A stretch of DNA of 49,215 bases, from contig QPMI01000463.1 of NCBI GenBank assembly GCA_004431415.1, forward strand, positions 1-49,215. Direction: 5' to 3'. This DNA comes from Cyanophora paradoxa CCMP329 (Eukaryota; Plantae; Glaucophyta). Position numbers and translations under genes: made by a program. Below, in pieces: positions 1 through 49,215 of the stretch. The notes under the pieces are model-generated. The model saw only the letters and a list, made by a program, of their open reading frames with translations, did no database searches and was not told where the DNA came from. How positions within the stretch are numbered: the first letter of the stretch is position 1; each line of letters starts with the position of its first letter.

Positions 1-2
1 CG

Positions 3-544
3 GAAGCGCTGATTGCTCTGTACGCGCCGCGATCGCGGCTCGAGAACGCGGGCAGCTCTGTCGAGGTGCGCGTTCTCGGGGACTGCCGGCCCCTTCCGGT
101 GGGCATCACTGATATGACAGGTGCGACCACGGTTGCATCGATGCCTTAAGCTTGTGCCCTAATCTAAACAGCGCAGGGCCTGTTAGATTGAAGATCTATG
201 TTTCAGAGACGTGGCAGACAGATCTTCTGGAGGCTGCGTACCGTGAACTCGTCCGCAGCACATACCACGCGCACCCTGATGCGCTGATGATGTATCGATA
301 CGACCCAGCAAGTCGGTGCTTCATTTACCTCGAGTTCTTTGCCGAGTACTTCGAGCCGGTGCAAGATATCTTTCCGTCTTCCCTCGATTTCTGATCATGA
401 TGCGGCATTCGCGAATTCACGCTTGCGCGTGCACAGAGGTCGAGTCCAGGGCCATCCCCGGATGATCTGTACTACGTCGCGAGGGATTCGGTGATCCCAG
501 AAGTCGAGCACGCGCCCTTCCTGGCGACCGTTTTCGGATCCTAG
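3..544 (+). CDS. 3' part of a host gene of unknown function with spliceosomal introns (exons <=120, 177..358, 437..544)
   Basis: Removing GT..AG introns 121..176 (56 nt) and 359..436 (78 nt) gives a continuous frame ...GSSVEVRVLGD..DMTGPVRLKIYVSETW..YFEP|RSSPGPSPDDLYYVARD..FGS*. This aligns with the paralogous domains at 888..1915, with introns at the same positions. Confidence 0.55.
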
Positions 545-887
545 CTATTGCCCGTTTCAAGGCCCCTAGCGGCCCGACAGCTGCATCTTATTCGAAGTCG
601 TGGCCGCCGGCGCCATGCACGCTATAGCTAGCCGCTGAGCGGAACAGAGATTCGAATTCGTCTGCGCAGAGATTGCTGTATTTTCTTAATTCGAATCCTT
701 TGCCGCAAATGAGCGTATCGGCCTTGGGACAACGCTGCCGCGGAGCGCTAGCGGTCGCATAAATCGAAGAGTTCGAATTCTCTAGAGAGCCATGTATGCG
801 AAAACCACTAGAGAATATACATGCTGGTCGAATTCGTATTCGAGACGAAGCCGGCGCCGTACGCGTAGTGCATCAGGAATAATGAAG

Positions 888-1915
888 CTAGCTAGCACTA
901 TACGTCGCCATTGAGCGGATGTTTTCCAGAGCAATCATGGCTCGCATTCGCGACAGGTAGTTCGAGGCCTGCGCTCGTTCTCCGGATCCCCGCGGGAACT
1001 GGTCGCCCGCGAGGTAGAAGAAATCACCCGGTGATGGTCCCTGAGGTTTCGATGTCTGTGCACATGCACGCGCACGCGTGAATTCGCGGATCCGGAAGCC
1101 GCATCAGAAATCATCGTCAGACGCAAAGAAAGCTTGCACCGGCCGCTCGAATCCACTGGTTTCTGGGTTGAACCAATACAGCGCTACATTGTTTTTCGGT
1201 ACGAGAAACTCGCTGCACGCCCGCGCCAGCAGCGCGTCCGGCCACGACCCCGAATCCGGATCATTGACTTGCACAAGATCTGCACAGGCCCATTAATTCT
1301 GTAAGAAATGTCTCTGAAACGGGATAAATGGGCACCTGACATAATTCTCCAATCGTCCGCTACAACATGCACCGCTACGGAGCTGTTTCCTTCATTAATA
1401 TTCTCGACTGGTGGCGTCGCGCGCAGACAAAGGAGTCCGCGCGTGTCGAGCGGTGGCGGCACGAGCGAAGTTATATCTAGAGCATCGCTGTTCTGCGTCG
1501 CTGCCGTCGCTGGTGCCTTTGAGAAACGGGCGGCCAATCTTGCCAGGTATCGTGCGGGCTCCGCTCCCGGCGGAAATTGGTCGCCCGTGAGGTAGAAGAG
1601 ATCGCCTGGAGATGGTCCCTGTGGTTTCGATGTCTGTGCGCATGCACGCGCACGCGTGAATTCGCGGAAGCCGCATCAGAAATCATCGTCAGACGCAAGG
1701 AACTTTCGCACCGGCCGCTCGAATCCATTGGTTTCTGGGTTGTACCAATACAGCGCTACATTGGATTTGGGCACGAAATACTCACGGCACACATCGGCCA
1801 CTAACGCTTCCGGCCACGACTCCGAAACATTGATCGTGAATCGCACAGCCATGCCTCGCACAGGAACTGCACAGGGGTTTTCTATGGTATGGCATCCTGG
1901 TCGCAAAAGCGACAA
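888..1915 (-). CDS. Host gene with two tandem copies of the same unknown domain; 5' end not defined
   Basis: Minus-strand GT..AG introns at 1634..1711, 1280..1335 and 1056..1139 join into ...SWPEALVADVCREYFVPKSNVALYWYNPETNGFERP|TSKPQGPSPGDLFYLTGDQFP... and ...SWPDALLARACSEFLVPKNNVALYWFNPETSGFERP|TSKPQGPSPGDFFYLAGDQFP...; stop at 888..890. Confidence 0.55.
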
Positions 1916-2285
1916 GTACCTTGCGTCTCTTCAGGGTCCTGGATGCCCCACGGGTAGTACCGCAAGTCCGCGAAAACGCTCACCTCGACGGAGCGGTTTG
2001 GCTCCGCCGACATCGCAGTAGCGATCGCCGAGACCGCCGCGCCTGAAGAAGCAGCCGACTGCCTACTCCGCTGTCGGAGCTGCCCCGCGCGAGAGACGCT
2101 CCTGTCAAGGGAGGCCGCACGGACGCACGCGCAAGGCCGCTATGGGTGCGGAAAGAAGGCCTCCGGCGCACCTTTTCGAGCGCCACGTGCCACGCTTCCA
2201 CGCCGACAGCACTTTGACCGCTTGCCACGCCGACAGCACTTGGACGCTAGCAGAACACAGCTCCAGATCCTGCGCTCCGGAAACC

Positions 2286-2344
2286 GCGACTTCGCCCCGG
2301 CAAGTTTGCCCCGGCGACTTTGCCCCGGCGACTTTGCCCGGGGG
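2286..2344. repeat. Short tandem repeat, ~14-bp unit (cgactttgccccgg) x4, degenerate
   Basis: Read directly from the sequence. Confidence 0.7.
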
Positions 2345-5300
2345 AACTACTCGCAGGGGGTACCCGTCCGACCACCGCACCAGCAAGGCTCCAACGGCGG
2401 CACCCGGCGGTCGGAGAACTAGCTAGAGCACGCGATCTAGCTAGCTAGAGGCGTTAGCACCGCCGGCTACCTCGGCGGCGCTCGGTCTGAGCGTTCGGTA
2501 CGCAACCATTGGCAGCCATCGGTCTCAAGAGCACCGATGTGGCAGCCGTACTTCGGTTGTAACGTAGCTGAAATCAATGCTTACCGCATTCAAAGCGCTG
2601 TGCGCTGCGCCCCAGCTCATAATGGTCGGGCCTGGGTGAAGTTGGCCGAGGTCGGGCCGCCCAACAACCTCCCCTTAAAAGCTGCAAATCGTCTCTAAAC
2701 GACCTTTTAGAACACTTGAACCAGTCAAGGCAGCCCGCATGCGTCGCTCTCTTGACGAGTTGTGCTCGCATCCACGACGGACCACAGAAGCTACCGGGCC
2801 ATCGGCGCTCAATGGATCCCATGCACTTATGCCTAGCTAAGCACATTTAGCACGGCAGCAGTGCTCCCCCGCGCGGCTTTCCTAGGTGGGGTAAAGACAG
2901 GTGTGGTAAAGTCAGCCCTAAGTGAGTGAAGTTGCAAGTTTACCATGTGGTAAACTTAATTCCTGGCTCCCAGTGTATGAGCTGGAAGCGGCGAAAACCG
3001 CCCCGGCCACGAGCTCGCTGAGCCCGCCGGGACACTGCTCTCACTGATTGAGCACCTGGCCCCGCGCGCGGGCCGGAATTCGAAGATTGAAATTTTCAAA
3101 GACGCACGCAGCGCGGCCGTGAGTTCAGGCCTTGAGCACCGCGAAAACGTCGGGCCGCAGCGCGAGCTCGAGCCTCGCTCCCGGCCCGCTTCATCAACGG
3201 AGCAACGGGACTTCGATGCCCGTGCCTGCAGTCCCCTCCGAGGCTGCGCCGCAGCCCTGAGCCTCGAGCCCGGACCCTGGCCAGCTGTAGCACGGACCGT
3301 CAGACAAGCCTCGATCGATGCATCGACGGCCCCGGCCCGTCAGCTGTAGCCACACAATTCGCGGGATGGTGACTGGCGAATTCGAAGCCACCGGACCGGG
3401 GTTCGAATTCGGGACGACCGTCGGACAGGCGCTCGGGGCCCCGGCCAGGCACTCGCAGAACCGCGCATGGCACTTGGACACCCGTCGATGCAGCTGCTGC
3501 CGTGCAGCCGGGCTGTGAATTCGAAAGCGCCGAGACAGGCATACGCATCCGCGCCGAGCCGCGCGCCGCGGCGCACTGCAACGCCGCGGCGAGGGTGGCT
3601 GAGCAGCGCTGGCAGCGCTATAGCTATATAGCCCGTCCATTGCAAGAGCAGTGCTGCAGCTGCCGTTCCGATTGGAACCCTGAGCACCGGCTCGCCCGGC
3701 CGCGGCAAACTCAGCGGCTCCCAGCGCCCGGCCTGACTGCACTAGCGCCAGCTGTGGCGCTAGCCTTGCCGCATTGCCGAAAGTTGGATCTTCGCACCAC
3801 GACATGGCCCTCGCAGCCTGCCCAGCGGCCCGCGAAACGCGATCGCACTGTGGCGAGGCGGTAGACCGGCGCATGCCATGATCATGATTATGAAGCAGCC
3901 AGCATGGGGTCCAACCCGCCTTAAGCTTGAGCTGGCGTTCACGTGCCGTGGCACTGCGGCACGCGCATGCCATCACACCGATCATGGTCCACGTGCGCGA
4001 AAATTGAACGCGCGCGGTCGCAGCGAGGCTCGGAAACTCGCTACTTACACCAAGCGATCGCGAGTCAAAACTCAGGCCTGCCCCGGCCTAGGCCGGCCGA
4101 CTACATTCAAAGGATTCCGAAATTCGAATTCGAACTTTTCGGAATTCGAATCGTTGAACTCGAAAGCACGCGCGCATGCGCACGCCGGCGCGGCGCAGGC
4201 CCAGCGACCAACGGACCGTCGGACCTCGACCGCGTCGAGATGCGATTCGCCTCGCATCGCCTGCAAGCAGAGCGCGGCGAATTTTGCAGAGCTCGAGCGC
4301 GGCGACTTCGCGACCCCCTACACGGCCCCCGGGGCCAGCAGCCCTGCACGGCCCCCAAGTTCGGCAATGCACCACGTGTGCCTTCAGCGTAGTGTGGCTC
4401 TGACGCGAAGTGCACGTGGCTACGGCCCAATCTCGCAATCGCGCTACGGCGATCCTGCGATCCAATCTCCGAGGCTCGCGATCACACTGCAACGCCGCGG
4501 CATGGAAACGAGCTCGCATTCTGCCCGGTGCCTCGGCGCACGCAGTTTCGCGCCACGGCGCAGACGCGGCGCCTGCCCCGTCACAGTGTTGCGCGGACAG
4601 GCCCGGGTTCCGTCTCGGTGCACGTGATCCTTGAGTTCGATACACTACTGAGCGATTTCGCTCCTGCGGCCGGCCCGGAATCTTATTCCCGGCAGTGGCG
4701 CGGCGGACCTTAAATTCTGCCCCGCAGCTTGGCCATTTGCGCACACAAATAAGCGTGGGACCGAACTCGATACAGTTATCGAGTTCGCACCCGACGGTGG
4801 CGACCCAGGATCTTATTCCCGGCAGTGGCGCATCCCGGAAGGTTTAGCCCGCAACGCCTAGCCCGCAGCCGCGAAACGTGGAAGCGCTGTCGCTGGCACG
4901 GGTCCTGACCAACGCCACAAGCCGCAGGCACACTGGCACATGCAGCCGATTGCAAGCGCTATGCTATGCAAAGCTTTTAAGCCGTGTTCGATTCCGAAAG
5001 CTTGACTGACGTACGTACACTCAAGCCTCGATCCCCTCGAGCTCGACGCTCGACGTGTTCGAGCCCGACAGAGCGGCACTCGATTTAATCGCAACTTGGC
5101 GAAACGACGAGCCCTTCGATGCGCCTGGCGTTTACGTATACATATACATATACGTAACCGGCCTCCGCAATCGCGATCGGCCACGCCCTGGGCCCAATTC
5201 AAACCGAAGACCCCCGTATCCGCGGGTCACGCGAGCTTGGATCGAGAAGAAAGCAGCTGCAGCTCGCGATCGGGAAAGAGAGACGGTCGTGGTTGTGCAT

Positions 5301-5526
5301 TGCCACGCCATGGCACCGTACTTTCGAGCTGCATTCGCGAATTTCTTCGGCGAATCACGCCGCCCCGATCCATTCACGCGCACGGACCCTCGTGGCTCCA
5401 GAGGGCCAGAGTTTTCGCAAATTCAAATGAAACCTCGAAGGTGGAGCACCGGGGACGGTGCTTCACCGAAGGGGGAGTGGTATCGAGAGCAGTTCGCTGT
5501 GCTACGGCTTCCGCTCTTCAGCGGAA

Positions 5527-5532
5527 GAGGAG
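5527..5532 (+). repeat. Left target-site duplication GAGGAG
   Basis: Immediately precedes the left TIR; identical to 29714..29719. Confidence 0.9.
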
Positions 5533-5901
5533 GCTCGCATGCAGGTAACCCCCACCAATTGCGCGCAAAAAAGCCGACCATGTCAATAAGCAGGTCTTAC
5601 ATCTCCCACAATTCTCAGTGCGAAAATCATAAATTCGCACTGAGCCACACTATATTTTTCAAACATCTAACCCTTCCTTACTGAAACCAATCACGAAACC
5701 CTTTAATTCTCCATTTTTCTAATTCCTTACCATTCTCAGTAAGCCCTTTAACCCTCCCCCAATCTCTCAGTAAGGACAGTAAGACCCTTATTTTTACGAA
5801 ATGTTCCCGATCGTTTCCAAACTGTTTTCAGTTACCCAAATTGAAAAATCCAGGTAGACCCCACCAATTAAACAAGTGATCCCCACTTAAAGACTTCCCG
5901 A

Positions 5902-6240
5902 ATGTATAATGTAACAATGGCAAGCAATCAAGTAAATCTACCTGAGACTAAGCGGTGCAATGTTTGCGACAAGGTAAAACCGGCATCGAGTTATGCATTG
6001 CAAAAGCGTAGCTCAGGGAATGTACTTTTGAATTGGAGATGCAAAGTTTGCGACCGAGACTATCACAATTACCTTTATCATTTCGTGTTAAAAACGCGTC
6101 CGAAGATCGAAGTACAATCGAAGATATGCTCGCACTGCAAGATTGAGAAGCTTGCAAGTGAGTTTAATAAAAGACAAAGAACGAAGGATGGTCTCAACTA
6201 TCAATGCCGAGAGTGTTATAGCAAAACTCGTAAGAGTTAA
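5902..6240 (+). CDS. Zinc-finger protein with two CxxC..CxxC modules, encoded inside the TIR
   Basis: KRCNVCDKVK..WRCKVC and KICSHCKIEK..F..DGLNYQCREC. This pattern resembles zinc ribbons found N-terminal to phage/NCLDV endonucleases. Confidence 0.75.
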   Translation: MYNVTMASNQVNLPETKRCNVCDKVKPASSYALQKRSSGNVLLNWRCKVCDRDYHNYLYHFVLKTRPKIEVQSKICSHCKIEKLASEFNKRQRTKDGLNYQCRECYSKTRKS

Positions 6241-6321
6241 ACCGAATTTCATTGTATATTTTTTAAAGCAAGTTTATGCATGAGCAAGCATGCCGAAAAT
6301 GCCCACCTGCACAAACTTGCG

Positions 6322-6387
6322 ACTTCAATCGAAATGTACTTCAATCGAAATGTACTTCAATCGAAATGTACGAATCGAAATGTACGA
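6322..6387. repeat. 16-bp tandem repeat (acttcaatcgaaatgt) x3 plus one variant, inside the TIR (mirrored at ~28859..28924)
   Basis: Read directly from the sequence. Confidence 0.85.
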
Positions 6388-6513
6388 TTAGCATATTTAC
6401 GACAAAGTACGACGATAGACCACGTTAAAATACACTCGCGCCCCGCCCACTATGCAAGATACATGCCTTTCTTATGCATGATCTATGAAAAATAACAATA
6501 AACCCATCTCTCT

Positions 6514-6777
6514 TTACATAGGAGCACTCACAGGAATTTCGCTTGCCTTTCGAACAGTCCCCCGATTAAACGCTTGCTCTACAATCGCTTCCTTTGTGAG
6601 TGGAATCGGAATTCCAGCACCAATACACGATTTAACTTCTTTGTCCACGATTTCATCCACAGCGATTCTCGCCCTATTATGAGCTACATTATCAATCCAT
6701 TCCTGAACAGAGAAGGCACAGTATTCCATTCCCAGTTTCTCGGTATCAGTTAGAACGACTTGGTAGATGTTCGACAT
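6514..6777 (-). CDS. Small phage-like protein downstream of the C1q fibre (putative fibre partner or chaperone)
   Basis: LTDTEKLGMEY..VQEWIDNVAHNRARIAVDEIV. From memory this resembles small proteins that follow C1q-tipped tail fibres in aquatic tailed phages. It lies 9 bp downstream of the fibre gene on the same strand. Confidence 0.7.
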   Translation of the reverse strand: MSNIYQVVLTDTEKLGMEYCAFSVQEWIDNVAHNRARIAVDEIVDKEVKSCIGAGIPIPLTKEAIVEQAFNRGTVRKASEIPVSAPM

Positions 6778-6786
6778 TCTTTTACT

Positions 6787-7809
6787 TTATGTAACAGAAA
6801 TTAATTCGCCCGACCAGAAACAATGGGCATTTGTTGTATAAGCATGTAGTGCTCCTGAGACCAATCTTATCTTTATGGAATCCCCCGCTACCAGATTAAT
6901 CATGCATTGCATTGAAATAGGTCTGAAAGAACTTGATGTTGAAGTCCCCCCAGAATACCCAAGCATTTCAACCCCTGCATATGTCCCGCTACCATTGATA
7001 AACCACTGAACAGCGGTGTCTGCTGTATTTCCAGTTGTTCCATTAAATATAAATCTATAAACACCACTCACAGGTGCTGTAAAGACACCACTCGAAAATG
7101 AAGTCGATGTAGCCCATGAATACCCCCATGCAGTGACATCCCCTGCTGTTGTAAGGGAAGCATTCAAACCATAACAAAACCGTGGATGGTTTGGAGTTGA
7201 AAGATATGAATTTGTCCCATTAATAGTGAACCCATTCCAGTTATAAGTGGTGCTATTGCTTGGTCTTGTGTAACTTGAAGCAAAGGTAGAAGCAATATTT
7301 GCACCGCCTCTCTTAATTACAAAATTATCACTTGCACCCACAGTATCAATTGAATTCGTTTTGATTCCACCACTTGCTGTTAGGAGCCCAGTAAATCCAC
7401 CAGTGGTTGCATTCACAGCCCCATAAGAAGTTGCTGTCACTGTCCCATTCACACTCAGTCCAGTCCCAATCCATGCCCCGCCACTGTAAACTTGGAAAGC
7501 CGCCGAATTCCTATCAGCCGGATTAAAAGCCGTTTTGGAATCCTGTTGACCTTCATATAGATTTTCTTTGGTGACCAGCCCCGAAGAGATTGCGGGTCGA
7601 TTCGATACGATCATTTGAGTAGCTTTAACGAGTCCATCAATCTTGTCAGCTCTGAGTTCTTTGACTCTGAGTATGCTTTGGTCATTAAAAGAATCGGTTT
7701 TCGCTGTCTCAGTCGAAGGGTGGCTCGGAGATAAATCATAGACTGTGTGTTGGACATTATGGACAGCACTTGCACTCAAAGAAAACACAGGCGTGAATAC
7801 AGTTGACAT
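6787..7809 (-). CDS. Fibre / receptor-binding protein with a C-terminal C1q/TNF-like head
   Basis: G/S/T-rich shaft followed by the C1q signature GVFTAPVSGVYRF...LVAGDSIKI...FWSGELI. Confidence 0.8.
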   Translation of the reverse strand: MSTVFTPVFSLSASAVHNVQHTVYDLSPSHPSTETAKTDSFNDQSILRVKELRADKIDGLVKATQMIVSNRPAISSGLVTKENLYEGQQDSKTAFNPADRNSAAFQVYSGGAWIGTGLSVNGTVTATSYGAVNATTGGFTGLLTASGGIKTNSIDTVGASDNFVIKRGGANIASTFASSYTRPSNSTTYNWNGFTINGTNSYLSTPNHPRFCYGLNASLTTAGDVTAWGYSWATSTSFSSGVFTAPVSGVYRFIFNGTTGNTADTAVQWFINGSGTYAGVEMLGYSGGTSTSSSFRPISMQCMINLVAGDSIKIRLVSGALHAYTTNAHCFWSGELISVT

Positions 7810-7830
7810 CTTTTGATTGTTCTTTACTTA

Positions 7831-9294
7831 TTAAGCGAGAATATTATTGTTTTGGAGAGGTCCGACAGCAATCCAATGGAGTTTAAGGGTGCGATTGCTT
7901 TGGATCACACTGTTATAATTGATGTCCGAGTAACAAGTGAATATCGCAATCCAAGTGAATTTATTTTTGAACCCAATGCGATTTCCGAACTGATATTCAG
8001 CAGAGAGATATATGCTATTGGTGAAATCGACACTTGTTAAAATAATACTGTTTTCGAGAGTAGCAGTAATTACAGGATCACTAAAAAATGGGGTTGAGAA
8101 TGTAACGGTTCCCGATACTGTGGTAAAATCCCCTTTGTAATAGACTCCGGCAGGAATTACTACATCCATTGTCCCTTGTTGCACATATGCATTTGGATTC
8201 ACATAACTACCGAAATTCGTGAGCAACTCGATGCTGTGATTGTGAGTAGGTGGCGAAGTGGGTGTGTTAATTAAATCGTCATAGTTCCCGCTTGTAGCCA
8301 CAGCATGCAAGTTTGGTGTATTAACTAAATCTGTATAGCTCCCACTTGTAGCCACAGCATGCAAGGTCGGTGCAATAGGGGTGTTAGTTAAATCGTTGTA
8401 GTCACCACTTGTGGCAACAGCATGCAAATTCGGCTTAGTAAATAACCTATCCCATGTCCCATTGAAAGGAAGTGTAGATTCTGATATAATTACACTTTGA
8501 TCAATCCAACGAGGTATATAGCTTGTGAAATCGGGAGTTCCTACTAAATCATAGTAATTTCCTGTGTATGCTACACTACTCCAAGTCGGCTTCTGAATGA
8601 TATCACTCCACTTCCCACTAAATCCCGCCGGCACATCTGTAAGCTCCTTATAGCTCACCTTTTGCTTCGGTATAGACAGCTCAATGGGTGAGAATGCACC
8701 AGAAAGGCGATTTTCAGAGGTGAAATACATAAGACTTTGACTGTTAGGGAACTCATCCACGAGATTAAAGGTGAAATTCGTGGGCAATTCGAGTCGACTA
8801 ATTGGGGTGTTGTCGCCCAATATAAATTCGGCACCTGTATGCACGACCGGGTTTCTTTGGATATACATATTTGATGCACCTATTACAGGTGCCACAATAG
8901 GCACATCCGAATTAACGAGATTGCAAGTGATGGAGAAAATGGTTTTGGGGGCAAACAGATTGCAATCAAAGGTTATCGTGGCGGGATCAATAGTAGGATC
9001 GACATTTGAACAGATCTGAAACATCCACCCACCCACACAGTTGCAATTTAGATTTCGAAAGGCTGTGCCTGCCATCGCATCCACATAGCCGATCCCATTT
9101 GCAATGTCATAGATGTGACCAAACTCGTAACCGAAAAGGTCATTCCATAGGTTAGAAGCCATAGCTCCCATCACATAGCCTTTTAGATTAACAATTAGGT
9201 CATTGGATTCACTGGGTATATTGGCATGGGTTATATAAAATTGATTATCCAATACAGCATTCTTTACTGTCGTTTCTACTATGGGTTCCGTCAT
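7831..9294 (-). CDS. Fibre protein with phage-tail-fibre-like repeats
   Basis: Three LHAVATSG(D/S/N)YxDLxNTP repeats plus degenerate copies; C-terminal GTVTFSTPFFSDPVITAT...LHWIAVG motif (gp53-like / H-type-lectin-like). Confidence 0.75.
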   Translation of the reverse strand: MTEPIVETTVKNAVLDNQFYITHANIPSESNDLIVNLKGYVMGAMASNLWNDLFGYEFGHIYDIANGIGYVDAMAGTAFRNLNCNCVGGWMFQICSNVDPTIDPATITFDCNLFAPKTIFSITCNLVNSDVPIVAPVIGASNMYIQRNPVVHTGAEFILGDNTPISRLELPTNFTFNLVDEFPNSQSLMYFTSENRLSGAFSPIELSIPKQKVSYKELTDVPAGFSGKWSDIIQKPTWSSVAYTGNYYDLVGTPDFTSYIPRWIDQSVIISESTLPFNGTWDRLFTKPNLHAVATSGDYNDLTNTPIAPTLHAVATSGSYTDLVNTPNLHAVATSGNYDDLINTPTSPPTHNHSIELLTNFGSYVNPNAYVQQGTMDVVIPAGVYYKGDFTTVSGTVTFSTPFFSDPVITATLENSIILTSVDFTNSIYLSAEYQFGNRIGFKNKFTWIAIFTCYSDINYNSVIQSNRTLKLHWIAVGPLQNNNILA

Positions 9295-9412
9295 TATTTC
9301 TCTATTATGGCATACTACAAAAATTAGGATCGCTACATAACATTTGGAACATGTTCATATATTCTCCCTTCTCGCTGTGCCATTTCCGCCATAAAGTCTG
9401 CATTATCTTTTA

Positions 9413-12400
9413 TTATTGATTCAGCCATTCGTTCTGCTCGCGATTTTTGGGTGCTGCCCTACTTGCTGGTGGTTGATCAGTTCTCACTACACTAAGACCA
9501 TGCCCCTCGGCTGACCTCACCTCTAAGCCCACATCTCCTTCGGCTGTTTGGGTCACATTCATTTCTGGCACCGAGTATTTATTACCTGCTCCTGCAATGG
9601 TTCTGTCTATGCAAGCACAACATAGAGCTCGGAATTTGTATGCAAGCACAAGTCCAAGAGCACCGAGAATTGGCAAGAGAATTAGAAGCACTAACGTCCC
9701 GGGATCCATTCCTGGCGATCCGACTGGATTTGTAGGATTACTGGGATTATTAGGTGTCGTGTTTGGATCTGGATCAGTTGTAGGGGGATCTTTTGAATCG
9801 GGATCTGGGTTAGGCTGGTTCGGATTGGGATCGTTAGGTGGCGGCTCTGTCGACCCTGCTAATGATGTCGGCGCTGTGTATGCATTTGCAAACACGATGG
9901 GAGCCGTCGCTGGATTTCCTGTGGAGGATCCTGAGATTGCACCATAGGTATCTGACAGATATTTATATAATTCCTTTGTCACAGGCGGATTGCTCACAGA
10001 TCGACACACCCAAATATTGCATGTGGTATCATACACTGTGTCCCTGATAAAGGGCGGTAGAGCTGTCCCACTGAATGACTCAAAGAATCCATTTCGCGAT
10101 AGCAATCGATGCCCTGCATCACAGTTCCCTCCCTCGAAATATTTGGTAGCCGAAATTGCACCTTGCACATAAATATTGCAAGTCGAGTGCATTCCAATGT
10201 TATTTAGGTTGGGAGTGTATCTGTCATCGAGCCGGACAGTGCACACCCATGGGGAAGCGGTTTTTATATATTTCTTATCGCCCACTTCGATTACATCTGT
10301 ATTTGGGTGGCTGTCAAGCTGAGTCCAAACAGCATCATATCTGAAAGTGTAATAAACTAAGAGCCCATCAGTAGAGGATGTGAAAGCAAAGAAGGTCATA
10401 AAGTCCGTGGATCCAAAGAAGTGAGCATTGGTCGATGTTAGGGTGACTTTGGGATAGCTCATGTCCACAGTCTCAGAGGGATATGGAATATAAGAGGTGT
10501 AATTGCGATTGAACAGGTAATAGTAAAATCCATCTGAGACATTCGAGTGAGTGGGCAAGGTGACTGTTAAGGTCTTACTGCGATTTTCAAACGTGTTCTG
10601 TATGACAATGTTGCAAGTATTAATATATCGAGAATCGAAAAAGTAATTATTTGTGACACTGTTATTGATCAGAGTCGCATTGGTTCCATTAAATACGAAA
10701 TTCTGCCCATTTATTCTCGTAGTATGGAGGTCGGTCACATCGAGAGGATACCTTATTTTCAAGCGGTCTTCGGGGTCAAATCGCGGAATAGTTCCTGTTG
10801 CCTTCCAATTGATAGTAAAGGGAGGAGAAAGGGACACAGGTGGGATCGCTGAAAGATTAAATTTCGCAAAATACAACCCAACAGGATATGCTGTAAGAGC
10901 ATATGTCACTGTTGCATTTCCGACAAGTGTGAAGCCGGTGGTTGTTATGTTAGTTGCAACAAATGGGGAGTAGCCGGCTGGTGCATTGTTAATAGAGGTG
11001 GTCGACCCATTATTGACCACATACAAATTCGTGTCTGTTATTTCAATAGTAGGAGGGGAAACAAAAGGTGTCTCAAATGTGAAATTAAAATTCGCTGGAA
11101 CCGCTGCAAGGTATCTATATGTTGTTGCTGATATCTCGGATGCCTGGAATACTTTGCTTCCCCTCTGCACTACATTACTGGTGTCTTTCACATTGTGATA
11201 GGATATACTGGGAGTCGGGGAGAGCACCAACGAAATAGCATCTGGTAAATCAGACTTTGTAATATACAGCTCTTTAAGATACTCCTTTTTGAAAGGGGCG
11301 GTCAGATCTCCAATAGTAGCCGATGACCCTGCGACCACAATATTACAGGTGTTTGCATTCAAAGTATAAACTGTGTTCCACCTCAAAGAATTCGCCCCAA
11401 GATCGAAATTCTGTGAGAAGGGAACGATATTGCTACCTTGTAAATCTCGGTAAACCTTCACTCTGGGTTTGCTATCGAATTCAGGGGTGATATAATTGAT
11501 GTTAAGAGTGAAACTAATAGTAGCTTCGGAACTCAATGAGTTGTTTCGGATGATAAGTAAATTGTATGTCTCGTTAATGACAAACGAAACCTGAAACCCT
11601 GTGGAGGTGACATTTTGGATAAATGCTTTATTAGATTCATTATTGTTATAGATAGGATTATAATAAGTAGTGTGATCCACCAATGAAACAGTGGGTATAC
11701 TCTCCAAATCTGTGACACTCAACTGATCCCAAGTGAATGTATATGTAGGTTTGCCTACATAAGCGACATAGACCCCATTTGCGAGCTGCTGAGGGTATCC
11801 CTCGACAGTGTAGGTCTCAGTTCGCGAAACTGAGCGGGAAAGGTTGCTATTAAAGTCGTTGTAGCTGATCAGAGCTCTCTCATCAGTGGGTATTTGATTG
11901 GGTCGGAGTGAGTGATTTAATGGAAGGATTAAATTGGAGGCAAACATGGAAACTCCATGCATCTCTGACCATCTCAGATTCGATAAACCAACTCGGTATG
12001 TGTTATCAGTCGCGGGGTAAATGTTCCTTTTCGATAGAATATGGGCTAAGGTAATTGCAAGCGCTCCATCTGCTGCAAACAGTGCATTAATTTCGGACTG
12101 CAAAGCCGCGATCTCGGTTGTGTGGGTCGTGAGGGTTCCATCCTGGCTCGAATCTTTGGTGTTCTTGTTCCTCTCGAACTCCAAAAACGCCTTCACAATG
12201 TCCTTGCCCAAAAGATCGTTTATATTGTCTCTGGTAATGTAAACATGATCTGTTCTCAGTGCCTGTTTCTCTGTGGTAAATGCCGGAATTTCTTCTGCAA
12301 ATGATATAGTCGTTTTATCAAGTGCTAAGGATCTCACATTCGGAGCATTGGCGCCAATTATATCCACAACGTTCCCATTTTCGACAATTTCTAAGGTCGG

Positions 12401-13051
12401 TTTCGCGGAGTCTAATGTGAAAACGCCCTCTGTAATTTGGGGAACCGTGTCGCTCTTCTGAATAATAAAGGAATCAAGATTTAGATTGCATGTGGCGACA
12501 TTGGTGGCGAAGAAAGACTCTGAATTAAATGAGTTTACGTTCAGAGTGTCCGTGGTGATGTTGCTTGCTGCAATGTTGCTCGTCGTCAAATTACCTGCTG
12601 AGAGATCATGGACGACCTCTACCTTTGTTTTCCGCGTGGATACTCCCGCTATAAGCGTGCTATTATCCACGATTCTCATAGCTGCATTTTGGAAACCGCT
12701 CTCATCTTGAATGAAGAAGTTTAAGCGACCTCTATCGAAAGCTTTTGGGATGTTCCTCCGATTATATCGCACCGTTTTCGGTAACTGACGAGTCGCCTGG
12801 ATGCTGGCAACTCTGTTTCGCTCGTTGTCATCAAGTAAAAAGTCGATTGCAAGCTTGTGATCCCCCTTCTCGACGTTCATTAACTGCAAAGCTGCGGGTC
12901 TGCTCGGTGTTCCACTGACTGGATCTTCGCGGTCTGCATTGTAATTTATTCTGATAGACCCGCGAATTTCGGTGTTTACCTGGTCAGTGTCCTCTATCTG
13001 CGTGGTCGAATTAATTACTCGTGCATCGGGTCTCGGATTCAGGAACGACAT
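9413..13051 (-). CDS. Large (~1212 aa) fibre/structural protein with a C-terminal Pro/Asn/Asp-rich linker and predicted transmembrane helix
   Basis: Likely start MSFLNPRP at 13051, after an AT-rich leader. Repeats NIYPATDNTYRVGLSNLRW and NIVPFSQNFDLGANSLRW; recurrent TCNI motif; FTFETPFVSPPTI..NITTTGF..INWKATG domain; hydrophobic segment LVLLILLPILGALGLVLAY. Confidence 0.75.
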   Translation of the reverse strand: MSFLNPRPDARVINSTTQIEDTDQVNTEIRGSIRINYNADREDPVSGTPSRPAALQLMNVEKGDHKLAIDFLLDDNERNRVASIQATRQLPKTVRYNRRNIPKAFDRGRLNFFIQDESGFQNAAMRIVDNSTLIAGVSTRKTKVEVVHDLSAGNLTTSNIAASNITTDTLNVNSFNSESFFATNVATCNLNLDSFIIQKSDTVPQITEGVFTLDSAKPTLEIVENGNVVDIIGANAPNVRSLALDKTTISFAEEIPAFTTEKQALRTDHVYITRDNINDLLGKDIVKAFLEFERNKNTKDSSQDGTLTTHTTEIAALQSEINALFAADGALAITLAHILSKRNIYPATDNTYRVGLSNLRWSEMHGVSMFASNLILPLNHSLRPNQIPTDERALISYNDFNSNLSRSVSRTETYTVEGYPQQLANGVYVAYVGKPTYTFTWDQLSVTDLESIPTVSLVDHTTYYNPIYNNNESNKAFIQNVTSTGFQVSFVINETYNLLIIRNNSLSSEATISFTLNINYITPEFDSKPRVKVYRDLQGSNIVPFSQNFDLGANSLRWNTVYTLNANTCNIVVAGSSATIGDLTAPFKKEYLKELYITKSDLPDAISLVLSPTPSISYHNVKDTSNVVQRGSKVFQASEISATTYRYLAAVPANFNFTFETPFVSPPTIEITDTNLYVVNNGSTTSINNAPAGYSPFVATNITTTGFTLVGNATVTYALTAYPVGLYFAKFNLSAIPPVSLSPPFTINWKATGTIPRFDPEDRLKIRYPLDVTDLHTTRINGQNFVFNGTNATLINNSVTNNYFFDSRYINTCNIVIQNTFENRSKTLTVTLPTHSNVSDGFYYYLFNRNYTSYIPYPSETVDMSYPKVTLTSTNAHFFGSTDFMTFFAFTSSTDGLLVYYTFRYDAVWTQLDSHPNTDVIEVGDKKYIKTASPWVCTVRLDDRYTPNLNNIGMHSTCNIYVQGAISATKYFEGGNCDAGHRLLSRNGFFESFSGTALPPFIRDTVYDTTCNIWVCRSVSNPPVTKELYKYLSDTYGAISGSSTGNPATAPIVFANAYTAPTSLAGSTEPPPNDPNPNQPNPDPDSKDPPTTDPDPNTTPNNPSNPTNPVGSPGMDPGTLVLLILLPILGALGLVLAYKFRALCCACIDRTIAGAGNKYSVPEMNVTQTAEGDVGLEVRSAEGHGLSVVRTDQPPASRAAPKNREQNEWLNQ

Positions 13052-13094
13052 CCTCTTTATAAACAAAGAAGATATATAAGAAGTATATAAGATA

Positions 13095-14586
13095 ATGAAG
13101 ACCGTTCTCGCTTTGAGTGGAGGGGGTCGCGCGGAATAATCGAGGCTGCTATACTGGCACAGATTGAAGCCCAAACAGGTAAACGAATCCAACAGCTATT
13201 CGACTGCTTTGCGGGAACATCCACAGGTGGATTAATCGCGCTCCTATTAAATATCAAGGGAACCGATGGAGCCCCAAAATATACTGCTACTGATATTCTG
13301 GCGCTCTACAAAGCGAAGCTACCGCTGATTTTCGCAAATCCACGAGTGCTTACATCGATTGTACAGCGCCCAAAGTACGAAGCAACTAACTTAGAAGCGG
13401 TGGCTCTCGAACTCTGCGGCTCAGCGACCATGGCGGATCTCTATAAACCCACCATCGTGACTGCGTTCGACACGGTCTTAATGTCCCCCGTTTTTATTTC
13501 AAGCAACGATGAAGATATTAATGGGATGCTTGTGCGCGATGCTGCAAGGGCTACCTCGGCTGCTCCGACCTATTTCGAGCCGAAACAAGTCACAGTCGCC
13601 GGAAGAACATACTGTTTAATCGATGGTTGCATGAGCGGAAATAATTCGCCCGGGGTTTGTGGCTACACATTCGCCCGCACTTTATTCGGAAACTCTTGCG
13701 AGGAGGAGCTTATAGTGGTCTCGATTACGGCGGGTCACGTCCAAGACTCTGATAAGGCGACAGCTGGATATTCGTACGACACCATGAAAAATTGGGGGAT
13801 CGTGCAATGGATGCTAAGCGCGACAGGATCGCCAATTCTCAGCATGTTCTTAGAGTCGAGCGATCTAAACGCCCACGTAAAGCTACTGGAACTTTTACCC
13901 AGAAACGATGATCAGAATTACGATCGCTACTATAAGCTGAGCGTTCCTTTACCGAAAGATAAAATGACCCTCGATACTATCACAACGAGTCACCTGCAAT
14001 ATTTGGAAACGGAAGCGCTCGCCTTTGTTTCCGCACAGCAAACGTATTTTAATGCGATGTATTCAGTGCTGACCATGAATATCTCAGAGGGCGATGTTCC
14101 CATAATTAATCTGTCCGGGTGCACAGATGTAAGCGCACCCCGGAGTCTAACTGGGTGCCGCTCGATAATAGCGCCTTTATTGCGGAATTCGGCACAGCCT
14201 CCAATGCCCGCTGGTCGAATGCCACGGGGTGGGTGGGCTTTACTAACCCGCCGCAAGGTAGTAGGTCGGGAGGCAATTATTTACGCATCGATTTTCCGCG
14301 TCTGTTTATGCTTTCCTCTATAAAAATGAAGCCGGCTGCGAATGGAAACTACATTAAAACGTTTGAGATCGATTACCAGCTTACTCCCGGAGTTTCTGCG
14401 CTTGTTACATACACAGAAGCCGGCGCGACGAGAGTGTTTACCAATGCGAATCAAATAGCCGGAAGTGCGGATCCCGACGAACATTTCTTAGCGAACCCGA
14501 GATCTGTGAGAACCCTCGTAATCTGGGTGCTCTCGACAAACGTAGCTTCGGCATGCCGAATTGATTTCGAGGGCTATTACGTGTGA
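13095..14586 (+). CDS. Patatin-like phospholipase fused to an F5/8 type C (discoidin) domain; two 1-nt frameshifts (~13125, ~14140) reflect either sequencing error or pseudogenisation
   Basis: ATG at 13095 gives MKTVLALSGGG/xRGIIEAAIL..FDCFAGTSTGGLIA (glycine loop plus GxSxG), then ARATSAAPTYF and LIDG. The next frame encodes YLRIDF..NYIKTFEIDY..RVF..NPRSVRTL..CRIDFEG (discoidin). Adding one base to each of the G5 and C4 runs gives a single ~497-aa ORF. Confidence 0.8.
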
Positions 14587-14592
14587 CAGCGC

Positions 14593-15438
14593 TTAATCCG
14601 TGATCACTTCGAGCTGGAACGAGAATGAGAGACCGTTTATATCCGCAACAGAGCCCCTCCATTTTCGAAGCGATATTGTGAGGCGATCTAAATCGAGTTG
14701 CGATGTGACATTTACGAAAGGGATGCTTGCGCTCGGTTCGTGGTAAAAGGAATATCTACCAAAGTCCGAGTTCATCTGAATTCGCAATAGATAGGAGTCA
14801 TCGAAATTGTTCTGTCTCCCAGTAACCGCTGCGAATTTGGTAAACGGGCGGAGCTCTTCGATATCAAGGTAAATATATGGAATCGCATTAAAGTCGACCA
14901 TTTTCGGGCATATAATCGCGTAGCGACTCGGGTAATCTCTGAGTGGAACCGTCACTGGTTCTGGTGTGCTGGCGTAAACCACTCCGGGTTCTATGCCGAG
15001 ACAATCACAGAGCTCCTGGTCTGAGGACTCTAATGTAAACGGGCTGTTTGGAGACGAGAACACGAAGCGGTTTGTGGACAGAGCGAGAGAATAGGAAACC
15101 GGGAAGACACCGAGTGGATTAAAAGAACCGCCCGCAAATCCGAGTAAAGCATCACTGTTTAAAGCTCTCTCTTTCGGATATCGTTCGTTATCAGCATCAA
15201 CGTAATAATAATCGTTTACGCTGGGAATCGGTGCTATCATTTTGGATGCGGGGATTACTGTGGGCTCTTCGTTTAGAAGCGTTATAGTAATTGTCTGATC
15301 GGGCGGAACAACATAAGAGCTATTAGGAATCTCAGCGGATAGCACACGAAATCGTCGTACATTATTAAGGCGCGTTTTCAAGTGCAGCACGCCGTTTTCA
15401 AGGTCTCTACTGTCGCAATTTATTGTTATTCTTTTCAT
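14593..15438 (-). CDS. Minor capsid (penton-like) protein 1
   Basis: INCDSRD..LNNVRRFRVLSAEIPNSSY N-terminus; PYIYLDIEEL; LDRLTISL..DINGLSFSFQLEV C-terminus, typical of PLV/NCLDV single-jelly-roll mCPs. Confidence 0.8.
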   Translation of the reverse strand: MKRITINCDSRDLENGVLHLKTRLNNVRRFRVLSAEIPNSSYVVPPDQTITITLLNEEPTVIPASKMIAPIPSVNDYYYVDADNERYPKERALNSDALLGFAGGSFNPLGVFPVSYSLALSTNRFVFSSPNSPFTLESSDQELCDCLGIEPGVVYASTPEPVTVPLRDYPSRYAIICPKMVDFNAIPYIYLDIEELRPFTKFAAVTGRQNNFDDSYLLRIQMNSDFGRYSFYHEPSASIPFVNVTSQLDLDRLTISLRKWRGSVADINGLSFSFQLEVITD

Positions 15439-15454
15439 AATCTATTATAGTAAG

Positions 15455-16381
15455 ATGAAAGAATACCTGAGCTTTTCGAGCGATGATCGCGACGAGGAGT
15501 TCACACAGCCAAACAAGTATGTAGTGACATTACCCCGTCGCTATGACAACGTAAAATCGGTGCGCCTGGTGCAGGCAACGGTTCCGAATGTTCTTTCAAC
15601 TGTGACGAACGATATCGACGCCACTGGTGCAACCATCGAGCGCATGGAACTCTATTTCTCGGTCACAGCTTCGGATTCTGGATTCGTGACCATCACAATC
15701 CCCAAAGGATTTTACACCAAAGACGACCTTGCCGCAAAAGTCACAGAAAGACTCGAAGCAGCTCGCCTTTCAGATTTCGGTGGAAAATATATTAAATGCC
15801 GCTATAATACTACTTCAAAGATCTATGAGTTTTTCAGTGATAGTAACTTTTGGTTCAAGTTCTCCAAAGCTTCCCCTGAAACACTCAGAAAATCCAGTAA
15901 CCGCAAAGCAATCGCTAAGAAACTCGCAATATTCGGTTTCAAAGATATTCAACTATATGTTTACGAGACATTTACCCCTCTTGCAAGCGATACATTCCTT
16001 GTGTTTAATCCTGGGACGGGAACTGTGACACTCAATCGACGCATTCGCGGCTATACTCGTGGAGATGAGACCCCGGCTGCAATGATCTGGCTATATATTG
16101 ACGAATTCGCGCCGTTTATTCGCTCAGTCAACAAGCACGTCGACGGTTATTTCATGCGCATTCCAATCCCACAGGAACTCGAACACGGTGATATCTACCA
16201 CTTTGACACGTCCACTACTGTGCCTCTCGTTCGCGAGTTCCGCGAATTAAAATCTTTCGACCGCCTCACGATTAAGCTCATCGACCATGACGGCGCTCTC
16301 TTAGATTTCGGGGTTTGGGCGCATTATTTCACTTTTGAAATCGAAACCTACGACGCACCGCCGGAAATGAATTTCTACTGA
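15455..16381 (+). CDS. Minor capsid (penton-like) protein 2
   Basis: FSSDDRD..PNKYVVTLPRRYDNVKSVRLVQATVPN; ITIPKGFYT; FDRLTIKLIDHDGALLDFG..HYFTFEIE. Confidence 0.82.
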   Translation: MKEYLSFSSDDRDEEFTQPNKYVVTLPRRYDNVKSVRLVQATVPNVLSTVTNDIDATGATIERMELYFSVTASDSGFVTITIPKGFYTKDDLAAKVTERLEAARLSDFGGKYIKCRYNTTSKIYEFFSDSNFWFKFSKASPETLRKSSNRKAIAKKLAIFGFKDIQLYVYETFTPLASDTFLVFNPGTGTVTLNRRIRGYTRGDETPAAMIWLYIDEFAPFIRSVNKHVDGYFMRIPIPQELEHGDIYHFDTSTTVPLVREFRELKSFDRLTIKLIDHDGALLDFGVWAHYFTFEIETYDAPPEMNFY

Positions 16382-16428
16382 GCCCTGTAAATTATTTTCT
16401 GAACCCAAAGATAAGAGAAGAAACGCTC

Positions 16429-17742
16429 ATGGAGACTAACAGCCAATTCCAGCGCCCAACGCTGAAATCTATGCTCACCACCGATGACTACAAGGATTAT
16501 TTCCTAAACAAGTCGCTGGTCATTGGAACGTCCTCTGGCACTAAGCCACTTCGAGTTCTGGTCGCCCCCGACACTGAGCCACCCAGCGCTCTCGGCAACC
16601 GAGTTGTCTTCAAAATCCCCCGCTACCATTTCCTGAATGGTCTCGCGCTGCAACTCGATCTTAACCCGATCACCCTCACTGATCTCACGAATGGTGTCGC
16701 TGGAACTACTGGCTACCTTCGCGTTATTGGATCGCTAATTAAGCGCATCGAAATCTCTCACGCTTCATTCCGCTACGTTGTCCCAGAGGATTTCGTCACC
16801 CAGTATTTTCTACTGATGACCGAACAGGGCGAACTCGATAAAAAACTTCGCTATGTGGGTGGTCTTGTCGGAACCGCTGGTAACACTGTCGGTGGAACCT
16901 ACGAAATCGATTTACCCTCTCCTTTCGAGAAGGCGATGTTCCCACTTTGCGCTCTGAACTCTGAGATCGTGGTCGAAATCGAATTCAAGGCGATTGGTGA
17001 TGGTATCATTGAGGATGTAAACAATGTTGGCAATATTTCGGTTACCAACAATGGCGCTTCCCTTCAAGTGCTGAAACCCCGCGTTATCTGCAAGGTCGTA
17101 AATGCCGATGAGGCGGTTGTCTCTGAGACCATTGCCCGTGTTAAATCGACTGGTATCGCGATCCCCTACAACGAAATCGGTTTCCTCCACACAGATTTCC
17201 AGCCGACCGCCTCCGGTTCGCGAGTCAATCTCTCGCAACTCACAGGTGCGGGTCTCATCCACACTCTCGTATTCTCTGTGCGCCAAAACGCGAAGACGAA
17301 GGTGAACAACGGAACTCTCTCGGTTCTGGCTCCTCGTGCACTCCGAACCAACGCTGTAAGCTTCTATGTGGAACTCAACAATAACCGCCTTTACTCGAAT
17401 ACTTCGCTTCCTCTCATGATTGCCGCGACCGAACTTCAAGATAAATATAATTCGGCGATTTTCACCGAGAGCACAAGCTACCCCGCTCTCACTGGCATTT
17501 ACTTCGGTGCTGGAAACGGAAAGGCGTCGCTTCTCAACCAAGAGAATACGGGCTACATCGATGCCACAGGCACATCGGCGTTCGATCTGGTCTTCGAATT
17601 CAACGGTGTCACAACGGCAGCCGAAGGTTCATCAGAATGGTATGCGGGTGCCGCTTATCAGAAGATGCAAATTCAGTGCATTGCCCTCGCTCATAACATA
17701 ATGATAATTGGTGCCGACGGTATCCGTCGTGTGAGTAGCTAA
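16429..17742 (+). CDS. Major capsid protein (double jelly-roll, PLV type)
   Basis: 437 aa and beta-rich. Motifs VVFKIPR..LALQLDL, LIKRIEI and FPLCAL.SEIVVEIEF. Located between the mCP and the packaging ATPase. Confidence 0.8.
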   Translation: METNSQFQRPTLKSMLTTDDYKDYFLNKSLVIGTSSGTKPLRVLVAPDTEPPSALGNRVVFKIPRYHFLNGLALQLDLNPITLTDLTNGVAGTTGYLRVIGSLIKRIEISHASFRYVVPEDFVTQYFLLMTEQGELDKKLRYVGGLVGTAGNTVGGTYEIDLPSPFEKAMFPLCALNSEIVVEIEFKAIGDGIIEDVNNVGNISVTNNGASLQVLKPRVICKVVNADEAVVSETIARVKSTGIAIPYNEIGFLHTDFQPTASGSRVNLSQLTGAGLIHTLVFSVRQNAKTKVNNGTLSVLAPRALRTNAVSFYVELNNNRLYSNTSLPLMIAATELQDKYNSAIFTESTSYPALTGIYFGAGNGKASLLNQENTGYIDATGTSAFDLVFEFNGVTTAAEGSSEWYAGAAYQKMQIQCIALAHNIMIIGADGIRRVSS

Positions 17743-17800
17743 GGAATTCGTGCGATTACCACATTCAGTCTTATTTTTCTATTGTTTTTATAGTGAAAGA

Positions 17801-18667
17801 ATGCAAAAAGGGACGACGCCCATGGATCTCGAAGAATGGAACCCGAAACAAAGGGTGAAACTTCCCGCACGATTTCTCCTATTGGCGAAAACCAATTGTG
17901 GTAAATCGGTATTCTTAAAGTGGCTGATCAAAGAACTCGAAGACCAGATCTCGTATGTTCTGGTTTTCTGTCCTACGAGTTTTAACGGTTTCTGGGGTCA
18001 AATAACAGACGAAGTGCATGATACCTGGAAACCGGAATATGTAGAGTCGATCATAGAAGCCCGCAAGAAAGCTATCATCGCTGGAAAGAAACCAAAGAAT
18101 ATTCTCATCGTACTCGACGATTGTTTGGAGTCCGGAACTATCGATCTTTCGCGCGATCATTTGCTAAATAAATTGATGGCGCAAGGTCGTCATACGTTTT
18201 GTTCCGTGGCTTTAATATCGCAGAAACTAACAAAACTTTCAACGATCATTCGCAGCAATGCGGAGTATATCATATTCCTAAGCTGGTCAAACATGCGAGA
18301 GTTTGAAGCATATCACGAAGAGTTCGGGAACATGGATAAAGAGAGTTTTAAGCGCATGTTCCAAGAATTCTGTCATAGCTACCAAGCGATCATTCACGAT
18401 AATACCGGGTATTCTGTGCGATGGTGGGTCGAAAAAGCCGATATGATCGATGACCATCCGTTTACGAAATTCCACAAGCGGGCGGCTTTTGAAGAAAAGA
18501 AGCGCAAACAACAAGAGGAGCAAGCTACAAAACCGCCGCCTGTCAAAGATTCGACAACTGTCTGTAAAACTTTATCCAAATTTGAGCGTGAGCTTGAAGG
18601 TATCCCCAAACTTTCCCAAATTTCGCCTAAGAAAAAGAAAATGTTAATCAAATGTAAGAGAAGATAA
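17801..18667 (+). CDS. A32/FtsK-HerA-family genome packaging ATPase
   Basis: Walker A AKTNCGKS, Walker B ILIVLDD, QGRH motif, ISQ and IRSN. The ATG at 17801 is preferred over the GTG at 17750. Confidence 0.92.
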   Translation: MQKGTTPMDLEEWNPKQRVKLPARFLLLAKTNCGKSVFLKWLIKELEDQISYVLVFCPTSFNGFWGQITDEVHDTWKPEYVESIIEARKKAIIAGKKPKNILIVLDDCLESGTIDLSRDHLLNKLMAQGRHTFCSVALISQKLTKLSTIIRSNAEYIIFLSWSNMREFEAYHEEFGNMDKESFKRMFQEFCHSYQAIIHDNTGYSVRWWVEKADMIDDHPFTKFHKRAAFEEKKRKQQEEQATKPPPVKDSTTVCKTLSKFERELEGIPKLSQISPKKKKMLIKCKRR

Positions 18668-18669
18668 TC

Positions 18670-19353
18670 ATGGTCTACCGAAAGAAGCCTCAAACCCTAC
18701 AAGCGGTCGCTTCTGGTAATCCTAATCGCGGGCTTGAAGAGTCTGGATTAACGTCGGGTGGCGGTCTCGAAATGCCCGAATATCTTGTAGACACTTCGCC
18801 AGAGGAGGTTGCCAAGCAAGAGGCAATTATTGCGAGTGCCACCGCGGACAAGGGAAACCAAGATAGCGGTAAACGCCAAATGGAGGATTTAGCTACTGTA
18901 AAACCACAGATTGGAGGCGGCTCTGTTGATGAAGCAACCGACAAAGTACTCAAAGCGCAAGTTGTTGCAAGCCAGCACAAGACACAAGACGTCCCGAAAG
19001 CCGCCGAAACCGAGCTTAAAAAGCGCGGATCCTATCAAAAACACACTGTTCCAGTCGACGTTGTCATGAGCTTCGAAGAGAAAGTGCGAGATCTTGAAAT
19101 GAAAGTGTCAAACTACGAGAAATGGATGCAAGATTATAACGAACGCAAGAAATTAAAGGGGCTCGTAAAGAAAGAGATCTCGAAACTCGGATTAAAGCAA
19201 AAGGTCGACGTAGAGGAGATTAAAAAGGAGGACAAGACAGATGCGCAAGCCGTAACTCGTCAGCAATCGGTCGCCCCGCAATATGCACATATAGTGCCGA
19301 CCGCACCAGCGAATTTCGCGGCAATGCTCGGAGGTAAACGCCATATCCGCTAA
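18670..19353 (+). CDS. Hypothetical Lys/Glu-rich coiled-coil protein
   Basis: 227-aa ORF starting 2 bp after the ATPase stop; heptad-like segment FEEKVRDLEMKVSNYEKW. Confidence 0.7.
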   Translation: MVYRKKPQTLQAVASGNPNRGLEESGLTSGGGLEMPEYLVDTSPEEVAKQEAIIASATADKGNQDSGKRQMEDLATVKPQIGGGSVDEATDKVLKAQVVASQHKTQDVPKAAETELKKRGSYQKHTVPVDVVMSFEEKVRDLEMKVSNYEKWMQDYNERKKLKGLVKKEISKLGLKQKVDVEEIKKEDKTDAQAVTRQQSVAPQYAHIVPTAPANFAAMLGGKRHIR

Positions 19354-19557
19354 TGACTGTGAATATCCGCAAGGCAAAGCTGAACCCGCCCGTATTTAGA
19401 GCGAGTCTTAATGTGAATGCCCTTGCAAAACGGGCATGTCGGCTCCATAAACAGCATTATAAGGTCGACTAATTCGTAGGGGAACACACGAGCAAGTAAA
19501 GCCCTCATTCCCTTTTATTTTCTCCGATATTTAATACGTTGCCCATTTGTAGGGTCG

Positions 19558-19971
19558 ATGAATTTCATCACACAATGCATTGAAATGTTTCATTTGCATT
19601 TCACAAGCACGTGCCACAACTCTTGCTGCGACACAACCGTAGAGGTTGATATAAGCGAAGAAGACAATGGAGGTAGGCGCCTTTCTGTATATTCTAACCA
19701 CAGCGACAATCACAACCACCCAAGATCTCGATCGCCCTCGCCTGTGCCCGCGGCTATGAGTTCTAATATTGAAACCGCTCAGATAGAGGACGTGCATGTA
19801 GAGCATATTAGAAGGCGATCATGTCCTGAGTTTGTAGAAGGTCATTTGCGCGCTGACTCCCCTTATCCGATGTATAGATTGGATCAAATGGCATTAGGCG
19901 ACGATGACAGCTTAACAAACCCTTATGTATATCCTCAGCAACCAGAACGAACCGTCTGGAACGGTTATTGA
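19558..19971 (+). CDS. Hypothetical protein (N-terminal Cys cluster, S/R/P-rich middle)
   Basis: 137-aa ATG ORF preceded by the element's TATTTTCTCCG motif. Confidence 0.55.
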   Translation: MNFITQCIEMFHLHFTSTCHNSCCDTTVEVDISEEDNGGRRLSVYSNHSDNHNHPRSRSPSPVPAAMSSNIETAQIEDVHVEHIRRRSCPEFVEGHLRADSPYPMYRLDQMALGDDDSLTNPYVYPQQPERTVWNGY

Positions 19972-20095
19972 GCGGTGAATTTCGGTGGTGCTCCTATCGA
20001 TCCGAGGGCAAAAATTGAAGGTTTCGGTAAAAGGTATATAAGGGCAAGGGAAATAATACAGAGTGACAAAAAACTATTTTCTCCGGTTATAGTAA

Positions 20096-20509
20096 ATGGC
20101 GAAACCCAAGATTTCAAACCAAGAGGCAATGGCGGCACAGCAAGAAAAGCGCAGACCAGGGCGACCGAAGAAGGTGATCACAGAAGAGGAGAAAGCGGAG
20201 AGATTAAGACTAAAACGCGAGAAAGATGCAGAGCGGCAGCGAAACAAGCATCAGAGACAAAAGCAAGAGCGATTAGCCGCAGGGGAAGCGACCGTATTTA
20301 CCCCGGAGCAGCTACAAAAGATCGCAATTCGTAAACAGCAGCGATACCAAGACGATGAAGAGTATCGGGAGAAAATCAGGGAAAAGGCACGGGAATACCA
20401 ACGCAGAAAAAGAGCGGAACGAAAGCTGAATCCGCCGGTGAAGCCCCAGCCGCAAAAGCCCGCTGGGAGACCCCGAAAGCATGTCGTCGAGAACGCGAAA
20501 AATTCGTAG
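20096..20509 (+). CDS. Basic DNA-binding protein with two AT-hook-like motifs
   Basis: KRRPGRPKK and KPAGRPRK flank a charged helical region; preceded by TATTTTCTCCGGT. Confidence 0.8.
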   Translation: MAKPKISNQEAMAAQQEKRRPGRPKKVITEEEKAERLRLKREKDAERQRNKHQRQKQERLAAGEATVFTPEQLQKIAIRKQQRYQDDEEYREKIREKAREYQRRKRAERKLNPPVKPQPQKPAGRPRKHVVENAKNS

Positions 20510-20545
20510 CGGAAAGTATCCGTACGACGCAAAAAATGATTAATT

Positions 20546-20615
20546 CCCCGTATCCGTCGAAAAAGCATTTAAGGAATTAACCCCGTATCCGTCGAAAAAG
20601 CATTTAAGGAATTAA
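20546..20615. repeat. Perfect 35-bp tandem duplication upstream of the polymerase gene
   Basis: ccccgtatccgtcgaaaaagcatttaaggaattaa at 20546..20580 and 20581..20615. Confidence 0.9.
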
Positions 20616-20652
20616 CAACAAGGGTATGAAAAGGAGGATTTGGTAGATTGCG

Positions 20653-20672
20653 CCGAAATTATTTTCTCCGGT
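20653..20672 (+). promoter_or_regulatory. Putative viral promoter motif CCGAAATTATTTTCTCCGGT (identical copy at 26413..26432; partial copies at 20075, 19516, 16389)
   Basis: Recurs within ~8-31 nt upstream of the ATGs of five element genes. Confidence 0.65.
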
Positions 20673-20694
20673 TATTTTAAAAGAACTAATAGAG

Positions 20695-23600
20695 ATGCCG
20701 CGCGCAGCCAACAGAATCGCTAACAATGTTCGGGAGGAGATTATCGGATACATTATGCAGGGATTGAGTCAGGATTTGCTAACCGAAGAACAGGCGCATT
20801 GGGCGATGCACAACACAATGAATCGGAAGCCCAAGCTCCAAACGCTGATCGACATTCGGGATACTCTGAATGGAATCATTAATCCCCGCGTTTTCCGCAG
20901 GGCAGAGCGGAAAGAAAAGCGTGCCGCTCGCACCCAAGTTAATATAGAAAAGCAGAAGCAAAAAGAACAAGAGGCTAAGCGTTTACAGCGCTTCGATCGC
21001 AAGCAAGAACAGAAACGAGCGAAAGAAGCGAAACTCGAAGCGAAGCAGCAGAGAGGTAAAGTAAAAGCGGTAGAGGATGCGATAAAACGCAATATTCTCG
21101 ACCCAATCGCCGCATACGATCCGGAAACTCTCGCAACAATTACGTTCAAGCTATGGGGACCTGGATCCGGTGCTCGGTCGACGGAGGTAATTGTTATTCC
21201 CGGAATTCCCGAATTAAATATACCAGACAGAACCTTTGTCACCTACCGCAATATAAGAGAGACAGTTTCGGTGAGGGTGTTGAGAAACTTTGCTCTGGCA
21301 AAAATCGATAGAGTGTATGGAATTCTCACCGCTCAAAATCGTTATTATTCGGAAGAGAGAGATTCAATCTTCGATTTACTCGAAAACTACGATGAATTGA
21401 AGATTCGTCTGGGAACTTTCGGACAAGCATACGAGATGTTCTTCTTTAAGACACCACCAACCGAGGAACAGAAAAAACTACGCAAAGGTTTCGATGATTT
21501 TGGCGGCAGTGTCGATGATGCCTTTATAACTGTTCATGAGATCGCGATCGATGGGGACGAAGGTGTCGAAGATGACGGAGCCGGTGCTATTCCTGGAAAT
21601 CGCTATGCGTTTCTGGATGAGGAGCTCATGGACAGTATGCGATGCACCGCGATTATGAGCAAATTCACAGACTATACATTAAATCCAAACGCGTCTGAGT
21701 TCGAAGATGTTATTGAGCTTCCCAAATCATCGACATCTAACGCTTGCGGCTATGATATGATCATCTCCACATGGGGAGCGTCCATTAAGAAGTGTCAGGA
21801 GGCGCCAAAACCGCGATATACTGACTTAACTATGTCGTACGACGGTCTCTATAAATTCTTTCACGGTCGCGAACGCACACCTGGCGACTCTCTGGCTCTC
21901 ACCCTCCGCCATATCGAGAAATTCTGTAAGAGAATTCAGACAGGCTTCCGCGTCTTTGATGTCGACGGTAAGTTAATATACAAATTCGCGGCGGAATCAA
22001 TTAACAAAAACATCTTTCCCCGCAATATTCACTTTATGATTCACAACAAGCACATCTATATATTCAACGATAACATCAAGTCGCTCGAAATGCGCATGGC
22101 AAAGATGGAGGTCGAAGAGCTCGATAATCATGTTCCTAAGTCCAACTCTTCGTTAGCACTCTATAAAATTCCGACGTGTCTTACTCACGATATCTTCGCG
22201 CACACATCCAAGGATTTGTTAAAGATCACGCAACTTAAACTATCGCCTGACGAGCGCAGTTTCATCCGCATTCTTTATACTGGGCGCGAAGGTCTGGAAG
22301 GTCTTCTATTTACGTTCCTGAAAATGCGATATGAGCCCGCAGTGAAGCTAACACCATCGAAACAGATCGACAGCATCACATTCAAAGCTAATGGCTCCAT
22401 GTTCTCTATCAAAGATCCACGCACAACAGACCACTTTATTGAGCAAGATTTCGAAACAGAGGAGTATTATAATAAGGTCTGTGAAATCGGTAAGGGGTTC
22501 CGCGAGTCGCTACTAAATGCGACGAATATCTCACATTACAGCCCGAACATGCGCGAAATTCTCACGCACTACAAGCGATCCGCACTTAGCGGCTATTTCT
22601 ATAAGCCAAACCCGAAAGCCACCTACACAGCCGTCGATATGGCGAAGTGCTACCCTTCGATACTGAAAGGCATGCAATATCTTCCGAAGTACAATGTATT
22701 CGATGACTTCGTTCCCTTTAAAGCGGGAAGCGATATTCTCGAATACGCGATTTACTACGTGCGTGTAGTTGCGTTTGAGAGAGAGCAAGCGACTTTCGCC
22801 GACGATGAGGACATTGATTATGATGCCGCCATGTCTCGCAAGATTGATGGAATCGAAATTATTCTGGATCGCGCATTTTCCGTGAGTGGTCGCTGTTATA
22901 ATTTCATGACAGGCTACACTCTCTCCATGCATTGGGCGGACGTAAAGGACAAGATAGAGATTATCGCGGTCGCGGAGCCTTCGCATTTGGTGCCCAATAC
23001 GTCGATCGCTGAGATGCAAAAAGTGCTATCAAGCGACATTCAAACCACAGATAAGAAGCACATTTTAGTGAAAGAGATCGGAATGCTCGGCAAATTCCAA
23101 GACTCGCAAACATCCACGAAAATGTTCTACAACCGTGCCGAGGCTGAGAGGTTCGCCCAAGAATGCGGAGGAACAGTAGAGGTGTTTACTTTCAATCCTA
23201 AGAATTCGAAACGTGTCAAAACTCTTAGCGAATTCGAAGGTCACATCTATTTCGTTAAGATCAGCTCCCACCGCGAGCTCGTTAACGGATTCCTTCCTAT
23301 CCACTTTCATATTTACGATCGTAACCGTGCTAATATGTTCGCGCAATACAAGCGCCTGACAGCGCGCGGGCACAAGGTTGCCGGGATCAGAACGGATTGC
23401 CTATATATCGAAGGTTCATGGACAAGTAAGAAAGAGTTCGACCGAAATGCGTTTGAGAACATGGGCAAATTCAGCTATATTCCCGGGAAAAGATGCCCTG
23501 AGAATGCACTCCGCCCACCACGGGGTGTAACTCTCGAATTTCAGGATCCCGAGACACTCATTAACCGGTTCTCGCTGAGGGACGAATTTAATCCTGAGTG

Positions 23601-25005
23601 CTTTAATTGGGTTGCGGAGCTCCACAATCGTATGCTTGTCCTTGCTGACATGCCCGGAAGTGGAAAGTCGACACTCGGTATTAACTGTTTCGCATCTCAA
23701 AAGTCGAATTGCTTAGTTATTTGCCCCTATAACAAACAGTGCGCAGAGCTGAGAGACTCTCTCAAAGTCCGCGGAATCGGAAATATTACCGTTCGTACTT
23801 TGTATAATGTTCTCGGGATCCGTGTCTCAAATGATCAGACCTACGAAGAGGCTATGAGCGAGAAAGACCAGAGGGCGTTTGTCTCCGAGTTCAGTCACAT
23901 TATGTTCGACGAGATATTTGCGTATTCTGTAAAAGACCTCGCTAAGATCAAGTCGTTTATCGATCGCTATCCGGATATCAAATATTTGGCTAATGGCGAT
24001 ACCTATCAAAATGAACCGATTAATGATGAGCTATCGGTTTCTGATCGCAAGGGCTACTATAAGCGCGCTGTGCAGAGCATGTTCCCTAACGTCCTGAGTC
24101 TTCGCATTAACAAGCGGCACAAGAAGGAGACAGACCGTGAATTAATTCGGGCGATTAAAGAGGATCTCTTCGAGAACGGACTCGAAGCCTCACAGATCAT
24201 CTCGAAATACGGCTTACCGACAATTAATGATCTAAGCGCTATTCCCGACGGCTACTTTGGCATCGCTTACAGAAACGAAATGACCTTAGCCTATAACAAA
24301 CTGATGCACGATAGACGAAAAGTAAATATCCCGACCGTAGAGGTCAACGGCATCAAATTCTACAAGGGTTTGGAAGTCGTTTGTCGCAGGTATCTACGCA
24401 TTTCGCGGTCTGAGGGTGAGTCTATTAATGCATACACAAATTACACCTATCGGATCACCAAGATCACCAAGCAAATGGTCACATTAACTGACGTTTTCGA
24501 TGGCGTCACGTTCGAGGTTCCGTGCGCGATGTTAGAACATTTTTCTCTCCCTTATGCAGGAACAGGTCATTCAACGCAAGGTCTCACACTTGATTCGGGC
24601 ATTGTCATTTGTGAGGCTACGTTCCGCTATACCACTCGCGAATGGTTCTATACCGCGCTCACTCGTAACCGCGATCTGTCTACTGTGCTGATTTATACAC
24701 CGATTCACAGATTCCAAGGAAAGAGCGACTACATCGAATATCTGAAAACGAAGATCCGCGGTTATAAATGCCAGGATCAGCGTGCCGGGCGCGATTTCGA
24801 CGAGGCGGATTATATTACGCCGGAGTGGATATTAGAGCGCAAAAAGCAACAGAAGGGCGCCTGTGCGCTCTGTTCCCTTCCTATTCCGACTGAGCCACAA
24901 GATCCAAATTACAAGCTCGTCGTGGATCGCATTAACAACAGGCGCCCACACCTTCAAGACAATTGCCAGCTCGTGCATCACGGGTGCAATTGCAGCAAAA
25001 AATAA
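20695..25005 (+). CDS. Multidomain replication protein: putative vOTU-like protease + family-B DNA polymerase + SF1 helicase + C-terminal HNH-like domain
   Basis: PolB motifs A (AVDMAKCYPSIL), B (KKHILVKEIGMLGK) and C (GIRTDCLYI). SF1 motifs DMPGSGKS, MFDEIF, GDTYQNEP, GHSTQGLT and YTALTR. C-terminus CALC..VDRINNRRPHLQDNCQLVHHGCN. N-terminal SNACG...IHFMIHNKHIY. Confidence 0.85.
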   Translation: MPRAANRIANNVREEIIGYIMQGLSQDLLTEEQAHWAMHNTMNRKPKLQTLIDIRDTLNGIINPRVFRRAERKEKRAARTQVNIEKQKQKEQEAKRLQRFDRKQEQKRAKEAKLEAKQQRGKVKAVEDAIKRNILDPIAAYDPETLATITFKLWGPGSGARSTEVIVIPGIPELNIPDRTFVTYRNIRETVSVRVLRNFALAKIDRVYGILTAQNRYYSEERDSIFDLLENYDELKIRLGTFGQAYEMFFFKTPPTEEQKKLRKGFDDFGGSVDDAFITVHEIAIDGDEGVEDDGAGAIPGNRYAFLDEELMDSMRCTAIMSKFTDYTLNPNASEFEDVIELPKSSTSNACGYDMIISTWGASIKKCQEAPKPRYTDLTMSYDGLYKFFHGRERTPGDSLALTLRHIEKFCKRIQTGFRVFDVDGKLIYKFAAESINKNIFPRNIHFMIHNKHIYIFNDNIKSLEMRMAKMEVEELDNHVPKSNSSLALYKIPTCLTHDIFAHTSKDLLKITQLKLSPDERSFIRILYTGREGLEGLLFTFLKMRYEPAVKLTPSKQIDSITFKANGSMFSIKDPRTTDHFIEQDFETEEYYNKVCEIGKGFRESLLNATNISHYSPNMREILTHYKRSALSGYFYKPNPKATYTAVDMAKCYPSILKGMQYLPKYNVFDDFVPFKAGSDILEYAIYYVRVVAFEREQATFADDEDIDYDAAMSRKIDGIEIILDRAFSVSGRCYNFMTGYTLSMHWADVKDKIEIIAVAEPSHLVPNTSIAEMQKVLSSDIQTTDKKHILVKEIGMLGKFQDSQTSTKMFYNRAEAERFAQECGGTVEVFTFNPKNSKRVKTLSEFEGHIYFVKISSHRELVNGFLPIHFHIYDRNRANMFAQYKRLTARGHKVAGIRTDCLYIEGSWTSKKEFDRNAFENMGKFSYIPGKRCPENALRPPRGVTLEFQDPETLINRFSLRDEFNPECFNWVAELHNRMLVLADMPGSGKSTLGINCFASQKSNCLVICPYNKQCAELRDSLKVRGIGNITVRTLYNVLGIRVSNDQTYEEAMSEKDQRAFVSEFSHIMFDEIFAYSVKDLAKIKSFIDRYPDIKYLANGDTYQNEPINDELSVSDRKGYYKRAVQSMFPNVLSLRINKRHKKETDRELIRAIKEDLFENGLEASQIISKYGLPTINDLSAIPDGYFGIAYRNEMTLAYNKLMHDRRKVNIPTVEVNGIKFYKGLEVVCRRYLRISRSEGESINAYTNYTYRITKITKQMVTLTDVFDGVTFEVPCAMLEHFSLPYAGTGHSTQGLTLDSGIVICEATFRYTTREWFYTALTRNRDLSTVLIYTPIHRFQGKSDYIEYLKTKIRGYKCQDQRAGRDFDEADYITPEWILERKKQQKGACALCSLPIPTEPQDPNYKLVVDRINNRRPHLQDNCQLVHHGCNCSKK

Positions 25006-25023
25006 ACAGGTTTAATTAGAAGA

Positions 25024-26406
25024 ATGTCACGGATCGTCAGAAGGGTAGCGGGAGAGGAGACAGAGACCACCATACTACCTATCGCGGTTCCTGAAACTGA
25101 GCAAGTCCCCCAAAAAATTACAAAACGCCAAGCAAAATCAAATTTATTAGGAGATGTTCCTTTTAGCATTGCTAACCCGTCCTCTAAGATCGTGCGCCGC
25201 ATGTATGACCCAAAGACAGGTTTTAAGAACCCATCGGCATTGTACGAAGAGCTGAGAAAAGAGGACAAGAGCCTCACATTGAAAGAAGTGCAAGATGTCG
25301 CAGCGAAACAAGAATTTATGCAGATCAACAAGAAGCCCCCAGCACCGACCCAAACAGCTTTTATTCCCATCACAGCCCCGCCGTGGTGCTATCAAGCGGA
25401 TCTCATCTTTTATCTCTCATATGGCAATTATAATTCCGGCTACATTGCAGTCCTTACTCTCATTGAGATGACGAGCCGAAAAGCATATGCCAAGAAGTTA
25501 AAGAATAAGGAGGGCGCAAGTGTTGCCGCCGCTTTTGCGGAGATGCTTGCAGAGCTCCCGGCTCCGATGATTCGATTGGAGACAGATAACGGTTCGGAAT
25601 TCATCGCGAAGGAGTTTCAGGAGGTCGTAAAAAATAATGGAATAGAGCACCGCTTTAAACAGGTCGGAGATCACACTTCGCTGGGAATTATGAATCGCTT
25701 TCATTTGACCCTAAAAACGATGATAAACAACTACTGTGTCGCTTATAACACTGTGCGATTTATGGACAAGCTGGACGACTTCGTTTTCAATTACAATAAC
25801 ACCATTCACAGAACCATAGGAATGAAGCCCGCAGATGTTAAGCTCTCAGATATGGAGCGGATCCGAGCGGCTATTATTTCGAAAAAGAACACAATCGTCA
25901 AGGATATATTCAGCGACTTTAAACCTGGGCTCCACGTCCGTGTATTATTGCCGAGATCAAAGTTTGATAAAGGAGCAACACAAAGGTATAGCCGAGAGGT
26001 CTACAAAATTGCGGGAAGGAGAGGAAACGCGATAGAGGTGCAAGATGCAGCCGGGAACGTAATGCCGAAGCTTTTTAAGCCGCACGAATTGCAGATCATT
26101 ACAGAGGTCGAGGCTGTGGTGGAACCATCAGGCAACGCTATTTTAGCGGCTGATGTAGAGGCAGCTTCGATCCGGCAGGTTCAAAAAGAAGGCATAGATG
26201 TCGCCGCAAGTGTTCCGAAAGGGGCTTTATTGGAAGATCGCGCAGAAAAGACAAAGAGGGCGCTGAGGGAGCTCGCTAAATTAACGATTGCAGGAACTGA
26301 GAAGCTCTCAGAGGTAAACAGTCAGAGGTGGTATAAATCATTCAAGAATCAGAGCGCAAGCTACACAGCCCCTACTACGCGCATTCTTCGGTCATCTCGT
26401 TCATAA
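25024..26406 (+). CDS. Retroviral-like (rve) integrase of Polinton type
   Basis: YQADLIF (D1), LETDNGSEF (D2), GIMNRFHLTLK (E position is N), YNNTIHRTIGMKP, SH3-like GLHVRV..FDKG..YSREVYKI; no chromodomain seen. Confidence 0.92.
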   Translation: MSRIVRRVAGEETETTILPIAVPETEQVPQKITKRQAKSNLLGDVPFSIANPSSKIVRRMYDPKTGFKNPSALYEELRKEDKSLTLKEVQDVAAKQEFMQINKKPPAPTQTAFIPITAPPWCYQADLIFYLSYGNYNSGYIAVLTLIEMTSRKAYAKKLKNKEGASVAAAFAEMLAELPAPMIRLETDNGSEFIAKEFQEVVKNNGIEHRFKQVGDHTSLGIMNRFHLTLKTMINNYCVAYNTVRFMDKLDDFVFNYNNTIHRTIGMKPADVKLSDMERIRAAIISKKNTIVKDIFSDFKPGLHVRVLLPRSKFDKGATQRYSREVYKIAGRRGNAIEVQDAAGNVMPKLFKPHELQIITEVEAVVEPSGNAILAADVEAASIRQVQKEGIDVAASVPKGALLEDRAEKTKRALRELAKLTIAGTEKLSEVNSQRWYKSFKNQSASYTAPTTRILRSSRS

Positions 26407-26445
26407 CAAACCCCGAAATTATTTTCTCCGGTAAATATAAAAGCG

Positions 26446-26760
26446 ATGGAGGGTGAAAAGCATTTCGTTGACATTCCGTATGATAAAAAAGACGTTGCGA
26501 AATCCCTCGGTGGAAAGTGGGATCGTGAGAATTCATGCTGGTATGTCACGAAGAAAGATCACCCCCTATGCTCTCAGTTCAAAACTCTAAGCTATGAGCA
26601 AGTGTATCAAAGAAACGTGAAGGTTTACCTCGATATTCCTTATGAATTTAAGGATCAAGCGAAGGCTGAGAGAGCCCGCTGGGATCCCGTCATGCGATGC
26701 TGGTATGTCATGGGTCTCGATCACCCGCTAATGGGCAAGTTTCCGATCAAGGAACATTAA
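26446..26760 (+). CDS. Tandem DUF5710-like domain protein
   Basis: Two repeats: FVDIPYDKKDVAKSLGGKWDRENSCWYV and YLDIPYEFKDQAKAERARWDPVMRCWYV. Confidence 0.85.
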   Translation: MEGEKHFVDIPYDKKDVAKSLGGKWDRENSCWYVTKKDHPLCSQFKTLSYEQVYQRNVKVYLDIPYEFKDQAKAERARWDPVMRCWYVMGLDHPLMGKFPIKEH

Positions 26761-26785
26761 ATGTATATGTCGCTTTTTTCATTTT

Positions 26786-27178
26786 TTATGAAATTGGGAA
26801 CCTTTGCTCGACCTGTAAGTCCCACTTTCGAACTTTCAGCCTTTCTTGTATGAGTTCGTTAATGTCCCGTGCTATACCCATTGTCTTCGCTTCGGCATTT
26901 GTGCCGCATGTAAATATATCGATTGCTAATAGCCCCTGGTCGCTATAAGAGTGAGCCGTCGCATGCGACTCATCTAATAAAAAGCCAATCGCGAAACCGG
27001 GAGGGGAATTAGAGCCATCGAAAATGCATGTGTGCTGGTGCACGATGCGCATCTGGCGATCTGTGATATATTGCGATAGGTTCGCTGTGATCCACTCGGC
27101 GCATGCCTCCGGGGACTCGGTGAACGGGTCGGTTATATAGTCAAGCATAACGTGGTAGCCGCGGTATCGGGAATCCAT
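26786..27178 (-). CDS. speD: Pyruvoyl-dependent S-adenosylmethionine decarboxylase proenzyme (prokaryotic class 1B type)
   Basis: GYHVMLDY N-terminus, LLDESH self-cleavage site, HSY, AIDIFTCG; 130 aa. Confidence 0.85.
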   Translation of the reverse strand: MDSRYRGYHVMLDYITDPFTESPEACAEWITANLSQYITDRQMRIVHQHTCIFDGSNSPPGFAIGFLLDESHATAHSYSDQGLLAIDIFTCGTNAEAKTMGIARDINELIQERLKVRKWDLQVEQRFPIS

Positions 27179-27565
27179 TATTATTTAAGTCGATATTTTT
27201 GTGAGCTATGTGGTTTCGTAGCCGCCAAATCGCGCGCTTTGCGAATCAGACCGCGCCGCTTTGTAGTAGCGTAGAACTACTCTATACGCGCGCGGATGCA
27301 AAGTATGACTAGTGGAGCCGCACGGGAACGCGCGCCGGCGCGCGCGACGTAGGGGACACATCAGTTTTCGAGCACCTGTGAATATGTCGAACTAAGGTTT
27401 CGCGCGCCCGGCGATTAAGCTAGTCAAAGTAGCACCATCATGCCCGGAAGCAAGTAACGAGCACGTAGCAATTAAGAGCGCGCCGAGATCGGCTTGCTGT
27501 CCAAAGTTATGCCCGGAAAACGAAAGGGGGGGTCGCCGCCGAGTCGCGATCGCCGGTGTTATCGA

Positions 27566-27644
27566 GTCGGGACTCGGGACTCGGGACTCGGGACTCGGAA
27601 CTCGGGACTCCGGGACTCGGGAGTCGGGACTCGGGACTCGGGAT
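27566..27644. repeat. Heptamer tandem repeat (cgggact)n, ~11 units
   Basis: Read directly from the sequence. Confidence 0.9.
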
Positions 27645-28080
27645 TCCAACTTCGCAACTTGCAACTTAAAAAATGCAACTGGCAAGTATCATAGTATAGG
27701 CTTAGTAGGCTACCGCCGACCGCCGACCGCCGACTCGGCGCCGAGTTGGCTCAGAGGCTTAGAGCCCCGCGATCGCATTTTTTAAAAATATGCATTTTAC
27801 ACATTATTTATTGAGCCTATGAAACTTATATGGACGTGCTAGCCTCGTTAAGACGGTCACGGCGCTATTTTCAGTTTTGCAGCCTGGCAGGGTGATGAGC
27901 TGGTGATGAGATACAAGCGCTCGACGGTTTGTAGTGCGGGTTGTTTTTCAGTTTTGTATATATGTGTCGTATATATACACGTCAAAATGTTTGCGACTCG
28001 CGCGCCGAGTCGCTGAGTCACGATCATCGCATCACATCACTGATGATGACGCGCACGGTCATACGTATATACATCAGCTG

Positions 28081-28231
28081 CCCTATCAGCTGATTTATCA
28101 CACTACGATCAGCCCCTATCAGCTGATTTATCACACTACGATCAGCCCTATCAGCTGATTTATCACACTACGATCAGCCCTATCAGCTGATTTATCACAC
28201 TACGATCAGCCCTATCAGCTGATTTATCACA
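28081..28231. repeat. 32-bp tandem array A (ccctatcagctgatttatcacactacgatcag) x4 plus a partial unit
   Basis: Read directly; each unit contains the palindrome ATCAGCTGAT. Confidence 0.92.
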
Positions 28232-28294
28232 TTACCGGCGATGCTGTCCGGTGATGCTATCGCCCGGGTGATACTATACAGCGATACTATCCAC

Positions 28295-28500
28295 CGATAC
28301 TATCGCCCTGAGGTCATACTATGGGGCGATACTATCGCCCTGAGGTCATACTATGGGGCGATACTATCGCCCTGAGGTCATACTATGGGGCGATACTATC
28401 GCCCTGAGGTCATACTATGGGGCGATACTATCGCCCTGAGGTCATACTATGGGGCGATACTATCGCCCTGAGGTTATACTATGGGGCGATACTATCGCCC
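28295..28500. repeat. 32-bp tandem array B (cgatactatcgccctgaggtcatactatgggg) x6 plus a partial unit
   Basis: Read directly; unit junctions form GGGCGATA-C-TATCGCCC inverted repeats. Confidence 0.92.
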
Positions 28501-28772
28501 AATCAATCGAATTTAGAGCCTCAGCTGATTGGTCGACATGTTTGTATATATATATGTGGCATGCCATACATTTCCGGAGTCGCCGTGATGTGATGACCCC
28601 GAATATGTCTGTGACGCCGGTATATATATGTATATGTCGTCATATGCGAAAAAACATAAAAAAACAAAAAATTCAAAGTTGCGCGGGATCACATACACGG
28701 AGGTTCGGACATATATACGAAATATATACATGACTAAATCGTTATTGTTTTCATAGAACTCGCATGTAGTTT

Positions 28773-29713
28773 GCATGTATCTTGCATAGTGGGCGGGGCG
28801 CGAGTCGCGAGTGTATTTTAACGTGGTCTATCGTCGTACTTTGTCGTAAATATGCTAATCGTACATTTCGATTCGTACATTTCGATTGAAGTACATTTCG
28901 ATTGAAGTACATTTCGATTGAAGTCGCAAGTTTGTGCAGGTGGGCATTTTCGGCATGCTTGCTCATGCATAAACTTGCTTTAAAAAATATACAATGAAAT
29001 TCGGTTTAACTCTTACGAGTTTTGCTATAACACTCTCGGCATTGATAGTTGAGACCATCCTTCGTTCTTTGTCTTTTATTAAACTCACTTGCAAGCTTCT
29101 CAATCTTGCAGTGCGAGCATATCTTCGATTGTACTTCGATCTTCGGACGCGTTTTTAACACGAAATGATAAAGGTAATTGTGATAGTCTCGGTCGCAAAC
29201 TTTGCATCTCCAATTCAAAAGTACATTCCCTGAGCTACGCTTTTGCAATGCATAACTCGATGCCGGTTTTACCTTGTCGCAAACATTGCACCGCTTAGTC
29301 TCAGGTAGATTTACTTGATTGCTTGCCATTGTTACATTATACATTCGGGAAGTCTTTAAGTGGGGATCACTTGTTTAATTGGTGGGGTCTACCTGGATTT
29401 TTCAATTTGGGTAACTGAAAACAGTTTGGAAACGATCGGGAACATTTCGTAAAAATAAGGGTCTTACTGTCCTTACTGAGAGATTGGGGGAGGGTTAAAG
29501 GGCTTACTGAGAATGGTAAGGAATTAGAAAAATGGAGAATTAAAGGGTTTCGTGATTGGTTTCAGTAAGGAAGGGTTAGATGTTTGAAAAATATAGTGTG
29601 GCTCAGTGCGAATTTATGATTTTCGCACTGAGAATTGTGGGAGATGTAAGACCTGCTTATTGACATGGTCGGCTTTTTTGCGCGCAATTGGTGGGGGTTA
29701 CCTGCATGCGAGC
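28773..29713 (-). repeat. Right terminal inverted repeat (941 bp)
   Basis: Reverse complement of 5533..6466; ends ...CCTGCATGCGAGC, followed by the TSD. Confidence 0.95.
29006..29344 (-). CDS. Second, identical copy of the TIR-encoded zinc-finger protein
   Basis: Translation identical to 5902..6240. Confidence 0.75.
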   Translation of the reverse strand: MYNVTMASNQVNLPETKRCNVCDKVKPASSYALQKRSSGNVLLNWRCKVCDRDYHNYLYHFVLKTRPKIEVQSKICSHCKIEKLASEFNKRQRTKDGLNYQCRECYSKTRKS

Positions 29714-29719
29714 GAGGAG
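29714..29719 (+). repeat. Right target-site duplication GAGGAG
   Basis: Identical to 5527..5532. Confidence 0.9.
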
Positions 29720-29742
29720 TACGTGTACGTGCACAGACACCC

Positions 29743-29889
29743 GCTTCCGCTCTTCAGCGGAAGAGGAGTACGTACACCGGCGCCCCAGCAGAAGGCTGCC
29801 CCCTGGCCAGACGCCAGAGCACCTCCCCGATTGGCGCGTGCCTGCCACCATGGCACGCCCCGACTTTCCCTCTTCAGCGGAAGAGGAGT
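29743..29889 (+). repeat. Host hairpin motif CTCTTC-AGCG-GAAGAG-GAGT, repeated (29743..29773, 29870..29889; also 31710..31725 and the interrupted copy at 5507..5532)
   Basis: Read directly from the sequence. Confidence 0.8.
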
Positions 29890-32279
29890 CGGGATCACTG
29901 AGTCAGACTCGAGCGTGCGCATGCATGCACAGTCGCGCCGGCTACGGATTGGAGCTGCCGTCCGTAGGCTGAGCGACGTCGACTGAACCTAGCCAAACTG
30001 CAACCGCCCTGAGGCCTTCTCACACGGCGGCTTGCCGGGATCCGGGTCTCGCCCTTGGCGGACCACCCTCCGCCTCAGAAACCCATCGGTGGCGGTGCTA
30101 CTGGGGCTGACGGCCCTCAGGCCCTGCTGTTACGCGCACTGCCGGTGACCGTGTCCGGAACGGACTGGCAAGTGCTGTTTCGACAGAGCTTGAGAGCCCA
30201 GCTACGGCCAGTGCACCGTTCTCACTACTCACTGATGCGGCATTCTAAGGAACGGAATCGGATCTCAGCGGCCGACTGCATGCCGTGTAGCGATGCGGCT
30301 ACGCGCAAACAGGACTCCCAATATCTCGAGGGTCTCGGCACCGTGAACATGCAGTCTCACGGATTGCTGCAGCATCCCTTCCTGCGATCATGGTCCGCCA
30401 AGCTCGTCAACGAGCCTGGCTAGAGTCAGATCACAGGAAGACCAGGCCTAAGGAACGACCGATGGGTTTCGCGGCCAGCACGCGTGCCATGTCTTGACGA
30501 TGGCCGCGTCCATGGCCAGCTTGAGCATCGTCGTCTGGCTTCATCGCCAGCAGCCGAGCGCAAGCGCTGCCATGCACACCGCGAGAACGAGGGCTCGGTC
30601 TCGGGTCCTCGCCCCATCTCGTCCAAGGCCATAGATATATGCATTCCCTACGCTTCCTGCGCTTCCTACGCGATCCCCTATGGGAACTTTAACGCTAGCG
30701 CGCGTGAAGTCACGGGATCGATATCGTTGAAGCGTCAACGTTGCTACCCTTAACCGCCGCGCGGCTCAAGGGTCGGCCGTCTGAGCGTGCACCCGTGGCC
30801 ACGGCCGCCGCTCGACAACTGGCCGCCCTTGGATCGCGGTCGAGATCGGAGGCTCAAGTCAACAATCGCGAGTCAAGACGGAGGACTGGAGTACTCGGAG
30901 TACGGGCGAACCTCTACCAACCATCCTGAACAAAACCCATACTTCGCCCCTGCTGTCGGCGCCGAGGATCCCAGGAGGGGATGCCGAGGGCGACGCTGTG
31001 ATCGTGGTGAGATGTGGTGCGGGGGCAGATTTCTTTGCCAGCTTTGCCTCAGCCTTGTCCTCTCTCGGAGACGTCGGCCGATCACACTTGCGCTGTCTTG
31101 TCGGGCCAAGTGTGGGTCGGTGGCGTGTTGGCTCCTTGACGACTTTCGTTTCCTTTTCTGGAGCGTGGGCCCTAGAGCTCAGAGGAGTGGTAGAGTGGGG
31201 CTTCGTTGGTGCACGGCCCCAGAAAGGCGTGTAGTCGGCGGCTCACTCTATCGTGCCCCGCTCTTTCGTTGGGCCTGATGGGTGGCCCGGATACCTCCTC
31301 GTTGTTTTCTTCCGAGGCGGTGAAACTTCCCATCCGTGCCCCTCTCCTGCGGTGCTCGCCGTACGGAGCGAGTTTCGGGCCAGTATCACTTTCTGCGGTT
31401 TTTATGCTTTTCTGCCCTTTCCGAGCTTATCGCACGCACGCATGCGTATGCATGCTCATCCTCACCCTGCCTTGCCCCGCACACGACCTGGACGACCTGG
31501 ACGGGATCGACCTGGACGGGATCTACCTGGCCTTCTACCTGGCCTGCAGCTGTCTGCATTCCTGCCCCCCGGGCTGTGGCTCAGGTTCCTCGTCTTGGGG
31601 CCTGTCGGTGCCCTCGAGCGGCGCACCCATTGGCGGTGTTGGGGACGCCCTCTTGCGGTTATGCCGACTCGAGTCACGGTTTGACTGGCTACGTCGCGCG
31701 GACGCGACGTCAGCGGAAGAGGAGTTGTCGCATGGCTCGATTCCCTGGCCTTGCGGTGACTTAGCGACTAGAGCTAGTTGGTGCCTGACGCAGTCTAGAG
31801 TGCCTTAGCATAGTCTCTTCCTGTAGGCTTGCCTCGCGGTAGCCTACGCTGGCCTGCCTCTACCTGTCCTAGGGGTACAGTGTCAGTAGTCTTCCGGGTA
31901 CACAGAGAATACACCAGCCTGCATCTACAGCTGCTCCAGCACAGGGAGCCGGCCCCGCGCTGGACCGCGCGGGCGCCCAATCGGGTGGGAATACCTCCTA
32001 TCCGACATCTAGATCTGAGAGGATATCGATATCAATATCCTCGATCCCTAAGTCATCTATTTCAATTGCCTTTCCGTACACTCTATTTTCCGGTGACCTC
32101 GATCGATATCCTTTGATCATGATCATGAACTCAGAAATTTGAAGGACGTCTATTTTTATTCAAGGCCGCCGCGGGGCGCCCGCCGGACCGGTTTCGATCC
32201 GGGGGCTGCACCGGGGGCCGTGCCGACGAGGAGAGGGGCTGCGGGGCGGCTGTCGGCAGAGCGCTGCGGCTGGAGGCGG

Positions 32280-32361
32280 CGGGCGGAGGTGGGTGGGGTG
32301 GGGTGGGGGTGGGGTGGGGGGGGATGGGGAGGGAGGGGGATGGGGGAGGGGGGGGAGGGGT
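32280..32361 (+). repeat. G-rich low-complexity tract with G-quadruplex potential
   Basis: Many runs of >=3 G separated by 1-2 nt. Confidence 0.75.
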
Positions 32362-32770
32362 AGTTATAGATCTAGATATAGATCTGCGACCGCCAGCTCC
32401 GAGGCTCGAGTCGAGGGCTGTACAGGCACATGTGCTTCTATCGCGGGTGGACTGTTCACGACCGTTCAAGCCATCAACATTCTTCTTCCCCTCTGCACAG
32501 CTCGGCACTGCGCGGCATTGTCTCAACTTGAGGCCCGGGCCCCGCCCGGCCGGGGCGGCGGGGCCCGCCGGGCCGGTGCCACGGTGCCACCGTGCCGGGC
32601 CCCTACCGGTACCAGTACTACGTGCACGTGACGGTAGTACTGCCGGCGCCAGCGCGCGGCGCCAGCGGTGTGAAACTTACTAAGTAATATTATGATAATA
32701 ATATAATGATATGCAGTATTATATATGCACGTAACGCGGCACCTCTGCCTCCTCCCTCCTTACAACTTGC

Positions 32771-34020
32771 TGTCACGGGGCCTTTTCACTTGCCTGTTCC
32801 CCGGCAGGTCCCTGGTCATCTTGCAGCTCCATACCCCTTCTTACCTCTTCCCCTTGCTCCTCCACTTCCGCCCCTGCGAGGCCCTCTTTCTGACGTCCTC
32901 CTGGTTCAGCCCCCTCTTCAGCCCATCCTTCTTGCCCCCGCTTCTGCAACTGTGACGCTGGGCGGCACTATCTTTTTGCATGCCCCTCCCGCCTCTACGT
33001 CCCTGGTCTCTTTGCGTCTGCATCCACTTTCCCGGATCCGCTTGCAGGCCCCCTCGCCTCCAGAGCTCGCCATCACTTCGGCCTCCCTCGCCTCCGCTCT
33101 CGATTCTCCATACCCTTCGAATAGCCGCCTTCTCTCTCCTCCTCCGCCCTCCCTCCCCCCCTCGAGCTCCGGGTCCTCGGCCTCTGCCCCGCTTCCGAGT
33201 GTTGGCGAGACTGTCCTCTTTTCGGTCTCCCCGTCATTCCGGCTCCCTGCTCCCCCTTCGGCGCCTCGGGTCCCATCTGCGGGTCCTATCCCGCTTCCTG
33301 GCGCTCGTGAGATTCGCCGCCGGCGCCCTCGTCGGGCCCTTGCGCCCTCGAGCTCGTCTCTCTCTGCGCCGCCCATGGCCATGACCTCCGTGTCATCTGA
33401 TCCGGCGCCACCCGACCTTTCTCCTGCTTCGCTGCCCTCTCTTCGGCGCCGGCAGCGATCCCCGTCACCTGCTCGCGGCCCTTCCCCTACCTCCGACCCT
33501 TCCTCGGCCCCCTCCTCGCCTCTTCCGTCTCGTCGGCCCCCGCCGCGTTCCCGTCGGCGGATCTCTCGATCGACCCTGGACTCTCCGCCTGCCACTGTCT
33601 GCGGGGTACCTCCGCCGCCGTGTTCGGCGCCGGCTGTCAGTACTTTGCTCGGTAGCTCCCCCGTCGTGGCTCCTCGGGGGCCTCTTCGTCGTCGTCGTTC
33701 GCTGGGTTCCGGCTCCGGGTCAGATTTCTCGCCGGGCTTACCTTCTCCTGGCTATGCTCCTGGGCCCTCAGCTCCGGGACCGGCTTCCCCGATCTCCTGT
33801 TGCCGATAGGGTTTCCTAGCCGTTAGTGCTTCGTTTGCACTTCGTTCGCAGTAGTACCGTGACTTGACCCGCGGCTTCTCGCGATTTCCTGAGTCACTGT
33901 ACCCCTGTACGAAGATGCGACCCTAGCTACTTTTTCTGACTCTAGCTTGATACTTTCCGGTAGCCGTGTCCTAGGGTACACAGTAGTCTGTGATTAGCAG
34001 CTTTCTCTTGCAACGTGACA
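32771..34020 (+). repeat. Candidate 5' LTR (~1250 bp) of the Ty3/Gypsy element
   Basis: Begins TGTCACG and ends CGTGACA (7-bp inverted termini, TG..CA), ~450 bp upstream of gag. The second LTR is outside the window, so this cannot be confirmed. Confidence 0.5.
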
Positions 34021-34476
34021 GCCTGCTCGCCTGCTGCTGGTACGCTACGGGAAGGTTGCTAAGGTCTACTGGGACGTATAAAACCTCCTAAAACATCCTC
34101 GCCGGGACCAGCGCACGCCAGCTGACGGACTTGCTGCGCACGTCCGTTGGCCGCGAGCGTGAACCCGCTGGACTACGAGGAGGCGAACGCTTGACGCTTT
34201 CGGAGAGCACCGCTACTGGCGGACGCACTCCGCTGACCCGCCTCGCCGCCGACGCTTCCCTTCTCGAAGCTTCGGACGCGCCTCCGCCGCTCACTCGCGC
34301 AGTTGGGGAGCAGCCCGCCGTACCGCGGCATCGGCTAGCTCCCTGGCTCATCGTTCGTGCCGCGCGCGCATCGGGATCGGTTGCGGCGGTCCGACTCGAA
34401 CGACGGTCACGGGCCAGCTCGCGTACCGTACTGCGGTCGCGGCCCGACGGCAACGTCTACGTCGAACGACCGCGTG

Positions 34477-36588
34477 ATGGAGCGCGAAGGCATGACTTCC
34501 GGCGAGATGGCCCGACCTTCCCCCGGCCAACTGACAATGCTCAACCGCACGGCCCGAGTCGCAGCGGCGCACGCCGAGGAGATCGCGCGCCGGCGGGTCA
34601 TGGGCGCGGAGCCGCCGCAGGCGATCAAGATGGAGGACGGCAAGATGGGCCACACCACCGGGATTCCCGTCTCGCCCAACGGCGTCTTCCAACATCACAA
34701 CGCCATCCGTTCGGCTACTCGCGGAGACAAGAAGTACTCCCTGCTGGACGACGGTTCGCAGGCGGCGTACCACGCCGTCGATTTCGGTGTCCGTTCGCTG
34801 CCGGCGGGACTAACGGAAGTCTACCGTTCGACGGTCGAGTTGCACCGGTCTCTCGTCGAAAACCTCGTCGACGCAGAGAGCGAGCTCACGAAGGCGAAGG
34901 CGACACTCGCGACGGCTACGGAGGAGGCGGCCAAGGAGGCGGCGCAGAAGGCCGTCCAGACGCGACAGGCCGTCGTCGACAAACTCCGGGCTGAGATGCC
35001 CTCGGACATTATTCGCGGCGTCCCCTCGTACATTAAGAGCCTCGTTCGCATGATTGACCCCGCTGAGCGCAAGCGTCTCAAGGAGGAGCTCATCGCGGCG
35101 TACGATGGCACTCAACTGGACCGTATTTTCGCCAACATCTGTGACCTCATCGCGTTCACTGACCTGCCGCGTGACAAGACGGGCCACACTGTGCAGGCGC
35201 TGGACGTCTATGACACGCTCGAGCAGCAGATCACGGAGCGCAAGACGCTACACCACGGCCTGTACCCCGGCCTCCCGTACGAGCAGCAGCGCAAGGCCAA
35301 TTACGACCTGGCGCTGAATCTACTGCCGAAGCTGAAGACGATGGCGCAGGACCTGTCGCCGACCGATGGGATGACTCCCAAGGACAAGGAGACCTGGTTT
35401 AACCTCTTCTGCACTCGTGCGCAGTCGCTCATTCGGGATGCGGGCTTTCTGATTGTGACGACGACTGCTGGGGAGCCCTCGATTCCTACTGGGAATTCGA
35501 AGAAGGGCGCCAGCATCAACGCGGCGAACGTCGACGGGTACGATTACGACAACGATGGCGACGACGGGTACACGGCGCCGTACAGCGGCACTCCGTACAC
35601 CCCACCGCCTTCGTCGTCCCCTGCGCCCTCGGCCCCGCACTCGCAGTTACTCGGCTCTTCGGTCAATCTCGTCCACACGACGCCGTCGACCCCGCCGACA
35701 ACCAATCCGATCTACCAATCCGCCCTCCCCGCGCCCCAGCAGCCGGCGCCGGGCCACAAGCCCGTCCCCGGCTGCTGCGACTGGCACGCACCGGTGCCCG
35801 GGAAGGACTACGGCAATCGCCCGCCCATCGGCCGCCCCTACGATTACGCCCGTACGCAGACGGTCACGGCGATCCGTACGAGCCAGGGCTACCCGCGCGA
35901 CGCGCGCCCGAGGGTGAGGCCCGGCACCAACGATCACATTTGCACACGTTGTCGGTCGTTGGGAGCCGCGGACATCCATCACTACTCTGACGACTACCAC
36001 GAGTGTTGCTCTCACCCGTACCGTCGGGAACTACTCAAATTCGTCAACCAAGGCTGCCAAGACCCCGAGGTCCTGGCTGCGGCCCGCCTCTGCGGCCTCA
36101 TCCCTGGCGGCCCGCAGGCACCGTCCTACAACGCGGTCCCCCCGCCGTCGAACTCTGTACCCGTCGCTCCGGCGCAGCTACAAACCGCCCCTTGCAGGAA
36201 CTGCGGCGAGCACGGCCACCACGCGTCGGCGTGCACGAAGCCGGTGCGCTGCTACAACTGCGGAGGGGAGGGTCACACGCAGAACCGCTGCCCCAGTGGC
36301 AAGCGCCAGCACGACGGCGGTCCCCCACACGGTCCGTCCCCGAAGCGTGGCCCCGATGGTGGTGCTGGCGGCGCAGGAGGCGGCGGGCACCGTGGTGGCC
36401 ATCGCGGCGGTGGCAGGGGCGGCTACCAGAGCGGCGGTGGAGGCGGCGGCCAAGGCGGGACGGGATCTAACGCCACCCTCCTCGGCAATCCCGCCCCGAT
36501 GCAGCGCCCGACTGGCCCCGTTGTTGACGCGCCGTCTTCGCGCCCGACTGGCCCCGTTGTTGACGCGCCTCTCGATCTCTTGCATTAG
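34477..36588 (+). CDS. gag: Gag-like protein with two CCHC zinc knuckles
   Basis: CRNCGEHGHHASAC and CYNCGGEGHTQNRC followed by a Gly/Arg-rich tail; first ATG at 34477. Confidence 0.8.
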   Translation: MEREGMTSGEMARPSPGQLTMLNRTARVAAAHAEEIARRRVMGAEPPQAIKMEDGKMGHTTGIPVSPNGVFQHHNAIRSATRGDKKYSLLDDGSQAAYHAVDFGVRSLPAGLTEVYRSTVELHRSLVENLVDAESELTKAKATLATATEEAAKEAAQKAVQTRQAVVDKLRAEMPSDIIRGVPSYIKSLVRMIDPAERKRLKEELIAAYDGTQLDRIFANICDLIAFTDLPRDKTGHTVQALDVYDTLEQQITERKTLHHGLYPGLPYEQQRKANYDLALNLLPKLKTMAQDLSPTDGMTPKDKETWFNLFCTRAQSLIRDAGFLIVTTTAGEPSIPTGNSKKGASINAANVDGYDYDNDGDDGYTAPYSGTPYTPPPSSSPAPSAPHSQLLGSSVNLVHTTPSTPPTTNPIYQSALPAPQQPAPGHKPVPGCCDWHAPVPGKDYGNRPPIGRPYDYARTQTVTAIRTSQGYPRDARPRVRPGTNDHICTRCRSLGAADIHHYSDDYHECCSHPYRRELLKFVNQGCQDPEVLAAARLCGLIPGGPQAPSYNAVPPPSNSVPVAPAQLQTAPCRNCGEHGHHASACTKPVRCYNCGGEGHTQNRCPSGKRQHDGGPPHGPSPKRGPDGGAGGAGGGGHRGGHRGGGRGGYQSGGGGGGQGGTGSNATLLGNPAPMQRPTGPVVDAPSSRPTGPVVDAPLDLLH

Positions 36589-36642
36589 CACACAACACAA
36601 CTACAATGAGTTTCACATCGCCCAATAAATCTCTCCGACTAG

Positions 36643-39600
36643 ATACTATCGAGGACCGTCGTAGGCCCCGTTGTTGACGCGCCGTCTTCGCGCCCGGCTG
36701 GCCCCGTCACTGACGCGCTGCCTTCGCGCCCGACTGGCTCCGTTGCTGACGCGCCGTCTCCACGCCCGACCGGCCCCATCGCTAACGCGCCGCCCCCGAA
36801 CCCTCGCCCGACTGACCACGGAGACGCCGTGCAGTCCGGTGGTCCTGACTCGGGCCGGGAGACCGAGGCTACGACGGACAGCCTGGCCATGGTACCGATC
36901 GCTCCGGTGCAAACTGTCCCGATCACGCCGACGCAGCCCTCGGCATCGGACATCGCGCACTTCGTTCGGGACGTCAACGCCACGACGGCGACGCAGCCGG
37001 TAACGTCGGCGGCGGAGAGGACGGCCCCCGTCCCCGTCGCCATCCCCGTCGCTGAACCCGCGTCGCCGTCCCCCTCGTCGACTCACGCGACCGGCCCGTC
37101 GTCGCCGGCCCCGTCTGACTTGTCGACAGAGATGGAAACGGGAAGCCGTACTGCGGCCGAGTCCCGTGTTCCAATTCGGTGTGCGCAGCCCCGGCGGGGC
37201 GTCACTGCCGGCAGTATCCGCGACCTCATCAACGCTGGCCTCCGCCGGCACGACCACACTCGCATGTCCGCCGCCTTGGCTCCCGTCACGTCCAAGAAAA
37301 CCCCGCTCTTCACTCGAAACTTTGGCCGTATGCACCGCCCGCGCCCGAACGCCATCAATCCCGTCGCCCGCGTCGCAGTCACGAGGTCGCTCACCTTCGC
37401 GGCCGCCCCCTCGGCGAAGAGCACGAACTCCGACGCTGACTCTGTGCGGGAGCCGAAGACCCGGACGTACTGCGCCCTGGGGGACCCCGTCACAGAGTCG
37501 CCGATGGACACTGCACTCGGCCCGCTAACCTCCAAATCGAGCACCGACTCCCCCGCAGCCACCTCGCAGCAGGAGGGGAACGTCTCGAAGGGAAGTGGGC
37601 GGCCGACCCCGAACTACAAGGCCCCGCCCGCCAAGATGCCCGAAATCGACTCGCTACCGGCGGTCGAGGGCTGCGAGTCCTTGGTACCCCTTTGCACTGA
37701 CTGGCTCGACAACGTTGCTTACAACATGCACACTCGCCGTGTTAACAACCGCATGCACGTCGACGGCATCCAGTGCACTGACTGGCTTCGTGATGGCATC
37801 CCTTCGAGCGACCAGCGCCAGATCCACGCGCGTACCATCCTTTACTGCCCCGCCCTCCAGATGCTCACGACGTACCTCGAGCCGAAGGGCCCCGGTGTCT
37901 GCTGGGCTCGCGTCCGCAACGCTATCGATGCGGAAGGCGACTCGGAGGAGGCGCGCGCGCACCGCTTCCCCAAGCCCCACGACAACATGTACCCCGTCTT
38001 CACGCAGGCCTCCAATTACCGTACCGCGGTATTCACGGAGGATGCGCACATGCCTCGCCGTCGGGACCTGTCTTTCGCCAACGAGACGTGTGCTGACTGC
38101 CACCCCCATGTCGTCGGCCGCCAGGAGAATGGTACCCTTGTTGCCCGCCCCATTCCCTCGGCACACCGTCGTGACGCGCCCAATGACGGACTTCGTACTG
38201 CTCACTCCGCGCTCATCGCTGCGCTTGAAAGCCTCCCTACGTCGCACCCCGTTCGTGACCCGACCAGGGAGATGGAGTTCTTTGTGATCGCCCGCGACAT
38301 CTCCGGACACGCGAAGAACGGGCGGTTCCCGATCCCGCCGGCGCTCGACGTGAACCCCGGCATCCCGTGCGCTGACGGCACTCACGCTCACCACAGCCAC
38401 CCGCATTGGCACTTGCTGGCGACCCGCCCGCTCATCAACCCGAAAGGCCACAGTGAGCACAAGCGTCTGAATGCGGCCGTCACACGCATCATTGCAGACA
38501 CGGCCACTGAGGATGACGTGACAACGTTGCGCACGTGGATCGCAATCGCCCGTGAGACGACGACTATCGCGGCAATTAACACTAACATCTCGAACACCAA
38601 CGAGCAGCTTCGCCGGCCCTACCGGGGCGCTGAGGGCGAGCAGCTGTTACACTTGGTTGAAATGGCAGCGATGGCCATCACGAACACGGGCGCCCCGCCG
38701 CCTCGCACGCGGCAGGCTGCGGCCAACCACGTCACGAGTGTACTGCGTAAGGAGCTCGAGGCATTCGATGTTGACACTACGGTTCAGGCAATCGTCAACG
38801 CTCTGTGCGCCCGTCGTGTCTTCACTTTCACCGACGGCGCCATGGACACAACCGACGCGCCGCCTGCACCTACGACAACGCTGACGCTCCCAGGAGCTGC
38901 TGTCGTCGAGTCCCTCCTGAACCGTGTCAAGACGTCCTTCACCGACGCGCGGAACCGCAGCCCAACATTCATGCGCCCCAACCGACGAACGGCCGCTGTC
39001 AATTACGTTGAGAGCACACTCCGCACGTACCTCCGTGGCTACGACGTCGAGTCTACGATCCTACTTCTCGTCTACATTCTCGAGCGCGAGGGTGAGCTAC
39101 GGTTCGCCTCAGGCCCTGACGCGACTTCGGCAAAGGCTGCTGACGCCTACGCTCGTTTCGTCGCGGCAAACGCTCCGACCGACCCCGTCGCCGGACCCAG
39201 CTCTGTCGCGACGGCAGAGGGCCTCGCCCCTGAGGACAAGACGCCAATCGTCCCGCCGACCACGCCCACTCCACCCGCGCCCGCCGTACTGCGGCCCAAG
39301 GCGTCGGAGGACAGGGCTGACAATGACCCCATCAACCGCAACCGGAAGTTGCGCGAGATGCTGATGGACATTGCGGAAGACTCGATCACGCTCATCGCTC
39401 GTCGCCACCAGGCAGCGGGGAGGTATGAGCGCGAGGGTGGAGACCGCGTCTTCGCCTCTCGCACGGTCGAGAAGATCATGGTCAGTGTTGGGGGACAGCA
39501 AATTCTTCTCTTCCTGTCGCCAGTCGACATGCCTGCACCGTGCCACACGTGCAGCATCGGCCCCGATGGCTCACCCGTCATCGTGAACCACCGGCTCCGT

Positions 39601-42600
39601 GCATCAGTGATCAGCATTGCGCACCGCTACTACGAGTACATCGACTCGACCACGGGCAACACGGTGACAATGACTAACGTCGAGCTTCAGGAGCACTGCC
39701 GCCTCTGCACAACGCCGCCGTACATGGAGTTCGTCCGCAATTGCCCCGTACCGTCGCCAACCTCACGCCAGCGCACGCCGTACCCGAGTACTCTGCGACC
39801 TGACGATGCACCGGCGGACATCACGCTCGACGCTCTGTACGGAGTGACGATGGAAATGAAGACGCTCTTCCTGCGGATTATCGGTCTGTTAATGGATATC
39901 ACCCCACAGGGAACGACGTCTTTGACGGGGAACGACGACTGGCCTCGGGTCGCTGACATCTTCCTTAACGTCGACGTCGGCCCCTTCACCGTCCGCGCCA
40001 GCACCCTCCGGCCTGGCGTTCGCGACGCGAGTACTGGACCGATAGGCACTCGGCCAATCATTCTCGCCCCGGGAGTTGTCAACACCTCTGGGCAGGACAC
40101 GTCCCGACTCGCGCGAACGACTGTGAACGCGTCGCTTCCCGTCTGCTTGTCGGCACCGGCGTTCTACCATGCTCACGCGTTAATGCACCCCGTCGATGAG
40201 CCGAACACGCGCCTCGGCCCGACACCAACTGATCTTCTGCCCTACCCGGTGCCTGAGACCACGGTCGCTGCAGCTGGGGGAGTGAGCCGCAAGTTGGCGT
40301 CGATTTACGTCGCTGCCGTTCTACACGACTGGCCGGCTCGACAGCGGGACAAGATTAAGCCGCATCTCACTCTCCGAACCAACGACGTCGACATGGAGTA
40401 CTTGCGACTCGCCGCCGAGAACGCGCGACTTCGGGACCCGACGCAGTTTTCGGCGAGGTACCTCGAAGTCCACAACGTGTTGACAGACATCCTTCGTCGC
40501 CGCACGCCTGGAACGCCGTCCCCGACCACTCCGCCCGACAAGCACGCGCAGCTGCTGGCCGACGAACAGCTCGCACGTGAACTGCAGGCTCGCCTCGACG
40601 CCGAAGCTGCCAAGGGAGAGGACCCGGTGCAGGCCGCGGCGCAAGCCCCCTACTTGCAGGCTGCAATCGGTGGTATTGCTCGTGGCCGCACCATGGACGC
40701 CCGTCGCCGTACTGCGGCAGCACAGGCTCCACCGCGCCAATCGGCGAGGCACGGGGGAACGGTCAGGGGCCGCGGCCGCGCGCTCCCGATTCATACCAGC
40801 CGGCCCCAGACCCCGGGCAACCCTCACTACCACGACGACGACATGACGTGCCCAACGGCACCGGTGACACCGCCGACCGACGCCCCGGAGCCCCGGCCCC
40901 GCGGAACGACCCACCCCCTGCGCCCGAGGTGACGGCCTCGTCGACGGACACTCCGGACGCCCAGCCCGTTGCACCCGCGACGACGACTCCGGACGCCCAG
41001 CCCGTTGCACCCGTGACGACGACTCCGGTGGCCCCGACGCCCGCTCTCGAGACGCCGGTCTCGTCGACGGCCGCTCGAGATGCTTCGCCCATCGCACCGG
41101 CGATGGCGACCTCGCTGACGACCCCGCACAGCGTCCCGTCCCCCACGGCCGTGGCTGCGGTCTCGACGGCCCCGTCGCCTGCGCCTGAGCTACTGGCCCC
41201 GTCCGACGCCCCGCCAGCCCCGGCCACGACTGTGACGGCGGCCCCGCCGCAGAGCCCGGCCCAACCCCCGATGCTGCCGATCCCGTCACTTCACCCCGAC
41301 TACACTGCACCGACCGACGCGTCGATGCCTGACTCGACGACTGCCGACTCGTCGGGCACTGAGAGGACCGAGGACGTGCCCATGGGCGACCCGCGCGTTT
41401 CGAGGGGGATCATCGTCGACACGCCGACCTTGCCGAGCCCTCACGACGACCGTGACAGTCCTCCTGACACCGACGAAGACATGTCCAGCGACTCGGAGCC
41501 CGAGATCAAGGACGTGGCCGCCGACCTTGGACACCGCCACGCCTGGACGATCCTTCGCCTCAAGCCCGTGGTGCACAACCAGCTGCGTGCGTACCTGGAC
41601 ACGCCGCGACGCTTCATGGTCACAACGACGACGACGGATTGGCGCAAGACCCCTGAGACGCCGACCCTCTTCGCCGCCAGCGAGCTCACGAGCTGCATGC
41701 ACCTCGCAGCTGCCCGCAGCAACACGCCTACTGGGCAACCGTTGCTGGGTACTCGCCCGAGTGACCAGGCTCACTACCTCCTTCAACATCTGACCGAATT
41801 CCGCTCCGTCATCCACGTCATCATGCGCCTCGCGCGGGCTCAGCCCTTCGCGCCTGGGAGACGGCGACCACGTGGCCTCACCCGAACGACCCGCTCGCCG
41901 ATGTCCTCGGACGGCCAGAGATGCTGGAGCTGTTTGGTTTGACACCGACAGAGTTCACTCTTGTACACCAGTCCAAGACTCCAGTCGTACCGTGCATCCT
42001 TCAGGTGGCTGTCAACCTTGCCCGCAATCTCCGGACGCTGCACTACGACGTGGAGATGACGGAGAGCGATGAACGGTTCTTGAACTTCGACAAGATCACG
42101 AACACGGCGACGCGCCTTGCAACAATCAGGCAACTGGTCCAAACTGTCAAGTTCACGGCCCCGCTCACAGGACCTGACGACATCTATCTGTCTACGCTTC
42201 GACACGGTTCACCGCCGCCCGACATCGCCTTGTCGATGCGTTCGACGGCCCTGGCGCGGGCGTGGGACATCGCTGCATACTTCGACCATTACAAGTGGGA
42301 CGAGACGCGCGACCGCTACGGGGATAGCCGATTTGCTCACCTCTACGACGTTCGTGACCCAGCACCGAGCTCCGACCGTCCATGGCCGACGAGTCACGCG
42401 CCGTTGCTGTCAATGCTCACCGAGCAAGTCGAGAACGTACTCCGCCTCGTCAACATCACAGCCGACGTCGAGGGCCCCGGCAACTTCCTGCGCCGTTACT
42501 ACACGTCCCGTTTCAACCCGAAATCCGACGCGAACCCGGCTACGAACCTGCGGGCGACCGCCGAGCTCGCGGAGGAGATCCGGCTGAACAGCCAGTTAGC

Positions 42601-45600
42601 AGTGGTCGCGGCACGCGATGTCCATCGTCTGCGCACGCCCCCCGTCAGCGAGTCCGACCTACACCACTGTCTTCGGCACGGACTGTCCCGTCACCGCTCC
42701 GGCGTCCTCCCCTCAAATTTCACGAACGTCGTCGCCGCGTCTGTCACGGAGACGACTGCGCTGGCAAGGCTCGCCGAGCTACATGACACCACCGTTGTCG
42801 CGATGTCAATCACTACGTTCATGCACAAGCGTCAACTCGCCAAGAAGGGCAAACCGATCCGTCTCGAATCGCGACTGCACGCCCCCGTCTTCACCCCGAA
42901 GCAGCCCGAGCCAGCTGTCGAGCTCTATTACAACTCTGACCGTTACATAATGGTGCACCCTGAAGAGGCGGCGCTCCTGGCGTGCAAAACTGCGTGGCGC
43001 TCCATATCCTCCAGCTGACTCTCGAGGCCATGCGTCGCGCGTACAAGCTCGAGACGGAGTCAAGCACTCGTACTGCGAGCAAGCTTGCTTTCGGCCTCGT
43101 CGCTCGACTCGACACTGCACTTAGCAAGGCTACGACCACCCAGCGCTTGGCGGTAACACGGGCCTTCCTCCTGGACGCCGAGCATCGATTGAATCTGTTC
43201 TACTGCATGCTTTACCCGCGCTACCGCGATCACCTACTCCCTGTCCTCCCCAGTCCGATGGTACCCGTCACCGACCCTCTCGCCGTCCCGGTCCCACGGC
43301 CCCCTGAGCGCGACGTTGACGAGTACGGATACCTGACACAGTGGACGTCGGACGGCATCGACATCTTGCCTCGCGTTCCTGACTGGGATTCCCTCGTTGG
43401 ACTTGTCGACGACATGAGCAAGGACACTTTCTGGAACTCCAACACGTACTTCGGGCTTCGCGCCCGCGCTATGGTCTACGGAACAGAGCGCAAGCGCCCC
43501 CGCGAGAAGCGACCGAATGACGAGAAGTTGCAGAAGAAGGAGCGCAAGGCCGCCCGGCTCACTCCCGAGGAGGTCGACTCCATCATCTCCAGAATTTTGA
43601 GCGAACTCCACACTGTTCCTTTCAAGGAGGTGCTACTCTCGGAGAACGCTGACATTCCTGACGTCTATTTCTGGGCCTTCCTCAACGAGGAATGGGCGAA
43701 GGGCTTCACGGTCGTCGACGGCGCTGGCTACCAGCACGGAGTGTGGCCGGATCTGAGCGGCGTGATGGTCCGACGGGAACCGCGACCTGATTCGACGGAG
43801 AACGAGCGCGACACGTTCTATGCGGGTTTTGGACGGCGCAACAATCACATCAACGGGGAATTATTCGCCCAAACGATCAACGACTGGTACCCAATCCGTC
43901 TCCACAATCCTCGCCCCCCACTCCCGTACGGCATGCGCACATACAGCCCGAGGAGACGCGAGCTGGAGGTGACTTCCTACCTCTGGATACTGATCCGGGA
44001 CGGGATACCTCCTATCACATCTTCATGACACCGCTTCTCTTCACGAACACGGACTTCCTGGCCACAGCGTACTGCAAAACGATCCAGGAACATGGGCGAC
44101 ACGCGCCCCACATCTTCGCCGTCGCGGCTCACATCCTCGGAGGCCCAGCCCCGTTCGGACAGACGGCTGATCTGACCGAGGAGCTCACTGTGGAGGACGG
44201 GCACAGACCGGAGGAGCTCCCGGAGCCGCCGCCGGTCGAAGAGCTGGAGGGAATCCCGACTCGGGACCCACCCCCAGTTCATCCCGCCACCACGACAAAG
44301 AAGTACATGCACGTCCTAGGTGAGGTCCACATGCCATACGTGCTACTCGGCGACTCTGGTCTTGAGGCATTTCTCCGGCGCGTCCCGTACATGCGCCCAT
44401 TCCTCATGAAGATGCACGTACGCTGGTCGAACTTCTCGCGAGCACTCAGTCGTGTCCTACGCTACGGCGTCGGCCCCGGCACCTACCCGTACCGCGCCGG
44501 TGCTCCCGGCCATGGCGAACTCAGCCAGCACAACCGCGCGGGCCTGCCCTTCCGATCGTTCCTGATCACGGCCGCCGACGAGTTCCACCCGGCCAACAAG
44601 TATGCCGACTACTTCGACTGCATCTACGACGAGGACAACCACGCGCACCTCCGTGACTCCGCTTCACGTCAAGATGTCGAACGATGCTTCTACGAGATTG
44701 CCATGCCCGACGACCTCAACGCGCCGCCCATGACTCTTACGCCGGCCAATGCTGACCTGTGCGGCCCTCGAATCGTCCGATTCACGCACGTTGCACCGGC
44801 CGGACCCAGCCGCGGTGCCCCCAACACGATCCAGAACCGCTCGCACATCACTATCTTCGACGCGAACAACCGGAACACCTGGCAGCAGATCATCGCGGGC
44901 ACGAGGAAACCCCAAACGAGGCGGCGGGGCCGCACCCGTGCGGCCCCGACCCCAAGTACTTCCCGGTGTCCGTCAATGACTACACTGGCCCTGGGGGCGT
45001 CGTCGTGTCTCTGCGTCGTCGCGGGCCCACGGGCACCGCGCCTGCAACGCCCCCGTCGTCCACCAGGTCCTGGGGTTCCCGCTTTCGGTACACACTTGGG
45101 TGTACGGAATCGCAGCGTACCTGGCGGCGGCAGTCAAGCTGCACGGTGCCTTGTCGTTCTTCCTCGAGCCCCTACCGGGGGAACTCGGGAACATCATCAT
45201 CGACTACGTTCGTAGCCACGAGGATGAGCTGCACTTCCGCTTCACGGCTTCAGGCGAAGTGGCGCGCAGTGCCAAACTCGACAAATGGTACGAGGTCGAG
45301 TACCCTGACTGCGAACGCGTCGACCCGGCACATTTAATCACAGCCTTCGAATCCCTACTGCACAAGGCAACCAACGACTGGTTGGCGGTCCAGATCAAGC
45401 ACGAGACACCCCGGCGGCTCGCGAAGATGTCGACATGGATCGAAACCACTGCTGCCCGTAGCATTCCGACTCCCGGATGGAGTCATCAACGCACTCAACG
45501 CCCAAGTCCGGGGCGCTGACTTCGATCCCACGAACGATCCGTCACACCCGCATCGTCCAGTGTCTATGACGTCAACGCGAGCGCAGTGCGCAACGCTATT

Positions 45601-47430
45601 ATGGATTTCGAACAGCGATACGCCGACATACACGAGCAATTCCGTCACGCCGAATATGGCAACTTCACATTCGATCCATTCTACAATGAATTCGGCGCCG
45701 CCATCTTCAGTCGCGAACCGCAGGCGCGGGCGCTACTCCACGGTTGGTTGGAACAATTCGTTTACAATCACGCCACCGTCGACGCGGCGACGAGGCGGCC
45801 CATCACGTTCACTAGCCGCGAAGCCTACCGGGCGGTACAGATCGTCGACGTCCTCCCCCTGCGTCACTCCCTGGGCGATCCGGACAACGACAGCCTCCTT
45901 CGTCAGATCCCCACATTTACATTGGTCACGGCCCCCACGGCGCGCCTGTCGACCCGTACGAAGGCCGCACGCGCTTCACTAACATCATGAACTACATCAC
46001 TACGACGAAGGCAGAGGAGTCGCGCGCGTACATTTGGACCCGCGCCTCGACGGCAAGATCAAGCTCGTGGGCACGGACGAGTACATTCGTCGGAACCCTG
46101 GATGCGCGCAAGCCCTTTGTCCGACCCTTCGTCGTCTGGTCGACCGACTTCAAGGATCTGCGCACCAACGAGCCGACGGGACTGGCACGCTTCGGTCACA
46201 TCCAGGTGTTGTCTTCAAGCCATCTGGCAGTAACAGGCCTCCGCGTCGTAGTCCTACGGGGACCGAGACGACGGGAACCTCTGACGGCGACGACTCCAGC
46301 TCGGACAGTGGTGGCTCCACCGCCGAGTCCGTAGCTCCATCGGAGACCCGTCGGCCGGGACGCCGAGCCTAGCCTCGCGCGTGCAGTCGTCCGCGTTCGC
46401 CCCCACGGCCTCCTTGGACCGCTCACACGGCAGCACACGTACACGATCGCATACAACGACCTCACTAATCCAGGACGTCGACGGATCTCACGATGGGCTG
46501 CTGGCTCCTCTACTCTGGACGGGGACCGGACTACGAGCGGATCACGTCCGCGCGATACCGTGCCTTCGAGGACCCTGAATTCGCTGCCAGTTATCACTTG
46601 TACGACTGGTCGCCGCTTCAGCGGTCTCACCAACTCAACGCCCACGCAATCCTGGAGACGCTCCACGAGATCGAGAACTTTCGGTGGGATTTCACAACCT
46701 CTCAGGGCCTGTCAGCCGACCTCGCTTTCACTCGCGCCTTGTTCACTCGGGCGGCCTTCATCCTCAATTCAATCGGCCTCGCGGCGTGGGACGTGGTCCT
46801 CCACAATGACTTCCGTAGTCATGACGCTCAACGGACACGTTTCTACGAGCGGCACGTACTCCAACGCGACACGCGCCTCCGCCACGCTTGGCCCAACTCG
46901 TCAAATATCTCCGGCGTCTCTCTCGCGCCACCGCGAAGCCATCCCGTTCCGATCCCCCGGAGAGCCTGGCTACCGGCCGGCTGAACGACGGGATGGCGCA
47001 GCGGGGACCGAAGTTGACGCGATCAACGAGATTCACTATGGCTGGCCCAGCAACCGCCACCTCAACAAGCTCGCAAACGCCGACTGCAAGCCCATCCTTG
47101 GCGTCGGATACTTTTCAGCCACAATGCGCATCACCGCCCCGCTGCGTCTGTCGGCAGCTCCCTGCAGGGCACGCCCATTCGCCGCGACGGACGTCCTCAT
47201 GAACGTGCACAGGCGGACAACCACGCGGAAGCGACCTCGCCTCAAGCGGACGGCACCGCTCCGCCAGCCAGCGTCATCTCCGGTTCGACACCGTGCACAC
47301 CGTATGAGCAGAGCTACTCGCCTCGCTTCGCGTCTGCGCGGCACGCATGTTGGATTTGACGACGTCGAGGACCCCTTGACGTTCCCCTCTTCGGCGACGG
47401 CGGCCCGTCAGTACCACACCCCATTGCGCG
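36643..47430 (+). CDS. Giant uncharacterised polyprotein region, broken by many frameshifts into ORFs at 36829, 40848, 41921, 42982, 44025, 44759, 45100, 45586, 45987, 46034 and 46493
   Basis: Long, abutting or overlapping + strand ORFs with protein-like composition and C/G-ending codons. Successive ORFs mostly step by -1 frame. Confidence 0.6.
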
Positions 47431-47479
47431 AATGACGGACACGAACCGCACGCTCAGAGAGCGCATCAACGACGGCCGA

Positions 47480-47860
47480 ATCTGCGTCAACTTGCACATC
47501 GCCGCTATCGATCACCGACGACAAGTCCTTCAATACCTCCTCACCAAGCATGGTGGATACAGGAGCCGCTGCGGACGTACTCGACGGCAGTATCGCCGAC
47601 AAACTGCCAGGCCTTCGCTACAGCAACGCTCCGCGCGTGCACCTCACCGGCTTTGGAACGGACATGACTGCCTATGCGCGCATCGCATTCATTGCAATTA
47701 AGGTGGTCCGTCACAATTCCGCGGAAGGTCCTCGTCGTCGCGCCTGTCTCATGGCAACACTCCAATGCTACTCGGCCTCACAACGCTGGTGCGCTCACGC
47801 TCACATCGTGCTCGACCCAGCAAATTGGGAATGACGATCACGTCGCCTGACTCCTCGGAT
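47480..47860 (+). pseudogene. Retropepsin-like aspartic protease domain (frameshifted)
   Basis: MVDTGAAADVL catalytic motif, then HLTGFG, and a later MLLG motif in another frame. Confidence 0.75.
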
Positions 47861-48899
47861 GGCGAACGATTCCACGTCCCTTTTCGCTGCGGGCCAGCAC
47901 GACGGCGGCGTTCTGGTCCGATTGCGAAGGACATCACTGTACGGCCGGGTGAATCGCTCGTTCGATGTACATGCCACAAACGACTTCGAACACGACTCTC
48001 GGCGCACCGAAGTCCTCCTCACTCCGCCACCACTCTCCTCGACGACGACGGCTTCGACGGAGCGACGAAGTCGAATTCTTGTGCCATACCAATTCACCGC
48101 AACCCAGCACACGGCACGTTTTTCGTGCAATCTGCAACCCTCACAGGCGCCTGTCGCCTGCGAGCCGGAACTGTGATTGCGGAGACTGAATTCGGGACTT
48201 GGCGGAGTCCGAATTCGTCCACACGAGAATGTCGAGACCTACCCCAAGGGTGTTACAGCTCCTGGACACCTCAACAACAACTGACATTCCGATCTCTCCG
48301 TAGCCGCGCAAATCTATGAGAACTTCAAGCCTGTTGTCGTACCCCGACGCTCGCAACCACGGCGCTACATCTCCCGAGCCGACGCCTCTACCGGAGGTCT
48401 ACCACCGACGACCGCCCAACCAACTGCAAGGAGGCGAGGCGCGCATGTGGCTCCGTCGATGCTGCTGCCGACATCCCGCTATCCACGAGGCCAGCGAGCG
48501 TCTCATGTCGTACGTCGCACGTTCGTCACCCCTTACACTCTGCGAACCGCGATCACTTCAACGACAAGAGCTCATGGAGCTGGCCAGTTTCTTCGAGCCT
48601 CACTTCGCCCGCTTCGACTCCGACCGATGCTGGTTGCCCCGCAGTTCGGCCCCACGGTGCCATCGCGTCCGTCAAGCCGACGCTCGAATGGAGCCCCCGT
48701 CGAGTGACACTGCGCCTCCTACAAAGCCATCGCCGAGACCATCAAGGCGATGGTGGACGCCCTGTTAAACCATCGGAGTCGAACCCCGACGCCTTCCGAG
48801 GATCGCACTCAACTCCAGAACCTTCTCACGCAACGCAGCACTGCTTCGCCAGAACATCAATCCACGCGAGCTCCTGAAGTAAACACAGCATCCGACTTC

Positions 48900-49215
48900 T
48901 GCCCGGCGTCCCCGCCAAGCACTCCGCTGTACACGTCCTCGCCGCTCTCTCCGCCTGCGGAGAAGGCTGCGAAGGCGGAAATCGAGAAGCTGCTACGCGA
49001 CGGTCTCATCGAGCCTTCGCAAGCTGGTTTCGGCAGCCCCGTGTGGTGCTGGCACCGAAGAAGGATGGCACGATGCGATTCTGCGTCGACTACAGGAAGC
49101 TCAATTCCCTCACGAAACGTGATGTCTTCCCGTTGCCACGCATTGAGACCAATTGGAGCGCCTACGGTGCGTGCCACGTTCTCGACTGGCGACGCAACGT
49201 CGGTTTCTGGCAGTT
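48900..49215 (+). pseudogene. pol: Ty3/Gypsy reverse transcriptase N-terminus (frameshifted, truncated by the window)
   Basis: [66 protein letters not shown]. Confidence 0.9.

Follow-up and report, generated by a model that had tools for sequence, protein, structure and literature searches.

A complete endogenous Polinton-like virus, probably a recent insertion, in the glaucophyte Cyanophora paradoxa

A 24-kb segment of contig QPMI01000463.1 of Cyanophora paradoxa was described in an earlier note as an intact and apparently recently inserted virus of a possibly undescribed lineage. Is it such a virus, and does it stand apart from known groups? We analysed positions 1-49,215 of this contig, here called the window. 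The element spans positions 5533-29713 (24,181 bp) and has the following terminal and repeat features.

5527..5532, unstranded: left TSD, GAGGAG, 6 bp (sequence read)
5533..6466, + strand: left TIR, 908 bp perfect, 7-bp indel close to its inner edge (repeat comparison)
27567..28500, unstranded: non-coding tandem arrays (a 7-mer and two 32-mers), bypassed in other family members
28773..29713, - strand: right TIR (repeat comparison)
29714..29719, unstranded: right TSD, GAGGAG (sequence read)

The boundaries agreed with the earlier description of ~0.93-kb TIRs with a 7-bp indel and a perfect 6-bp TSD. The TIRs match perfectly over 908 bp from the terminus, and a further short match follows the indel. 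GAGGAG is found on both sides (5527-5532 and 29714-29719), and a matching pair of 6-mers has a chance probability of 3.8e-4. The termini, read directly, are GCTCGC..GCGAGC and thus other than AG..CT, as had been claimed. Moving the boundary to obtain AG..CT ends is not compatible with the sequence. GC content is 45% inside the element against 60-63% outside, and its coding fraction is 84%. Within the window no tRNA was found and no host genes were identifiable.

The capsid and packaging genes lie near the middle of the element.

14593..15438, - strand: probable minor capsid protein (penton) 1, paralogue of the penton 2 ORF
15455..16381, + strand: probable minor capsid protein (penton) 2 (DUF5901, E 0.0016, below cut-off)
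16429..17742, + strand: double jelly-roll MCP, 437 aa (structure model; almost identical MCPs published from C. paradoxa EVEs)
17801..18667, + strand: A32-like packaging ATPase (Pox_A32, E 1.7e-10, 41.3 bits, cut-off 22.8)

The MCP is a double jelly-roll protein in a model built from a 6-sequence alignment (pLDDT 61.9, pTM 0.69); its single-sequence fold reached a pLDDT of only 32 and was uninformative. The best VIA match of the model was the PBCV-1 capsid (Z 25.7, rmsd 3.2, 329 aligned), and Foldseek gave an E of 2.6e-17 to an iridovirus MCP. Virophage capsids scored far below PBCV-1 (Sputnik, Z 13.7, rmsd 4.6, 337 aligned; mavirus, Z 13.3, rmsd 5.1, 341 aligned), so that the MCP is not of the virophage type (Virophaviricetes). 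The nearest ESM Atlas clusters were NCLDV-type capsids (score 0.98). The top BFVD structural match, G8DDE2, is an entry without a name, for which no literature was found. Sequence searches returned few relatives: MCP profiles found no capsid among PDB entries, 1.84 billion proteins yielded five matches, the second-best HMMER match was a C. paradoxa protein, and a word-based protein search gave one match for the MCP and one for the ATPase. A relative with 60% MCP and 75% ATPase identity keeps both frames open. The two candidate pentons beside the MCP are paralogues of each other (E 2e-7). By their motifs they are candidates for the single jelly-roll minor capsid protein of PLVs, and the assignment is putative: the pair proposed in the earlier note is present, with a weak DUF5901 match as the sole profile signal. 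The double jelly-roll capsid and the A32 ATPase were both confirmed, and together with the TIR and TSD they support classification as an endogenous Polinton-like virus (PLV).

Placement with the small Nucleocytoviricota-related viruses (Mriyavirus, Zora and Zephyr clusters) and not with PLVs proper would accord with the Atlas match and with the higher structural rank of NCLDV over virophage capsids, and Zephyr viruses have been described with polB-SF1 fusions and lipases. However, this ranking does not discriminate, since most Polinton and PLV MCPs resemble NCLDV more than virophage capsids (Bellas 2023, PMC10120064). Furthermore, Pfam and PHROGs scans of 18 ORFs of the element gave no VLTF or HUH match. 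We therefore consider this placement improbable and retain the element among PLVs.

Upstream of the capsid genes are three fibre-like genes and a phospholipase gene.

6787..7809, - strand: fibre-like protein, 340 aa, with a C-terminal C1q domain (25.3 bits, cut-off 23.7)
7831..9294, - strand: fibre-like protein, 487 aa, containing a 17-residue repeat in four copies (phrog_17509, E 1.2e-16)
9413..13051, - strand: fibre/adhesin-like protein, 1212 aa (weak H-lectin match, E 0.0045, below cut-off)
13095..14586, + strand: patatin phospholipase with a C-terminal discoidin-like part (Patatin, E 1.9e-16; discoidin by eye)

Three fibres had been claimed, and the C1q domain of one exceeds its curated cut-off, but the other two lie below or outside such cut-offs. 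A hydrophobic 19-mer from residue 1119 of the 1212-aa protein is a possible membrane anchor. The patatin part of the proposed patatin-discoidin fusion has a profile match; the discoidin domain was recognised by eye and had no profile match. However, the gene has no single open frame in this copy, being broken near 13125 and near 14137, each time in a homopolymer run.

The remaining genes include those for replication and integration.

5902..6240, + strand: zinc-finger ORF, 112 aa, within the TIR (zinc-finger parts of endonuclease PHROGs, best E 4.6e-14)
6514..6777, - strand: 87-aa ORF, no confident family (Pfam, PHROGs)
18670..19353, + strand: 227-aa ORF, no confident family (Pfam, PHROGs)
19558..19971, + strand: 137-aa ORF, no family (Pfam), with an 11-mer motif upstream
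20096..20509, + strand: basic protein, 137 aa, with AT-hook-like motifs (E 0.0034)
20695..25005, + strand: Tlr1-type replicase, 1436 aa, with vOTU-like and PolB palm motifs, SF1 helicase and C-terminal endonuclease VII/HNH (PHROGs; motifs by eye)
25024..26406, + strand: rve integrase (E 8.4e-14, above the Pfam cut-off)
26446..26760, + strand: DUF5710 protein carrying the domain twice (E 4.9e-24)
26786..27178, - strand: S-adenosylmethionine decarboxylase (AdoMetDC), cleavage-site motif retained (E 2.2e-11)
29006-29344, - strand: mirror copy of the zinc-finger ORF, in the right TIR

In PHROGs the 1436-aa ORF matched a Dda-like helicase (E 2.8e-13) and endonuclease VII (E 9.3e-9). Thus, two parts of the previously proposed Pol-helicase-HNH fusion have profile matches, but the PolB part consists of motifs placed by eye (vOTU-like at residues 348-455, PolB palm at residues 646-905), and neither gave a profile match. 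Five weak PDB sequence matches to the replicase included no polymerase. The ESM Atlas contained a replicase-like cluster (1215 aa, 64 members), in which 84% of the members carry HNH. Because the Atlas holds such similar clusters, the zero matches to the replicase in the word-based protein search reflect the low sensitivity of that search. The rve integrase (as a family, its intactness apart) and AdoMetDC, also named earlier, were both above their Pfam cut-offs. The Pfam and PHROGs scans of these 18 ORFs also matched no protease. The third catalytic position of the integrase, where retroviral integrases have their catalytic Glu, is occupied by Asn.

The description “intact” therefore holds for the morphogenesis module, which is open, but not for the twice frameshifted patatin gene or for the integrase with its Asn. 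These two defects count against the suggestion that the element is still reactivatable, and this copy may be non-autonomous. Taken further, they would mean that the copy is already defective, its phospholipase broken and its integrase impaired, and that a sister copy inserted it in trans. We find this somewhat unlikely. Both breaks are in homopolymer runs, contigs from three sequencing runs disagree with the window at the second break by a one-base indel, similar one-base indels are present in the flanks, and spurious frameshifts are reported to be frequent in assemblies of this type. The two frameshifts are possibly assembly errors.

At least half of the sampled words were present in 19 of the 24 listed sequencing runs, all from one organism. 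In four DNA runs the main element contigs had 3.0-5.7x the depth of the flank contigs and differed from the window by about 1-2.5%; the flank contigs differed by 2-3%. The family is multi-copy and mosaic. The region of the 340-aa fibre-like gene differs between family members at contig joints, and the swapping of fibre regions between copies, seen in the contig comparison, suggests selection on attachment. No RNA run was found among the listed runs holding sampled words; a possible RNA run, X20, yielded 13 short pieces at low depth, which do not weigh in either direction. Among the contigs listed, flank contigs had the break points and 8-11 loose end letters predicted for an empty site. Most likely, these other-haplotype contigs represent this site without the element, and the insertion is therefore probably young and polymorphic, in line with the recent insertion proposed earlier.

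No junction-spanning contig was among those listed, so the junctions of this copy are seen in the window alone. Together with the homopolymer-type indels, this would suit an assembly chimera in which a repeat-family consensus was placed between unrelated flanks. We regard such an artefact as very improbable, as the TSD is perfect, the flanks seem contiguous in another haplotype, as a true insertion leaves them, and the copy differs from the family majority by 1-2.5% instead of being identical to it. A true insertion could also belong to a family that no longer makes virions and spreads within the genome as a self-synthesising transposon, with capsid genes intact only through youth. Intragenomic spread is consistent with the presence of several near-identical copies in each genome and with the probable empty site in another haplotype, and pattern scans of viral contigs and metagenome contigs found no related locus. 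However, these scans find close relatives only, the entire morphogenesis module is open, the relative noted above also has open MCP and ATPase frames, and the fibre swaps suggest selection on attachment. Loss of the virion phase thus appears unlikely, though far from negligible.

The family itself is already catalogued. Compared by eye with two C. paradoxa EVE entries in Table S2 of Bellas 2023 (PMC10120064), the MCP shows 2 differences over about 240 residues from one and 9 over 308 from the other (97-99% identity); after this comparison a fungal host (Allomyces) was rejected. The MCP falls within the 25%-identity C. paradoxa EVE clusters of that study (21 or 29, by our own column count). Bellas et al. 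2023 gave a total of 366 C. paradoxa MCPs and two ‘new’ clusters with no group name (PMC10120064, Tables S2 and S4); published MCP clusters for this species carry no Mavpol or GKS1 label. Of 156 glaucophyte EVEs, AdoMetDC was recorded in 66, lipase in 89, rve in 85, SF1 helicase in 34 and protease in none (PMC12220804, Table S6), with an MCP-POL profile match, which bears on Aquintoviricetes (PgVV, TsV and Dino groups), in two and MCP-VIR in none (PMC12220804). The tables of Bulzu 2025 and Bellas 2023 are totals and not gene orders per element, so that the match in gene content is to the published elements as a set. Bulzu et al. 2025 (PMC12220804) report the patatin-discoidin fusion in PLVs of glaucophytes or rhizarians, and Krupovic et al. 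2024 (PMC11071308) the pPolB-S1H-HNH architecture. The earlier view that the gene set fits no known group is therefore not supported. Nor is the element undescribed, given the near-identical published MCPs; a capsid inside a described clade with this gene content, which the earlier note had named as counting against it, is largely what was found. What stands is that the capsid lineage lies outside the named groups of the literature examined, in which we found no published name for, or test of, this Cyanophora group. New here are the probably empty site, the multi-copy mosaic family, the non-AG..CT termini and a capsid nearly without sequence relatives.

Taken together, we have high confidence that the locus is a complete 24.2-kb PLV genome, most likely a recently inserted copy of the multi-copy family catalogued in C. 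paradoxa. An rve integrase, its own or that of a sister copy, would have inserted a linear genome. In an active phase, protein-primed replication by the Tlr1-type enzyme would begin at the TIRs, and the A32 ATPase would load the new genomes into capsids made of MCP and the two putative pentons. The fibres and the phospholipase-lectin may aid attachment and entry, and AdoMetDC may feed host polyamine synthesis. This copy is likely silenced; viral genes of C. paradoxa are reported to be enriched in the methylated, silent fraction. By analogy, there is perhaps an even chance that any virion phase depends on a trigger, for example co-infection by a giant virus, and giant-virus insertions have been reported in C. 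paradoxa. The locus adds one more well-bounded endogenous PLV, and a complete copy, probably present or absent between strains, makes virion production and its trigger testable. As its capsid is almost without sequence relatives outside C. paradoxa, it is a candidate for a missing branch in PLV classifications. A bolder proposal, which we hold only tentatively and think doubtful, is that the Cyanophora elements are their own deep, unnamed Polisuviricotina capsid lineage, still moving between strains, with fibre-tip swaps, non-AG ends, perhaps a DDN integrase and inducible particles. If so, a glaucophyte virus would be open to study in an axenic laboratory alga, as C. paradoxa is reported to grow axenically.

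PLVs in the broad sense (Polisuviricotina) have genomes of 14-40 kb with TIRs, and a 6-bp TSD when rve is present (PMC12220804); the element has this size, TIR, TSD and rve. With Maverick-Polintons (placed with Gosseviruses in Polintoviricetes) it shares long TIRs, a 6-bp TSD, rve, an A32 ATPase and a double jelly-roll capsid. However, its replicase is helicase-fused and no adenain-type cysteine protease gene was found among its 18 ORFs, three short ones of which have no family. Unlike vertebrate Mavericks, whose ends are AG/AGT..CT/ACT (PMC8097293), it has GC-rich ends. The endogenous PLV of Oxyrrhis marina (PMC12721341) also has a polymerase-SF1 helicase fusion, of about 1,500 aa, but in that virus the helicase lies at the N-terminus, the exonuclease is retained, a tyrosine recombinase carries out integration and there is no TSD. 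Tlr1-type PLVs and transpovirons (PMC11071308) have rve and a TP-vOTU-palm-SF1 helicase replicase, with TPR1/TPR2 in the PolB palm, ending in HNH or GIY-YIG. The SF1 helicase and C-terminal homing nuclease of the element agree with the Tlr1-type pPolB-S1H, as does the replaced first Asp of the putative motif C (PMC11071308). Transpovirons, however, are without capsid genes, the element has no Tlr6F match, and its observed likeness to Tlr1-type PLVs is in the replicase and integrase. The C. paradoxa EVEs share a near-identical MCP, AdoMetDC, lipase, rve, SF1 helicase, A32, the absence of protease and patatin-discoidin. From these the present element differs in that it is complete, has exactly defined ends and occupies a site seemingly empty in another haplotype.

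The element is an integrated genome bounded by terminal inverted repeats (TIRs), with genes for capsid, packaging, replication and integration. It spans 5533-29713 (24,181 bp), has a coding share of 84% and differs in GC content from its flanks (45% vs 60-63%). The TIRs match perfectly over 908 bp, followed by a 7-bp indel and a short further match, and an identical 6 bases adjoin the element on both sides (chance probability of a match 3.8e-4). The sequence match at both ends thus bore out the TIRs, the indel and the perfect 6-bp target-site duplication described in an earlier note. The element lies in one copy (5507-5532) of a short host repeat, of which two more copies lie close downstream (29743-29768 and 29863-29888).

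Genes of the element named in the text
6787..7809, minus strand, C1q fibre gene
13095..14586, plus strand, patatin-discoidin gene
16429..17742, plus strand, capsid gene (MCP, 437 aa)
20695..25005, plus strand, replicase (1436 aa)
25024..26406, plus strand, integrase
26786..27178, minus strand, AdoMetDC

The A32 ATPase, rve integrase, AdoMetDC, patatin, C1q and DUF5710 were all above Pfam cut-offs. The MCP ORF had no capsid match in the Pfam profile search. Its predicted structure, modelled from a 6-sequence alignment (pLDDT 61.9), matched double jelly-roll capsids (VIA versus PBCV-1: Z 25.7, rmsd 3.2, 329 residues; Foldseek versus an iridovirus capsid: E 2.6e-17). Two putative pentons were paralogues of each other, and two pentons have been reported from other Polinton-like viruses (PLVs). 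The replicase matched SF1 helicase and endonuclease VII/HNH in PHROGs. Motifs spotted by eye against consensus sequences are what we take to be the PolB palm, vOTU and discoidin domains, assignments for which sequence searches gave no confirmation.

The genes had been called intact. Those for capsid, packaging, replication and integration are present; the integrase, though, has Asn (25693-25695) aligned to the catalytic Glu of retroviral integrases, and the patatin-discoidin frame is broken near 13125 and 14137. Assembly error is a plausible source of these breaks, since both lie in homopolymer runs, contigs from three runs have a one-base indel relative to the window at the second (14137), and false frameshifts are reported to be common in such assemblies.

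An identical 11-mer, TATTTTCTCCG, was found at 19516, 20075, 20660 and 26420, 21-42 bases upstream of four non-structural genes on the plus strand, the replicase among them. It has no further occurrence in the window (0.03 expected, for a motif chosen after being seen) and is a candidate early promoter. The longest fibre-like protein (9413-13051) closes with a linker rich in Pro and Asn and a 19-mer of strong hydrophobicity (mean hydropathy 2.74), features that make it look less like a plain fibre than like a surface protein anchored in a membrane.

In 19 of the 24 listed runs, all of one organism, at least half of the sampled words were present; five of the 24 were compared with the window in detail. 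The main element contigs of four DNA runs differed from the window by about 1-2.5% and had 3.0-5.7 times the depth of flank contigs, which for the pieces shown is a rough guide and not a copy number. Many contig joints reflected between-copy variation in fibre genes, TIR interiors and tandem arrays. The element belongs to a multi-copy mosaic family. Three tandem arrays at 27567-28500, between AdoMetDC and the right TIR, are bypassed in other family members (joints 27187 to 27805 and 27200 to 28748). The C1q fibre stretch 6763-7348 had 0 differences from a flank-depth contig in three runs and differs in sequence from other copies, a pattern of apparent mosaic exchange of fibre parts.

Flank contigs in four DNA runs were 1.9-3.1% different from the window, so the compared runs carry another haplotype and are uninformative on the junctions of the window copy. 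Joined without the element, the flanks have exactly 31 bases in common with the host repeat at 29743-29773, which forces a contig break at 29744 if the site is empty. In runs X2 and X13, contigs start at 29744 and left-flank contigs stop at 5528. The contig aligned at 29743 carries 8 leading letters matching the left flank in X2, X13 and X16, and in run X1 it is led by 11 letters, the last 8 of which match. These break points and loose letters are indirect but fit an empty site in the other haplotype. The TIRs show 0 substitutions over 908 bp (95% bound 0.33%), compared with a difference of 2-3% between haplotypes. If rates are equal and gene conversion is absent, the element probably inserted long after the haplotypes diverged. 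The "recent" insertion of the earlier note is real and probably recent.

The downstream flank (about 31022-49215) is a mobile element without class assignment. It is repeated and GC-rich, with a gag-like ORF (34477-36588) bearing two CCHC knuckles; the long ORFs that come after it matched none of the Pfam families for reverse transcriptase, integrase or recombinase. Positions 34110-36000 had about 99.8% identity to run contigs at roughly 2x flank depth.

By analogy, the linear genome would be inserted by the rve integrase, replicated by protein priming with the Tlr1-type replicase and packaged by the A32 ATPase. Fibres and lipase-lectin would act in attachment and entry, and AdoMetDC in polyamine supply. 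For C. paradoxa, a published study (PMC12344493) reports giant-virus insertions in the genome and describes the viral genes as methylated and silent. As several other PLVs replicate solely with a giant virus, helper-triggered reactivation would be a reasonable guess. We consider it rather unlikely that the element is a virus that can be induced and that represents a capsid lineage of its own.

Searched with HMMER against 1.84 billion representatives, the MCP matched just 5 proteins at E <=0.001, the second being from Cyanophora paradoxa. Compared by eye with two C. paradoxa MCP entries published by Bellas et al. 2023 (PMC10120064, Table S2), it differed in 2 out of about 240 residues from one and in 9 out of 308 from the other, and the lineage can no longer be called undescribed. 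Judging from these protein matches, C. paradoxa, or an organism very closely related to it, is the most likely host. Table S4 of the same paper places 366 C. paradoxa MCPs in two clusters, labelled "new" and bearing no group name. Distant MCP relatives (proteins P0004, P0005 and P0006/P0009; 27-31% identity) lie on environmental contigs of 3-15.5 kb.

The gene set, thought to match no recognised group, is already in print as totals, and a single published element with the whole set was not seen. Among 156 glaucophyte elements in Table S6 of Bulzu et al. 2025 (PMC12220804), A32 was tabulated for 139, minor capsid for 97, rve for 85, lipase for 89, AdoMetDC for 66, SF1 helicase for 34 and protease for 0; only 2 matched that study's standard PLV capsid profile. 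The study also records AdoMetDC in cryptophyte PLVs (e.g. 45 of 706), the discoidin-patatin fusion in PLVs of rhizarians and glaucophytes, and a C. paradoxa PLV fibre consisting of a repeat plus H-lectin. TP-vOTU-palm-SF1 replicases with terminal HNH or GIY-YIG are described as widespread in PLVs (Krupovic et al. 2024, PMC11071308), and several clusters of this type were found in the ESM Atlas.

Neither Bellas et al. 2023, in its main text, nor Bellas and Sommaruga 2026 (bioRxiv 10.64898/2026.06.19.733378), in its text, mentions the Cyanophora lineage, and in Barth et al. 2026 (10.64898/2026.10.13.758929) it is represented by one contig and nothing further; the supplements of the two 2026 papers may place these capsids. 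The term "virus" is absent from the C. paradoxa genome paper (PMC6704402), and a literature search, with most subscription journals outside it, found no dedicated description of Cyanophora or glaucophyte viruses. The element adds one more member to a family that is catalogued but has no name. The NCLDV-like structural ranking of its MCP does not place the lineage, because most PLV capsids rank likewise (PMC10120064). No survey of protist PLV termini was found in the literature. The termini had been noted as departing from the usual motif, and they are indeed unlike the end motifs reported for vertebrate Mavericks (PMC8097293).

Follow-up and report, generated by a model that had tools for sequence, protein, structure and literature searches.

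A likely protein-primed replicase of the pPolB-S1H family, with predicted protease and palm, in an endogenous polinton-like virus of Cyanophora paradoxa

The window studied here, a 49,215-nucleotide stretch of Cyanophora paradoxa CCMP329 (contig QPMI01000463.1), carries a gene (20695..25005, forward strand) that we consider, with good though not full confidence, to combine in one chain a protease fold of the OTU type, a palm resembling that of phi29, a helicase of the SF1B class and a predicted nuclease domain of the HNH type, to belong to an integrated polinton-like virus and to be a likely protein-primed replicase. The protein is a member of the known Tlr1-like helicase / pPolB-S1H family, whose architecture was published in 2016 and modelled in 2024. 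The original prediction, made from the sequence alone, recognised neither this family nor the vOTU protease nor that the palm is of the protein-primed type, and thereby rated too highly the novelty of an arrangement already in print; the value of the gene as a discovery is accordingly small. It is of more use as a test case, since the published answer on whether the pPolB-S1H palm is active changed from no in 2016 to yes in 2024, both times by prediction alone. The gene could be expressed and assayed, because it is intact, under apparent purifying selection and part of a recently inserted element with identical repeats.

The gene and its host element

The element spans 5533-29713 (24,181 bp) and ends in identical 914-bp terminal inverted repeats (5533..6446 and 28800..29713, each 100% complementary to the other), the left of which contains a zinc-finger ORF (5902-6240, 112 aa) with PHROG matches. 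It is flanked by a 6-bp target-site duplication, GAGGAG (5527..5532 and 29714..29719, both on the forward strand), and its GC content is 0.454 against 0.604 and 0.635 in the flanks. Forward-strand genes encode a retrovirus-like (rve) integrase (25024..26406; PF00665, E 8.4e-14), which starts 18 bp past the replicase stop, and an A32-like packaging ATPase (17750..18667; PF04665, E 1.6e-10). A likely capsid gene (16429..17742, forward) is suggested by ESM Atlas feature matches, scoring 0.97-0.98, to clusters in which Capsid_N/Capsid_NCLDV annotates 12-30% of members; its recognition score of 1858 is below the tool's 2300 mark, which makes it a lead. This candidate has five relatives among 1.84 billion representatives; searches of Pfam, of the PHROGs, of solved structures by sequence and of viral contigs gave no match. 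Two divergent ORFs (14593-15438, reverse; 15455-16381, forward) are related to each other (E 3e-6) and, from their size and position, possibly encode minor capsid proteins; a match to DUF5901 here stays below the cut-off (E 0.0016). A Pfam search recognised no second polymerase in the element.

With its inverted repeats, target-site duplication, rve integrase, A32 ATPase and likely capsid gene, the element is an endogenous polinton-like virus, and its length falls within the 15-45 kb given for such viruses with terminal inverted repeats. Two other classes were considered and rejected: a canonical Polinton/Maverick needs a full pPolB with exonuclease motifs, which are absent here, and a transpoviron is defined without virion genes, whereas this element has the ATPase and the likely capsid gene.

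The replicase gene is a single open reading frame of 1436 aa with no internal stop, and its motifs were found where the original prediction had placed them: polymerase motif A (DMAKCYPS) at aa 648 (22636), motif B from K788 to G796 (23056-23082), motif C (RTDC) at aa 899-902 (23389), Walker A (GSGKS) at aa 988-992, Walker B (FDEIF) at aa 1071, helicase motif VI (YTALTRNR) at aa 1319 (24649), and the nuclease-domain motifs CALC at aa 1390 and DRINN at aa 1411. Homologues align from aa ~300 to the C-terminus at 21-28% identity (20-27% overall in the 51-sequence alignment), and 16 columns are invariant in the 51 sequences, including C351, H453, D648, G796, T900, D901, G988, G990, K991, D1072 and E1073. 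The tree of homologues places this protein on a long branch beside P0045 (support 0.87). No match was obtained with tblastn against a phage collection, or with the query alone against viral contigs, and a protein search with a five-sequence alignment returned nothing at E<=1e-20. Among the variant sites listed for related copies in the runs, 19 of 30 in 22990-23430 are synonymous (21.5% expected at random; binomial P 9e-7), as are 23 of the 31 best-supported sites over the gene (same expectation; P 6e-10); the gene is intact and apparently under purifying selection.

Protease, helicase and nuclease domains

The protein begins with a basic, Lys/Arg/Gln-rich segment (aa 1-135; 20695..21099) that has 5-8% identity to homologues per 50-residue block. 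Beyond it, an alpha/beta domain (aa ~140-290; 21112..21564) is assigned by position only to the place of the terminal (priming) protein. In the predicted structures, which cover aa 135-475 and aa 476-960, this domain is modelled with low confidence (pLDDT 44-72 per block); its best solved-structure match has Z 3.7, and among the best viral-model matches are an entry of 999 aa (E 1.4e-4) and DNA polymerases that bear a densovirus label (E 7.6e-4), at a TM of about 0.2. An Atlas search with aa 1-310 gave no usable match. A match to Y-family polymerases is described as a mark of PRD1-like terminal proteins (2024 supplement, PMC11161782); none is among the 50 matches listed for the N-terminal model, a list filled by the vOTU fold.

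The segment at aa 330-470, left unassigned at first, corresponds to a predicted vOTU-like cysteine protease (aa ~315-465; 21637..22089, forward) lying directly upstream of the polymerase part. Its dyad, Cys351 (21745) and His453 (22051), is invariant in 51 of 51 aligned sequences. In an unbiased structure search, ranks 1-17 of 48,161 chains are OTU/vOTU proteases with Z 4.5-6.1 (best match Z 6.1, rmsd 3.2, 101 residues aligned), and all 50 matches listed in a further structure search are of this type, although the Z-scores, up to 6.2, fall in a range that the structure tool calls common. Among the 17 are 7y5m, 8c83 and 6ks5, the three entries given for the Tlr1 vOTU in the 2024 supplement (PMC11161782).

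Downstream of the palm, aa 970-1339 (23602..24711, forward) form an SF1B helicase of the Dda/RecD/Pif1 kind with all motifs, matching the Dda-like helicases of PHROG 325 (E 2.8e-13); a profile of the family matches Dda (E 1.3e-11), RecD (E 3.6e-10) and Pif1 (E 0.004). A phmmer search of solved structures found RecD alone (E 0.21), and a Pfam search of the protein gave weak helicase C-terminal matches and no PolB.

The C-terminus (aa 1351-1436; 24745..25002, forward) is a His-Me finger (HNH) domain of the pattern CxxC...DR-x7-H-x3-N...HxxCN that matches PHROG 1035, the endonuclease VII family (E 9.3e-9). R1412 and N1423 are each present in 46 of the 50 homologues, H1419 in 45 and N1432 in 43, and the helical lead-in is likewise conserved (K1353 and Y1357 in 45, Q1360 in 44, D1361 in 46); one zinc ligand is His in place of Cys, as in 2/50. 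By its DR-x7-H site the nuclease appears to resemble PacI, although the match is weak: a homologue aligns ungapped to PacI 89-115 at E 0.81, another search gave E 0.14, a sequence search with an HNH-only alignment ranked PacI eighth of nine (E 1.5) behind McrA (0.085) and DraIII, and homologue P0024 matched nothing. Membership of the PacI type (group 20) was rejected, the loop position being His in 45/50 homologues and Tyr in one, although Arg does replace the canonical His and the domain may work in the manner of PacI. A literature search found no published link between PacI and the pPolB-S1H family. The site does offer a concrete residue for asking what the nuclease does.

Where the original prediction suggested that the HNH-like domain could process or resolve genome ends, published accounts call the HNH of this family a homing endonuclease (PMC5499653; PMC11161782). 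On this sub-question alone, with the replicase reading left standing, we put the chances at slightly under even that the domain is a hitch-hiker, carrying the replicase gene from one co-infecting element to another and contributing to neither replication nor end processing. Many members of the family end in an HNH or a GIY-YIG domain, and in favour of this view Tlr1 carries an unrelated GIY-YIG domain where polinton-like viruses carry the HNH (PMC5499653; PMC11161782). Against this, 46 of 50 homologues, spread over the entire tree, retain the HNH Arg and Asn at their C-terminus behind the conserved lead-in, although these retentions are not independent since the homologues are related; in the other four, which lack the domain, the sequence stops within the helicase or at the edge of a contig.

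The polymerase palm and the proposed replicase

The palm and fingers of a protein-primed family B polymerase, with TPR1- and TPR2-sized insertions, are predicted at aa ~641-938 (22615..23508, forward), behind a shrunken exonuclease-like fold that is predicted to be inactive (aa ~494-640; 22174..22614, forward). For the model of aa 476-960 (mean pLDDT 80.4), all nine Foldseek matches with E<=0.001 are phi29 DNA polymerase (best 3.9e-10), and structure comparison gives Z 14.6-15.1 for phi29, while no other family B polymerase scores above 8.7, in agreement with the PolB palm originally proposed for the central region. Model residues 19-463 align to phi29 3-498 over 369 residues (Z 15.1, rmsd 4.5), compared to about 170 in palm-only matches. 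The assignment of polymerase and exonuclease remnant rests on the predicted fold, since a profile comparison with a single phi29 sequence failed (probability 0.2). Motifs A and B are 140 residues apart (134 in phi29) and motifs B and C 113 (75 in phi29). The TPR1 region exceeds the median of the homologues by about 30 residues. The structural match ends at phi29 498-500, the KxY motif, leaving motif 4 missing, and the predicted structure has no match to the phi29 thumb.

The catalytic positions are D648 in motif A, K788 and G796 in motif B and T900-D901 in motif C; D648, G796, T900 and D901 are invariant in 51/51 sequences and K788 is present in 49 of 50 homologues. Motif C indeed reads RTDC instead of DTDS, and this is the family norm, because the first Asp is missing in all 50 homologues (K 38, H 4, R 4, S 2, N 2; R899 here). 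That motif B lacks the usual N..YG was right for its Asn and Tyr but not for the motif as a whole, in which K788 and G796 remain: Tyr is found in 1/50 homologues, whereas Asn is kept in 47/50 and replaced here by Val (V792), a site with no variant listed in four runs. From the aligned sequences the Asn seems to have been lost in this lineage only. [quoted passage not shown] The Exo I/II/III motifs are, as first noted, absent, and aa 494-640 hold one conserved acidic column (507, in 46/50); the model nevertheless suggests that a shrunken exonuclease fold persists before the palm. Such a remnant would bring the pPolB-S1H family into line with mavirus, the domain having shrunk instead of being lost outright.

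What speaks against an active palm is the loss of three residues: the motif C first Asp, the motif B Tyr and, in this lineage, the motif B Asn. The 2016 account held the family's palm to be inactivated (PMC5499653). We regard as unlikely the explanation then proposed, in which the palm is a dead scaffold and the protein, working as a helicase alongside its protease and nuclease, attaches to genome ends and brings in a polymerase of the host or of a helper virus. Besides those losses (the Tyr in 49/50 homologues), the end of the structural match at KxY fits this explanation. However, D648, D901 and K788 have been retained despite overall identities of 20-27%, no other recognised polymerase is encoded in the element, and by 2024 its authors had come to the opposite view, calling polymerases without the first Asp of motif C catalytically active (PMC11161782). 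Our literature searches found no biochemical study of the family.

The polymerase-helicase fusion is a genuine single gene with no assembly join at the palm-helicase junction. Contigs of three runs, X1 (23353-23750), X2 and X4 (both 23329-23879), one of which is possibly the source of the window's own assembly, cross motif C and Walker A with no gaps; none of the pieces listed (3471 more exist) spans the whole gene or the helicase-HNH junction. Protease dyad, palm aspartates and helicase motifs share one chain in 50/50 homologues and the HNH is present in 46/50, a count that left out 4 of 46 proteins (P0003, P0006, P0029 and P0034, N-terminal fragments without the protease region) and 19 of 27 partial or broken loci and that drew on protein searches favouring fused forms by admitting near-length proteins only. 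Of the 27 loci found by the helicase pattern, 20 have an open stretch that takes in both motif C and Walker A, four start after motif C at a contig edge and three are broken there. The idea that an assembly error or a frameshift merely joined separate genes for polymerase, helicase and nuclease has nothing found in its favour, since the breaks in some related loci lie mostly elsewhere in the gene; it is refuted at the palm-helicase junction and can be dismissed given the bridging contigs, the fused homologues and a motif C to Walker A spacing of 90 residues that equals the homologue median (range 77-105).

In the replicase reading that we prefer, the vOTU protease would use Cys351 and His453 to release the N-terminal priming domain from the remainder, and the priming domain would start synthesis at the termini of the linear genome, which is bounded by the inverted repeats. 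DNA would be extended by the palm by means of D648 and D901; there would be no proofreading, the exonuclease domain serving as a shrunken scaffold. In phi29 polymerase, the thumb and the exonuclease domain form, with TPR2, the tunnels for processivity and strand separation; here the 5'-to-3' SF1B helicase would travel along the displaced strand the same way as the polymerase does, compensating for the absent thumb and the smaller exonuclease domain. The original picture of an all-in-one replicase with a coupled helicase and no proofreading agrees with these results and with the published reading of the family (PMC11161782). That the fused helicase replaces intrinsic strand displacement is plausible from the model, which lacks a thumb match and has the shrunken exonuclease domain but keeps a TPR2-sized insertion. 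The HNH would make nicks or cuts in DNA, His1419 working from the place in the loop where PacI has Tyr, and the adjoining rve integrase would insert copies, leaving 6-bp duplications. A bolder combination, possible but doubtful in our estimation, is a lineage with an active family B polymerase that does without the first Asp of motif C, the motif B Asn and Tyr, the thumb and proofreading, that uses the exonuclease fold as scaffold, and whose PacI-like nuclease, with the loop His as base, is not a parasitic homing endonuclease but has been domesticated to resolve replication intermediates or to release integrated copies.

Comparison with known systems

The Tlr1-like helicases/pPolB-S1H proteins of polinton-like viruses, Tlr1 and transpovirons have the same order of domains, namely a domain in the terminal-protein position, vOTU, a palm with TPR1 and TPR2, SF1B and HNH, and the two Krupovic papers describe this order, the lost proofreading and the absent first Asp of motif C (PMC5499653; PMC11161782). 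The published sizes of 1,000-1,400 aa are close to the 1436 aa found here, and shared features extend to the lack of Exo motifs and motif 4 and to a linear genome with inverted repeats. The present protein differs in being a divergent branch (20-27% identity to the aligned homologues), in the change of the motif B Asn to Val, the His zinc ligand and the longer TPR1, and in the modelled exonuclease remnant where the published family has no exonuclease domain. We did not find this remnant, the resemblance to PacI or the loss of the motif B Asn in published accounts of the family.

The PacI-type His-Me nucleases (group 20, PMC5714182) likewise follow the metal-binding Asp with Arg, in contrast to the His of HNH enzymes, and have the same two zinc-ligand pairs and a conserved residue eight places after the Asp; they differ in the loop Tyr, and the domain here is fused to a replicase. 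Among whole elements, Tlr1 of Tetrahymena thermophila likewise combines rve and pPolB-S1H but ends its protein in GIY-YIG instead of HNH, while mavirus has a separate SF3 helicase in place of the fused SF1B helicase and HNH. Groups 2 and 3 of the pMVREs, of which 358 complete elements were catalogued from 7041 eukaryote genomes, are similar TIR-bounded endogenous elements with a truncated pPolB-SF1 that retains the palm, an rve integrase and an NCLDV-type capsid family (PMC13215967). The Helicase SF1-pPolB of OmPLV from Oxyrrhis marina (PMC12721341) is also a fusion of ~1,500 aa in an endogenous polinton-like virus, but with the helicase first, intact Exo I-III, a tyrosine recombinase and no target duplication, and thus represents an independent fusion.

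A probable replicase fused in one reading frame

The original prediction of a single polypeptide joining a family B DNA polymerase (PolB), an SF1 helicase and an HNH-like domain is borne out, since 1436 amino acids are encoded in one uninterrupted frame at 20695–25005 (+), with the motifs where they had been placed, and contigs of three sequencing runs bridge the stretch from motif C to Walker A without a gap. Among the variants listed for four runs there are no insertions or deletions between 22990 and 23430, and among the indel rows listed a compensated one-base pair at 21482/21492 occurs in one minority contig. The fusion is already known, and the gene is a further member of the pPolB-S1H family. 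The available excerpts of PMC5499653 (2016) describe polinton-like viruses (PLVs) with a palm-SF1 helicase fusion and a C-terminal HNH domain and without exonuclease or motif 4, and those of PMC11161782 (2024) add TP and an OTU-type cysteine protease (vOTU), discuss the absent Asp, predict activity and propose that exonuclease loss goes along with helicase gain. Excerpts of other work catalogue 358 complete endogenous elements, many with the palm-SF1 helicase fusion (PMC13215967), and report a reverse-order fusion (PMC12721341), while two 2026 preprints, likewise in excerpt, regard the polB-SF1 gene as a replicase common among PLVs and describe a pairing of PolB with DDE integrases. The excerpted text on pPolB-S1H, figures aside, nowhere mentions an exonuclease remnant or a likeness to PacI, and literature searches listed no paper on either.

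Three protein searches yielded 46 proteins and two DNA scans 27 related loci; aligning 42 of the proteins and eight unbroken ORFs from the loci to the query gave a set of 50 homologues. In every one of the 50 a single chain combines the protease dyad, the two palm aspartates and the helicase motifs, and in 46 the Arg and Asn of the HNH domain are retained as well; the homologues thus retain the fusion, which together with the bridging contigs dismisses an assembly error at the palm-helicase junction. Because the protein searches admitted near-length candidates only, the loci test this more fairly: 20 of the 27 have motif C and Walker A within one open stretch, four begin at a contig edge that lies past motif C, and three are broken there. 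Integrase (rve) genes are present at three of the loci and A32 genes at three. Synonymous changes account for 19 of 30 and 23 of 31 listed variants against 21.5% expected, the second set consisting of the 31 sites with the best support among 513 rows for the gene, with sites classed one by one.

A frame change in the same place and direction was seen in four of the 27 loci (L001:10894–11023, L002:1926–1950, L009:390–429 and L013:5193–5223), directly after a conserved YGG turn in the TPR2 region (window aa ~834–845), where the window's own gene is intact; L002 and L013 show no other break in the gene. A programmed frameshift is possible, but an indel hot spot explains the pattern more simply, since the four loci share no slippery heptamer and the place adjoins an acidic low-complexity loop.

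Predicted protease, palm and exonuclease remnant

The chain opens with a basic segment (aa 1–135) and an alpha/beta domain (aa ~140–290) in the position of the terminal protein, modelled with low confidence and without a clear match among viral models, the ESM Atlas or solved structures. An acidic linker leads to the vOTU (aa ~315–465), in which C351 and H453 are invariant and which covers most of aa 330–470, a segment the original prediction had left unassigned. OTU proteases fill ranks 1–17 among 48,161 chains in a structure search; the Z values, 6.1 at best, are modest, yet equal to those in print for the vOTUs of Tlr1 and transpovirons, which matched the same entries.

That the central region folds as a PolB palm is upheld by an AlphaFold2 model of aa 476–960 (52 sequences, pLDDT 80.4, pTM 0.81), for which all nine Foldseek matches at E<=0.001 are phi29 DNA polymerase, with Z of 14.6–15.1, whereas no other family B polymerase exceeds 8.7; a Pfam search of the ORF returned no PolB. 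Residues ~494–938 align with phi29 residues 3–498 over 369 residues, and we take the phi29 landmarks to be ~11, 59 and 165 for Exo I, II and III, 249 for motif A and 498 for KxY. At least 119 aligned residues precede motif A and at least 40 lie at or before Exo III; with archaeal polymerases the alignment begins at chain residue 135–138 in several rows. From the reach of the alignment to phi29 residue 3 and these residues before motif A, it follows that in the model a shrunken exonuclease-like fold persists before the palm, with 153 residues ahead of motif A here against 245 in phi29. The original finding of no Exo I/II/III motifs holds, with a single acidic column (507, 46 of 50 homologues) conserved in the remnant. 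The match stops at KxY, and from D901 to the lysine of Walker A there are only 90 residues, so that, given where the thumb lies in phi29, the chain has no space for one of that size.

RTDC in place of DTDS in motif C is a family trait, the first Asp being absent in all 50 homologues. The reported lack of N..YG in motif B stands for the window's Asn, replaced by Val at a position for which the variant lists of four runs show no change, and for Tyr (1/50 homologues), but not for Gly (50/50); Lys is kept in 49/50 homologues and Asn in 47/50. The main rival reading, a dead palm, meets a missing motif C Asp on one side and two palm aspartates common to every homologue on the other, and we regard it as improbable.

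The surrounding element

The gene lies in an endogenous PLV of 24,181 bp (5533–29713), which stands out by its low GC content (0.454; flanks 0.604 and 0.635) and is bounded by 914-bp inverted repeats (5533–6446 and 28800–29713; 100% complementary) and by a duplicated hexamer, GAGGAG; we infer that it inserted recently and that its host is a GC-rich eukaryote. It carries rve integrase, A32 ATPase, patatin-like and fibre-like genes, with S-adenosylmethionine decarboxylase (PF02675; 26786–27178, -) and DUF5710 (26446–26760, +) as cargo; a likely double jelly-roll capsid gene is a lead, and no capsid-maturation protease was recognised within the element. It is present in 20 of 24 run rows from 17 studies (one organism's runs), and each DNA run has 909–1311 short variant contigs that map to 11.5 kb of the element, a sign that related copies form a family.

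Several further features were observed. The patatin-like phospholipase gene (13096–14323) has its first codons in another frame and is broken near the 5' end in this copy. Of three fibre-like genes (6787–13192, -), one encodes a 340-aa product with a C1q domain and another a repeat protein of 487 aa; the third is a long ORF (up to 1259 aa) that matches H-lectin weakly and has a hydrophobic segment at its C-terminus. Both inverted repeats encode the same 112-aa protein (5902–6240, +; 29006–29344, -), whose two zinc-finger units match phage HNH/endonuclease VII families in their N-terminal parts. Each repeat also contains a 16-bp x 4.1 tandem array (6322–6385/28861–28924); sub-terminal arrays at the right end (27567–28500) comprise 7-bp x 10.9 and two distinct 32-bp units, x 4.8 and x 6.4. 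The motif TATTTTCTCCGG (<=1 mismatch) occurs four times in the window (19516, 20075, 20660 and 26420; 0.23 expected), each copy 9–31 bases upstream of an ORF start (19558, 20096, 20695 and 26446), and is a candidate viral promoter motif, also before the replicase gene. The insertion point is the end of a 26-bp host motif (5507–5532) with an internal inverted repeat, found again at 29743–29768 and 29863–29888, which may mean that the element prefers such a target or that it landed in a host repeat. Outside the element, long GC-rich ORFs (34357–45215), the first gag-like with zinc knuckles and the others without Pfam match, are likely a host retroelement or other repeat.

Proposed replication and comparison with known enzymes

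PHROGs assigns aa 970–1339 to a Dda-like helicase (E 2.8e-13) and aa 1351–1436 to an endonuclease VII/HNH family (E 9.3e-9). The helicase family profile matches Dda, RecD and Pif1, a group (SF1B) to which excerpts of PMC5499653 ascribe 5' to 3' movement. A protein-primed replicase is most likely, with catalytic steps that we infer: the vOTU would free the priming domain, the palm would extend DNA without proofreading, the helicase would travel with the fork along the displaced strand, and the integrase would insert copies. The original interpretation is supported in part, the observation beneath it being confirmed. The helicase would substitute for the processivity and strand separation that phi29 owes to tunnels between its TPR2, exonuclease, thumb and palm parts (PMC1635332).

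For the HNH domain, the published view of a homing passenger and that of a domesticated nuclease are about evenly balanced. Arg1412 occupies the position where HNH enzymes carry the catalytic His. A weak, ungapped match (E 0.81) between a homologue and PacI residues 89–115 places the H1419 column on PacI Tyr100, presumably the loop tyrosine of that enzyme. In PacI, according to excerpts of PMC5714182 and PMC4081073, a loop tyrosine stands in for the histidine. The pPolB-S1H residue so aligned is a conserved His.
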